This document shows, piece by piece, positions 1-64,000 of a stretch of 64,000 nucleotides of DNA. The notes under the pieces are model-generated. The model had not been told where the DNA came from, ran no database searches, and saw only the letters and a program-made list of their open reading frames with translations. Position 1 is the first letter of the stretch, and each line of letters begins with the position of its first letter. The translations under genes and the position numbers were made by a program. Source of the DNA: Lepidodermella squamata (taxonomy: Eukaryota; Animalia; Gastrotricha); assembly GCA_047495785.1 (NCBI GenBank), contig JBLDXI010000013.1:4650001-4714000 (forward strand), in the 5' to 3' direction.

Positions 1-95
1 ATTTGAGCACTGTCCGAAATTAGAGCGGAGAATTTAAGAATTTTGTAGTTTTTGTCAAAACGAAATTTTTTTATTGCAGATGATTAATTACTTGA

Positions 96-292
96 GTAAA
101 CATGGAAAGGGGCCGTATGATTAGTAATGTGAGAGCTATCGCGTTTTAAATTTCGAGAAATTTTTTTGCGCATAAAACTCACGTACAACCGTGAACTTCC
201 CAACTATTTGAGCGATTGCAAAATGTAAATAGCTATAACTTAACTTTCCATGATTATACAGATGCAAATGTTGATCAGCCAAGCTTATATAA
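96..292 (+). promoter_or_regulatory. Promoter of precursor copy A: forkhead-like GTAAAYA sites, E-box CAGATG, TATA box
   Basis: gtaaaca at 96-102, tacagatgcaa at about 257-267 and tatataa at 286-292. The same motifs occur in the same order upstream of copies B and C. Confidence 0.6.
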
Positions 293-361
293 GATGGAGA
301 AACCGAAGAAATTTTCTTTATTTCAAAAGCTTTCCCTATCATCCAATTCATATCAACTAGA

Positions 362-1716
362 ATGAACAAGTTTTTGGTTGCAATTCTGCTATTAGTAAGT
401 TTCGTTAGCTGATAGGATTCAGTTGTAATGCAAAAATGACTTGATCCTCTTAGGCAACCGTATCAGTATGGACCTCGAGCGGCAACCCAACTGAGAGCCA
501 GGACGAGGCGAGCCGCCATAATGCATTTTACCGTACTAATCCAGGATCCGGTCGTGCTGAGGATGGCCATGGTTCTGGGAGCCCTGACGAGGCGAGCCGC
601 CATAATGCATTTTACCGTACTAATCCAGGATCCGGTCGTGCTGAGGATGGCCATGGTTCTGGGAGCCCTGACGAGGCGAGCCGCCATAATGCATTTTACC
701 GTACTAATCCAGGATCCGGTCGTGCTGAGGATGGCCATGGGTCTGGGAGCCCTGACGAGGCGAGCCGCCATAATGCATTTTACCGTACTAATCCAGGATC
801 CGGTCGTGCTGAGGATGGCCATGGGTCTGGGAGCCCTGACGAGGCGAGCCGCCATAATGCATTTTACCGTACTAATCCAGGATCCGGTCGTGCTGAGGAT
901 GGCCATGGGTCTGGGAGCCCTGACGAGACGAGCCGCCATAATGCATTTTACCGTACTAATCCAGGATCCGGTCGTGCTGAGGATGGCCATGGGTCTGGGA
1001 GCCCTGACGAGGCGAGCCGCCATAATGCATTTTACCGTACTAATCCAGGATCCGGTCGTGCTGAGGATGGCCATGGGTCTGGGAGCCCTGACGAGGCGAG
1101 CCGCCATAATGCATTTTACCGTACTAATCCAGGATCCGGTCGTGCTGAGGATGGCCATGGGTCTGGGAGCCCTGACGAGACGAGCCGCCATAATGCATTT
1201 TACCGTACTAATCCAGGATCCGGTCGTGCTGAGGATGGCCATGGGTCTGGGAGCCCTGACGAGGCGAGCCGCCATAATGCATTTTACCGTACTAATCCAG
1301 GATCCGGTCGTGCTGAGGATGGCCATGGGTCTGGGAGCCCTGACGAGGCGAGCCGCCATAATGCATTTTACCGTACTAATCCAGGATCCGGTCGTGCTGA
1401 GGATGGCCATGGGTCTGGGAGCCCTGACGAGACGAGCCGCCATAATGCATTTTACCGTACTAATCCAGGATCCGGTCGTGCTGAGGATGGCCATGGGTCT
1501 GGGAGCCCTGACGAGGCGAGCCGCCATAATGCATTTTACCGTACTAATCCAGGATCCGGTCGTGCTGAGGATGGCCATGGGTCTGGGAGCCCTGACGAGG
1601 CGAGCCGCCATAATGCATTTTACCGTACTAATCCAGGATCCGGTCGTGCTGAGGATGGCCATGGGTCTGGGAGCCCTGACGAGGCGAGCCGCCATAATGC
1701 ATTTTACCGTCCTTAA
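362..1716 (+). CDS. Secreted tandem-repeat peptide precursor, copy A (exons 362-394, 454-1716; 431 aa)
   Basis: ATG exon MNKFLVAILLL, then a 59-nt gtaagt...ttag intron, then ATVSVWTSSGNPTESQ, 14 x DEASRHNAFYRTNPGSGRAEDGHGSGSP and DEASRHNAFYRP*. The hydrophobic signal peptide and gene structure match 46813-47126 and 55989-56907. This frame is absent from the ORF track. Confidence 0.85.
502..1710 (+). repeat. 84-bp coding tandem repeat, about 14.4 units
   Basis: Near-identical 84-nt units. Variants are ggt/ggg (units 1-2) and gcg/acg (units 6, 9, 12). Confidence 0.98.
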
Positions 1717-2789
1717 ATCGCAATAGGCGAATGACAAGATTGAGGATTTGCGCGATAAATAACCAGGGCCACGATATAATTATGCTACTGAAATTTCGCT
1801 TTAAAAATACCACTGTGGAAGCATGATGTCAGTTCTTGCTTATATTGTAATTTGCTTGCTACATTTATTTTACGTTTGCAGGCGCGGGTAAATTTAAAAT
1901 TTGTCTTCAATTTATAACTATTTAGCGAGTGACTCGAATATAAAATATCAACAAACAATTTGCGGTGAGTAGTGTGCATCTTCAGAAAATATATCTTCAC
2001 ATTTCTGCATTCGCGACTTTGAACATTTTCAGGCGTAGTCGAGTAAGCTGCTTTTCATATCCGGTTTCTTAGGTTTCTTCACCTCACAATAGAAGTCCAG
2101 GTTCCAGGTAAAACAATTGTTGTCAATCGTTGAATGGCACATCCATATAATTCTCAGATTTTTTTAATTTCCTGATTACTGATTGCTGATTTTTCCGATA
2201 TGTCGATACTGAGTAGACTACATTGAGAGAGAGACGATTAGACTGCAGAATATCACAATTGCCTGCTAATGCAACTAATGCAACAATGGCCTGCTAATTC
2301 AGAGGGTTAACTCTGTATGGTGCGAATTCAGGGTTCACAACTAATTATTTTTACAGGCATGAATTCGGACCTTTTGGCAATTAATTAATAATTAATGCAT
2401 TTCTTAAACAAGTGTCAACATTCATCGATCATGCAGTTTTAAATTATTTATATTTTGAAATTCATGTACCTGGTTGTACCAGGCAGCAAGGTAACTGAAG
2501 TTTCGAGACCCTATTAGAGCAACCGGGGTCAGAGCATCTCTGTCCAGGACTACCCGGCAGCCACCGAGTTTCACCCGACGAAATAAACCAAAATTCATAT
2601 TTGCTTGCCATTCATACCATGCATAGAACTCTTCATAGAACTCTAGGCATAGTCGCGGCGACATCGCGGTCGGCCACTTAGCATGCACACCTGGCAGGTA
2701 AATGCGCACTAGTGCGACAGTCAAGGCCTACCTTCAACCTAGATTTTGAAGGTGTCGCCCATAGTTTTATCAGTTTCGAGGCTTGAAGA

Positions 2790-3060
2790 GGGCTGAGCTA
2801 GCCACTTTCCGAAGCCAGCTTTTTTCCAGCAATTAAGAAGAGTTTCAGAGCCGACTCGAAGCCAAGCTCGTTTAGCACGATGAATGGCGTCAAGCAAAGT
2901 CGTGGCAGGTAATGACGTGAACGGCTGATCAGGGTTGTCTTCAAGTCAGGCCAGCTGATAATTCAACTGAATAGCACGGTAATGACGTTTTAGAGATAGG
3001 ATGATCCCCTGATCGCAGGGCTGCATTTTTGCTGTGCAATTGGGCGGAAATCGGATAAGG
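2790..3060 (-). mobile_element. pogo/Tigger-like (DDE_1) transposase relic
   Basis: The minus strand reads LIRFPPNCTAKMQPCDQGIILSLKRHYRAIQLNYQLA*...LLDAIHRAKRAWLRVGSETLLNCWKKAGF. This matches the pogo/Tigger PPNxTxxxQPxDQGII and AWxxVxxxTIxNCWKKAG motifs, with an in-frame stop. Confidence 0.85.
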
Positions 3061-3414
3061 TTGGGTCAGTTTCTTTTCATAAAATAAGTAAGAAAATGAA
3101 AAAATGAATACGCAGGGAAAAAGGAAAAAACGAGTAGCGAAATTTGTTTTGCACATTATGAAAATGCAGATGAAAAAAGGTGTACTCACCGCCATTCAAT
3201 GGATCCTGCGGCGTTATACATCCGCCATGCCTGTTTTCATTCCTCGCCTGCCCGACCCTGCTCAAACACAAGCCCCGAAAATCTCAGCACCACCGCACGA
3301 AAGGTTTTGTATACGAGCTGCCACGCCGTCGATGACGAATCCTCAACTTCATCGCCGAATCGTCGTGAAAATTTCAATCAATTACCGCCCGTTTCTTGCT
3401 ACGACGAAAATGTG

Positions 3415-3905
3415 AAAAGCGTAGGTTTTATCGCGATATTTAGGTGACCTTCGCTCATCACATCAAATCTAATGTGGACCGGTTTAGAGGCAGTCTCTCG
3501 CTCTAGACCCATCTCGAAAACAGCCATGTAGTACTGATGAATAGTCGCTGGCCCGGGCGGGAAAACGTCGAAAACATCGGCGATTTTAGCGGCAGCCTGG
3601 CTGAGTTTCGACAGCGTAGACCGGTCGAACTGAAATGGCTATGTTTGCAGGCACTCGGCTGTTGTCAGATAGCTTGAACCGAGCGCGCGTTTCGACACGA
3701 GAACCGGCGGGAATAGGAAGCGAACTCGGCGAGGCTCGCATTAGTCTTTTCCAGCCCATGATGCTTTTTGGTATGCTCTTAGAAGCGTTATACGGTAGTC
3801 GGCATCGTTGGTGGTTTGTGCACAGCCTTCGGCAACGATGAGGTGTTGCGTAATTCCACCGGGGTTGTTTCTGTCGCGGTGGGTTAGCTCGATCAGGAGG
3901 GTCTG
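3415..3905 (-). pseudogene. Degenerate inverted copy of the HYDIN exon that begins at 47792
   Basis: TLLIELTHRDRNNPGGI...VAEGCAQTTN, IPKSIMGWKRLMR and RARFKLSDNSRVPANIAISVRPV match 47792-48400, with frameshifts and deletions. Confidence 0.9.
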
Positions 3906-4019
3906 AAATGAAATATGGTCCAAGTTCAATGTTCACAATTGAGGGCTCATTTAACAAAATAGTCAATTATTTTCTTGCTGAAGTTGACAAGTCATCAAGT
4001 TATTTTTGCATAGACGACG

Positions 4020-4250
4020 GATGTATTTTTAGACTCTCAAGTAAACATGGAAAGAAGCCGGGTTAACAGAGGCGAAATGTACAGCGCTTCTCAGCTAGAA
4101 AAAGTGCATAAGCAAGTGCAAGTTTAAATTTCATATTTTTCTAGTCAAGAATAGGTACCTACAGTTAATACTGTAAATTCATCACTTGAATCTTGAGTAA
4201 ACTTTGAAAAGGACCGTAAGATAAGGGCTATGCGAGCTTTCTCATACAGC
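4020..4250 (+). other. Orphan copy of the precursor upstream region, with no peptide ORF following
   Basis: aagtaaacatggaaagaagccgggttaacagaggcgaaat...gaatcttgagtaaac matches the reverse complement of about 47500-47690 and partly positions 88-125. Confidence 0.7.
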
Positions 4251-5908
4251 ATTTAGAAATTATATTGGCATTAATAATTAACAATCGTTGGGTGACACGT
4301 AACATAATTCTCAGATTTTTTTTTATAATTTCCTGATAAAAGATTGCTGATTTTTCCCATGTCGATTAACCAGTATACACTGAATTGAAGTGACATTTAG
4401 ACTACAGAAATACCATATTACAATTCATAATGGGAAATGTTCTAGCTGTTCCAGTGGGAATTCATGAATAGCCTAATAGAAGTGAACTAATAGACTCAAG
4501 TGAACGATCTCAGACGAAAAATTCAAGCAGTGCTGATGATAAAAATAATGAGAAATTAGGTTAAAGAGCCGGTTGATATTGATGAAACCACTCGAGACTT
4601 GGCGAAAACTACTGCAGACTGAAAAAAATTAGAATAATAATGTTGGTCATATATTTACGTTTCACTATCATTTTGTTCGTTCGAGTGCAAATCAAAGTAG
4701 AATCGGGCCATTTATTAGGTCACGCGTCCTTTATTCAAACATTTTTTCGATCGATTTTTAAATTTCAGCTGATTTTTTTTTGTTTATTTTTACGCCGTCA
4801 TCTTTTTTCATCGCACATTCTTCTTAATATATTTTATCGATTTAGCTTGTGTATAGAAAATCGAAGTTTTGTTTTGGATTTCACAACCCTGCACAAAGAT
4901 CTGACATTATGGCCAACACACATAATACATACGAGTCTGGGCGGAAATAATTTACACAGGTGTACAAAACGATTTCCTACGGCGGTGTCCCTTCTGATCG
5001 AAAAAAACCCGCGCCAACAAAAAGTTGACTAAAAATTTCGCGCACGTTGAAGAAAAACAAGTAGAGACTCTCTGTTTTATATTTCAAATTTTTCGAGCGC
5101 AATTACGCTAAAAGCAGCTGCCACCTTCTACCTAGCCGAATATAAATAACCGTGTAATTTCGATGATCGAATTTCGAGGCATCTCTAAATCGAATGTAAT
5201 TTCGAAAGCAAATTTTCTCATCGATTTTTATATATAACTTGCAGGAGTTATTTCTTCATAGACTTAAGGGCAATTTTTTCGTCGTAGGTGCCGAAACTTG
5301 AAGTGGTTATACAAGTGATTGCGATTTATTATAATTTTTTCGCTTATATTTTCTGACGGAATATGTTTTTCGAATTTATAGCAGCAAAATTGCATTTATA
5401 GCTATATCATTAGATCACCCGGCAATAAACAGCGGTATAAACTTCCTAAAAATAGCATAAAAAGCGGCGACCTTCAATATAAAACAGACGACCCAATTTG
5501 CGATGCCGAGATTGCCGGCTATTGATATTACTATAAAACATTTGATAGATAGATGTCAGCCTTTCGCCCGGCCTAATTTGATTTGAGAGTATAGTATCGT
5601 AAAAATATTATCAAAAATCATCGGCTTGTTAAAAATTCGAAAAATCGAGTTGTGCTCGCATGCCGCCATTTTATATTCGATCTTTTTTCATCGTAGAAAT
5701 TTGTCTTATGCATATCAATTTTTTAATCGAATGAGACATGGCGACGATATAATTTTATTATAAAAAATCCTACGTGTACATCTCATGCCACCTGGAGTGT
5801 TTTCGGCTCAATAGCAGCATCATGTTTGATGTCATCGCCGGTACGTTTTTTTCGCCTCGTAGTAGTGTTATTGCGCGGAAACAGAGCGGAATGGCGCCTC
5901 ACGTATAA

Positions 5909-8900
5909 ATGTCCCTATTTCGCGCTCTAGATTCCGTGCTGCCATCGCTGATTGTCGCCGCGTCTCGCGCCAATAATTTGACGGTTCGCTCGGCTGCTGG
6001 CACGCTAGGCGTCGAACATGCCGAGACGCATACAGCCGGTTCGGATCCCGATCTCGAGGCCTCGGCGCAGGGCGTAGATTTGAAGTATTTCCTACTCGTC
6101 ATACCTTGCGTTTGGGCCATTTTCAGCAACATCGTTGTTATTATTACGATTTTTCGAACCGCGACGATTTTGAGATCGTTCGCCTACGTCATGATCAGCC
6201 TTTCACTTGTCGACCTCTGCTCGTCGCTTTTCGTTATTCCTTTCTCAATTTATTTTTTCGTAAGTTGAAATTTTATTGAAAATTTGAAATGGAATATATT
6301 TTTGAAATTTAAATTTTTTTGTGACCGAATATATAGCAAATACTGACATTTTTCCAATAATTTGAAAATCATTGATAGGTGGGGCAACCTGTAAGAAGTT
6401 GAACCGTTTATTTTAAATTTTAAATAATATTAACCTAAATTAAATTATATCCTCAAAGCAATGGCTTTTGTGCATGACATTCATTTTTATATTTACGATG
6501 TAGGCAAATCATATGCATTGGAAGCTTGGATACTCGTTATGTGTTCTATGGACAGCTGCCGATGTCATGTTTTGTACTGCCAGCATTTGCCACCACTGCG
6601 CTATTGCTCTTCATCGCTACCTTATGATTTCGAGCCCTCACGATTTTTCCGTCACAAATAACAATAAGGTAAAATAGGTTTTCTCAGAAAGAATTGTTAT
6701 AAAATTTTAGTAAAATTTAAAAAAAAATCAGCATTCATCTTTCATTTTTTTAATTTCTTAAATTCATATCAATCTTTTATTATTTTGATATTTTACGATA
6801 AATTTTGAGTGAATTTAACGGCTATTTTCAGATAATTTACCGGTTGATAGTGCCGGCTTGGTGCGTCAGTGCTTTCATCGCCTTGATCCTGGTGATCCGC
6901 GCCTCGATCGACCGCGAAATGATCTACGACGCCGAGCTGGAAGAGTGCGGCATCAACGACCGCAACTACGCCATTTACTCGTCGATCGTGTCATTTTTCA
7001 TACCCCTAACCATCATTGTTGTTGTTTCACTGCGCTCAATCGTTATACTACAACAAAGAATTGAAACTAAGCGGAAAACCCACTACGGCTCGAACAGGTC
7101 GCCGGCTACTACGACGACGAATGTCTCGAACAACGACATGGCCCGAACCCCGTCGTCGGACGATGCGCCGAAATTTCGGGTTACAAAACGAAGCGGGTTT
7201 TATCGATTCTTCTGGCGCGAGACCAGACACCAGCGCCGGTCGGACGACGACCTTGACAAGTCGGTAACCGGGCAGAATCGCATAATTTTCGCGTCCAAGC
7301 CGAGAAATCTGCTGAGAGCCGGGTCGAAAAAATCGTCACGTGACCACATTACTGATGCAAAGCCTGGCAACACGTTGTTTCGAGCCCTGGAGACTTTTAC
7401 GACGAAAACGCTAGCGGTGCATACGCCAAATTCTGAGGAGGCGCCGGTTAGCATAACCGGGGGTCTGTTTGGCCTGGGGCCGAGGTCGAAGAGCCGGCGG
7501 CATAACAGCAGCTGTGCGTTATTGTCGGTGGGCAGGCGAATTTCGGAAACGCCATCGCCGGTTAGCGCGGATGAAAAGTCGGGTTTGACCATGCTGATTC
7601 CGACGTCGAAAACGACGGAAATGTCGCAGATTCATCAAGAATCCGACAGCCGATCTGGGTCAAAGAAAAAAGGGTATAAATATTTCGAATTCGGCCAGTT
7701 GCGTTTTTTAGAGTGCTCGAAACCACACTGGAATGGAAAAATTCGGACCAATATTTAATTTTTAGGAATTTAAAAAAATTGCTGAAATCATCATTCATAC
7801 TTTTATCCATTCCGAAAGTTAATTTGAAAATTTACTTGAAATGTTGGCGCAGAAATTGCCTTATCCTTAACTATCATGGGTCAATGAAAGTTCGAAACTT
7901 AAAATGCCGAGCCGTATGAGAGTCCAACATTAGCCGCTAATTTTCCAAGTATATTCAAAACAATTTTCGATCACCCAGAAGTAGGTTAAAATGTTAGATA
8001 AATCGTAAATCGTCATCTCAAATTTCATAAATTTTTAAATTAAGACTGATTATAATTTGCTCTTCTAAAAGTAGTTTTACAACTTTTACGCATTTTCATT
8101 TTAGCTCAATAAGAGCATTAAAACACAAACGCTTTGTATGCCCAGCCCCTAGAAAATTGAAAATTCAAATTGAGAAGTAAATTTCCGTGGAACTAAGAAT
8201 TTAGAATTCGATTTTGTAATTAATATATTATTTTCATTTCTTTCACAGGAGCATAATAAAAAGTCGGAATAGGTCTATCGCGGCTGTTGAGCACGTGATA
8301 CGGCGAACAAAACGGGCCATGAGCAACGCCCATCAACTAACTATCCCTCCAATGATGGAAAACGTCTCAACATCAGACTTCGACGTGCTCGAAGTCGTCG
8401 ACTGTGAAGAGTCAATGTCACGTGTTACCGAAGAAATTGTTGACGAGTTGTCGCTGTCACGCTTCAACAGTTCGGTGGCGAGAAGCCGTGAGCTCGATAC
8501 GTGGTCGAGCGATTTCGCCGACTACGCCAACCCACCACCGCCTCGCTTCAGCTACGACACTATGATTTCGGTGACTAGTTCGGCGAAACATCAGCCGCGA
8601 GCGAGCCTGCAATATGCGACTAATTCACTGAAGCGGGACGAAACGCTCGAGTTGTCACTCGTCTCATTGCCCTATGCTGATGTTGAAACAGCTTCAATTG
8701 AATTGGGTAATTAATTACTTAAAATTTTCGAAATTAAATTTTGAATTTCAAAATTTCAAAATTTTAAAATATTTTAAAATTAATTTTAAAATTTATGAAT
8801 GTCAAATATTTTAACATTTTTACTTAATTGGTTTTCTGTTAACATTGACAGGGCGCTATCCAATCCATCAGCAGCCTCTTAGCATTACCGAAATCGCACC

Positions 8901-11239
8901 CATTACTTATTCTACAGCAATCTCATCCCATTCCATCTGCATCTACCCACCACCGATTCCGCCCAGCCCATCTCGAGCTGCGGCCAACCGATCCAACCGA
9001 CCCAGAGCGCCTATCGCGACCATGAAAAGCCTCGAGTACTTCGACACGTCTTCCGGTGGCGCGACGTCGTCTTCCCCGCGACCTAGCGTGAGAGGGTCGC
9101 GTAAAGGCGCTAACGGCCAGGTGCTGCTGGCGAAAAAACCGCGCCGACCTCGGTTAGCTAATCAGTCGTCATCGACAAGTGCTAGCGAATCGCCGCGGCG
9201 GTCGTTGCCTATCGAAAATCGCCAGTCTGTAACTGTCTCGATCGACCCGGTTGCTACGGCATCTGAACTAGTTTACGGGTAATTAATTTTGGGAGAAAAT
9301 TTATTACGCAATTCTCAAGTCCACAAAGTGTCATTTTGCGCTAAAAGTGAGACAAAAAGCGAAAGTGCAATTCTGGCTAGTTGTAATAACGACAAATGGG
9401 CAGGAAAACGACAATTGCGCTGAACCCTTGCAGGAAACCTTTGCGCGATTGTCGTCTGCGCAAATGGCGCTTCTAGCTTGATTTCAAATTGCTATTTTAG
9501 ATTCACCGAATTTTACACAAACGGAGAAGATAATTGCGCGACGTTAGCTCTGCGCAAAGCTGCGCTTAATTTGAAACAGAGGAAGCGCAGAACTTGAAGT
9601 GCGCAATTTTGCGCTAATTTCGCGAAAATACGTTCTCAATCTTTTTTAAATTCGGCGATCCTAAGCGATTATAAGTTACAATCCATCTTGGAGCGCAATT
9701 TGGATCCATGGTGCGCATACGACAATCGCGCTAAGGTTATTTGCGCAAGTGGCGTTTGTCTGCCCATTTGTCGTTTTGACAACTTGATGCAATTTCGCTG
9801 TCGCTTTAATATTTGGCACAGTGTCTTACACTTTAAATTTTAAAATGTTGTAATATAACTGTTCTTGAATCCTCTTTTGTAGAGATCCTTCTCAGGAAGC
9901 GAGCGATCAGCCGATAAGAACGCGCCGTTTCTCTGATACGTTCAACTGCGAGCGGTACGTACCCATCGGCGGGCCGATGGTGCCGCAGAAACTCATCGAT
10001 ATGGTCCGGGAGAGGGACTACCAGCGCCAGGTTGCGCTCATAAAACGCGGCCGCGTCGCCCCGGTGCGCAGCAGCGCGCGCACGACCCTCGCGCGGCAAG
10101 CGACGGCGCGCATTCTGAGCCTGAAGCGCGCCCTCACGCGCCAGCCGGCCAGCGATAAAGACACGGCGATTCAAACGCTGGCGAGGCGCATCAAGAAAGA
10201 ACGCCAGGCCGGCCAGGCGCTGCTCGTTGTCCTGCTGTGTTTTGTGTTCATGTGGGCGCCGTTTTTTATCATCAACATGGCGTACGGAATCTGCGATCAA
10301 TGCGTTAACAAGCACCTGTTTGTTGTCTTCACGTGGATCGCGTGGTCGTCTTGCGGGGTCAATCCCATCGTTTATACACTGTAAGCTTTTACTGCCGTTG
10401 ATTTGAATCAAGGAAAGGGTTAATATTGAAGTAAACATTGAGATCATTATAATTGAGGCTCTGGAACGAAGATCTTTAATGAAATGGTGTTGGTCCCAAC
10501 AAACTAAAACCCTGGTATAGTTTAAGCTAGAAGTTGGTAGCTGGAACCCTGAAGTTCGCGTGTGAACTTTCAGAAAGTTGTAGGTAGCGATCTAACTTCG
10601 TAAGTAGATACCGCATATCCTGTGATCTTGGGATCCTGTGATAAACCGGGTTAAATTCCGAAAATTACCGAACCAGTAAGGAACCAGTTACTAGTGGGGT
10701 TTTCCGAGTTTTCTCCGGTAAATTTTTCATTTCTTCGGTTAAATCGCGGATAAAAGATGCAATATTTTCTCGGTAGGTTTAAAAAGTGTTCGTTAAATTT
10801 TCTATAAAAAGTTGCATAATTACAAAATAACTGCGCAACTTCTGGGAAACGCTGTACTATTTGATCCCATCTGGCTCACTCAATGTGTCCGAAATGTCCC
10901 AAAGTTCGAAATTTTCCGAATTTTTCCATAATTACCAAACAATTACTCGAGAATCCAAGGCGGTCCTGAGGATGACCTATTTAACAGGTTCCTTACCTTA
11001 CCCAAAGTCACCCCACCGTATTAAGGCGAAAATATAGCTGGATTATGTCTCGCACATTTTTAAAATTGATTTCCTAATATTTTTGAGATTTTTCAAAATA
11101 ATTTTACAGATGCAGCCGACAATTTCGACAAGGTTTATTCCGCAACCTCAGCGACGCTTTCGGCCGGGTCTCGGCTTTCGGCCGCGAAAGTTCTGCTATC
11201 GCAAGCATCCGCAGCTTGAAAAGCTTTAGATCACGTTAG
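5909..11239 (+). CDS. Class A aminergic GPCR, 5-HT2-like (exons approx. 5909-6259, 6504-6668, 6832-7673, 8249-8706, 8851-9278, 9883-10380, 11110-11239)
   Basis: TM2 SLSLVDL; TM3 CVLWTAADVMFCTASICHHCAIALHRY (Asp3.32); TM5 YSSIVSFFIPL; TM6 FVFMWAPFFIIN; TM7 WIAWSSCGVNPIVYTL; helix 8 CSRQFRQG. Splice sites are GT-AG. The start codon is tentative. Confidence 0.88.
9345..9830. mobile_element. MITE-like foldback in a GPCR intron
   Basis: Long imperfect inverted arms: agttgtaataacgacaaatgggcag pairs with ctgcccatttgtcgttttgacaact, and cctttgcgcgattgtcgtctgcgca pairs with tgcgcatacgacaatcgcgctaagg. Confidence 0.65.
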
Positions 11240-12065
11240 CGCTAATACTACGCCATTTTTCACTGCCGAAAATGAATCGAAATAAAAAATCATGATGTTT
11301 CATCGAAAACAACGCGTTTTATTGTTCCAAAATTATTCAATTCCTGTACTATTATTATTAGTATAATTATTGGTTATAATAATAGCGATATGGTACAAGA
11401 TATCGGTAAAAATGTTTGCAATTTTTTTACAAGCGTCCGGTCAAAACAATCAATTTGGAACAACGATTTCTGAAAAATTGAATCTGGTGCGTGATTTTTC
11501 TGGAGGACGAGTATGAGAGCCACGGATTTGACGCCCCTCGAAATGATATTGCGAAGACACTATATAAAAGAGGCAGTATTTTTCCCGACTTATTTTCAAA
11601 GTCGAAAGCGATGAAATTATAGCTGGAAACAAAACAGCAACAACAACAACAGAAATCGCCCAGATTTTCGTCAAATTTTCGGATATAAATAAAGAAAATT
11701 ATATTATAATAAAACGATGAGATTTTTGGCGCCACAAAATCGATACCACGAAGCTATATTATTATTACATGCTACGAAACGAGGTTAAACACTTGAGCAG
11801 CAGTTGTATAGCTTGTAAAAAGGAGATGAAGACTTGTAAATAAATAGCAAGTAGAAGAATATTCCCACAAAAGAAGAAGAAGAAGAGAACTCGTATCGAC
11901 TTCGAACAAGGCCACGACGCGAAATTTATCAAACAATTTAATTTTTTTGATTTGGTATAAAAAACGAAAGAATGTTGCGCATGCATCAAATTTGTCGGGC
12001 GGGGAGAGACTTGAGATTTTTTTGCGGCGATATTTTTGCCTGCGATAGAAGATAAAATGGGGCGG

Positions 12066-15000
12066 TTAGACGTTGTTCATCGTCGGCACGCAGCTGGGCA
12101 AGTCGCTCCACAGACCACTCGGTTGGCATGTCACCATGGGATTTCCGACTATCCTGTAGCCCGGGTTGCACGTGAACATCAACCGGCGGCCGATTTCGGC
12201 AGATTGACCTGTAAAAAATAGTTAACAATTTAAAATTTAATTAAGAAAAAATTTAGGATATATCATGAATTTTCCCTCTTAAATTGGGAATCCAAACGTT
12301 TAGAATTTATCAGATTTTTTTTCAAAATACAAAGCTCTGTGGCATTAAATATTCCAGATTAAATTTCCCAAAATTATCCTTTTTATTGTGCCAAATCGCT
12401 AGATTATTTTCTATCAATAATCGAGAATTGGAGCCGATATCGATTTCTGTTATCGATATTACAAATCAGTGATTTTTCCGAAATTAGCAGTCTAGGATCC
12501 CATAAAAGAATATGGGGGTACCAGAAAGCTAAAAAATCCCATGGTGTCATGATGTGTTCTCATCAAACAAGTAAGAATAAAACAAGTCGAAAAAGAAAAT
12601 AATCGGAAAAATCTAGGGCTAAAATGCTCAAATTTAGCGCCGGAACCTTGCAAAGTGGTGCGAAAGTTACATTTTCTTATTTTAACTACACGATACCATT
12701 GTTATTCAGAATACTTTTCAATTTTTCCTTCACGGACTACTAATATTGGAAAAATCACCGAGTTGTAAAATCGATAACAGAAATCGACATCGGCTCTACT
12801 AGTTGAAGTAAACTCAAAAATTGACCGCTTACATCGCAAAATACGCCTCATAAAAAATCGATACGAGAAAAACGAGAAACTCAAAAATATTTCCAGATTC
12901 TTCTCCCCAATTTCCCAAACTGACCCAAGTTAATTTTTAAAATCATAAACAAATTGATTTCACTCCTAGATTTTCCATTTTTCCCGCTACCTGAAAAAAC
13001 TGAAAGCTGAGACGAAAACTGACCATCGTGCAGGGCGTTGTCGACGCGCGGGAACTCGCCGCAGTTGGTGGCGAGCAGGCACTGCTCGGTGCGCGACCAC
13101 TCGCCGCTGGGCAGGCACGCGGCGCTGAAGACGGAGAGGCGGCTGACGGGCGTGACGAAGCGCCGGTCGCACTGCACGACCACCGACTGGCCGTAGACGG
13201 CGAACACGCCCGTCGCGTTCGAGTGCGCCACCGTCAGCGGCGTGCAGCCGACCACCTCCGGGCACCGCACCACGTCGACGTGCACGGCCGGGTAGCCGAT
13301 GTAGTTGGCGATGTGCAGCCGCAGGTAGCGCACGGCCGCTAGTGGGGATGGCGATGGAAACCTGAGATGAAAAATAATAAAAGATAAATTAACACACAAA
13401 AATGATAAAATACTCGATTAATGGTAAAAAATGATCAAGAATTGAAATTGAATTCAGATTCACGATGGATAACTTTGGGGAAAGTTTAAAATCAACTCAA
13501 GCTTGAAAAAGTCTGAAATTCGAACCAAAAAATGGCAAAGCGGTTCCTGAGTTTTCCGCACATTTGTCAGTTTTATCAACAATTTAATCGGTTAAGGGTT
13601 CAGGGTCTTGTGAATTTCAAGATTAGCCCATAAATTTGAAACAAATTCAGAAAAGAAAATTCGAAACCACCTTTTGCTCAATTAAATATTCATTTAGAAA
13701 AACAATTTGAATAGTGATTTCTTAGTATTTGAAAGTCGCATCTTTAACGAAATATCCCCAACTTAATCGACCGCATCGATAATTGATTTTCAAATTTCAG
13801 CACTTATGTTAGGGTTTAAACAGTAAAAAAAGAGATGTTGCGTATTCAAGGTTTTTCCTATTACTCATCCGAGACCCGAGACTTCAGTTTCAGTTATAGC
13901 GTATACCAATGGCTGTCAAATTAACAGGGCCGAAGTTCGCCTCCACGCCATGCAACACATTTTTGCACCAATAATCACTAATTTTTTTCTAAGATAAGTA
14001 CAAATATGCAAATATTCCTCATGGCACAATTTCTCCTTATTCTAAAATGGGGCTTTTGAATTTTTTAGGAAATAATTAAGATCATACTTCTTGGGATCAT
14101 TACTTTATTAAGTTTTGCCCCAACGTCAGCCTCATCTGACGACAAACCCAAACCGCGATGACGAGACGTGGTGACTGGCCCTGAGCGCGAACTTGGCCTT
14201 ACGTGACCGGCTTTAGCCGAGCTCGTGGGCCGTTGATGAACGTTCCGGCCTGGTGGCTCTTTAATTAGGGCCACTTCCGGAGGGGTCAGTCGCTTTCAGA
14301 GCGGCTTTTAAAGAAAATACAAAATTCTGGCTTGCAATAATCCTCGATTTCCTATATTCCTTAAGGAATTCAGGCGATTTGTTGGGACTTTTGAATTCTG
14401 TGCATCAAGTTTGCCTTTAATCAACATTTCATGAGGATCGATTTTATCGAAAGTGAGAATGAAAAATCAATCACCCCGTGTATGCATGAAAAAGCTTACG
14501 ATCTCAAAGTCGCCAAAGAATTCAACGAAATAATTACTGGCAAATCTTGTTCCACCAAAATTTGATTCTGTTTCCAAGTTTTGCCAGTGTGACATATTCG
14601 GGGTTTTTAGGCCGCATTTTTAGAACCTAATAGAAATTCGAATAAATTACCTGCGAATTACGACAGATCTGGCGTCCCAATTTCCATCAATCATCGCCGC
14701 AACCGAAGGTTCCGACTCCAACTGCTGCCAAGTCTGGCCGTTTGCGCTGAATGTGATGTAGTACCGCGAAATCCAGTGGTCCCACCGCCGCCGGCCCTGC
14801 AAAACCAGGGCACTGATTTGGTAGGGTGCGCCAAGGTCTAGCTGTAGGAATCCGTCATTTTTATCGCACTCAGACGGACACCAGGCTTGTAACGCCGAGG
14901 ATGTGAATAGCGCGTGAGTTGGGTCGCAAGATGCGCCGAAAGTGCCTGGGCATGTCGATCGCGGCTTGGCCGGGGCGCCCATTCTGGCCGAGCTCGAGGC

Positions 15001-18000
15001 TGCGAAAGTGATTCCGGCTGGAATTTCACTTGAAATCACTGAGCAGTGGTCGATAGCAGCTAATAAAGAGTGAAAAAATCGCAAAATTAGTGGTAAATTG
15101 AATCAAGTTATATCAAATCGGGGTTTCACTTTCTATTCCATTTTTTTGCATGATACCTGTGAGATGCATAATCACTGTGAAACAAATTGACAAGTGATTT
15201 TACGATACCAAATGAAATACAGGGTTTTGAATTGAAGTGACCGTCAATTTTCTCATATGAAAAAATCATATGAGTAAAAATAATCTGTAGATGTTATATC
15301 GATTAGGAAAACTGATGGAAGTTCAACTTTCGAAATTTCGAATTGGAAAATATTTGGGCTTGGTTTGACGACTTGAGACCGAAAAACTGGACAGTTCGGT
15401 AAAATGCATTATTTTCAAGGAAATTTTGAAATGCTCAGATTTTGTTTTCAGTTTGACTTCAGTTTCAATTTGATCGAAGCAAAATTATTCATGGCAATTT
15501 GTTTTCTTTTCGAACTATTAAAAAATTTATTATAAATATATTATGGTTCTCAAATTTTTGGATTTTCCATGATTAAATTCAAATAAAATCCCATCAAATT
15601 TTACGTAATTTTCAGTACTTAAAACACGGAGTAAAATTGATTTGAGAAAATCCTTCGAAAATGACCCTTCAATTGATTGAATTTGACGTGAAGTTTGAAA
15701 TTTGTGTTTCCGCTAAGGGCTCGAGGCACCGGAGCCTCATATTCGGTCCAAGCTCTTGGTTCCTCTAATTTTCAACTTCCGACTTCCCTGATCTACCCAT
15801 GGGATGAAGCCAATCGTTCACATCCAATAAAAAATGCAAATTTTATGAACTTACATATGCACATGAAAGTGACTTCGAGGTAGAGCGATCGCAACGGGCA
15901 GGCTAGATTCAACTTCTGGCAATTGCCAAGAATGTTATCACTCGCAAACACGCTGCAATTCGACTTGTCGTTACACAACGCCGAAACGAAGGGCTTCACA
16001 TCGAAAAACCCGCAATCCGCCTCAATAGCGCCGTCATCAACCGGATTCTGTTGCCCACACGTCATTTCATTCGGGAAACTGATACGCCCGAAATGCGCCT
16101 GAACGATGCGAATGACGTCATTCGACCGGCTGCCGAAAGGACCGCCGCAGCTCAACTGAGCAACTGTGTTGTAGCAGATTTGCCGAGTCGTCAGAATCGC
16201 CTCAGCTTGGGGTTGAGGGTTGTAGGGTCCATTCGGGGTGGTCGGTGCGATTGTCGACGTCATCGGCATTTGTGACATAGTAATCGGCATTGGCGTGGTC
16301 GTCGGAGCGCTAGTTGGGATAATCGGGCCGTCTAGGCGTTGGTAGAAGCGGAGATTCACGTCGTTGCTCGAGTCCAGATTGCAGGCCTGGGATTTCGGCA
16401 GGCAGTGCTGTTGGGCGAGGATGTAAGTGAAACCGACGCAGTTTGCCATTGACCGGCAAGTATCGGCGCACTGGTCGCTTGAACAGGGCATGCATTCGCC
16501 TTGGGGTATGGTTCCACTCCAGCAGTTTTGGTTCGGCACCTCCTGGAAGCCGCGCGGGGTTGGGAACCACGTTGTTGCCGTTGGCTGGTTTGTCGTAGGC
16601 GCGGGCGTGGTGGGCGGAGCTCCAACTGAAAAAATTCGAATTAAATAGAATTAAATTAGAGTAAAATCAGATTATCCACATGAACATGATTCCCTAACGC
16701 TAATTAGAAAATAGGTTGATCAAGAATTAATCTAAACGATAAATCTTGCAAGCAGTAGCTAACTTCCAATACTATTTTTTAAATCAAGTTAGTGTTTTTT
16801 ACTACAGATTCGATTGATTTCGATGAGTTCTTCATCTCCATTATTTTTAAGCTCAAAAACTCTGAATATGACTCTAGTATCAAATCTAGTATCAAATCAC
16901 CGAAAAATCTGGAAAAATACCGAAAATTATCGAAAAATTACCAAAATGTGACCTTCGGGGTTTTTATTCCCAATTGTTCTAGTCAATTGCGAAATCAACC
17001 TAAACTTCGAAATATCGAACTCATCGAACTCCTTTATTTAATTTGATGGAAAACCCATTAGAAAGCAAAATAAAAGAAACTACAGCTGCCCCACAAGTTT
17101 TGCTACGTTTTGAGTTTTCACATTTTTGCTGACTAGTCAATTTTAACGCACTATGACAATGGTACTTAGATCGGTAATTTACGATATTTTACCAGATTAA
17201 ACAAAAATTCTGCGCAGTTTTCAATCTTATAGATCATAAACCAGTTCCTACTAGCATTTTCATTGAATTTTGAATTCCCACTGGCCTGGATCGAACATCA
17301 TAAATGCATTTTCCCTTTATACATTTTTGGTTACGATTTGGACAAATATTGTGCCATTCAAAGTCCTTACTATATAGTTGATAACATAGTCACGGTGAAA
17401 CAGGTTGACAAGTGATTTTACGGTTCCAAATATAAGACAGGGTTGTGAATCGAACTGACCGTCAATTACCACAGATGAAAAAATTATTCGCTGTTGTTTA
17501 TGGATGAGGCAAAAATAATATATCTTTATAAGTTATATCGGCTAGGCAAGGTCTTGAAAATGGATAGATCTGTTCAAATTTGTCCACGGCTTTTCGGAGA
17601 CTTTCTATGGAAGTTTTATGGAATAAAATTGCTTTTTCGGCGTTAATTCACAAGAGAACTTTTTAACTAAATTTCGAATTTTAAGCTCAGAAAAAGGTGC
17701 TATTTTCAAGGAATTATCAATTTTATGGTCGCGATTTAGACCAAAATTCAAAGTCCTCACTGATTTTTAGTTATTTTATAATCCTAAAATCATAACTCCA
17801 TTGATCCCAATTGATGCATCTTATTCTCCAGTCAATAATACATAATATATTTAAAGACGTGTTTGGTCAAGGTTGCACTAATTCGAACTAATTATAGCAA
17901 TGTAGAAAATAAATTACGTCTCGAGTAGAACACAATATTAGCATCAGGCGAGGGTGTAAAGCACGGCGTGGACACGGGCAAGCAGGTGCGTTCTGGGCCG

Positions 18001-21000
18001 ACCCAAGTGAAACCGACGCAGTTGGTACTCGCCCGGCAATTCGCGGCGCACTCTTCAATCGAGCACGCCTGGCAAGACAACTGCGCGAGTTGGATCGATG
18101 AAAAGCGGCAATCGAACAAGCTCGGCGGGGCAAAATCAGTAATCGCTTCAAATTATAAAAAAAAATCGTGAACACAATGACAAACAAAAATGTCTAAAAA
18201 CAACTTACGAGGTGGCGGGGTAGGAGCAACGGTAGTTGTGGTGTAGGCGGTTGAATAAACTGAAAATTAGTTATAAAAAATTGGTTATAAATCGGGAAAA
18301 AATCATTTTAAAATCCCAAAAGCGGTGTAATTATTGACCCAAAAGCTGTTTTTTTCGTATTTTTTTACTTTCAAGCTCTTGCTCATGGGAGCGAGAGTGC
18401 TCCATGGAGCCGTGGTGAGGGCGCCGGCGCGCACCTCCACCACCACCACCCTCGTGACTGCCGGCGCCGCCGCCGCCGCCCTGGAACATGTGGCGCATGC
18501 TGTTGCGGCGGTTCGAGCGTCCCATGAAACGGATACGCTCGCCCGGGTGGAAGTCGAAGAATACACCTGTGGGTTTTAGGGCGTCATTACTCGGAGCAGC
18601 CATCGCCCGGGGCAAATTACGCCCGCGGGCTCTAGCCATAGGTGAGAGTGTGGGGACAAGTGAGTCTTGACAGGGTGAATAATGAGAAGCAAAATTAATT
18701 CAAATGAAAAAAATTCAATTTTTTTAAATTGTTTAAAAAAAAAAATTTCAAACATACCCCGCTCATAGAATCGAATCTGCTCGTTAACAGTCGGGTTACT
18801 GCATGTCCCACTTTTCGGGATACACCTGCGAAGTTGATACGGAATGTACGTGAAACCACCACATCCAGGTAAGCTATCGCAACGACGGGCGCATTCCTTA
18901 GAAATTGGAAAAAAATCCATTTTAAAATAATTTATGAAATTAATTAAAATATTTACCAGTGCGCTGCAATCAACGCAACCGCCCTCGGATAGAATATTTC
19001 CATAACAATTACCAGGCAACAGATGGTATCCAGGAACCTCTGAAAAATGAATGCATTTCTTTTCAATATTTGTCAAATAATTTCGAAAAAAAACATAAAA
19101 AAGCAGGTGAGTGTAGGGCAAAATTATTCATCAAAATTATATTGGGTAAAGCAAATTAAAATTGTTCGGCAAAATCAACGAAATTGCTGCTGGTGATCTT
19201 TTTTCCTCACTTGGAAACACTCTTCTTGTCCCATTTGCAGGTGGTTGCCTTCGAGCTTTCTCACTCACGTCGGCCTTGTTAGAACTCGACCTAGGCGATG
19301 GGCTGATTTTCAACGAGTTCCAAAACGACGCGATCTGAAGCGGGGTTTTATTGCTGACCTCAACCGACCCTGGTAGCCGCGTGAAATCGTGCTTATTATG
19401 CGTACGAACCGACGCTACATTCCGCAATTCCTCCTCACGAGTCCCGGTCTTAGCGCGATTTCTAGGGCTGATATTCACACTAGGACCCGTTTTGCCTAAC
19501 CACGGCATTGGGGGTAGAGTCGGCCTTTCGCTGGTTAAAACGGGTTTTTTCGTCATGTTATCACTATTGCTATTACCCGACCGGGGATTAGCCGCGCTTC
19601 TAGCAGTAACCGGCAATATTTTCCGCTCTTTAATCGGCCCAATCGAGTAGGGATGTAAAGCACTACTTATCGTAGTCGGTTTTCTAAACACCCTGGGGGT
19701 ACTAGTTGAAGTGGTCCTCATCCTTGGGGTAGTCTGTGGCATTGTTTTTACAGTCTGTTTTTTGGCAATTGGCGTTTTCAACGTTGAAGTCGGCGGGGTT
19801 TTATACTTAATCCGAGGGTAGGGTATGAGACCGATAGGCGACGTTGAAGCTGTTGAATAATTCAATAAATTTCGGAAGAAAGGTTAAAATTTCCAAAGCG
19901 TTAGTTAATTTTTTCGCGATTTTTCTTACCGGCAAAAGTTGCTGGAGGTGTATTGCTATCTGTGGTTGTAATTTCGATGAAAGGCGCTGTTGTTGTTGTC
20001 ATTTCGGTAGGCCGCGTTGTGGTCGATCGTTGGGTGGTGGTTGTGTCCGGGTTCGGAGCCCAAGTTGGCAGCGTAGTGCCTTGAGTTGGCCGCGCTGTTG
20101 TTGTGATGATTTCCTCCTTAACGTAGAATTTAACGTCCTCAGCTGGAGGAGGCGATTGGCAAGTTTCCGATTTCGGAACGCATTGACGCTAAAATATATA
20201 AGAATATAATTTTTAAAAATCACTTCAAAGGGGAAAAATGGCTATTTTCGAATTTTTGAAAATTATTTTAAAATGCCAATTAAATTTATCTATCAATCAT
20301 CGATTAATTTATTTAACTTTTTAAATCGGGATAAATCGTGGCGAATTGTAAGAAATACTTTATTTGATATTACGACTCTAAAATGAGGTAATCCACGGCT
20401 AAAATTTCCCATTATTCCAATTTATAAGCATTACTAGAAGACCACATTTACTAGAATTTAGCTCAGTGGAATCACCTTTTTAGGTCAAGAAAATTTGCAA
20501 AAAATCACCTTTGCTAGAACGTAAGTGAAGCCAGAACAGCCGGGCAGAAGTGAGCAGCGTAACGCGCACTCCTCAATCGCGCAATTTTCACATCCCTGCT
20601 CGTCAATCGGCGAGCCGAAGCAGTTACCCGCCAGCTGTTTATAGCCCGGCAACGGCTTGAACCAAACCGCTGTAGTTGTCGGCCCTTCAGTCTGCGTGGT
20701 AGTCGACTGTGTTGTAGTCGTGGTGGTTGTTCGAGTCGTCGATGGAGTGGTCGTAGTAGACGACGTGGTGGAAGGCGTTGTGGGCGGGTTCGTTCGAGAT
20801 GTACTTACCACCCGGGTTGTGGTCGCATTCGTCTGACCGCCGGGTGTTACAGTACTGCCGCCCGGGTTCATTTTAACATACACGCGCTGCATGTCACTTG
20901 TGATCTGCTCGCGACATGTTTGCGACAACAGGTCACATTTCTCATTACTGAAAAGAAGTTATCAAAAATTAAATTAAAAAATTGAAATTTTTGAAATTTG

Positions 21001-24000
21001 ACAAGAAATCGAATTTTCATCGCAAAAATAGGTTTCTTAGAGTATATGCTTACTTGATATAATAAGTGAAGCCAGCGCAATCAGCCCTGCCATTACACCG
21101 CTCCTTACACTCATCGATTCCACAAGGCTGGCAATGGGTTGTCGTATTCGCCACAGGATCGCAATAGCCAGTCAGCAGCGTATAGCCATCGATCACTGAA
21201 AAATCGAGAAAAAAGTAATGACAAATTCAAAAATCATATTCGCAATTCAAGGCGAAAAGCTGGAAATTTGTTCTTCTCAATCATTCGTTCATTTCAGTCT
21301 GGTTTTCTACTACATAGATTATAGTCAGGATTCTACTCGCGTTTGCAAGCTTTTGCTGTGTATTTTTTAAGCTTGAACCGCACATGTTGTGATCGCAAAG
21401 ACGTTTTCCGAGGTCATCCTGCGAAACGCCGCTTTCCATCGAAACACCTCTACACATTTAGCAAGACATAAAAATCCCATATTATTATCCTGTAATAAAA
21501 ATTCCAACATTAATCATCTACTAGAAAAGACTACATTTTTTAGTAAATTTCTACTGAAGAAAGCTACGTTATTATTTATCATTAATATTGGCATGCAATT
21601 TCAACTATTATTTGAGATCAATATCCCACATTTCGCTTGTTAATTAGCATTTTAAGCGGCTTTTTATCAATTCTTACGCTGTAACATTCCCGGATCTTCT
21701 GTCAATAAAGTCTCGAAGACTATTTCGACAAGACAACACGCAAAGTTAGAAACGAACAGTCAAACAAAAATTACAACAAAAAAATTCGAATTTTTTTCCA
21801 ACTCACATTTGAAGCTAGGCTGGCCAGGCACTGAAAATAAATTAAGGCGGATTAATCGAAAATTCGATTTAAAAAGTGAAAATTCCTACTTTTTTGGTAG
21901 AATTTGGTGAATTCATTGGGGAACGGCCGATCGCATGTTTGCCACTTGAGGTAGCAAAGCCGGGTTTGAGAAACGAACGAAAACCCGGCACATCGGGCCG
22001 TAGCTGAGCAGAGCAGTGAGCAGTAATCCACCGTGCAATTTGAACACCCTCCATCGGGCACAACCGCACCAGGGCAGTTGCCGGCTAATAGTCTATAACC
22101 AGGAATCGCTATATAAAAAATTAATTGAGAATAAGAAATGACTTGGGAATTTTTTCAAAAAATATTGCACGCTAAAAAATAACAATGTGAGTACTAAAAA
22201 AATTGGCGGGTTCAACATAATACAACAGAGTGACTTTTTTCGGTGTCAAAAACAGGCAAACAAACCCGGCGCGTCGGACTGGCGTTTTACACGAACTAAA
22301 TCAAGGTTATGTAAGTTAACACATTTTGTTCCCAAAGCACTTTTACGGTAGAAAAATATGTACTTCTCGGGTGCTATTCTTGATACTTACCTGGGAAGAC
22401 TTTATTGTCGTATGCTTCTACGATAGCCTCAGCAGTTTGGCCCGCTTCTTCCTCGACCAATTTCGCATTCGCGTTCACTGCAGCGCTGTCATCGTGGGAA
22501 ACTCGAGGCTGGATCAAATATTCCTCTGGAGGGGAAAAAAGAAAAACATTCAAAATCAAGAAAAATTCCGAAAAATTGCCAAAAATTTGGAAAAAAATGG
22601 AAATCAATATTTAAATTTTTTTTGGAAATTGCATTAATTTCAATCAATTTCAAAGGAAAAATATCAAAATTTAATTAATACAAAAAATCAAAATATATTA
22701 AAATAATAATTTTTTATTTCTTTTATTACAAATTTTCTCACCTTTTTTGCCGTAGTAATGAACGCGATCGCTGGCCTCTGGAGCGACGCATTTTTCGTTC
22801 TTCAGCAAGCACCGATTTTCGTCGAGGATATACGAAAATCCGACGCAAGTTTGGAGCCGCGAACACGCCGAAGCACAGTCAAGCAGCGTGCAGTAGACGC
22901 AACTCTGCTCGGCCATCAAGCCGCCGCGGCAATTGCCCGGCAACTGTTCGTAGCCGCCAACGTGCTCGAACACCTTCGTCCACGGGATGTCAGGCCGGCC
23001 CATTTCGTTGCCGGAAGCAGCAGGGGCTGAGGTAGAGAAAATAACGAAGATTAACGCGAGATGCATGAGCCTGGCGTGGCGCATCGCAGTTGGCGGACTC
23101 TGATCACGACTTGTGTAATATCGCTTAAAACAAGTCATGTAATCTTTCTTTTTCGTAAACGCAGAAACAGAATCAAAACTCGTAACAGCGTACCACAACT
23201 ATATCATTAGTGGACGCCTATGTCTGGACGATTTTAAAAAGCTATAAATAGTAAAGAAAATATGAAAAACATGAATAGCAAACATTCACCAACATATATT
23301 TTAGAGTTGAGAGGGCCCACATTTTGCCTAGAAGCCCTACATTCAATTGTGCTAACGCGTTTTCGTTCAATTTACAGGATTAAGATACTTCTAATTATCT
23401 AAAACTGTGAAAACGTGTGATATCGTATGAAACTCTGCTCTTTTTAGGAATTTAACCAAATTTCGAGGCTATAAATGCCAAAATACCCAAGAATCATAAG
23501 GAGGTTATAATGGCGAAAACCTAAAATCTGGACCGAAAATTAACATATAGCATAGCTAAAATAAGTAGAAATGAAAAGAAAGCGCGCTTTTTTATGGGAA
23601 AACCAGTAATACCTGGGCAAGTAATTCAGCAAAAAACGAATGTTCTGAATTAATTTAACGAAGCCCGACTTTGTTGACGTCATTAGCAATTACTTTAAAA
23701 TAGAATTAGTTTTTCTTATAGAGGACGTTCTGATAAATAAAACGAACTAACTCAAAGCGCCAAAGCGAAAGGGAAAAAGTGAAATCCGGATTGAGATTCA
23801 ATATTATATGGATCTACCTTATCTCCATATGTAAACCTCGCCAAATAAATTGATTAGTCCTTTACCTAAATTTCCGGTTCATAGTTTACCAATATTTTCT
23901 TGTTTACCGAAAACAGGGAATTTATTCAAAGGTAATAGCATCATCTCGATAGATTGAAAAAACTATCAACGAATAACGAAAAATCTTACAGCGGAAGATT

Positions 24001-27000
24001 TACGGATAAAACGGTAAGTTATTGGGAATAAAAAAAATCTGACGAAAAAATTAAGGCGGCGTTAGAGACGCTATAATCGCGTGTATGACGCCAGGTAAGT
24101 TAATAAACCTAAATTAAACTAAGCCGAAAAAATTAGGTCACGCTGTTAAAATTAGCATGTAAAAATGTGTATAAGTTTGGTGCTGGGGGGCTATGACTAG
24201 AAGCGACCAAGTCCCCCACTCACGAGAGGGGCGATGATAAAATTGAGTGAAATTTCGCGAAAAGGTCATCGCTGCGAAAGCCACCTCGCGGGTAAATACG
24301 GCCGCATATGAGGCGAAACTATTTATAGCTTTGACACGTCTATGTGACAAGTTAAGTTGGCCCATCATCATCATTATGGTCATAATTGCCCGCTCAATCG
24401 CGCTGTACACACGAGAGAAGTGCTCAAACACGTGGTGGTGGTGGTGTGGGTATAGTTATACACTATATGCGCCTTGTGTAATAATAAGACGAAAAACAAG
24501 CGCAATCATTGGTCGGCAAACTTTGACGCTCACAGAATGTTAAACGGATACATTATATTATACGCGAAATATACGCGCAAATATGCAAACACAGCAAACA
24601 GAGGCCACGAGACGATAGTGATGATGATGATGATGAGCGAGATAATAGCCGGGGCGGGTAATTAGCTTCTTCCTTTCTCACCGCCCCGCCCTCTCAGGAA
24701 TTTCTCGAGCGCTGTAAGAAATCGCCGTAAATTTCGTGACTAAACGTTTTAGGCGTATAAACGTGCCACTACAATCACGCCCCATTAGCGCGAGTAAATA
24801 TATTATAAAGTGAAATTAAATAACAGGTGGTAAAACTGTGCGGTAAATTAAGAACGGCGCGACACGTGACGCGTTGACCTCGAAAAGGCGGCTGTGAATT
24901 CTTGAGAAAGGCGGCGTCGGAAACGCGCCAACAACTTGAGTGAATTGTAGAGAACGCGTCCCTACATTTCCGAAATGTAAAACTTGAGTTGTCGCTTTTG
25001 TTTATCACTAGCGTTAGTTAGTTGGTCGTGTGTTGTTGTTTTTCGGGATCGTGAGACAAAAAATCGATTGATCGGATGTTTGCGGGCTAAAACCCGCCCA
25101 GGTTCGGGATCCATCGCGCAAACAAGGTAGGCTGGTTAGGTAGGCGGTTTTTAAGAGCACCCACTTGGCTAATATATTATGTTGTTCGTGTTGTTGGTTG
25201 TGGTGGTGGTGGTGGAAAATTATAACACACAAGGGCGTGTTGTTTGTATCGTGAGCTGCTTCTTCCCACCTCGATATTACTAGGCCGAGGAGCAGCGAAA
25301 TAAATGCATGAATAAAATATAGAGATTGTTTCTTCTGCAGCCACACAGCACATTTTGTCAACAGCCACCACAGCGATGCTATTATTATTATTATTATATT
25401 TTCAAGGCACCGCGACAACAAAGCGATCACCAACGAATGCGTCAGAGGGCGCTAAATATATACCTATACCTACCTAGCAGTGGCTATATAACAAAGAATG
25501 TGAAAAATATACGCGAAAAACGTTTTACAGCTCAAATAAACAAAAAATCGATGCAAAACGCGCCAAACACCTCAATTAAAAGTTTGATAACACATCAGAA
25601 ATTCAAATATTATTATTGTTCTTAGACCCAAATAACAAAGCGATTTCCTCTCTTCCTTACCTGAAGTAGGGCTTGTCGTCGGAACGTAGAAAATGCGAGG
25701 CGGCGGCGTGCTGTGCAGCGCCTCGGCCGTCGTCATCTTCATCAGCGGCCGGGCTTGTTTGACAACGGGCGCCGGGCGCGTCGCGGACATAGATTCGCGC
25801 ACGCGGAACAGCGGGAAGCCGGCGTTCGGTAGGACTTGCTCGAAATTTGTGTGGAAGTCGTCGTTGCGAATCGAGCTGTCGCAGTAGCCGCAAGTCACGC
25901 GGCACTCGCGCTCCATGTGCCGCCACTCGGGCGCGTCCCATCGACATGCACCCTAAAATTAATAAAATGAACAAAAATCAATCAAAATCAATCAAGGAAA
26001 AACAAAGTGACCGCATTGTCACTCTATTCCATTTTTAATTACGCATAAACATTATCGAAAATTGAGCTATATAAGGACCGATCAAAAGATTTAAGAAATA
26101 ATGCTGTATTTACATTTTTTTATCAAAATTCGCTGAACATTAAATTGTGCGAATTTCAGCCAATTATTGGCAATTATTAGGTACGCTAAAAATCTGTATT
26201 AGGCTATAAGTTAAATCAATGAAATACTAATTGGTCTCGTCAATAACGAAATTTTACCATATCAAAATATTAAATGGAGCGAGCCCTCACGAAGCTGGAA
26301 AGCGGGAATAAGAACCAACCTGAACGAGAAAAGCCAATTGGGCCACAGTGCTTTGGGTGTTTTGAATACGGATACATGCGATATCAATGCCCAAACGGTT
26401 CTATATATAGATCTCGCGGTTCTACGATATTTGCGCCAAACGACAACTGAACAAAAGTTTATTTTAATAATAATAATTTATTATAGCTGCGTCTCCGCTA
26501 GATAATCGGCCAGAATCCCCTTCACGTTGGACCTTTCTCAACGGCCGCAAGAATTAGCGAATCCATGATCGGAGCCAAGGCTCTTCAACGCGGCCTCCTC
26601 AGCTGCCCGCCGGCTGTGATTTTTAAGGTGGTCTATTCGCAGCGAAACCACGAAGGCATGAGATTTCACCATGTTCGGCGGGCGTAGAATGGTTTGTAGG
26701 AATGGCGGGGCGTCGAAAAAAATAGCTGCAATTGCCGCATCCTGACTGAACCACGCGCCCCATCAACCGATTCCGGGCCAACAAGGCCAAGCGCATCAAC
26801 ATGCCCGATCCGATCCAAAGGGCTCAGGCAGTTCGGCATGGAATGCGTTAGCGAGCAGGGCGCTTAACTCTGGACCAAACTAATTTCATAATATCAGCGT
26901 CAACCGAAAACTCGCCGCTCGAAATTCAAGATTGCCATTTGAGGCAACGCTCCAACGCTGTTTTCTTTGCGACTCAGCCATCACAGTCGACCTCGCCGGT

Positions 27001-29420
27001 TGCCTCTGACAACACTTTGTACGACTCAGGGCCAAGAGACCCTAGCAATTTTATGATCCAGGGCAGCCGCCGCTTTGTCAAACGACTACAACGCTATCGC
27101 CACTGGGGTGTAAACGGCACGTTCGCCAGCTCTCCTGTAGGTTTCCCCTAGCTAGTCACGATTCGTGCGTACGTTGAATCCTACGTTGAATCTTCTAGAA
27201 AAGTGCTTGAAAACTTCAGTTCCAGATTCATATCACCTCCTATGGCTCCTCTCAAATATAATCAGAGGCTGCTCAAGTTTGACCTGCTGTACTTTAATCA
27301 AATGTGGCTAATTCGTGATCTAGCGATGGCTTTTGAAATAATCAATAAATAGTCGCATTCGACAGTTTCTTTCTCAAACCCATAGAGAATAGGTCTGCAA
27401 AATGCACTTTCAAGAGATGACGAAGAAACTTTGTTGCTAACCATTGCCACCTTTATGGATTGGCATCGGCTTATCAGCTGCCAAGAACTGCTGGCCATGA
27501 CAAGCCGAATAGCTGATCGAGAGTTGGGGTTGGAGTGGTATCGGGGCCTGTTACACCGCTACACTGAGGAGGGTCAGCGAGTTCCGTCGAGTAAGAACTA
27601 CCACCGAAAAAACTCCAACGACGAAGATCAACAAGTTTTAGAGGTAACTCTATTCTCTATGATCAAACCTTATCTTCCTTCTACTCGGTAACAAACGTTC
27701 CTCAACATTCATCTTGTCCTGGATGCTTCAGCTTTGTTAGAACGGCCAAATTGTGGAACCTACTGCCCGCCTCTATCAATAGTCTTACATCGCTCAATCT
27801 ACTTGCCAATTCGTGTAAACAATTGATATTGGAAAAATGGCCAGGCATTGCAAAACTAAATGAAAGTTATGCTAGCTGTATTTCAGCCTTGAGAGCCGAT
27901 TTTCAATTTTCGATTTAAAAGTCAGTGATTTTTCCTATATCAGAATCGTAAAGAATCGCAAGCCGAAATCGTAAAGAATCGTTACAATTTAGAGCCGGGA
28001 CGCTTTTATATTGACTCTACTCGACATGAAACCTTGAAATTCCCAGTCAGTTAAGTTTTTCGCCTAAGGATGAGTATGGATCCTTCAACACGTTTATACT
28101 CACATTAAATGCCACTTATCAATAAAAAAATATTAACAAAAAATTACCTGTTCTTGAAAAGCGGCGCAGTCAGGCCTGATGTCGGAACACGGTGCGCTAC
28201 AACGAGCGCCGCTCCATCCGGTGTGACACGTGCAGGAGCATGTCTCCTGATCGAAATCGCCGTGAGCGCATGTACTCGCATCAAGTTCGCACGCTAGCGT
28301 TAAAAAATAATTAAAATAATTAAACAATAAATAAAAAATAAAAGATTTGATTACGATGAGAACATTCCTCTTATCCTGGGCCTAAATCATGGATTTTGGA
28401 ATCCGAAACTTGGCGAGGTTTTTATCTGCTCTTCCTAATTGCTCGCAATTTCAAGCTGGAAATTTATATTAGTCATATTTCTCCAAATGCGGAATTAACT
28501 CCCCCCGGGATGTAACGTAATCGAAATTTTCTGATTGCTTGTAAACAATTGTTCTCTTAGTTTTTTGAACATATTTGTCTCATTTTTCCGCTACATTGTG
28601 TAATTTTCAGAGATAAAACACGTTGTCGCTCTTTGATGGGCAAATTTTAAAAAGGTTTCAGTCTTCAGCTATTCATGACAGAAAAATTTACTTTGAAAAG
28701 CTACTTTTGATAACTTACCACACTGAGACTGTGTTTGCTCACAAGCTCGTTGACTCGCGCAAAGACTTTTCGCCATACAAAAGCCCAGACCGGCTGAACA
28801 CCTCGAACAAGGCGTGCCATCGATATACGGCAACGCGGCAATTCGCCGCGGCGCACCGTCAGCGAAATAACAAACCAGCCGGCCGTCATCGCAAACATCG
28901 CTATGCGAACAGCCGACAAACGCCGATTCAGCCCAAACCAGTTGAAGAAAGTTTTTACACGACAAATCAACACAGTCCCAAGTTATGTTGAAGTGATACT
29001 GCTTCCTCTCGATCAGCCATTTATTGAGCAGGGTCGACATATTCACGACCTGGCCCACCCCCAGAGCGACTACATAGCCGATCAAAGGGTAGGGCTTGAA
29101 AGGTATCGTCTTGCTGAGGGCTAACATTTGCTCAGAACCACAGCGGGTTATGCTATTTTGCAACCGAGATTGCGCTTCTAATCGATCGTCCCATTCCTAA
29201 ATCGAAAAATCGGGCTGAAATAATACAAAAATTGTCCGCGCAGTCGACAAACCAAAACCCGCATATTCGCACTGGGCGGGAATTCTGAGAAATCACCGAT
29301 CGCAACTCTTCGGCGCAGGTTGTTGATAACATTGAGAATTGTTTGTTTTTGCGGTTTCGATAAAACAGCCTCGGTAACAGGTAATAAAATCAGCAACAAA
29401 ATAAACCGCCAACGAGTCAT
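12066..29420 (-). CDS. Large secreted mosaic protein: signal-CAP/SCP-EGF-ShKT-about 7 PAN/apple-like modules with Thr/Pro-rich linkers-SUEL lectin-F5/8 type C-CCP-CCP
   Basis: CAP: MTRWRFILLLILLPVTEA...NNLRRRV...PPSANM and QLVWAESAFVGC. EGF: CSCTCHTGWSGARC. ShKT: CSDIRPDC...C...CRVTCGYC. PAN: repeated GYxxLPGNC...CxxxC...CxGF(T/S)Y...CxxK...C. SUEL: IRIVQAHFGR...YLEVTFMC. Discoidin: AWCP...LQLDLG...LQGR. Sushi: FTCNPGYRIVGNPMVTCQPSGLWSDLPSC, with the stop at 12066. The 25661 donor and 23026 acceptor are both phase 1. Confidence 0.7.
12420..12805. mobile_element. MITE-like element with about 55-bp inverted ends
   Basis: 12420-12478 (gagccgatatcgatttctgttatcgat...gtgatttttcc) is the reverse complement of 12749-12805. 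A related half lies near 27893-27935. Confidence 0.55.
15168..15305 (+). repeat. Dispersed intronic repeat; second copy at about 17387-17545
   Basis: Both copies share gtgaaaca..ttgacaagtgattttacg..ccaaat...acagggtt.tgaat.gaa.tgaccgtcaatt. Confidence 0.7.
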
Positions 29421-29602
29421 TCTTTTTGTAACAACAACAACATGACCTTGAAAATTTAAGAAAAATTTCAAAAAAGAGACAAGAATTTTAATTAGGCTTT
29501 TATTGCTTTCGTATATCCGATAATGAGCGGCTATAAGGCGTGCATAATAACACATCCGCGTTAATAAAAACACGTGTAGAAACAATTAAGGCTACATAGG
29601 TA

Positions 29603-29986
29603 TTACAGGCGAATGCTGTCGAGATACTTACGCATACGCGCGACAGCCTGTTCGTATAGCGAAATATCAAGATCGGGTACGCTGCGCATAATTGTCGCGC
29701 TAATAGTATACGCGGCTAACGAAGTCGGCGATGCACCGGAAGTCGACGCCACGTTTAATGCGCCTACTATTTGAACAAGTTCACCTGGCTGGGCGCGTTG
29801 ATGGCCGACGACGCCGGACAAATCGACTCCAATCGTATGGCCACGATCCGACAAAGACGACATGCCGCGTTGCAGGACACCCGTCGTGCGTATTGTTTGC
29901 CCGAGTATCAGCTTTCCCGACTTAACAAAATCGACGACTTCTGGTAGAAAGACTATAGTTGCGTAATTAGGCAGAGGTGCGTCCAT
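29603..29986 (-). CDS. TEN1: CST complex subunit TEN1 (OB fold)
   Basis: 127 aa with LP...PEV, GQTIRTTGVL, AQPGELVQIVGAL and ATIMRSVPDLDISLYEQAVARMRKY, which parallel the TEN1 family pattern. Confidence 0.8.
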   Translation of the reverse strand: MDAPLPNYATIVFLPEVVDFVKSGKLILGQTIRTTGVLQRGMSSLSDRGHTIGVDLSGVVGHQRAQPGELVQIVGALNVASTSGASPTSLAAYTISATIMRSVPDLDISLYEQAVARMRKYLDSIRL

Positions 29987-30013
29987 ATTTGCGAAAATCT
30001 GTTCGGTAAATAA

Positions 30014-30313
30014 TTACGACGCTGGGGCGAAGCGGCGAGCAGCTGATCGAGAATTAGCCGGGCCGTTGCTTGAAAGGTCTCGAATAATCTCGGCAAGGGC
30101 CTCTGGGTCGACGCCGCGTTCGATCAACTGAACGCAAATGCTCAGAGTTTCGCGATCGAGCCCTGTTTGAAGAATCGTAGATAATTCGAACAGCAGATCT
30201 AGCGCTTGGCGCCCAGCTAGACTGGCTGATTGGCTGGACTGAGAAGGCGGGTTTGTTCCGAATGAACGAGGAGCACCGGTAGCTTGGTTTTCTTGGTCCA
30301 GCTCAGCAGGCAT
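30014..30313 (-). CDS. MZT1: Mitotic-spindle organizing protein 1 (MOZART1/GIP)
   Basis: [43 protein letters not shown] is the MOZART1 signature. Confidence 0.92.
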
Positions 30314-31669
30314 ACGAGAAAATAACGTTTAAAATGGATCTAAGAAAAGAACAAATGGGGAAGATGATCGACATAAAGTAATATAGAGCGACAGTTAAAA
30401 ATAATATGCTTGATAGCACGTTAAAGCGCTATCAATTTTCTTGTCAATTTTAAACTTTCAGTCATAGAGAACAAATGGTATTTTCTCTATGCTTTCAGCA
30501 TACGTTTGGTGTAAAATAAGTTTAAACCAACCCATATATCAGCAAACAAGCTTCACTGCAATGAATAATAATTTAATTGCTTTAATACCATAGATTAGCT
30601 TTACTTTATAAATCTCCAAGATCAGTTCGTTTCTTGTAATGAAGAGAAAATTTACCCCAATGTCGGCATCAGATATAATTCATACTTTCATGGGTGTATC
30701 TGATTGCTGACTGTGTGTGCTGCTTCCGGACGCGAGATCATAGAGTGCACTCGATTTACCATGTAGCATGCATAAGATTAATCGCCATTGATGAAGTGGC
30801 ATGCTAGTAATATCGGCGAATTCACGTGAAAATTAATCAAGGTTATCCAACTATCGACGGTTTTATTCTAATTAGGCTATTCTACTTAATCGAATTGATG
30901 AGTTGTGGATCAACAAAACCATCAACCAAGCCGATTGGAGAGAGAATCTATCCAACATAATTATCACAAATTGAATGCTGAATGTGCTGAAGAATTTGTT
31001 TTATTTCTAAAGAATCTGGAGACTGTTTCCAATAGGCCTCTAATGAATGAAACAACTACTAGCTGGCCCTACCTTCACAACATCCACACAGGCAAAATGT
31101 TGGAAGCTAGAAGTGAGACGGTTGGTAGAGTTACGTGATAAGAGGTAAGAGTAATTCACTCCGGAGAGATTAGCAGCCGCGCTCCGAACTCAGTGGCGGG
31201 AAAGTTAAATGATATTGACGACCGTCCAACAGCCACCGACCCTAGAGGAGGCGGGACATGTCTGTATTCAGTATTTAGTTCAGTAAATAGTTTGTATTCA
31301 CTATTCAGTGCCCGCGACGGGTAAATTATTGTCGATGGCTTCGATCATCCTCGATCATCGTCTTTTAAACCCACCTCGTTTGACGTTATAAAGGCTTGAG
31401 AGAATGGATTGTTCAACGATAAGAAGTTTGACTTTACAGTTAGTAAGCATTCTCCAAGCAAACCGCTAGCATCGCATAAATATAACCTGTCAATCACCCA
31501 ATAAAACTTATAGTTCGAATGCCTGATTGTAATCATTATCAGACCATTAAGCCTAATGACGGCCTAACTATCAGTCAACTAACTGTCAAATTTAGTAAGC
31601 GAGATGCATTATCGGTTGTTAACTCGCAAGTCAAAGTCCCGAATAGCCCACCCTTTAGCGCCCTACCCT

Positions 31670-31683
31670 TATGCCTAGGGAAC
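31670..31683 (+). promoter_or_regulatory. Possible RFX X-box upstream of HYDIN
   Basis: tatgcctagggaac matches GTTGCCTAGGNAAC at 12 of 14 positions, about 480 bp upstream of a ciliary gene. Confidence 0.3.
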
Positions 31684-32163
31684 CCGGGACCCTTTTGCGA
31701 CAAAAACTCTCGTCACGGAAGCTTCAGCTAATGTTTCGCGCCATGATTTAAAAAATGACTTTCAACAACAAATACTATTAATCATTACACTTAAATAACA
31801 TAAGTATTTTAATTCAAAAATCAAATATAAAATTTTAAGTAGCAACGTTTTCCCTCGTTACTATGCCCTGTCCTCACGCAAATCTCGCCGGCGTCATACA
31901 GGCCAACCAAGCATCGGCAAGCGGACCCAGGCCACTTACTGCTGAAGTATGAAGTCGTCAATATAAAACTCCGAAGATTGGATGGAAAGCTTATGTGTGT
32001 TAGATTTTACTTACAATGTGAGCGAAAGACACTCCACATTTTGTTTTGACCAGCATTTCTTCTCGTGTTTCTTATCCGACTCACCGAATCTTTTCCAAAT
32101 GCATTCAAATTTCACCTTATTGTTTAACAATTTGAATTTTACAACGGCTAGGTATATTATTAA

Positions 32164-35100
32164 ATGGCTTCGGCTATATCGAAGCCTCCCGATTTGGCAG
32201 CAGAGCCTAGCTCTCTGCAGAAAACTTGGCTGTTGGATCCCAATATTGGATTCAAAAGCAAAGTAGCTGTTCCTAAAAATCCCAAACTTCTGAAAGGCGA
32301 AGCTGCTAAAGTTCAGCCCAAAACCTCTCCTTCAGCTTTCATGTACAAGATGTCGTTAGATACAAGGCAAATTCTTGACGAAACTCACGAGATGCGAGTT
32401 CCTAAGAAAACGAAACTCCTTGATATGGGCGATACCAGCTATCAGCGCTTTTCGATCGTTAACGTTGACGAGTGCATGTTTCAGCCCTTTCCTTCCGAAA
32501 TCTACTTTCAGAAATACAAACCTTTTGAGACTTACGAGATCCCTCTCCTATTTCGCAACAACGATTCTGTTCCTCGTCTGATCAAAGTTACACAGAAAGA
32601 TTCGCCCTATTTCAAGATCATCAGTCCTCACGATGTTGGTCATAAAGTAGGCGCAGGTTTGGCCACTATCTTCCGTGTTCAGTTCATTCCAGAAGATACC
32701 AAAGACTACGTCCACGAAGTGCAGTGCATAACCGAGCGCGAAGAGTTTGTCATACCGATAAAGTGCATCGGAGCAAGGGCGATTCTTGACTTCCCGGATG
32801 AAGTTAACTTTGGTTCGGTGCCTGTGAAGCATATTACCAGTAAGACGCTCTATGTTCGTAATATTGGAACTTGCGATGGCAAATTTCAACTGACGTGCGA
32901 TGGCCCGTTCAAAATTGACCCATGGGAGGGCGTTGTTTGCGTGAACGAGGCTATCCAAATCACCGTTTATTTCCGCCCTCAGACTTCGGGTTTTCACGGT
33001 GCAGACATGAAGCTTCATTTAGACACAGGCGATGACATATACATCAAGATGTCTGGAACTGCAAATGATGCAAATGTTCGTCTTGACAAGAATCAAGTCA
33101 AAATCGACAAGACTTACATCTCGCTCGCCAATCAGCGAACTGTCACAATTTGCAATAGCAGTGATTTCGTCGCCAAGTTTAAATGGACAAATTTATCTAC
33201 TGAAATGGAGGAGGAGCTAGAGCGCCAAAAGCGGCGATTGGCTCTTGCTGTTGAAGAACAGCGCGACTCTGAGCGTGCCATTCAACAAGCTGATATAACT
33301 GCTAGGGACGAGTTATCTATTGTCAAGCAGCTATACAAGAATAAGCAGCGACAGTTGAATGATGACCGCTTCCTTTTCTCAGACGACGTGATTCAGATCT
33401 CGCCGCTTGAAGGCGAAGTTTGGCCGAATAGTACATGCGATGTCGCTGTGTTATTCAAGCCTTTCTCAGCTCAAAATTACTCTCGAACTGCTTATCTCGA
33501 CATAACAGGCCGCGAAAGTAGGATTCCTCTTAAAATTCAAGGCGAAGGCATTGGGCCCAAAGTTCAGTACAGCTTTGATGTATTAGACCTCGGTCACGTT
33601 TTCGTTGCCTCAACGCATACTTATGAGGTAATTCTAACAAACCGAGGTGACATTGATGCGATGTATTCGATAAAACAATCAAACACGGCATTTGGTCGAT
33701 GTTTCTCATTCAATCCAACCGAGGGGATAATCACAGCCAATAATGACTCATCGTATCAGGCTATCGAAATAACTTTCGCTCCACCTCTCGGCCTACTTGG
33801 AAGTTTCGAGGAGGAATTTGAAACTGTGATAGATGGCCTACCGCAAACTATGAAATTGCGATTCCGAGGTTCAGTTATCGGCCCAACTTGCGGCTTCAAT
33901 GTGAATGAGCTGGCTTTCGGACGCATTCCTTACGGTTTCGTGCAAACTCGAAACTGTGTCTTGCAGAATACCTCTCTTGTACCAATGACGTTTCACCTGA
34001 GAATGCTCGCTGATGGCAATGTCGACGTTTTCAGCACAGCTACTGAAATCATGAGCGCTGAGATTACTAATCCGAAAGAATTCAGGATCACTCCAGAAAG
34101 CGGGGTGTTAGAGCCTGAGTCTTCCGTCGAAATCAAAGTGGAAGTGCTTTCGCTTTCAAAGCACGACCGTCGCTATACAACTGCGCTTGTCGTTGACGTT
34201 GATGGCGTTGGAAGTGAAGTTCTGAACCTGCCAGTTTCTGGAGTTTGTATTGTCCCGCAGTTGACAGTTCGCAACGCTGTTATCCACGCGGGTCGATGCT
34301 TTTTGGAACACCCCTACTCCGTCAATCTTATGCTGTACAACGAGTCCGATTTGCCATGCAGATTTCAGCTGCTTCAACAGCCAATGAATTCGAATTCACC
34401 GATTTCCTTCCAAACTCCAACCCCGAACGGCTTAGTCGATGGGTTAACCGACGTTCAAGTTCCTGTTGTGATGAGGGCGAGACAGTTGGGTGATGTCTCC
34501 TCGGTGTTGTACGTGATGGTCGTCGGAAATCGCGACCCGCCCTCAGCTGTTCATATCGAATGCTGCGGCCAGGGCCCAGTGGTTAACATCCATCTGCCTA
34601 ACCCTGAGCTGAACTACGGCAAACTTCCAGTTTTGAAAGATTGCCCGAAAATTATTCAATTATCGAACGAATCGCCGATTCCAGCGAAATTTCGGGCTTT
34701 TCTTCAAAAGGCTGACACATCACAATGGCGAGTTGATACGGGCGAATCGGGAGAAATTCCGCCTGAATCGTTTTACAATCTAAACTTGGTCGCAAATTTG
34801 AACGATACTGTCAAGTTTCAAGACCGACTTGTCGTTGAAGTTACCCATAGCCAAACTCACACGGTTAATCTAGCCGCGACTGGGGTTGGTACCACGATTG
34901 TTTTCGAGCCGAAAATTGCGCCAACTTTCCACGCTGGTTCGGTTTTCTGCAAGCGAATGATTGAGTGGCAATTTACGGCAACAAATCGCGGTCGTAGAAT
35001 TCACGATTTGAGGCTGAAAAATATCTCCCACGCCCCGAGTCAATACTCGAAAACGCAGTCGAAAGACAGCGAAATTCTCGAGCAAAACGCGATTTTCCGC

Positions 35101-38100
35101 ATAAATCCACGCCATATGGAGGTTCAGCCAAACGAAAGCCGGCCGATAACGATTTCGGCGTATTGCGACGACGCTCGTCCTGTAACTGAATCGTTCACTG
35201 TCGAGGCAATTGTCGGTAAACACGGCGCGAAAATTTTGCTCTTCAAATTTGACTTCAGCGCTGATTTCGTCAATCCAATTCTCAATATTCTGCCTAAACA
35301 GCTTTATTTTCGAATCGATCGATACCCTGGGTCGACTTTGACGGAACAACTGGCTAAATTAGCCCTGCAAAACATGACGCCGTTGCCCTTGACCCTAACA
35401 ATGACCCTGCCTAACCCTTTCCACATTTTACCAGCGATTGAAGGTGGTTTGGATCAAAGTTTGACTCAGGTAGAAAATGGCGAAAAATTCGTTCGGCATT
35501 TGAAGCCTGACGAGGGCGTTGAACTTGATGTTCAGTTTAATATTGCCGATAAGGCCGATCAATACTCGGCGATTTTCGACGAAACCGTAACGGTAACGTT
35601 TGAAGAACACCCAACTGAAGAGAATTTCCGGGTTCGCGGCGAAGTTTTCTTTCCGAATTTATCGTTCGATCGAACTGTTGTCGATTTCGGTTGTATTGTT
35701 AACGACACGGAGGTGACTCAAATCGTCAGCATGACGAATACAAGTCCGATGGATGTTAAATATCGGTGGTATTTCTTGATCGATGGCCAGCCGATAAGTT
35801 TTAACCCGGATATTGAGAAATTGATGGAGGGCTTCACGACAGTCCCGGCTGTTCCTCTTAAACCAGTTGCGTCGTCACACAAGGAATTATCAGGGCTGAC
35901 AACCGCGTTTGGCGAAGTCCCGGACCAGGAAAACGGGGACGGATTTTCGCCGATTAAATTCACCCAGGGTGATGCGGAGGGTACTGTTGAGGGTGAGCCG
36001 GAAGCTGAATCCGAGCATCACGTTAGCCAGGAGAATCAAGACGGCCAGGAACAGGGTTTCCTTCAGATGTTGAACCAAAACGGGGAGAAGGAGGAGAAAT
36101 ATCAGAATGAAGCTATGGAGAAAGACCTAACCCCGCCAACCGATCAAAATACTGACCAAGCTCTTGGACCTAGGGCTCATACTATGATGGAGGGGGCGAG
36201 TCCTGATGTTATGGATGATTCAGCTCGAATTCCACCTTTAGCCCTCCACCGAGCTAGAACTACCCTTCAACTCCATTCCAGGACATCAATGGCCCCACAC
36301 GGCTTCAAATCGACCTATAGGAAGCGAATTATCAACGAAAATCTCGCATCGCTAATGCAGAACCCATTCGGCCCGAAAGAGCCTAACGTAGCTATCGAAG
36401 AAGTTTTCGACATTCGCCCATTATTTGGGACATTGAAGCCAGGCGAAACTGAACGCGTTACCTTCGCATTTTTCGGCCACGCTTTTGTCAACGGCCGCGT
36501 TAAGGCGATTTGCGAGGTAGTTGGTGGTCCTAAATACGAAATGCAGCTATGCGGCCAGGCTTCACTGATGAAGTACGAACTCGACCAGTTTGAAATCGAT
36601 TTTGGGTCGTTTAATTTCGATACAGTCGGCGAGAGGACGTTTCACATTATCAACAGCGGTGATGTTGGGTTTAATTTTACAATTTCGCCTAATAATTGCC
36701 CGTTGATTGACGAAGGGTTCATCCAAGTCCAGCCTGGTTGCATCAAAGTTAGCCCTGTTAGCGGGTATCTAGCCGGGAATAGTAAACAAGCCGTTAAGGT
36801 TCAATATCTCCACGGAATGCCCGATTTTTTCGTCAAGTCGTTCAAGCTTCAAGTCGCTCATTTCCCGCCTGAAATCGTGCAAATTTTCGGCGAAGCTTCC
36901 TATCCTAGGGTCGCGTTGAATTTGCCGTTTTTCGACGAGGAAAGCGTCTACCGGCCACTGGCGAAGAAAGTTCGCGATTTGGTTGAAAGCGAACGCCCCA
37001 AAACGTTCTACCCCAGCGGAAATTTCGCCCCAAGTGAGGATGAAGTTCAGGCTGAAGTCGAGAAAATGTTGATCAAAGACTTGCTAGCTCTAAATGGGTC
37101 TTTTGTCCTGAAAACTGGCACTGGCATTCGAAGGCCGCGAATTCTGGACTATTTGCTCGATTTTGGTCACGTTATTATGGGTGCGATTCGGACGAAGTAC
37201 ATCAAGATTACTAACGCTGGGCAAGCTCCGGTTTCGATCAACTTCGACTGCAAAGCTCTGTCGAAGAAAGGATTTCAGGTAGGAGCGTAACATAAATTCA
37301 ATTTCTTGCAAGTCTTTTCAAGTTTTATTTAAAGTTCTCTTGTTTTGCAAGATCAGCATACATTTCAAATTCCAAAATCAATTTTAATTTTTTTTAAAGT
37401 TTTGAAAAACTTAAATTAAAATTTAAAAAATTCCAAAAATTAATTTAATTCAAATCTGGAAAAATTGGAATTTTTGTCTTATTATCAGCATTTTTATGAT
37501 TGAATTGCTAAAATTTCCAATTTCCAAAATTGGGCGAGAAAATGGATTTTATGGATAATTTGATGATCAAGCTCGAATGTTTTTTCTTCTCTAGATTGAG
37601 GTGGATCGGATTCGAAATTTGCCCCCTGGCGAAACTCTGGACGTAATGGTTGGTTTCGACCCACGTTGGGCCAACCTTGAATTCGGCCCAGTCGAGGCCC
37701 ATCTACCCCTCGAAGTCAGCGACGGCCTTGAATACTACATCCACTGCCGGGCTAACGTCACCATGCCCGAGTTCATTTTCAACCAAACCGTCGTCAGTTT
37801 CGAAGAAGTGCGCGTCGGCGAGGTGAAACTCATCACCATTCAAATGATCAATTCAAAAGAAATCCCGTGCGAATGGAGCGTTGTTAGCCGATCAGCGCTA
37901 GACGCGGTTAAAATCGATAAACACGTCCCGCTTCACCTGCGTAAGAAAGCGATCAAAGCCGCGTTGCAATCGAAACCGCCTAATGTTTTCGAAATTTTAC
38001 CATCAAGCGGAATTTTACTACCCGGCCAACGATTTAACGTCCAGGTGAAATTCATGCCGCTGGAAGAGCGGGCTTATGACGATAAAATCACGGTTAAAGT

Positions 38101-41100
38101 CAATCAAAGCAGTACTAGAGTGACTCTTCAATGCCGCGGAAGTGGCATGGAGCCGCGGATTGAGTTCGACCCGACTCTGGTCACCCTAGGCCCGATCTTA
38201 CCGCACAGCTACGGCGATGAAAAGGACGTGATTATTCGAAATCCTTGCCCTTTCCCGATCGAAATCTACAACTTGGAGCATGATAAGCAATATTTGCAAG
38301 ACGAGCAAATTTTGCGCTTAGTCCGCGGCTGGGATGCGAACAGTTTGTTGCTGCTACCCCCTAGACCGGCGGGGGACCGTTTACCGAGTGAATTGCTCGA
38401 GTATTATGACGATCATTTGCGCAAGTTGAGCGATGTTGAAAAGTCTGAATTTGAAGCGGCCATGTATGGAACGGCGCCGTCTTTGCCGTCGGCTGCTGCT
38501 ACGACGGCAACAGTCGTGGTTCCGCCTGAAGGATCGCCGACTGCTGACCGCGACGACGCTTTCATTATGCCGGGTGCGAAATCGGAAAAGGCCGATGCAA
38601 GCTCTGAAGGCAAGTTTTCTTAAATTTCGAGTTTTAACCACGGAAATGAGCAATTTTCTTTTAGGAATTCTAGCCATTCAAATTTTAGGTTGTCAAGTTG
38701 AAAGTTCTAAAGTTTCAATTCTTATTTTGAATTCAATATTATTGAAAAATTTGAAATTTTAACTTTTTAAAACACGAAATTGTTGGTTCAAAAATTTGAA
38801 TTTTTTTACAATTGACCACACTTTCGAATATTGATATTTTCAAGTCGCTTTTAAGTTGTTTGTTCGTCGTGAATTGGGACATGTAAGTAACAAGACGAAT
38901 TTTGCTCTATCGAAATGGCGCGTTTCAATCGAAATTTATGTTCAAAAACATTCGGGGCTTTTTGGGGGTGAATAAAACACGGAGAAAAAGGCTGAATTTC
39001 GCAATTATTTATTTATTTATATTATTAAAATTTACAAAGTGAGTAATAATTGAGCGATTATTTACACAAGCGTTTGATTAGGAAGTAGAGAACAATGATA
39101 GCGAAGTTAACGTAAATTTTCGGAGCAACGATTCGAAAGCTGAGTTTGATTTCGTAGATTCGATTTTCGTGTTGCTGATCGTCGAAATTCGCCAATTCGT
39201 AATTGATTTCGATCGTTCGACTGATCAAGTGACCGCCTTGCCAAATTAGCGGCACATCCGGATTTAAAGCCGGGTGAAAATCATCCACAATGCGGCGAAA
39301 TTCTGCACCGATTTCTTGCAATATCTGAAAAAATTATAAATTCATAATTTGAACAAAATTATGCAAACAAATTACCTGAATTGGCGAGAATTGGCCGTCA
39401 TTCATTTTTGGTTGATGATGCGTGGTAATTAAGCTAGTTAATTTTGCGCGTTAATTAACGATGTTGCACTTGCGGCACAAATAGCAATAAATGAGCGCTT
39501 TATAGTCATTGCTTTACTCTTATGCATCCGCATATACCAAGGTATGTGAAACAATATATGTACTAATAATATCAATGTTATTAGTAATTGAATCACGTGC
39601 TAAGTGGTTAATTAGTTGAGTCTCTCGAAGCAAAATAAAAGCGGCCAGGGTGTCGTAAAACTTAACGATTTTGCGCGTCAAAGGTGCGCACCGGCTCGTA
39701 AATTAGGCGCGGTTTAATTGCCGTCCAATAAAAGTGTCGACCGCCTCACTTTTTTGTGTACTCGCTTACCTGTCGCAGGCGCCGGATCGACGGGTCGTAA
39801 ATCATTATCCGCGTTTATTGCGTTGCCAGGTGTTGCGAGGCGTCAGGTGCGCTCTTCAAGACATTGTACTCAAGTCAAGGATTATTGACCTGCCAATAAG
39901 GACTCGCAGAGAAGAATCATAAATTTCTCACTCCATTAGCCTATTTTAATAGTTTACAGATAAACAATAAAAATTGGACAACTTGTGACTGTCGTAGTCA
40001 ATAGCGATTGCCTTTTATGATGTCACCTGCAAAATTGACATTAATAGAAGGAGTCGTAAAATAGATGAGAGACTAACTCGTGAAATTGGAATTAATGATT
40101 AATTGAGACGAGAAGATATAGAAATGACGGGAAACAGGAAAGAAAAATAATTTCTGTATCAGACCGAAAAAGTCTGTAATCAACTCGGACTTTCAAGACA
40201 GATGTAGTTATAGCGTGTCCCATAACTAACGCTAGCAAAGATGGTACACGGAAAAGGGTTCAGAAACTAAAATGAGAAAGGAATGGCCAGAAAAATTCGA
40301 AAAATTCAAAAAATCACGAGAACAGTAATCAATTATGTCACGTTTTGGGATTAAAAAAAGTCAGGAGAAATTGGGTCCAACCGGGTAAAATACCGAAAAT
40401 TACCGAACCTATTACCGTCGGGGGTTTCCAGGTTTTCTTCGGTATTTTCGGTATTTCTTCGGTTAAATCGCGATAATATTCTCGTGGTAGGTTTAATTTA
40501 AAATAATTAGTTGAATTTCCAAATTTAAAAAGTTGTTGCGCTACTTCTGGGACACGCTCTGTATTAACGTTATAGGTATTGAAGAGTAAAAATGTTTGGA
40601 AATTTGTTAATAATTCTGAGTCCTTTTCGACAAAAGATGAAGTATTTTTTTAATACCTAGAAATTTCCATTTTAAAATTCAGAATAAAAATGGTCAGCCA
40701 AACTGATTAATTTTTTTCGATTTTATTTATTGCCGGTATTACTCTCTAAAAATCTTATTTTTCTACTTACAGAAGTCATGAAAGACGTTGGCGAGTTGGA
40801 ACTGACCCCAGTAACGCGATCGATCGCGCGTTACCTTGGCATCGACCTGTCACCGGAAGGCCGAACGGCCCGAAACCGGCGCGGCATAACCATCGTAATC
40901 AACGGCCCGCCAAAATCCGGCAGGTCAACCCTGGCGCAACAGCTAGCCGCCAACTACAACGGCGCGTTGCTAACAATCGACGGCGTTGTGACGGAAGCAA
41001 TCATCCGTGGCACAACCCCCGCGGCCATTCGAGCCCGTGAAATGTGCCAGGAGGCGGCTAGGCGGCGATTGGAGGAAATTCGTGCCGCTGAAGAGGCCGC

Positions 41101-44100
41101 GCAACAAGCCGCGATGCTAGCCGAGGGTGTTTTATTACCCCCTGGCCTGCCCGGTCAGAGTAAGGACGCCAATCTCGGCCACGGCCACGGCAACCTGCGA
41201 AAACCGTCCAGTTTAGCCGATCAGCGAAAACCAGCCCGTGGCGGCCAGCAACAGGCGCAACAAGCTCAACAAGCCCAACAGGCTGAGCAGCAGATCATTC
41301 AAGCCAGCGCCTTTGCCCCCGAGCCGCGTTTTCTCGATGTCCCATCCGAGGTTGGCGGCGATTCTGGCCTGATGTCCGTTATTCTACCCGAAGATATGCT
41401 GATCGATATTTTGAGCGAGCGATTTCAGAGCGTTGATTGCTACGAAGGCATGATTATCGATAGTTTGGACACCCTGTTTCTGCCGACTCCTCTCCACGCC
41501 AGCCTATGCATTCTCAAGGCCTTGAATAATCGCAAATATCTGTATTTTGTCACGCTGAAGTTGGACATGTTGACGCTGAAAGAACGCGAGCGAAAGGTCA
41601 AAGAAGAACAAGGTAATAATTTATCAATTATTTAAAAAAAATTATTGAATTTTGAAATTTGAAATTGTATTCAAAAAATATTAATTTCAAAATTTTTCAA
41701 AATACCGAATTTTATCAACATTTTTCGATTATTTTATAGAAAAATTGGATAAGGAACGCGAAGAACTGGAGCGAAAATGGCTTGATGAAATGGATGAAGA
41801 GGAGTATGAATTGTTGACTCCAGAAAAACGAGCCGAAGTCGACTATAAGCGGCTGTGTATCAAACGTGAGCGAATGCAACGTGAGCGTGAAGCTGCTGAA
41901 ATCGAACGGCAAAAGCGTGAGGCCTTGGAGGCCGAGCAACGGCGACTCGAAGAAGAAAGGTTTGAAAATTTATAAAACAAAATTTTAAAATGCGATTAAA
42001 ATCTCATTATAAAATCGACATCTGATAGAGATGACAGCAGGCAAGTGACGCATTTCTCTTTCAGTTGACATGAATTTTTATTTCGGATTTTTGAAATCAC
42101 CATCTCATTTACTGCTTGAAATGTTCAATAATTTGTTTTCTAACCCTGATCCTCCTTTCAATAAACGAAATTTCCGATGATTTTTAGAAATGCCAAGAAG
42201 AAGAAAAAGCCCGGAGAAATTGCGGCTAAGGACCCGAAAGCAGGAGCCGCTGCACCCGGAGCACCCGGCGCCAAGAAACCCGGCGAGCCCCCGGCTAAGG
42301 ACGCAAAAGATCCGAAAGATCCGAAAGAAAAGGACAAAGATAACCGCGATAGCAAGGCTGGTAAGCGAGACGAGCCGCCCAAAGCTCCCCCAGGAGTCAC
42401 CCTGACGAAACCTGGAGAGCCTCTGAAGGGCCAGCTCTCCGTTCAACCGGGTGCCACGCCGGGTACTGATAAACTCCAGATACCAGGTGCGTCGGAGGAA
42501 GATGATAAGAAGAAGAAGAAACCAGTCCCTGGTAAGGGTGAAGAGGCCGCTGTGGTAATGGGTGACCAGGCGCCCCCAGTCCCGGAGCCACCGAGCCCAG
42601 CCGAACAGGCGCTGATCGCCCGATTCCGGTGTTTCGACCACTTTCTGCCTGAAATTTGCGACTTACTCGACCAATGGGATAGGTCGACTTTGACAGCCAT
42701 CCATATGGTCCCAACTATGGACGGCGATCACGACCACCCGCCATCAGCCGCTCAACCTGTCCGGCGTAACAAAGGTGGCCGGCAAGACCCGAAGGAAAAA
42801 GATTCCAAAGAAAAAGAGAAAGAAAAGGACAAAGACAAGGATAAGGATAAGGACAAGCATGACAAGCATCGCGGTACCGGGGCTAATACCACAGCTGATC
42901 AAGCCGCCTCAGTTGCCGATCGCCAACATGCAGAGGTAAGTAACACATTTTTTGACCTGGATATAGACAATTGCTAAAAAAATCGCTATTAATCATAAAA
43001 AAATTCGAAAAAATACAAAATGTCAGAAATTAGGTCATTTTTTTATGATTGATAGCGATCATCACAAACCAGTTTGCCGTTAATTTTAATATTTCATTTT
43101 GTTTTCATTTACAAGCTTGAAATACCAAAGTTGCCTAAACGGCGTCAAAGTGTGATGTCCGTAGAAAATCCGCTTTCTTATAGAACGGTTTTACCCTCAC
43201 CCGTAATAACGGTATAATACCTATATTTGATGATTTTTTAAAAATATTAGTCCGGCGTGCTTACATTATACTATGGATTTTTATTAGTCTATTTACAAAA
43301 ATTTCGCACGTATTTGTCTGCTTTTACCTGTACTTTTTACAAGCTTTTTGGATCTCATGTCTTTGGATCTGGATTGAACCTGCAACTTTGTGTGCTTTAA
43401 AAACTAATTTTTCATTTTTTAATTGATTTTTTTTTTATTTTTTCCCACAGAGCCGTATTGATGACTACAACGAGGCTAGTAAATCGAGTAGCCAGCATAC
43501 TGAAATTGGAGTACCTAATGTGGTACTCGATTGCGGCCTCGAGCCTCACCCAACGGTTGAAAAAGTGACAACGGCCGGTAAAATGCCGACCCGCCAGGAA
43601 ATTTTGGACGGCCTCGGAATCGGAAATAAAGGCCCTCCCATCCCACCACCTGTTGTCCTGAGCGTGGTGAATTATCCTATCAAACGAAAACCGCCACCAG
43701 CTGAGTTCGATCTGCACTACACCTTTGTCCAAATTCCGGGTATGCCTGGTTCGGATTTGACCCTGGATGCCGAGGGTCGGGGGTCAGATTCGGTTAGCAT
43801 GGCGGCTACTGAAGCGCCAACTGCGCCTTCAACTCCGCCGAAATCGCGCCGAGAAACTGCGAAGGATAAGGAAAAGAAGGGCAAAGATGATAAGGAGGAA
43901 AAAGTAAAAACTGGCAAGTCCGATAAAGATTCGACCAAATCAGGCGATACTAAGGACAGCAAGAAAGGTTCGATTTCTTTTTAATTGATTTTTTTTTGTT
44001 TATGAAATTATTTATCGGGAAGGCTATACAGCTGTTTCGCATTCATCTTCGCTGACGTCGATTGAGACGTCAGCAGATGAAGCAGGTAAAAATAATTGTA

Positions 44101-47100
44101 TAAGAAGCAGATGGCATGAAAATTACTCACCCGCATGAAATTTTAGAAAAATCACGGAAAATTCAGAAAAAACTCGGCATTTTCCCCCTTTCATAAAAAT
44201 TGAAAAATTCGAGAAAACACAGTACCTGTAACTTGCATGAATTTTTATTAATTATTTGTGAATACATTTAATTTATTTTTCAATTCATTTATTTTAGGAA
44301 CAACTTCAACCGGGGCTGCTGCTGCGGGTAAGAAAGCCCGAGGAAGGGCGACTACCGTCTCGCCCCCACCTGGAGCTGATGGCGCCGATGGTACTATGAC
44401 TGGTGATTTGGAGGGCGGTGGAAATCGCGGTATCCCTGTCACAAATTTCAGGTGGATCATTCCGCCAAAAGGCGAAGCTGTGATGCGGTAAGTAAAGCCT
44501 AAAATGGTCAGAATTAGGAAAAAAAATGAATTAAATCGGAAATTTCAATTTTGAGTTTGTTCTTCGGAATTTGAAAATTTGAAAATCGAAACTTCAAAAT
44601 TCGAATTTAAATTATTGACATTTTTTTGATTGCTTTGAAAAATTCGGAAAATTGACAATTCAATTTTTTTAAATTTAAAAATTGATCTAATAATTCTATA
44701 AAATTTGTATTTTTTCTTCAGAATTCACTTCCATAGCGATGACACTGGCCAATTCGATCAAGTCTACAATTTCGAAATCATGGGCACATCCCGTAAATAC
44801 CAGCTATTCTTACGCGGAATCGCCTGTTTCCCAAGCATCTGCAAAGAACCACGCGTTCTATTCCCGAATCGCAAAAAGAACCGCGCCAAGGACGAAATCG
44901 TGTGTAAAAAGTACGTCATACAGGAGGAGCTATTCGACTTTGGCCCGTTGCTGATCGGTAAATCGCGCGATGGCTTCAAAGACGCAAGCCGTTTCCCTGA
45001 AAACAGTTCAACTTTCGTCATCATGAACAACAAATCAATCGACGCCGAATGTACTTTCTGCTTCTTAAACGACGCTAAGGGCGATATTTTCCTATTAAAT
45101 CCGCCTCAAATGACGTTGAAGCCGAACGAGCAGCAAGAGTTGAAGGTATGGGCCTTCCCGAGAACAGTCGGTGAATTTGAGGACACCCTGGTTTGCTGTG
45201 TCCGGGAGAACCCGGAGCCTGTTACGTGGAAGCTGCGCTGCTTTGGCGCTAGGCCTGAGCTAGAATTGGACAAGAAATTGCTGGCGTTCGAGAAAATTCT
45301 ACTTTTCCGAAAGGAGACAAAATCAGTCACCCTGCGTAATAAAACCTTGATACCAGTCGCGTGGAGGTTAACCGGCCTCGACGCCCTGGGTGACGATTTT
45401 TCAGTCGCCTCAGACTCCGGAATCATCCAGCCGCGATCTGAATACCAGCTTCATTTGCATTTCAAAGCATCCCGCCCTGTTATTTTACAGAAAAAGTACA
45501 TCCGCATCGAAATCTCTGATGCGGAAAACGTACTCGGCGTCATCCAAACCGAGTCGATTCAGGTCCAGGCCGAGTGTTACGACGTAGCCCTGGATTTGAT
45601 GTTCCCGAAAGAGCGGGGCGGTCAAGATTACTTGGATTTCGGGACGCTGCGGGTCAATGCGGAAGACAAGCAGCAGTTGACGTTGAAAAATCGCGGAAAA
45701 TACGAATTTCAGGTCCTTTTCGACCTAGTTCAACCCGAGGGCGTTAAAATGCCTGATGTTAAATCGCTGTTCCAAATCATCCCAGCGCATGAAACACTAC
45801 CGGCAACGGCTTCGAAGACAATAACCGTTGTTTTCTGCCCGAAACAAGAGGTCAAAATTTTGGATGCGCCGATAATTAAATGCTACATCAAGGAGCCAAG
45901 TCAACCGGAACAGAGCCAGAAAATCGGTGAAATTACGATCAAAGTCTCAGGCCGGTCGCTTTACTCGAAATACCGCCTAACCCCATCGACTGATATCAAT
46001 TTTGGCACGTTGTTGGTCAACGCAAGGAAATCAACGAAATTCACGATTGAAAATACGGGCGAATTCGAGTTTAAATACACGATTTTTTCGGTGTCGCCCA
46101 AGGCGCCGGCTGATGCGAATAAACAGGCGGCGAATGCGGCGCAAAAAGCTGGCCGGGGCCTGGCGTCGCGTGTTTCGTCGCGAAGTATCAAAGATGGAAC
46201 GGTGACTGGCAGTGTTCAGGCGATTGATAAGTCGCAGTTGATAACTCAGACGAGATTGGCCGTGGATATGTTCACGATTGCGCCTGGTTTCACGTCGACG
46301 CCGATTCCGCCGAATTCTTACCAGGAAATCACTGTCGAGTGCCTGGCTGACCGGGAGGGAAAATCTGAAACGGTTTGTGCTGCTTGAATTTTAAAATGGC
46401 AAATTCATTTTGATTAGTGAAGTCATCATTCATAGTTGTAGCCGGTTTAAATTGAATTAGCTTGACGCTCAACATTGGAAAGAAGCATCAGATCGCTCTT
46501 GTGATGAATGTGATCTTTGCTGATTTTGAGTCATGGATACCTTGAATGGTTTCCACCTTTTTTCGACAATCTCTGTAAATTTCGCGCAAACTTGAACGCG
46601 GTAAATTTCACTTTACGAGATGCACACGGCAAGCATTTTACTGAAATACTATATTCACTCGGATCATAGGTCATAGGTATATTGAATATTTCCCAACACC
46701 ATCAAACATGATAAGCTTGGCGAAAATTCCTGACTCTAAAACCCCACTCTGGTTTCCTCAAAGCGAGAGTTAATAGCCGTACTCATTATTTCATGCAAGG
46801 CTTGCTCCATATTTAACGGCCTCCTTTAATGTTTCCTTTAATGGCCAACTGGGGGTTATCAGGGCTACCGTCGAGTAAGAGACGGGCTGAGGGTTCCTCG
46901 AGTGAGAGCCTTGCAGAGGGTTCATCGATCGAGAGACGGGCAGTGGGTTCCTCGAGTGAGAGCCTTGCAGAGGGTGCATTCCAAGCGGCCCGGATGGAGC
47001 TTGCTGGATTAGCGCTCCACACTGCTACTGCTGCCTGAGAGTATCAAGTAGTTTTTGCATTCGAACTGAGCCCTATCAGCTAAAGAAACTTACTATAAGC

Positions 47101-50100
47101 AGCATTGCATCCAAGACCTTGTTCATTCTACTAGAAGTGGGTAAACGGGAAATAATATTTTAGATAATGAAGCATGCATAGCATACCTCCTAATTTATAG
47201 GCCGAGCCGATTCAACTTTGCATCTGTATAAACTTTTCAGATATCTCCCGTGAAATTCACGTTTCGTTCATGTGAAATCAACAAGGGGTGAAACGGAAGG
47301 CTTAGCGTCAGTTAGCATACTATTTACATTTTACATTGTCAAATTATCTGACGCAAAACAATTCTCTTGACCTTTTCGAACTCAAAATAATTGCTGTAAA
47401 ACAAATTCTTCTTAATTATTTAAGTGCATGTAAATTATATACGAAAATTAGAAATATAATGATCATGCTTATAACATTTTCTCAAAATTTTGAGCGTTTA
47501 CTTCCGTTATCATACGGCTCCTTTCAATGTTTACTCAAGATTCTTGTAAAAAATTTCTTCCTGACTAGAAACGTTCTACTTGCGTTGCTTATGCGCGTTT
47601 TTCGCACTGAGAAGCGCGATATATTTCGCCTCTGTTAACCCAGCTCCTTTCAATATTTACTTAAGGGTCTGATAATACATCCGCTGTAAGTCTCTGCCGT
47701 TGATGACAATATGCTTATGCATGTACAAAATTGATAATTAAATTAATTTTTAATTGTGAACTTTGAACTTAGACAATTTTTTCCATTTCAGACCCTCCTG
47801 ATCGAGATAACCGACCGCGACCCTGGCAACAACCCCGGCGGTATCCCGTACCGCCTCGTTGCCGAAGGCTGTGCGCCAACCATCAACAATTCCGACTACC
47901 GGGACGTTTTCGAAGAGCACACAATCATCAAAAGCATCATGGGCTGGCAGAGCCTACTGCGGCCGCACATGGGCCTCGCCGAGTTCGTCGGCGGCGTGTT
48001 CGGCGAGAGCGAGAAACGCTTCGTATTCCCGCCGGTTCTCGTCTCGAAACGCGCGACAGCTCGGTTCAAGCTATCAAACAACAGCCGAGTGCCGTCAGAC
48101 ATCGCCATCGCAGTTCGGCCGGTCTCAATGACGCAAACCACGTCGTCGAAGCACAGTCAGGCCGCCGCAGCCGCTGCCGCGAAAATCGTCGATGTTTTCG
48201 ACGTCTCCCCCGCCCGGGCTCAGATCCCACCGAAAGGCAGCGTCTACGTCGACGTTTCATTCAGCCCAGCGGCTATTCATCAGTACATGGCTGTGTTCGA
48301 GGCGGGTCTCGAGGGGGCGAATGCCGCTAAATCCGTCCCACTTAAATTCGATATAATGGGCGAAGGTCACCTGCCGCGAGTCTCAGTGATAAAACCGACG
48401 ATTTTGAATAAACGAGGCCAACCCGCCTTAATTTTCCGCCGGACGCTGCTAGGGTGTTCAGACGAGGCGACGTTCGAGTTGTCTAACGACGGGACTCTAC
48501 CATCGAAAGTCACGATCGATATAACCGACCCAGTCTCGTGTTTCCGGGTCGAATCCCTCCAACCGACCCCGTTGGAAATTACCGAAATCACCGATGATTC
48601 ACCCCCAGTTACAGCCCTGAAGACTAAAGCGATAACTGAGACAGTCTTAGTCGGAAAAACAGCGTTGTATAAGGTGATTTTCTCGCCAACCAGCGCTGTT
48701 CGTTCGATAGGCGGGGTGCGAATTCGTGTTGAAGATAACCCGTACGAAGACACGGTTATCCAGCTGATCGGCGAGTCCTACGACGAGCCGGTTTCACTCG
48801 CGAATGTTCGCAGCGCCCTAGGCATCACCGACGCGCCGCCGCCCCCGCCGCCGCCACCTGCGCCGGGTGATAAAAACGCCGCGGCGGCGGCTGCGGCAGC
48901 GAACCAGGCCAACTCGGCGCTGCGTGAAATCGACGAGCGTTCGGAGCCTGTCCGGAACCAGGTCATGAATTTCGGCGACACAAAACTCAACGAACCGTCG
49001 ACTCTAACGTTTGATATCGTCAACAAATCTGACCAGTTCATTCGATTCGTCTGCCCGGACCATCCGCATTTGAAATTTTCGCCCCATATCGGGCATATTG
49101 CGCCGAAAAAATCGAAAGAAATCAGCGTGACGCTGTACGTCGAACAGCCGGTCACGCATCGTGAGGTCGTAGTACCGATCAAATTTTCGCGAATTGTCCC
49201 CGAAAATGCGGACTTGTCGCTAGATTGGGATGATAAGAAAAAGCTGGTTCGCTGGGTCGAATCAACCGCGGCCCGGGTCCCGGGTGCGAAGCGTAAGGTC
49301 ACCGAAGCGGAACCTGAACCGCCGTACAGCGACGTACCTGAGAGTAATAAAAACCTTGACCTCCGCGTATCGGCTATCGTCCAATACGCGAAAATTAAGT
49401 GTGAGACGAAGCAGATTCATTTCAAGGACACCCTGATGTTCCAAACCCGGGTTGTTGAGGTCAAGGTGTCTAATGCGGGTGACGTGCGGGCGCATTACAA
49501 CTGGGTACTTGACCTACCCTCCCGGCCAGCTACCGACCCGGCTGAGATAATGCCAATGTCGCGACCTGTGACCCCGAGTATCATGACCCCGCGACCTTTC
49601 AGCGGAAATCGGTTCTTTTTAGACGTCAACGGAGCTGCGGCGATTGAGACACCCTGGACGGCTCTTGACATGTCGACACCTTCGTATGACCCGTTTGTTG
49701 TCGAACCACCGTTCGGGAGTATTGAACCGAATCAGAGCCAGGTGTTTAAAATCAAATTCGCCCCGCTTGACCTGGGCGATATTTCCGGAAATATCCAACT
49801 CCATGTGTCAAACGCGAATCCTGAAAACAGAATTTTCCACACTATCGCGGTTAAGGCGAGGAGTTTACTGCCGTGGTGTCACTTCGAGTTACCAGATTCT
49901 GAGTATTTAGTCAAGCGGAACGTTGAGCTACCCGGGCCCCAGGGTCGACCGCCCGGCACCAAGCTGGACCCTAACACCCGGGCGATTGAGTTCAGCGTAG
50001 TCGGGGTCGGACTTACTACAACGAAAATTTTCTCGGTTTTGAACCCGACGAATAAACGGTACCACTTCGAATGGGTCAACGACGATATGGATGACCCGAA

Positions 50101-53100
50101 ACGGGTGCCTTGTGTCACCTGCCGCACCCCACATGGCATCATCGGGCCGGGTGAAAAGGTCCATATGCAGTTCGATTTCGTGTCGAATGGCATTGGGCTA
50201 TTTGAATCTTTCTGGAACTTCGCGATTCGGGAATTGAACATCATTGTCCCGTTCGTAGTCGTGGGTGAGGTCGCGGATCCTCGGGTGATTTTCGCTCAGA
50301 CCCAGGTTAACTTCAAAAACATGTTGGTCGGTTATGAGGCGAATGAAACCGTTGAATTGGTCAATATGGAAACCGCCCCGTTGGCTTTCACCGTCGATCC
50401 GAATACTGTCTTCACGCAAGGCTTCGCTGCGAAATTGGAGGTCGACCCCATGAGTGGGACGATCCCGGGCAAGGGTGTTGTGCCGATCAGGGTGACGTAT
50501 CGCCCGGCATCTGAAATGGCGGTCAACTTCAATGTTTCGGTGAAAATCGAGCATAAAGTTATGCCGGTCACGCTCAATGTTAAAGCTGAAGGCTTCACGA
50601 TGCATGCGCTCGCGGCGGTTATCGATAATGCTGGAAATCGAACCGAACTCACGACGAAAGGCATCACTCAGGTCTGAAATTTTTCCAAAATATTTCTTTA
50701 AATTTTTTAGAATTTAATTTAATTTTAAATTTTAAATTTTGAATTTCAATTTATTTTCAAAAATTATCCGAAAAGAAATTTTAAATTTTCCTAGAACTTT
50801 GAGACAATTTTCAAATTTTTGGAGAAATTTTCATTAATTTTTGGAAATGTAATTTTTTTATAACTTTCTAGGTCAATTTTATGGAAGTTCAAATCAACGA
50901 GAAGGCCGTTCGAACCGTTTCGATCGTCAACAACGGAAAATTCAACTTCGCCTACCGCTGGGACACGAATTTCCCGAAAGTTTTCGCCGACGCCCTCACA
51001 GTTGAGCCCGCCGAGGGCATTATTCTAGCCCAGGGCAAGGGCGAGTGTCTCGTCAAATTTTGCCCGCGCCAGAAAATGGCCCTTCAAAAATGCGAAGCGC
51101 GCCTCGTTGTAGTCGACGGGCCGTCATTTGGCGTTCACTTCAGCGGATCAGCCCGCGAGCCCGGGCTCCACTTTTCGTTCATCGAACACGATTTCGGACC
51201 GTCCTTCGTGTTCAAACCCGGCCTTCCGCCTAAAACAGCCACGTTGACAATCACAAATCGCGATCAACGTGAGCATAGCCTCGAATGCCTCTACCAAACG
51301 ACACCGCATTTGGTACATAACATGGAGCAAGTCTACCTGGTAAAACCCGACCAAACGGTAGATATCGTTTTCAACTTCTACCCGCGCGAGGTTAGGAAGT
51401 ACACGGAGAAAATTGTCTTTGAAATGAACGGAATCAGCCAGCAAGTTGTGACCATCCGCGGCTCGGGCAGTGAGTTCAGCCTAGTCTGCGCCAACCCGAA
51501 GCAACGCCTCGTCAAATTAGGCGCGCTTAAAACCGGCGATTCAGTCAAGCGTGTCGTTCCGATAATCAATCAAACTTCGGTTGATTTGAAGTTTAAACTC
51601 AATCTAATCCCATCTAACGCGTTGTTGAAGAATTATTTGAGCCTAGACACGAAGAGTAAGAGCCTAGAGTTGGTTTTGAAGCCTCGCGAACAGCATAACG
51701 TTGAGGTTTCATTCTCGCCGCATAGCAGGGTGCCTCAATTTACGGAAGAGGTCGTGGCTGAGTGCATCGGAATCACGCAGCCGATTTTCGCCGTAACCGG
51801 GTGTTGCCAGGCTGTTGAAGTCTCGCTAGACATGGAGTACATTTCATTCGGCGCTGTGGTACTAAGATCCCAAGCTTCGCGGCGTGTCCTAATGCAGAAT
51901 AACGGCGATATCGGGGCGAAATTTGAATGGGAACAGGGAAAATTCTCGCCGAATTTTACCATGTCGCCCATGTCCGGGTATTTGACCCCGGGTATGTCTG
52001 TTGAGTTGGAAGTCACCTACCACCCGACTTCAACCACCTTGGAATGCCGAGTTGATAAGGCGAAGTGTATCGTCGAAGGTATGAAAAAGCCGTTGTCTAT
52101 GACGCTAACTGGTAGTTGCGTTCAAATGCCTGTCCCTCAACGTGAATCTATCCATTTTTCGACGGTTGTTCGACAAAAGGAGACTAAGCCGTTGCTAATC
52201 GGAAACCGGACCAATCAACTATGGACGCTGAGGCCTGTTATCGAGGGTGAGTACTTCAGCGGCCCGGAGCTGGTGGTTGTCGAGCCGCAGCAGAATAAGT
52301 CGTTTGAAGTCAGCTATCAGCCGCTGACCATGACAACCGAGGGCAAGAAGCATACCGGGTCGATATTTTTCGCCACCCCAGACGGCCAGGGTCTGTTGTA
52401 CACCGTTACCGGGTCGGCTGATCCGCCTAAGGTGTCTGGTCGGATCCAGCGGGAGGTTCCGTTCAAAACTCAATATGTCGAAGTGCTGCAGGTTGAGAAT
52501 TGGTTGAAGCGGCCGCAGAGGTTTAAGATGAAGATGGAACCGATAAAGCCGGATAAATTGGACCCGGGTACGACAATCAAGGGCTTGGACTACATCGATG
52601 TGCCGGGTCTGGTGAAGAAGGACTACCGTCTCACGTTTTTCGCGTACAAGGAAGCGACTTACCTGGTCAAGGTAAGCGCAATTATTCTGAATTTTACGAT
52701 TTGTTAAGGTCTAAAATTGAGCAAAATGAGAAATCCAACATGCATTGGATTGAATTAAACATGTAGAAAATAAAAAATCAAAAGGATTCAAAAAAGGATC
52801 AATCTAGGATTTAAGTCACACTCGTTATCGGGATTCCAAAATTAGATCAAAGAGATCAAAAATAGCGAACTTGTCTTAATTTTTGAAAAATCGATGAATT
52901 TTCAGCAGATATTAAATGGAACAGAAACAAGAAAATGTGAAAATTTGGGAAAAATTCCAATTATTCCTAAAAATTACGCCAACATTTGGGATTTTCATAA
53001 AAATTTTCAAATTTCGAACTTTTCAAATAAATTTAATTGAATGTTTAATCCTATGATGTTGCAGCTAAAAAATGTCTAAATTTTCCTCTAGAAATATTTT

Positions 53101-54883
53101 TTTCACAATTTTGATGACCCGGAAGATATTAAAAAATCTCATGATTTTTCAATTTTTTGAAATTCCATTTCAAGTTTTGATTTTCATTCATAAGTGGTAG
53201 AGCTTCAAAATTCAATTTTTCCAATTTTTCAACTGTATTATTTTAATTTTAACTATACTTCAGGTCACTTTCATCAATGAAGAAACCGGCGAGTACCAAT
53301 TCTACGAGCTCCAGTTCAAATCGGTCCGAGGCTCCCCGCTCCAGACCATCCGCCTAACTACCCCAGTTCGCCTCGCAACTTTCCACTCACTCCTCCTCCA
53401 AAACCCACTCGCTAACGACGTCACTATGTCCGTAACAGCAACAGCCCAGGAACTTCAATTCCCGAGCCAGTTGACGTTGCCAGCCAAAAGCGAGGGAAAA
53501 CTGACGCTGGAGTACAAGCCATTGAAAGTCGGCGAGGTTCGCGGCAAACTAGAATTGTCGCACCCTGAACTTGGCGCCTACGTCTACGACCTGGTTCTCA
53601 ACGCAATAACGCCAGCGCCTGAGAAGCAGCTTGTTTTCACGACCAGTCTCGGCCAGTCTCAGGTTCAGCAGGCCGTTTTTCTGAATTTCGCGAAACAAAA
53701 AACGGAATATTCATGCAAAATCGAACACGCTGATTTCCACGTCGATAAAACGGTATCAGCAGCTGCGAGTACGCAGAACGCTGGTACGGAGGTTAGCATC
53801 GATGTGACATATGAGCCGAGCCAGCAGGGCGAAGTTCGAACGCAGATGTTGGTTTCATCGACGGTGGGCGGCGATTACGTGTTCCCGATTGTGGCGACCT
53901 GCACGCCGCCTAAGCCGCAGGGGCCGTTTGTAGTGTCGGCCGGCAGCCAGACGGCGATCATTTTCCGCAATGTTTTCCATCAGTCGGTCACGTTCAGCTT
54001 CCACGTTGACAATCCGCTGTTCCACGTGGCGAAAGCGACGGAAACTGTTCGAGCCGGCAAAGACTGCAGGTAAACATAATTTTTTTGAGAACTTTTTTAT
54101 TTTTCTTTTCCTATCGAGTCGCGCTATTTCGGTAGAGGAAAATTCGGGGATTAAAACAATCAACCCCCCATATTTTTATGATATACGGTTGCGGAGATAT
54201 TCCAGTTAAAAGTTGGTCACGTGACCTTACCTGTTGTCACACCTGAGTGATTATCTCAAAAACGGTGATAGCTAGGTAGCCGCTCTCAAAGAAAAAGGTC
54301 ATCAGCGGGATGATATCTACTTTGAAACACATCCACATTGGTGACAGGTGATAATAATTTTTGCGAAATCCATTTTGATGGCATGAGATAACTCTAGGCT
54401 CGTCACACTTTTTTATTCACTCTCAAAAAATTTGTTTTTTTTTGTTTTGAAAAACCGTCTGGCTGAATTGAGAGGTTTCAATGCCCAAGAAAGAGCTATT
54501 TAATTTTCCGTTGGCCAGGGTACCAGAAAACTGTACAACAGTCCCAATTTATAGCTCAACTTATTTCGATAGTGTTGAAACAATTTTCTTTTATTTTTCA
54601 GGATAATGATTGGTTTCGACGGGGTACAAGATGGGTCGCCATCGACTGGAAAACTGGTCATCGCAACGTCCGCAACGCCCCCACCTGCGGGCCCAACCGG
54701 AGGCGGTTCGCAGTCTGAGCGAGCAGCCGCAGCCGCAGCTGCAGCCGCTGGTATGTTCCATCTTTATTGTTTCGAATTTTCCGACATTTATATTTCAATA
54801 TTTTTCCAGCTGCTGCCGCCGCAGCTCAACAGCAAGCGATCGGTGCCAACCAATGGGTCTACTACCTGAGAGGGGTGTCGTAA
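32164..54883 (+). CDS. HYDIN: HYDIN axonemal central-pair protein, about 13 coding exons, about 5300 aa
   Basis: N-terminus GFKSKV...LLDMGDTSYQRFS...FQPFPSEIYFQKYKPFETYEIPLLFRNND; many ASH/PapD-like Ig repeats; adenylate-kinase-like GPPKSGRST segment; C-terminus WVYYLRGVS*. The exons follow the ORFs at 32164, 37601, 40730, 41745, 42177, 43520, 44258, 44705, 47756, 50881, 53426 and 54606, plus 54810-54883. Confidence 0.95.
39058..39405 (-). CDS. Small nested antisense gene, BH3-only-like tail-anchored protein (exons 39405-39376, 39324-39058; 98 aa)
   Basis: MNDGQFSPIQ, then a 51-nt gtaatt...tttcag intron, then ILQEIGAEFRRIVDDFH... with a C-terminal hydrophobic tail IYVNFAIIVLYFLIKRLCK. Confidence 0.5.
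40209..40563. mobile_element. Tc1/mariner-type MITE-like element; related sequence at about 10644-10857
   Basis: Degenerate TIRs tatagcgtgtcccataac and ttctgggacacgctctgta with TA ends. The internal aaccggg..aaat.ccgaaaattaccgaacc...ttcttcggttaaatcgcg is shared with the last GPCR intron. Confidence 0.5.
46813..47126 (-). CDS. Secreted repeat-peptide precursor, copy B, nested antisense in a HYDIN intron (exons 47126-47094, 47034-46813; 84 aa)
   Basis: MNKVLDAMLLI, then a 59-nt gtaagt...tctcag intron, then AAVAVWSANPASSIRAAWNAPSARLSLEEPTARLSIDEPSARLSLEEPSARLLLDGSPDNPQLAIKGNIKGGR*. TATAAA lies at 47194-47199. Confidence 0.8.
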
Positions 54884-55227
54884 GGAAACATCCTGAAGGA
54901 AAACTTACCAACAAAATTGATCTCATTCATTATACTCCAACTGTGATATCATTTTTAATAACAAATCCATTCATTATAAATGATTTTATTGCAACGTATG
55001 TATTGCTTATAATCTTAGCGATTTTAAAATGATAGGTAACACTGCTTATGATTTTCTCTGAGCAACACGATACTGTGATTTTTGACTGATGGTATACTTA
55101 TACAAAGATCAAACAGGCGTCTGTCATTTGAAATATTCGTAATATATTTAAAATAAAGCAATTGCTTATCTATCCAGTAAAATGACCAGAAATGCGAACA
55201 CGTCTAATTTCTGTTTAAAATAATGCC

Positions 55228-55500
55228 TCATACGTCTTCTACTTTCCTGAACCTCAACCAGTCAGGTACAGTAAAATCGTCCAGGGAAAAGTTCTCAGTA
55301 GAGTTCGAGGAACAAGGCCTGTTAAGGAACTGACCGCCGATTCGGAACCAGTTCCGCCAGATTCAACATTATTGAGATACAGCACAAGCATTGAGATACA
55401 GCATAAGAGTCGCCAATCGACCGCCCAACTCCCTGTTTTCAACTTTCGAGGAGAAGTAGTCAGAATGAGGCCTGTAATGGCCTCCTATACCGTAATTTCC
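55228..55500 (-). pseudogene. Prolyl 4-hydroxylase alpha catalytic-domain remnant
   Basis: GNYGIGGHYRPHSDYF...GGRLATLMLYLN, then a duplicated tgctgtatctcaa (frameshift), LYLNNVESGG, and a deletion to WFRIGGQFLNRPC...KVEDV*. Confidence 0.85.
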
Positions 55501-55988
55501 ATCTTGGAATCAAGGTTTGTGTAGTTCAGTTTAACATACATAAACATAATTCGACGCTCAAAATTGAAAAGTAACCTATCAGATTGTTCTAATGATAAAT
55601 GTGCCACAAATAAGCGATGATAGTCTTGATTTTGAGTCATGAATAGCTTGAATGATTGAATAATTTCCCCACGTTTTCGACGATCTCTGAATTTTTCGCT
55701 GAAAATTTGAACGAAGGAAATTGAAGTTCACTTTGCAAGATGCCCACCACAAACTTTATTAAAATACCATTCACTCGGATCAATTCAATTGAATAATTTA
55801 CCAACACCATCAAACATGATATGCTAGGCACGAAATTCACGATTTTACGAAGTGGCTGACGCTAAAACCCCACACTGGTTTCTCTAAAGCTAACGTTGAT
55901 AAATATATATAGTACTCATTATTTCACGCAACGATTGCTCTCAGGTTTTCGTAATGCTCGTCCTCTATTGGCGGTCTTAAGGCGGTCC

Positions 55989-56907
55989 TCAGGGTACCTC
56001 GATGGAGAGACGAGCTGAGGGTTCCCCAACCGCGAGACGTGCTGAAGGTTCCTCGATGGAGAGACGAGCTGTGGGTTCCCCAACCGCGAGACGGGCTGAA
56101 GGTTCCTCAATCGAGAGACGAGCTGAGGGTTCCCCAACTGCTAGACGAGCTGAGGGTTCCCCAACCGCGAGACGGGCTGAAGGTTCCTCAATCGAGAGAC
56201 GAGCTGAGGGTTCCCCAACCGCGAGACGGGCTGAAGGTTCCCCAACCGCTAGACGAGCTGAGGGTTCCCCAACCGCGAGACGGGCTGAAGGTTCCTCGAT
56301 GGAGAGACGAGCTGTGGGTTCCCCAACCGCGAGACGGGCTGAAGGTTCCTCGATGGAGAGACGAGCTGTGGGTTCCCCAACCGCGAGACGGGCTGAAGGT
56401 TCCTCGATGGAGAGACGAGCTGAGGGTTCCCCAACCGCGAGACGTGCTGAAGGTTCCTCGATGGAGAGACGAGCTGTGGGTTCCCCAACCGCGAGACGGG
56501 CTGAAGGTTCCTCGATGGAGAGACGAGCTGTGGGTTCCCCAACCGCGAGACGGGCTGAAGGTTCCTCGATGGAGAGACGAGCTGTGGGTTCCCCAACCGC
56601 GAGACGGGCTGAAGGTTCCTCGATGGAGAGACGAGCTGTGGGTTCCCCAACCGCGAGACGGGCTGAAGGTTCCTCGATGGAGAGACGAGCTGAGGGTTCC
56701 CCAACCGCGAGACGGGCTGAAGGTTCCTCGATGGAGAGACGAGCTGAAGGTTCCTCAATCGAGAGACGAGCTGAGCCAGTTGGATTCGCGCTCGTGGACC
56801 ACACAGCTACTGCGGCCTGAGAAAATTACCTAGTTTTACAACAAAACATGAACCTATCACGGAATGAAACTTACTACTAGCAGCATTGAAACCAAACGCT
56901 TGTTCAT
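55989..56907 (-). CDS. Secreted repeat-peptide precursor, copy C (exons 56907-56875, 56816-55989; 286 aa)
   Basis: MNKRLVSMLLV, then a 58-nt gtaagt...tctcag intron, then AAVAVWSTSANPTG and 29 nine-residue units (S/T)ARL(SIE/AVG)EP. TATAAA lies at 56982-56987. Confidence 0.85.
55992..56774 (-). repeat. 27-bp coding tandem repeat, mostly alternating as 54-bp pairs
   Basis: The SARLSIEEP and SARLAVGEP/TARL units are visible in the DNA and in several open frames. Confidence 0.97.
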
Positions 56908-57596
56908 TCTGCTAGAAGTGGATTTAAGAGTAAGAGAAATACAAAATTGAAATGATGAAATATGCATTCGTTACCCCCAATTTTATAAGCCTGACTGATT
57001 CAACCTTGCATCTGTATAAATATTCCTGATGTTTCACGTGAAATTCACCTTTTGTTCACATGTGAAATCATCAACGGGCGAAATTGAAGGCTTACTGTCA
57101 GTTAGTATGGCTATTTACATTGTTAGCGTTAACTTGGTAAATTTTCTGACGCAATATTTATGCTTATAAAACTTTCTCGAACTTTGAACGGGGATAGCTT
57201 TCGCATCCCTTCTCATACGGCTCCTTTCAATATTTACTCAAGATTCAATTATGATGAATTATATCTTGTTTAAAAATTGTCTTCTTGACTCGATAACAGC
57301 GAAATTCTACTTGCTTGTACACGTTTTTCGAGCTGAGAAGCGCGATAATTTTGCTCCTGTTAACCTAGCTCCTTTCAATATTTACTGAATAGTCAAATAA
57401 AATACATCCGCTGTAAGAATTGTCTTCCCCGCAGGAATAATTAATTAATCAGGTTAATCTAATCTCTAGGGCAGGAATAATAATATGATAATAACATTAT
57501 CATAATATTATTATATCAAGTTTTCAGCATGCAAAAATTGATGATTAAATTGAATGCTTATATAATTATGAACTTGGACAATTTTTTCCATTTCAG

Positions 57597-58541
57597 ACCC
57601 TCCTGATCGAGATAACCGACCGCGACCCTGGCAACAACCCCGGCGGTATCCCGTACCGCCTCGTTGCCGAAGGTTGTGCGCCAACCATCAACAATTCCGA
57701 CTACCGCGACGTCTTGGAAGAGCGCACCATCATCAAAAGCATTATGGTCTCAGTGTCAGGACAAGCGAGTCTCAGTGATAAAACCGACGATTTTGAATAA
57801 ACGAGGCCAACCCGCTTTAATTTTCCGCCGGACCCTGCTAGGGTGTTCAGACGAGGCGACGTTCGAGCCGTCAAACGACGGAACTCTACCATCGAAAGTC
57901 ACGATTGATATAACCGACCCAGTCTCGTGTTTCCGGGTCGAATCCCTCCAACCGACCCCGCTGGAAATTACCGAAATCACCGATGATTCACCCCCAGTTA
58001 CAGCCTCAAAGACAAAAGCGATAACTGAGACAGTCTTAGTCGGAAAAACTGCGTTGTATAAGGTGATTTTCACGCCAACCAGCGCTGTTCGTTCGATAGG
58101 CGGGGTGCGGATTCGCGTTGAAGATAACCCATACGAAGACACGGTTATCCAGCTGATCGGCGAGTCTTACGACGAGAATCACAGACGCGCCCTCGCCCCC
58201 GCCGAAAATCAGATTCGCCCCACTTGACCTGGGCGATATTTACGGGAATATCTAACTCCACGTGTCGAACGCGAATCCTGAAAACAGAATTTTTCATACA
58301 ATCGCGGTTAAGCGAGGGGTTTGCTGCCGTGGTGTCACTTCGAGTTACCGGATTGTGAGTATTTAGTCAAGCGGAATATTAAGCTACTCAGGCCTCAGGG
58401 CCTGCCCGCCGACAGCCGGGCTCCTAGCTGGACCCTAAAACCCGCGCGATTGAGTTCAGCGTAGCCGGGGTCAGAATTACTACAGCCAAAATTATCTCTG
58501 TTTTGAACCCGACGAATAAACGGTACCACTTCGAATGGGTC
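57597..58541 (+). pseudogene. Internally deleted duplicate of HYDIN exon 47792-50671
   Basis: Nearly identical to 47792-47940, 48377-48787 and about 49750-50077, joined across deletions and carrying frameshifts. Confidence 0.92.
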
Positions 58542-58720
58542 AGCACTGATACACTGATACACTGATTTATTTTTGCAATTTGTCTCGCGACGTTTAGCAA
58601 TTAAAAAGGGTCGAGGCGCCTCACCACTGATATAGTATATTGTTCTAGTTCACAGGCAATGCTTCTAGTATATTTTACGAAATTAAAATGAGAGCTATTT
58701 ACGACCTCACAGGGTATAGA

Positions 58721-59257
58721 CGCAGCTCAACAGCAAGCGATCGGTGCCAACCAATGGGTCTACTATACCTGAGAGGGGTGTCGTAAGGAAACATCCTGAT
58801 GGAAAACTTACCAACAATATTGATCTCATTCATTATACTCCAACTGTGATATCATTTTTAATAACAAATCCATTCATTATAAATGATTTTATTGCAACGT
58901 ATGTATTGCTTATAATCTTAGCGATTTTAAAATGATAGGTAACACTGCTTATGATTTTCTCTGAGCAACACGATACTGTGATTTTTGACTGATGGTATAC
59001 TTATACAAAGATCAAACAGGCGTCTGTCATTTGAAATATTCGTAATATATTTAAAATAAAGCAATTGCTCCTTATCTATCCAGTAAAATGACCAGAAATG
59101 CGAACACGTCTAATTTCTGTTTAAAATAATGCCTCATACGTCTTCTACTTTCCTGAACCTCAACCAGTCAGGTACAGTAAAATCGTCCAGGGAAAAGTTC
59201 TCAGTAGTTTTTGAGGAACAAGGCCTGTAAAGGAATTGGCCGCCGATTCGGAACCAT
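58721..59257 (+). repeat. Near-identical duplicate of the HYDIN last exon, 3' UTR and adjoining P4H 3' end (about 54820-55350)
   Basis: cgcagctcaacagcaagcgatcggtgccaaccaatgggtctacta... through ...ccgccgattcggaacca occurs in both places. Confidence 0.95.
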
Positions 59258-59988
59258 TTGTTAGTCACCCATTTTTCACCCCGCAAAACTGGACATCCGC
59301 TGTGGAGCGTCCGCTCATCTGCCACCTCGTTTTTGCGATAGTTGTACCAGAAAATACCGGCCTTCTTAGGAATAAAATCATGCCATAACACGACAAGCGG
59401 GTCCAAGTTGATAACTTCTTCCTTCACTGGTGATAGAATCAGCAAAGGATGCCGACCTCTGTCATCGTAGCGGCAGAAGCGTTTCGGGTCTCTCGCGAGG
59501 GCTTTTAGCTGCACATTTGCTTCGCCATCTCGACATATCTCGTACTCTGATGTCGCTGCTAATTTCTCGGCCGCGGACATCCTTTCCTCCAGAGGCTTTG
59601 TGTCGAAGTCATTTGGCTCGGCAGGTGTTTTCACCTGGGACATGTAGTAATTCTTCCAAGAAGTCAGGTGTTTTAGCAAGTTATCATCGGTTCTTGGCAT
59701 CTTGTTTAATGCAAGGTTGCAAAGGAAAAGAGCCTCCAATTTTTTACCAAGGCCGAATGCGGCGTACTGCATGTAGTCGAGGATTTCCGATTCTCGTATC
59801 GAGCCAATTTCGCTGGCATATGTACTGTTGAAAACTCGCCAAGCATTGAGCGCTGCTGCGTAGAGTTCTTCGAACTTCTTGGCATCTGACAGTTCCTGCA
59901 ACGGTTTGTACGCTTCGTAGAGTTCAGTTGAAGTTTCTGAACCAGTTGACAACTTGAACGTTAGCAAAAGGATGAGGGCAATACTCAT
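59134..59988 (-). CDS. Intronless prolyl 4-hydroxylase alpha-like ORF with an internal deletion of the HxD region
   Basis: Signal peptide; TPR-like substrate-binding segment ILDYMQYAAFGLG; YEICR...FCRY...LILSPVKEE...WHDFI fused directly to AGIFWYN...RTLHSGCPVLRGEKWVTNKWFR. There is no HxD motif, so it is probably catalytically dead. Confidence 0.8.
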   Translation of the reverse strand: MSIALILLLTFKLSTGSETSTELYEAYKPLQELSDAKKFEELYAAALNAWRVFNSTYASEIGSIRESEILDYMQYAAFGLGKKLEALFLCNLALNKMPRTDDNLLKHLTSWKNYYMSQVKTPAEPNDFDTKPLEERMSAAEKLAATSEYEICRDGEANVQLKALARDPKRFCRYDDRGRHPLLILSPVKEEVINLDPLVVLWHDFIPKKAGIFWYNYRKNEVADERTLHSGCPVLRGEKWVTNKWFRIGGQFLYRPCSSKTTENFSLDDFTVPDWLRFRKVEDV

Positions 59989-60053
59989 TGTAAAAACTTG
60001 ATAACCAGATTTTTGGAGTACTAATGGTTGATGAAATTGAGCACTATAAGTTT

Positions 60054-60098
60054 ATATCCAACGTTTCGGTTATTTTCCATAACCTTCTTCAAGGATAT
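60054..60098 (-). ncRNA. Minimal type I hammerhead-like motif (C3U variant); copies at 61741-61785 and 63428-63472
   Basis: RNA reads AUAUCC-UUGAAGA-A-GGUUAU-GGAAA-AUAACC-GAAACGUU-GGAUAU, giving a 6-bp stem I, a 6-bp stem II and a palindromic ACGU stem III. Confidence 0.55.
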
Positions 60099-60294
60099 CA
60101 AGGGTAACATTTCCGCATGAAGTTGATATTATAAAATTAAGGCGGAAATTTTAAATTAGCGTTAGTGAGGATTATAAGCCTAATCTGATCCAGTAAGTTG
60201 AGCTATTCTAACTAAAATTTTCTCGGCTTGTTCGACTGCACTTCTCATGAAAGATGGACTCCGTGAAGAGTTTCGCCTTAATCGAATCGAATTG

Positions 60295-60339
60295 GTATCC
60301 CTGAAGATGGTTATGAAAAAGAACCGAAACGTTGGATAT
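60295..60339 (+). ncRNA. Minimal type I hammerhead-like motif; copies at 61982-62026 and 63669-63713
   Basis: RNA reads GUAUCC-CUGAAGA-U-GGUU-AUGAAAAAG-AACC-GAAACGUU-GGAUAU, with a CUGANGA/GAAA core and GUU cleavage triplet. Confidence 0.6.
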
Positions 60340-60916
60340 AAACTTATAGCGCCCAATCTCTTTGTAAAAGGATGTATAATAGGTACTAATAGTCAGTAAT
60401 TTTTACATCTTTGCGCCCGAATGAATTTTTTAACCGCTATTTGTTGAATCACCTGCCTGTGTTATTGAATGATGACTGCGTAGAGTTCTTACATCTTTGT
60501 AGTCCGTTAACGCACGCAGCGAACCTATCTGAAGGATGGCGGTCATTACAAAGCATGACAATGGACGGCACCGCAAATAATAAGACTCTCAAGGAGAACT
60601 CGGCGAGCTTCATAGTATCTGAGGATGGAAAAGGCTGAAACGATCGAATTACTTGTGGTCTAATATTTCTCACCTTCAGTTCTATGTATCAGGTGCTTCA
60701 CCAAATCTCAACTTTTTCATATCAATATTGATGTAACATTGCTCTCACAATTTTTAAGTGCTATGCTATGCTTGCGCTTGGATTTCAGGATAGATGAGCG
60801 ATCAGTATGTGAAGGATCCAGCCTATAAATTCATGTCAATCTTGCAGTTTCTCTCGAAATTCTCGCCGGCAAATATAACGTGAACGCTCATATGATGGAT
60901 CGCCCTTCTGGCACTA

Positions 60917-61675
60917 TCAGACCCCAGAAAGTTTGGAAACGCCCAACAAGCTGCCGGTGCTCAGCCGAGGGACTAACAAGTATGGCAAAGAGTTAAAGCA
61001 GGCTTGTCGAAATTTAGCCGTTGCTTTTTCGATCAGCTGTGTGCCGTACTTCTTAGGAATAAAATCATGCCATAACACGACAAGCGGGTCCAAGTTGATA
61101 ACTTCTTCCTTCACTGGTGATAGAATCAGCAAAGGATGCCGACCTCTGTCATCGTAGCGGCAGAAGCGTTTCGGGTCTCTCGCGAGGGCTTTTAGCTGCA
61201 CATTTGCTTCGCCATCTCGACATATCTCGTACTCTGATGTCGCTGCTAATTTCTCGGCCGCGGACATCCTTTCCTCCAGAGGCTTTGTGTCGAAGTCATT
61301 TGGCTCGGCAGGTGTTTTCACCTGGGACATGTAGTAATTCTTCCAAGAAGTCAGGTGTTTTAGCAAGTTATCATCGGTTCTTGGCATCTTGTTTAATGCA
61401 AGGTTGCAAAGGAAAAGAGCCTCCAATTTTTTACCAAGGCCGAATGCGGCGTACTGCATGTAGTCGAGGATTTCCGATTCTCGTATCGAGCCAATTTCGC
61501 TGGCATATGTACTGTTGAAAACTCGCCAAGCATTGAGCGCTGCTGCGTAGAGTTCTTCGAACTTCTTGGCATCTGACAGTTCCTGCAACGGTTTGTACGC
61601 TTCGTAGAGTTCAGTTGAAGTTTCTGAACCAGTTGACAACTTGAACGTTAGCAAAAGGATGAGGGCAATACTCAT
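60917..61675 (-). CDS. C-terminally truncated P4H-alpha-like ORF (array copy 2)
   Basis: Identical to the 59134 ORF up to WHDFIPKK, then YGTQLIEKATAKFRQA and an unrelated tail. The catalytic domain is missing. Confidence 0.7.
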   Translation of the reverse strand: MSIALILLLTFKLSTGSETSTELYEAYKPLQELSDAKKFEELYAAALNAWRVFNSTYASEIGSIRESEILDYMQYAAFGLGKKLEALFLCNLALNKMPRTDDNLLKHLTSWKNYYMSQVKTPAEPNDFDTKPLEERMSAAEKLAATSEYEICRDGEANVQLKALARDPKRFCRYDDRGRHPLLILSPVKEEVINLDPLVVLWHDFIPKKYGTQLIEKATAKFRQACFNSLPYLLVPRLSTGSLLGVSKLSGV

Positions 61676-62603
61676 TGTAAAAACTTGATAACCAGATTTT
61701 TGGAGTACTAATGGTTGATGAAATTGAGCACTATAAGTTTATATCCAACGTTTCGGTTATTTTCCATAACCTTCTTCAAGGATATCAAGGGTAACATTTC
61801 CGCATGAAGTTGATATTATAAAATTAAGGCGGAAATTTTAAATTAGCGTTAGTGAGGATTATAAGCCTAATCTGATCCAGTAAGTTGAGCTATTCTAACT
61901 AAAATTTTCTCGGCTTGTTCGACTGCACTTCTCATGAAAGATGGACTCCGTGAAGAGTTTCGCCTTAATCGAATCGAATTGGTATCCCTGAAGATGGTTA
62001 TGAAAAAGAACCGAAACGTTGGATATAAACTTATAGCGCCCAATCTCTTTGTAAAAGGATGTATAATAGGTACTAATAGTCAGTAATTTTTACATCTTTG
62101 CGCCCGAATGAATTTTTTAACCGCTATTTGTTGAATCACCTGCCTGTGTTATTGAATGATGACTGCGTAGAGTTCTTACATCTTTGTAGTCCGTTAACGC
62201 ACGCAGCGAACCTATCTGAAGGATGGCGGTCATTACAAAGCATGACAATGGACGGCACCGCAAATAATAAGACTCTCAAGGAGAACTCGGCGAGCTTCAT
62301 AGTATCTGAGGATGGAAAAGGCTGAAACGATCGAATTACTTGTGGTCTAATATTTCTCACCTTCAGTTCTATGTATCAGGTGCTTCACCAAATCTCAACT
62401 TTTTCATATCAATATTGATGTAACATTGCTCTCACAATTTTTAAGTGCTATGCTATGCTTGCGCTTGGATTTCAGGATAGATGAGCGATCAGTATGTGAA
62501 GGATCCAGCCTATAAATTCATGTCAATCTTGCAGTTTCTCTCGAAATTCTCGCCGGCAAATATAACGTGAACGCTCATATGATGGATCGCCCTTCTGGCA
62601 CTA

Positions 62604-63362
62604 TCAGACCCCAGAAAGTTTGGAAACGCCCAACAAGCTGCCGGTGCTCAGCCGAGGGACTAACAAGTATGGCAAAGAGTTAAAGCAGGCTTGTCGAAAT
62701 TTAGCCGTTGCTTTTTCGATCAGCTGTGTGCCGTACTTCTTAGGAATAAAATCATGCCATAACACGACAAGCGGGTCCAAGTTGATAACTTCTTCCTTCA
62801 CTGGTGATAGAATCAGCAAAGGATGCCGACCTCTGTCATCGTAGCGGCAGAAGCGTTTCGGGTCTCTCGCGAGGGCTTTTAGCTGCACATTTGCTTCGCC
62901 ATCTCGACATATCTCGTACTCTGATGTCGCTGCTAATTTCTCGGCCGCGGACATCCTTTCCTCCAGAGGCTTTGTGTCGAAGTCATTTGGCTCGGCAGGT
63001 GTTTTCACCTGGGACATGTAGTAATTCTTCCAAGAAGTCAGGTGTTTTAGCAAGTTATCATCGGTTCTTGGCATCTTGTTTAATGCAAGGTTGCAAAGGA
63101 AAAGAGCCTCCAATTTTTTACCAAGGCCGAATGCGGCGTACTGCATGTAGTCGAGGATTTCCGATTCTCGTATCGAGCCAATTTCGCTGGCATATGTACT
63201 GTTGAAAACTCGCCAAGCATTGAGCGCTGCTGCGTAGAGTTCTTCGAACTTCTTGGCATCTGACAGTTCCTGCAACGGTTTGTACGCTTCGTAGAGTTCA
63301 GTTGAAGTTTCTGAACCAGTTGACAACTTGAACGTTAGCAAAAGGATGAGGGCAATACTCAT
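62604..63362 (-). CDS. C-terminally truncated P4H-alpha-like ORF (array copy 3)
   Basis: Its translation is identical to 60917-61675. Confidence 0.7.
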   Translation of the reverse strand: MSIALILLLTFKLSTGSETSTELYEAYKPLQELSDAKKFEELYAAALNAWRVFNSTYASEIGSIRESEILDYMQYAAFGLGKKLEALFLCNLALNKMPRTDDNLLKHLTSWKNYYMSQVKTPAEPNDFDTKPLEERMSAAEKLAATSEYEICRDGEANVQLKALARDPKRFCRYDDRGRHPLLILSPVKEEVINLDPLVVLWHDFIPKKYGTQLIEKATAKFRQACFNSLPYLLVPRLSTGSLLGVSKLSGV

Positions 63363-64000
63363 TGTAAAAACTTGATAACCAGATTTTTGGAGTACTAATG
63401 GTTGATGAAATTGAGCACTATAAGTTTATATCCAACGTTTCGGTTATTTTCCATAACCTTCTTCAAGGATATCAAGGGTAACATTTCCGCATGAAGTTGA
63501 TATTATAAAATTAAGGCGGAAATTTTAAATTAGCGTTAGTGAGGATTATAAGCCTAATCTGATCCAGTAAGTTGAGCTATTCTAACTAAAATTTTCTCGG
63601 CTTGTTCGACTGCACTTCTCATGAAAGATGGACTCCGTGAAGAGTTTCGCCTTAATCGAATCGAATTGGTATCCCTGAAGATGGTTATGAAAAAGAACCG
63701 AAACGTTGGATATAAACTTATAGCGCCCAATCTCTTTGTAAAAGGATGTATAATAGGTACTAATAGTCAGTAATTTTTACATCTTTGCGCCCGAATGAAT
63801 TTTTTAACCGCTATTTGTTGAATCACCTGCCTGTGTTATTGAATGATGACTGCGTAGAGTTCTTACATCTTTGTAGTCCGTTAACGCACGCAGCGAACCT
63901 ATCTGAAGGATGGCGGTCATTACAAAGCATGACAATGGACGGCACCGCAAATAATAAGACTCTCAAGGAGAACTCGGCGAGCTTCATAGTATCTGAGGAT

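Follow-up and report, generated by a model that had tools for sequence, protein, structure and literature searches.

A lineage-restricted family of putative secreted repeat proteins that arose within a HYDIN locus of Lepidodermella squamata

Three genes (A, B and C) in a 64,000-nucleotide stretch of the gastrotrich Lepidodermella squamata (contig JBLDXI010000013.1, positions 4,650,001 to 4,714,000; hereafter the window) belong to a lineage-restricted family that spread by local segmental duplication from a copy lying antisense in a HYDIN intron. On the evidence of their sequences, A, B, C and their relatives at two further loci (D and E) are real protein-coding genes. Our preferred reading, to which we assign a probability of roughly 0.4, is that this is a real, lineage-private secreted family in which B, C, D and E act whole as repeat proteins, while A is a young allele whose body has been replaced.

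Lineage-private secreted repeat proteins are common. If expressed, the present family would be a clean and datable case of the birth and diversification of such proteins, as its source copy is nested in a HYDIN intron, its duplicates retain relics of the host exons, repeat numbers lie up to about threefold apart between the two haplotypes, and in one allele the entire body has been exchanged. Whether the products are Arg-cut polyproteins or intact rods decides whether the animal makes peptides by a non-classical route.

Gene structure and promoters

Gene A, on the forward strand, consists of an 11-codon first exon (362–394, MNKFLVAILLL) with the first half of the signal peptide, a 59-nt phase-0 intron (395–453, GTAAGT..TCTTAG) with in-frame stops inside, and a second exon (454–1716) with the remainder of the signal, an NPTESQDEASR linker, 14 copies of a 28-residue unit (array 491–1710) and the stop codon. 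Homologues of its 3′ flank (1717–2010) follow B, C and A′, the positional allele of A. The other two genes lie on the reverse strand. In B, exon 1 (47094–47126, MNKVLDAMLLI) and a 59-nt intron (47035–47093) are followed by an exon 2 (46813–47034) with the signal end, a linker, about four nine-residue units and a 22-residue tail to KGGR and the stop. C has the same layout, with exon 1 at 56875–56907 (MNKRLVSMLLV), a 58-nt intron at 56817–56874 and an exon 2 at 55989–56816 that holds the signal end, an NPTGSAR linker, an array of 28 nine-residue units plus one cut last unit (56007–56774) and the stop; its 3′ flank (55755–55988, reverse strand) runs to an AATAAA hexamer 229 nt past the stop. Tandem Repeats Finder reported periods of 84 nt (14.5 copies, 99% matches) for A, 54 nt (14.2 copies) for C and 27 nt (3.9 copies) for B.

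These gene models, re-derived from the sequence, bear out the coordinates and splice junctions that a preliminary description had given for the three genes, as well as its view that they share one chassis of promoter block, 11-codon exon 1, 58–59 nt phase-0 GT..AG intron, exon-2 start and 3′ flank. It was also right that the open reading frame track misses the frame of A: no ATG, GTG or TTG codon follows the acceptor, and the open reading frame at 521–1726 is in another frame. Mean column identity among A, B and C in the alignments is 76% for the 5′ regions and 64% for the 3′ flanks. Between paralogues, exon 1 is 76–88% and the intron 63–85% identical, with all family introns in phase 0 and 58–62 nt long. 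All nine copies found in the genome keep the ATG, the 33-nt exon 1, GT..AG and the phase, and an unspliced reading leads to stop codons in every one of them.

Upstream of each gene in the window lies a block with a CAGATG E-box and a TATA-like box (A, 259–293 on the forward strand, with the E-box at 259–264 and the TATA-like box at 286–293; B, 47192–47226 and C, 56980–57014, both on the reverse strand). In 7 of the 9 copies the E-box precedes the TATA box by 27 nt. Genome-wide, exact matches to the 13-mer promoter word TATACAGATGCAA are confined to family members; with one mismatch its genome-wide frequency is close to the control rate, which argues against a wider regulon.

Each gene would thus comprise a TATA-type promoter and an 11-codon exon, and removal of the intron would join exon 1 to exon 2 to complete a signal peptide. 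In line with the conserved signal claimed earlier, a signal-peptide-like N-terminus is present in nine of nine copies by a heuristic call based on the hydrophobic core and small −3/−1 residues: a 12-residue hydrophobic core (mean hydropathy 2.5–3.2) spans the splice junction, with small residues at −3 and −1 before NP. We infer that the proteins enter the ER, lose their signal near TSA|NP and are secreted.

Family census and origin

A genome census placed the family at five loci, D, A, B, C and E, which makes it larger than first described. Four of the five loci have a second copy on another contig (C74), which we read as the other haplotype, and no members beyond these were found in the 121-Mb genome. 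Genomic DNA reads over 5,581 letters, covering D and the 5′ end of A, contain both haplotypes in one run and show no splice joints. At three loci the repeat number differs by haplotype (29/46, 5/14 and 3/6). At locus A, the 28-residue array is absent from A′, which encodes a 41-residue protein without the HNAFYRTNPGS-Gly-Arg motif. The units of A are 99% identical, with only two variant sites, indicating a very young array; A is a young haplotype-specific allele with its body replaced by the 28-residue array.

The chassis had been thought to carry swappable cargo. This holds in so far as the cargo differs even between the haplotypes of locus A; on the other hand B, C, D and E share one unit, and the cargo is less swappable than claimed. 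A stronger version, which we regard as improbable, is that of a cassette system in which a conserved chassis of promoter, signal exon and intron takes on new repeat cargo and exchanges it, even between alleles, and Arg-delimited peptides serve as external signals that evolve fast, for instance as cues in pheromone communication, settlement or defence. At locus A, one haplotype would then encode 14 copies of HNAFYRTNPGS-NH2 and its counterpart a 41-residue protein free of repeats.

B lies antisense in a 1.4-kb HYDIN intron (46370–47791, forward strand) that is missing in the HYDIN of an 82%-identical relative, an ENA metagenome contig of which 26 kb were analysed and contained no family member. 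Upstream of C lie HYDIN exon relics (57527–59259, reverse strand), which are copies of 47719–50078 and 54820–55353 with 87–97% identity; they show that C came from a segmental duplication of the part of HYDIN in which B lies. A further relic, at 3415–4235 on the forward strand, contains a piece of a HYDIN exon and the upstream flank of B without a gene, a remnant of family duplication. Since HYDIN exon relics flank family copies, the B locus can be identified as the source of the duplicates, one of which has lost its gene altogether. The best named HYDIN matches are those of molluscs (52–53% identity) and vertebrates (47–50%); a search of the assembly for COX1 gave no match.

Selection on the repeat unit

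The unit L-x-hydrophobic-x-E-P-S/T-A-R recurs in variant forms in B, C, D and E, and B, C and D have a common 18-residue super-repeat; the protein body is cysteine-free, acidic and made almost entirely of tandem units. The 107 nine-residue units comprise 32 DNA variants that encode only 13 peptides. Entropy is 0.58, 0.23 and 1.22 bits at the first, second and third codon positions, and 74% of the single-base codon differences are synonymous in the shared frame, versus 12% and 2% in the shifted frames. Codons have turned over at conserved residues, with Leu encoded by four codons, Pro and Ala by three each and Arg by both CGT and AGG. These codon patterns show that the shared frame is translated and that the unit is under purifying selection. 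The earlier view of a real, coding and rapidly evolving family is supported.

It is very unlikely that the loci are non-functional, either decaying duplicates or untranslated minisatellites that stay open because their units lack stops. The arrays can be read without stops on both strands and in several frames, no expression evidence was found, A′ has shrunk to 41 residues and one duplicate is gene-less, all as expected of such loci. However, the strong synonymous excess is confined to the shared frame, and the ATG, splice sites, phase and stop position are kept in nine of nine copies even though promoter identity among paralogues is just 52–73%. For A alone this explanation stays conceivable, as its units have only two variant sites.

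Database searches

Among 5.8 billion proteins, a word-based search with C exon 2 detected no true homologue, its lone match being a spurious GC-rich off-frame open reading frame. An exhaustive search of 1.84 billion representatives with a seven-member profile likewise returned no homologue and never the chassis; its matches were unrelated low-complexity proteins with a 9-residue period. A protein atlas held no match at 0.9 or above and Rfam none, metagenome DNA pattern scans revealed nothing related, and neither an exact-match query with the spliced A′ protein of 41 residues nor a search for family peptide strings in the literature gave a match. Among the Pfam candidates, DUF6470 (PF20074) scored 19.6, 43.5, 48 and 79 bits, climbing with repeat number, and every best stretch fell within positions 1–65 of the 178 in the model, without a whole-domain match, which marks the score as an additive repeat artefact. 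Glyco_hydr_30_2 and MF_alpha were additive or trivial repeat matches. The peptides of the family, unrecognised in the preliminary description, have no homologue in the protein databases, metagenomes or literature searched.

Intact repeat protein or cleaved precursor

The conserved positions of the unit are two alternating hydrophobic residues and a Pro/Ala turn. An intact strand-turn repeat protein would fit this conservation at least as well as cleaved peptides, and the 18-residue super-repeat of B, C and D also speaks for it. Each nine-residue unit would form a short strand (L-x-hydrophobic) and a Pro-containing turn, an acidic rod or fibre would gain one turn for every two units and have its length reset by unequal crossing-over; likely roles of such proteins would be as an extracellular coat, matrix or surface-binding protein. 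AlphaFold2 models C as a beta-solenoid with one strand per unit (pLDDT 87, pTM 0.84), and the best solved structural analogue of this model is 3p4g (Z 20.6, 2.9 Å over 248 residues). An antisense-frame control reached a pLDDT of 44, a single control whose composition differs from that of C. Of random perfect repeats, 41% come out of AlphaFold2 as confident beta-solenoids (PMC11795689); this bias and the single control of different composition make the model weak evidence. The proteins lack capping segments, which speaks against the intact reading, members of 3–5 units could hardly form a stable solenoid, and the Gly/Ser/Asp/His-rich unit of A is unlike a strand-turn module.

It is also possible, with a probability that we put at about one third, that the body is a polyprotein which, once in the secretory pathway, a trypsin-like or convertase-type protease cleaves behind every Arg. 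With possible carboxypeptidase trimming, this would yield tens of near-identical acidic peptides of 8–9 residues, while A would give a Gly-extended peptide for amidation; repeat number would set the dose, and the peptides could signal outside the cell, for instance as pheromones or in defence. The invariant Arg at every unit boundary, encoded by both CGT and AGG, the alike ends of the pre-repeat linkers (GSAR, PSAR and EASR, a SAR-type context), the PGSGR of A, with Arg at P8, and the KGGR-stop of B would all fit such a polyprotein and tell against the intact reading. Moreover, the genome has at least eight convertase P-domains and a strong match to a PHM-type monooxygenase, lone Arg sites are used in real precursors (PMC7179676), and cod antifreeze glycoprotein genes, which join a signal exon to a tandem array with cleavage at Arg or Lys, are a precedent (PMC6410882).

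The nine-residue units themselves do not fit classical processing, a point in favour of the intact reading. Published rules for monobasic prohormone sites call for a non-aliphatic P1′ together with a basic residue at P4, P6 or P8, and by these rules other sites are left uncut. In the nine-residue units the Arg stands alone, with no basic residue within the 8 positions upstream (none at P2, P4, P6 or P8), Leu or Phe follows at P1′ and no Gly is available as amide donor. Only the GSGR|A site of A conforms to the rule, and a C-terminal Gly donor occurs only in A and at the end of B. Within the peptide-precursor architecture proposed before, only A and the B tail look prohormone-like. In addition, the most conserved residues of the unit flank the supposed cut, leaving just 3–4 variable residues as cargo, and acidic unmodified octapeptides would be uncommon among bioactive peptides.

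A special case of the polyprotein, classical neuronal or endocrine neuropeptide precursors acting on GPCRs, is quite unlikely. The 14 HNAFYRTNPGS-Gly-Arg motifs in A and the E-box at its fixed distance from the TATA box would favour it. Yet A, with its very young array, is present on one haplotype only and A′ lacks the motif, no site that obeys the rules lies at the N-terminus of the proposed A peptide, neither amidation nor dibasic sites occur at the other four loci, and the databases searched hold no homologue. Overall we lean towards the intact repeat protein, by a small margin, with the Arg-cut polyprotein nearly tied.

Comparison with known systems

In codfish and notothenioid AFGP polyprotein genes the signal lies on one or more small 5′ exons and a large last exon consists of a short propeptide and a long array derived from a short unit (PMC6410882). 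Our family has the same arrangement of signal exon, short propeptide and tandem array, lone Arg or Lys residues as proposed cleavage sites, a TATA box, widely varying repeat number by copy and a local multigene family. In contrast to the Thr-Ala/Pro-Ala unit of AFGP, its unit is acidic, and no sequence homology was found between the two. Multi-copy neuropeptide precursors of the FMRFamide type (PMC7179676) similarly have a signal peptide followed by many tandem copies, and the Gly-Arg ends in A and the B tail resemble theirs; unlike these precursors, the nine-residue units lack dibasic sites, an upstream basic residue and an amide donor and have an aliphatic P1′, and the family has neither spacers nor orthologues. 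Fungal KEX2-processed repeat proteins and yeast alpha-factor (PMC9769878, PMC7329392) are likewise secreted, lineage-specific and fast-evolving, with repeated cores behind a signal, but here no Lys-Arg or Arg-Arg separates the units and the host is an animal.

The modelled C resembles region IV of the Ca2+-dependent beta-helical antifreeze protein of Marinomonas (3p4g) and RTX beta-rolls in its ∼18–19 residues per turn and acidic turns, although the model may be an AlphaFold2 repeat artefact, and C lacks the GGxGxD motif, is 13% identical and has no Pfam RTX match. Its unit does not follow the RTX nonapeptide consensus GGxGxDxUx.

Apidaecin-type antimicrobial precursors of bees have cationic, Pro-rich units flanked by RR and dipeptidyl spacers, whereas the units of this family are acidic with a lone Arg; as here, those precursors combine a conserved prepro region with a number of repeated units that varies among genes and alleles.

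Gene models and a family of nine copies

Re-reading of the sequence confirmed the coordinates assigned to three predicted genes in the preliminary description. Gene A, on the plus strand, comprises exon 1 (362-394), an intron (395-453) and exon 2 (454-1716), while the two minus-strand genes consist of exon 1 at 47126-47094, a 59-nt intron and exon 2 at 47034-46813 (B), and of exon 1 at 56907-56875, a 58-nt intron and exon 2 at 56816-55989 (C). Their 5′ regions, described as shared, align at 76% mean column identity, and their 3′ flanks, described as similar, at 64%. Common to all three are a CAGATG box followed ∼27 nt downstream by a TATA-like box, AGAATGAACAAG at the start, and GTAAGTTT..TGATAGG..TCTYAG in the intron. 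The ORF track indeed misses the true frame of A, because no ATG, GTG or TTG codon occurs in frame after the acceptor.

The animal's assembly (121 Mb, 151 contigs; window at C13:4650001-4714000) was searched at the DNA level with three different 5′ regions as queries, and with a profile in six frames; nine family copies were recovered and no others. Contig C13 carries D, 3.7 kb before the window, as well as A, B and C; contig C74 carries D′, A′, B′ and C′, with order and spacing unchanged, and also E, 112 kb further on, past the point where C13 ends. Since C74 matches C13 at 94-97% identity across kilobases of non-coding DNA, and one public DNA run contains both forms, among them a 2.2-kb deletion of the C74 type between D and A, we read C74 as the other haplotype of the C13 region, so that the nine copies make five loci.

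In every one of the nine copies the ATG start, the 33-nt first exon, the GT..AG intron ends and phase 0 are preserved, exon 2 is open, and a TATA-like box precedes the ATG by 73-97 nt; reading through an unspliced intron meets stops in each. Six of them have an AATAAA or AGTAAA hexamer 170-230 nt beyond the stop codon, and outside the family the exact 13-mer of the promoter block is absent from the genome. The intron motif TGATAGG (GGATAGG in E) is likewise conserved throughout, 17-23 nt into the intron (e.g., window 412-418); it forms two in-frame stops in eight copies and overlaps a branch-point-like CTGAT in four (A, A′, B and B′).

Repeat cargo and evidence for coding

The repeat bodies of B, C, D and E are variants of a single 9-residue unit, L-x-hydrophobic-x-E-P-S/T-A-R. 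In A, Tandem Repeats Finder reported an 84-nt period repeated 14.5 times (99%); the corresponding values are 54 nt x14.2 for C and 27 nt x3.9 for B. The two haplotypes have different numbers of units: 29 vs 46 at C, 5 vs 14 at D and 3 vs 6 at B. The C13 allele of A carries 14 copies of a 28-residue unit that is absent from the rest of the genome; A′, its positional allele, has an identical exon 1 and an intron of 95% identity, and its exon 2 encodes only 30 further residues, ending in ..EASARRLAASGGW. Around this locus the haplotypes are hyper-divergent (window 1-6000 vs C74:75.6-78.8 kb, 70-86% identity) and separated by two 2-kb indels, compared with 94-97% identity elsewhere in the region.

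The 107 9-residue units comprise 32 DNA variants and only 13 peptides, with entropies of 0.58, 0.23 and 1.22 bits for the first, second and third codon positions, respectively. Leu is encoded by CTC, CTA, CTT and CTG, Pro and Ala by three codons each, and Arg by CGT and AGG. Of the single-base codon differences 74% are synonymous in the shared frame vs 12% and 2% in the alternative frames, and although such pairs are non-independent, the contrast is large enough that we take the shared frame to be translated and under purifying selection. The units of A are 99% identical with just two variant sites, so that its frame is supported by the chassis (promoter, signal and intron) alone.

Origin of the duplicates and neighboring genes

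B lies antisense within a 1.4-kb intron of HYDIN, a large gene that occupies the middle of the window (32164-55353, plus strand). Copies of the HYDIN exon piece adjacent to B flank C, D and E and also lie in a geneless relic at 3415-4235, and upstream of C they continue into more HYDIN exon relics (87-97% identity); these copies identify the B locus as the source of the duplicates. B retains a 22-residue tail ending in KGGR; DNA homologous to this tail falls within the 3′ UTR of C, D and E, where it follows a frame-shifting indel and a shared stop.

A 38-kb animal contig from a metagenome assembly (ENA ERZ23486787 scaffold_1016) was the sole close relative recovered; its HYDIN is 82% identical. 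There the exon runs unbroken across the position of B's host intron, and no family member was found in the 26 kb examined. Three HYDIN introns of the window (∼44488-44717, 46370-47791 and 50698-50872) have no counterpart in the relative's continuous 2494-residue exon. HYDIN is nearest to molluscs (52-53%), and a search of the assembly for COX1 found none.

Window 6805-29600 contains a rhodopsin-type GPCR fragment on the plus strand and minus-strand ORFs that weakly match Sushi, SUEL-lectin, PAN and CAP domains, mostly under the Pfam cut-off; the SUEL-lectin neighbor upstream of HYDIN is present in the relative's contig too. At 59362-64000, a 1687-bp unit is repeated in tandem, with 97-99% identity among its copies and across haplotypes; each copy contains a minus-strand ORF of 252 residues lacking a Pfam match.

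Homology searches

The searches revealed no homologue. A word-based protein search returned one match, which was spurious, and an exhaustive profile search retrieved nothing but unrelated proteins of 9-residue periodicity, none with the chassis. Pfam matches to DUF6470 and GH30_2 were rejected, as their scores rise with repeat number and they cover just part of each model. Neither Rfam nor a protein atlas yielded anything, and the same was true of two pattern scans in metagenomes and of a search of the published literature for the family's peptides. The family is real, newly described and lineage-private; its history is unusually clear, and the allelic difference at locus A is striking.

Two readings of the product

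In the predicted products, an N-terminal hydrophobic core straddles the splice junction (mean hydropathy 2.5-3.2 over 12 residues), and small residues occupy -3 and -1 ahead of a conserved NP (TSA|NP, SSG|NP). The predicted mature parts are without cysteine and have a pI of 4.7-6.4.

A rapidly evolving gland- or neuron-secreted peptide system, as initially proposed, is possible, but four of the five loci are without classical hallmarks. Cleavage of a polyprotein at Arg is a tentative reading: Arg is invariant in the 9-residue units, the linkers before the repeats end in a matching SAR context, A offers PGSGR with Arg at P8, B terminates in KGGR, and the genome encodes convertases and a PHM-type monooxygenase. 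Lone Arg sites are used in real precursors (PMC7179676). However, in the 9-residue units P2, P4, P6 and P8 are never basic, P1′ is aliphatic and an amide donor is lacking, and residue conservation leaves just 3-4 variable positions per unit. Classical neuropeptides, as one form of such a polyprotein, are quite improbable. PHM/DBH-type Cu2_monoox_C domains give at least 20 clustered matches on C13:1.99-2.36 Mb, which looks like a large local expansion, and one strong PHM-like match lies on C12.

We lean narrowly towards an intact strand-turn repeat protein (probability about 0.4), the Arg-cut polyprotein being only somewhat less probable. The conserved pattern is that of two alternating hydrophobic residues and a Pro/Ala turn, and B, C and D have an 18-residue super-repeat in common. 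In the AlphaFold2 model of C exon 2 (pLDDT 87, pTM 0.84) each unit contributes one strand of a solenoid, and the same DNA translated in the antisense frame gives a pLDDT of 44. The top VIA-align 2 match to the C model was a Ca2+-dependent beta-helical antifreeze protein (Z 20.6); Foldseek gave no significant match. Against this reading, AlphaFold2 also produces such models for 41% of random perfect repeats (PMC11795689), the proteins are without caps, and the short members and A do not fit.

The type of family, with a tandem repeat behind a signal peptide, is familiar, and for the Arg-cut polyprotein the cod antifreeze glycoprotein genes provide a precedent in architecture (PMC6410882).
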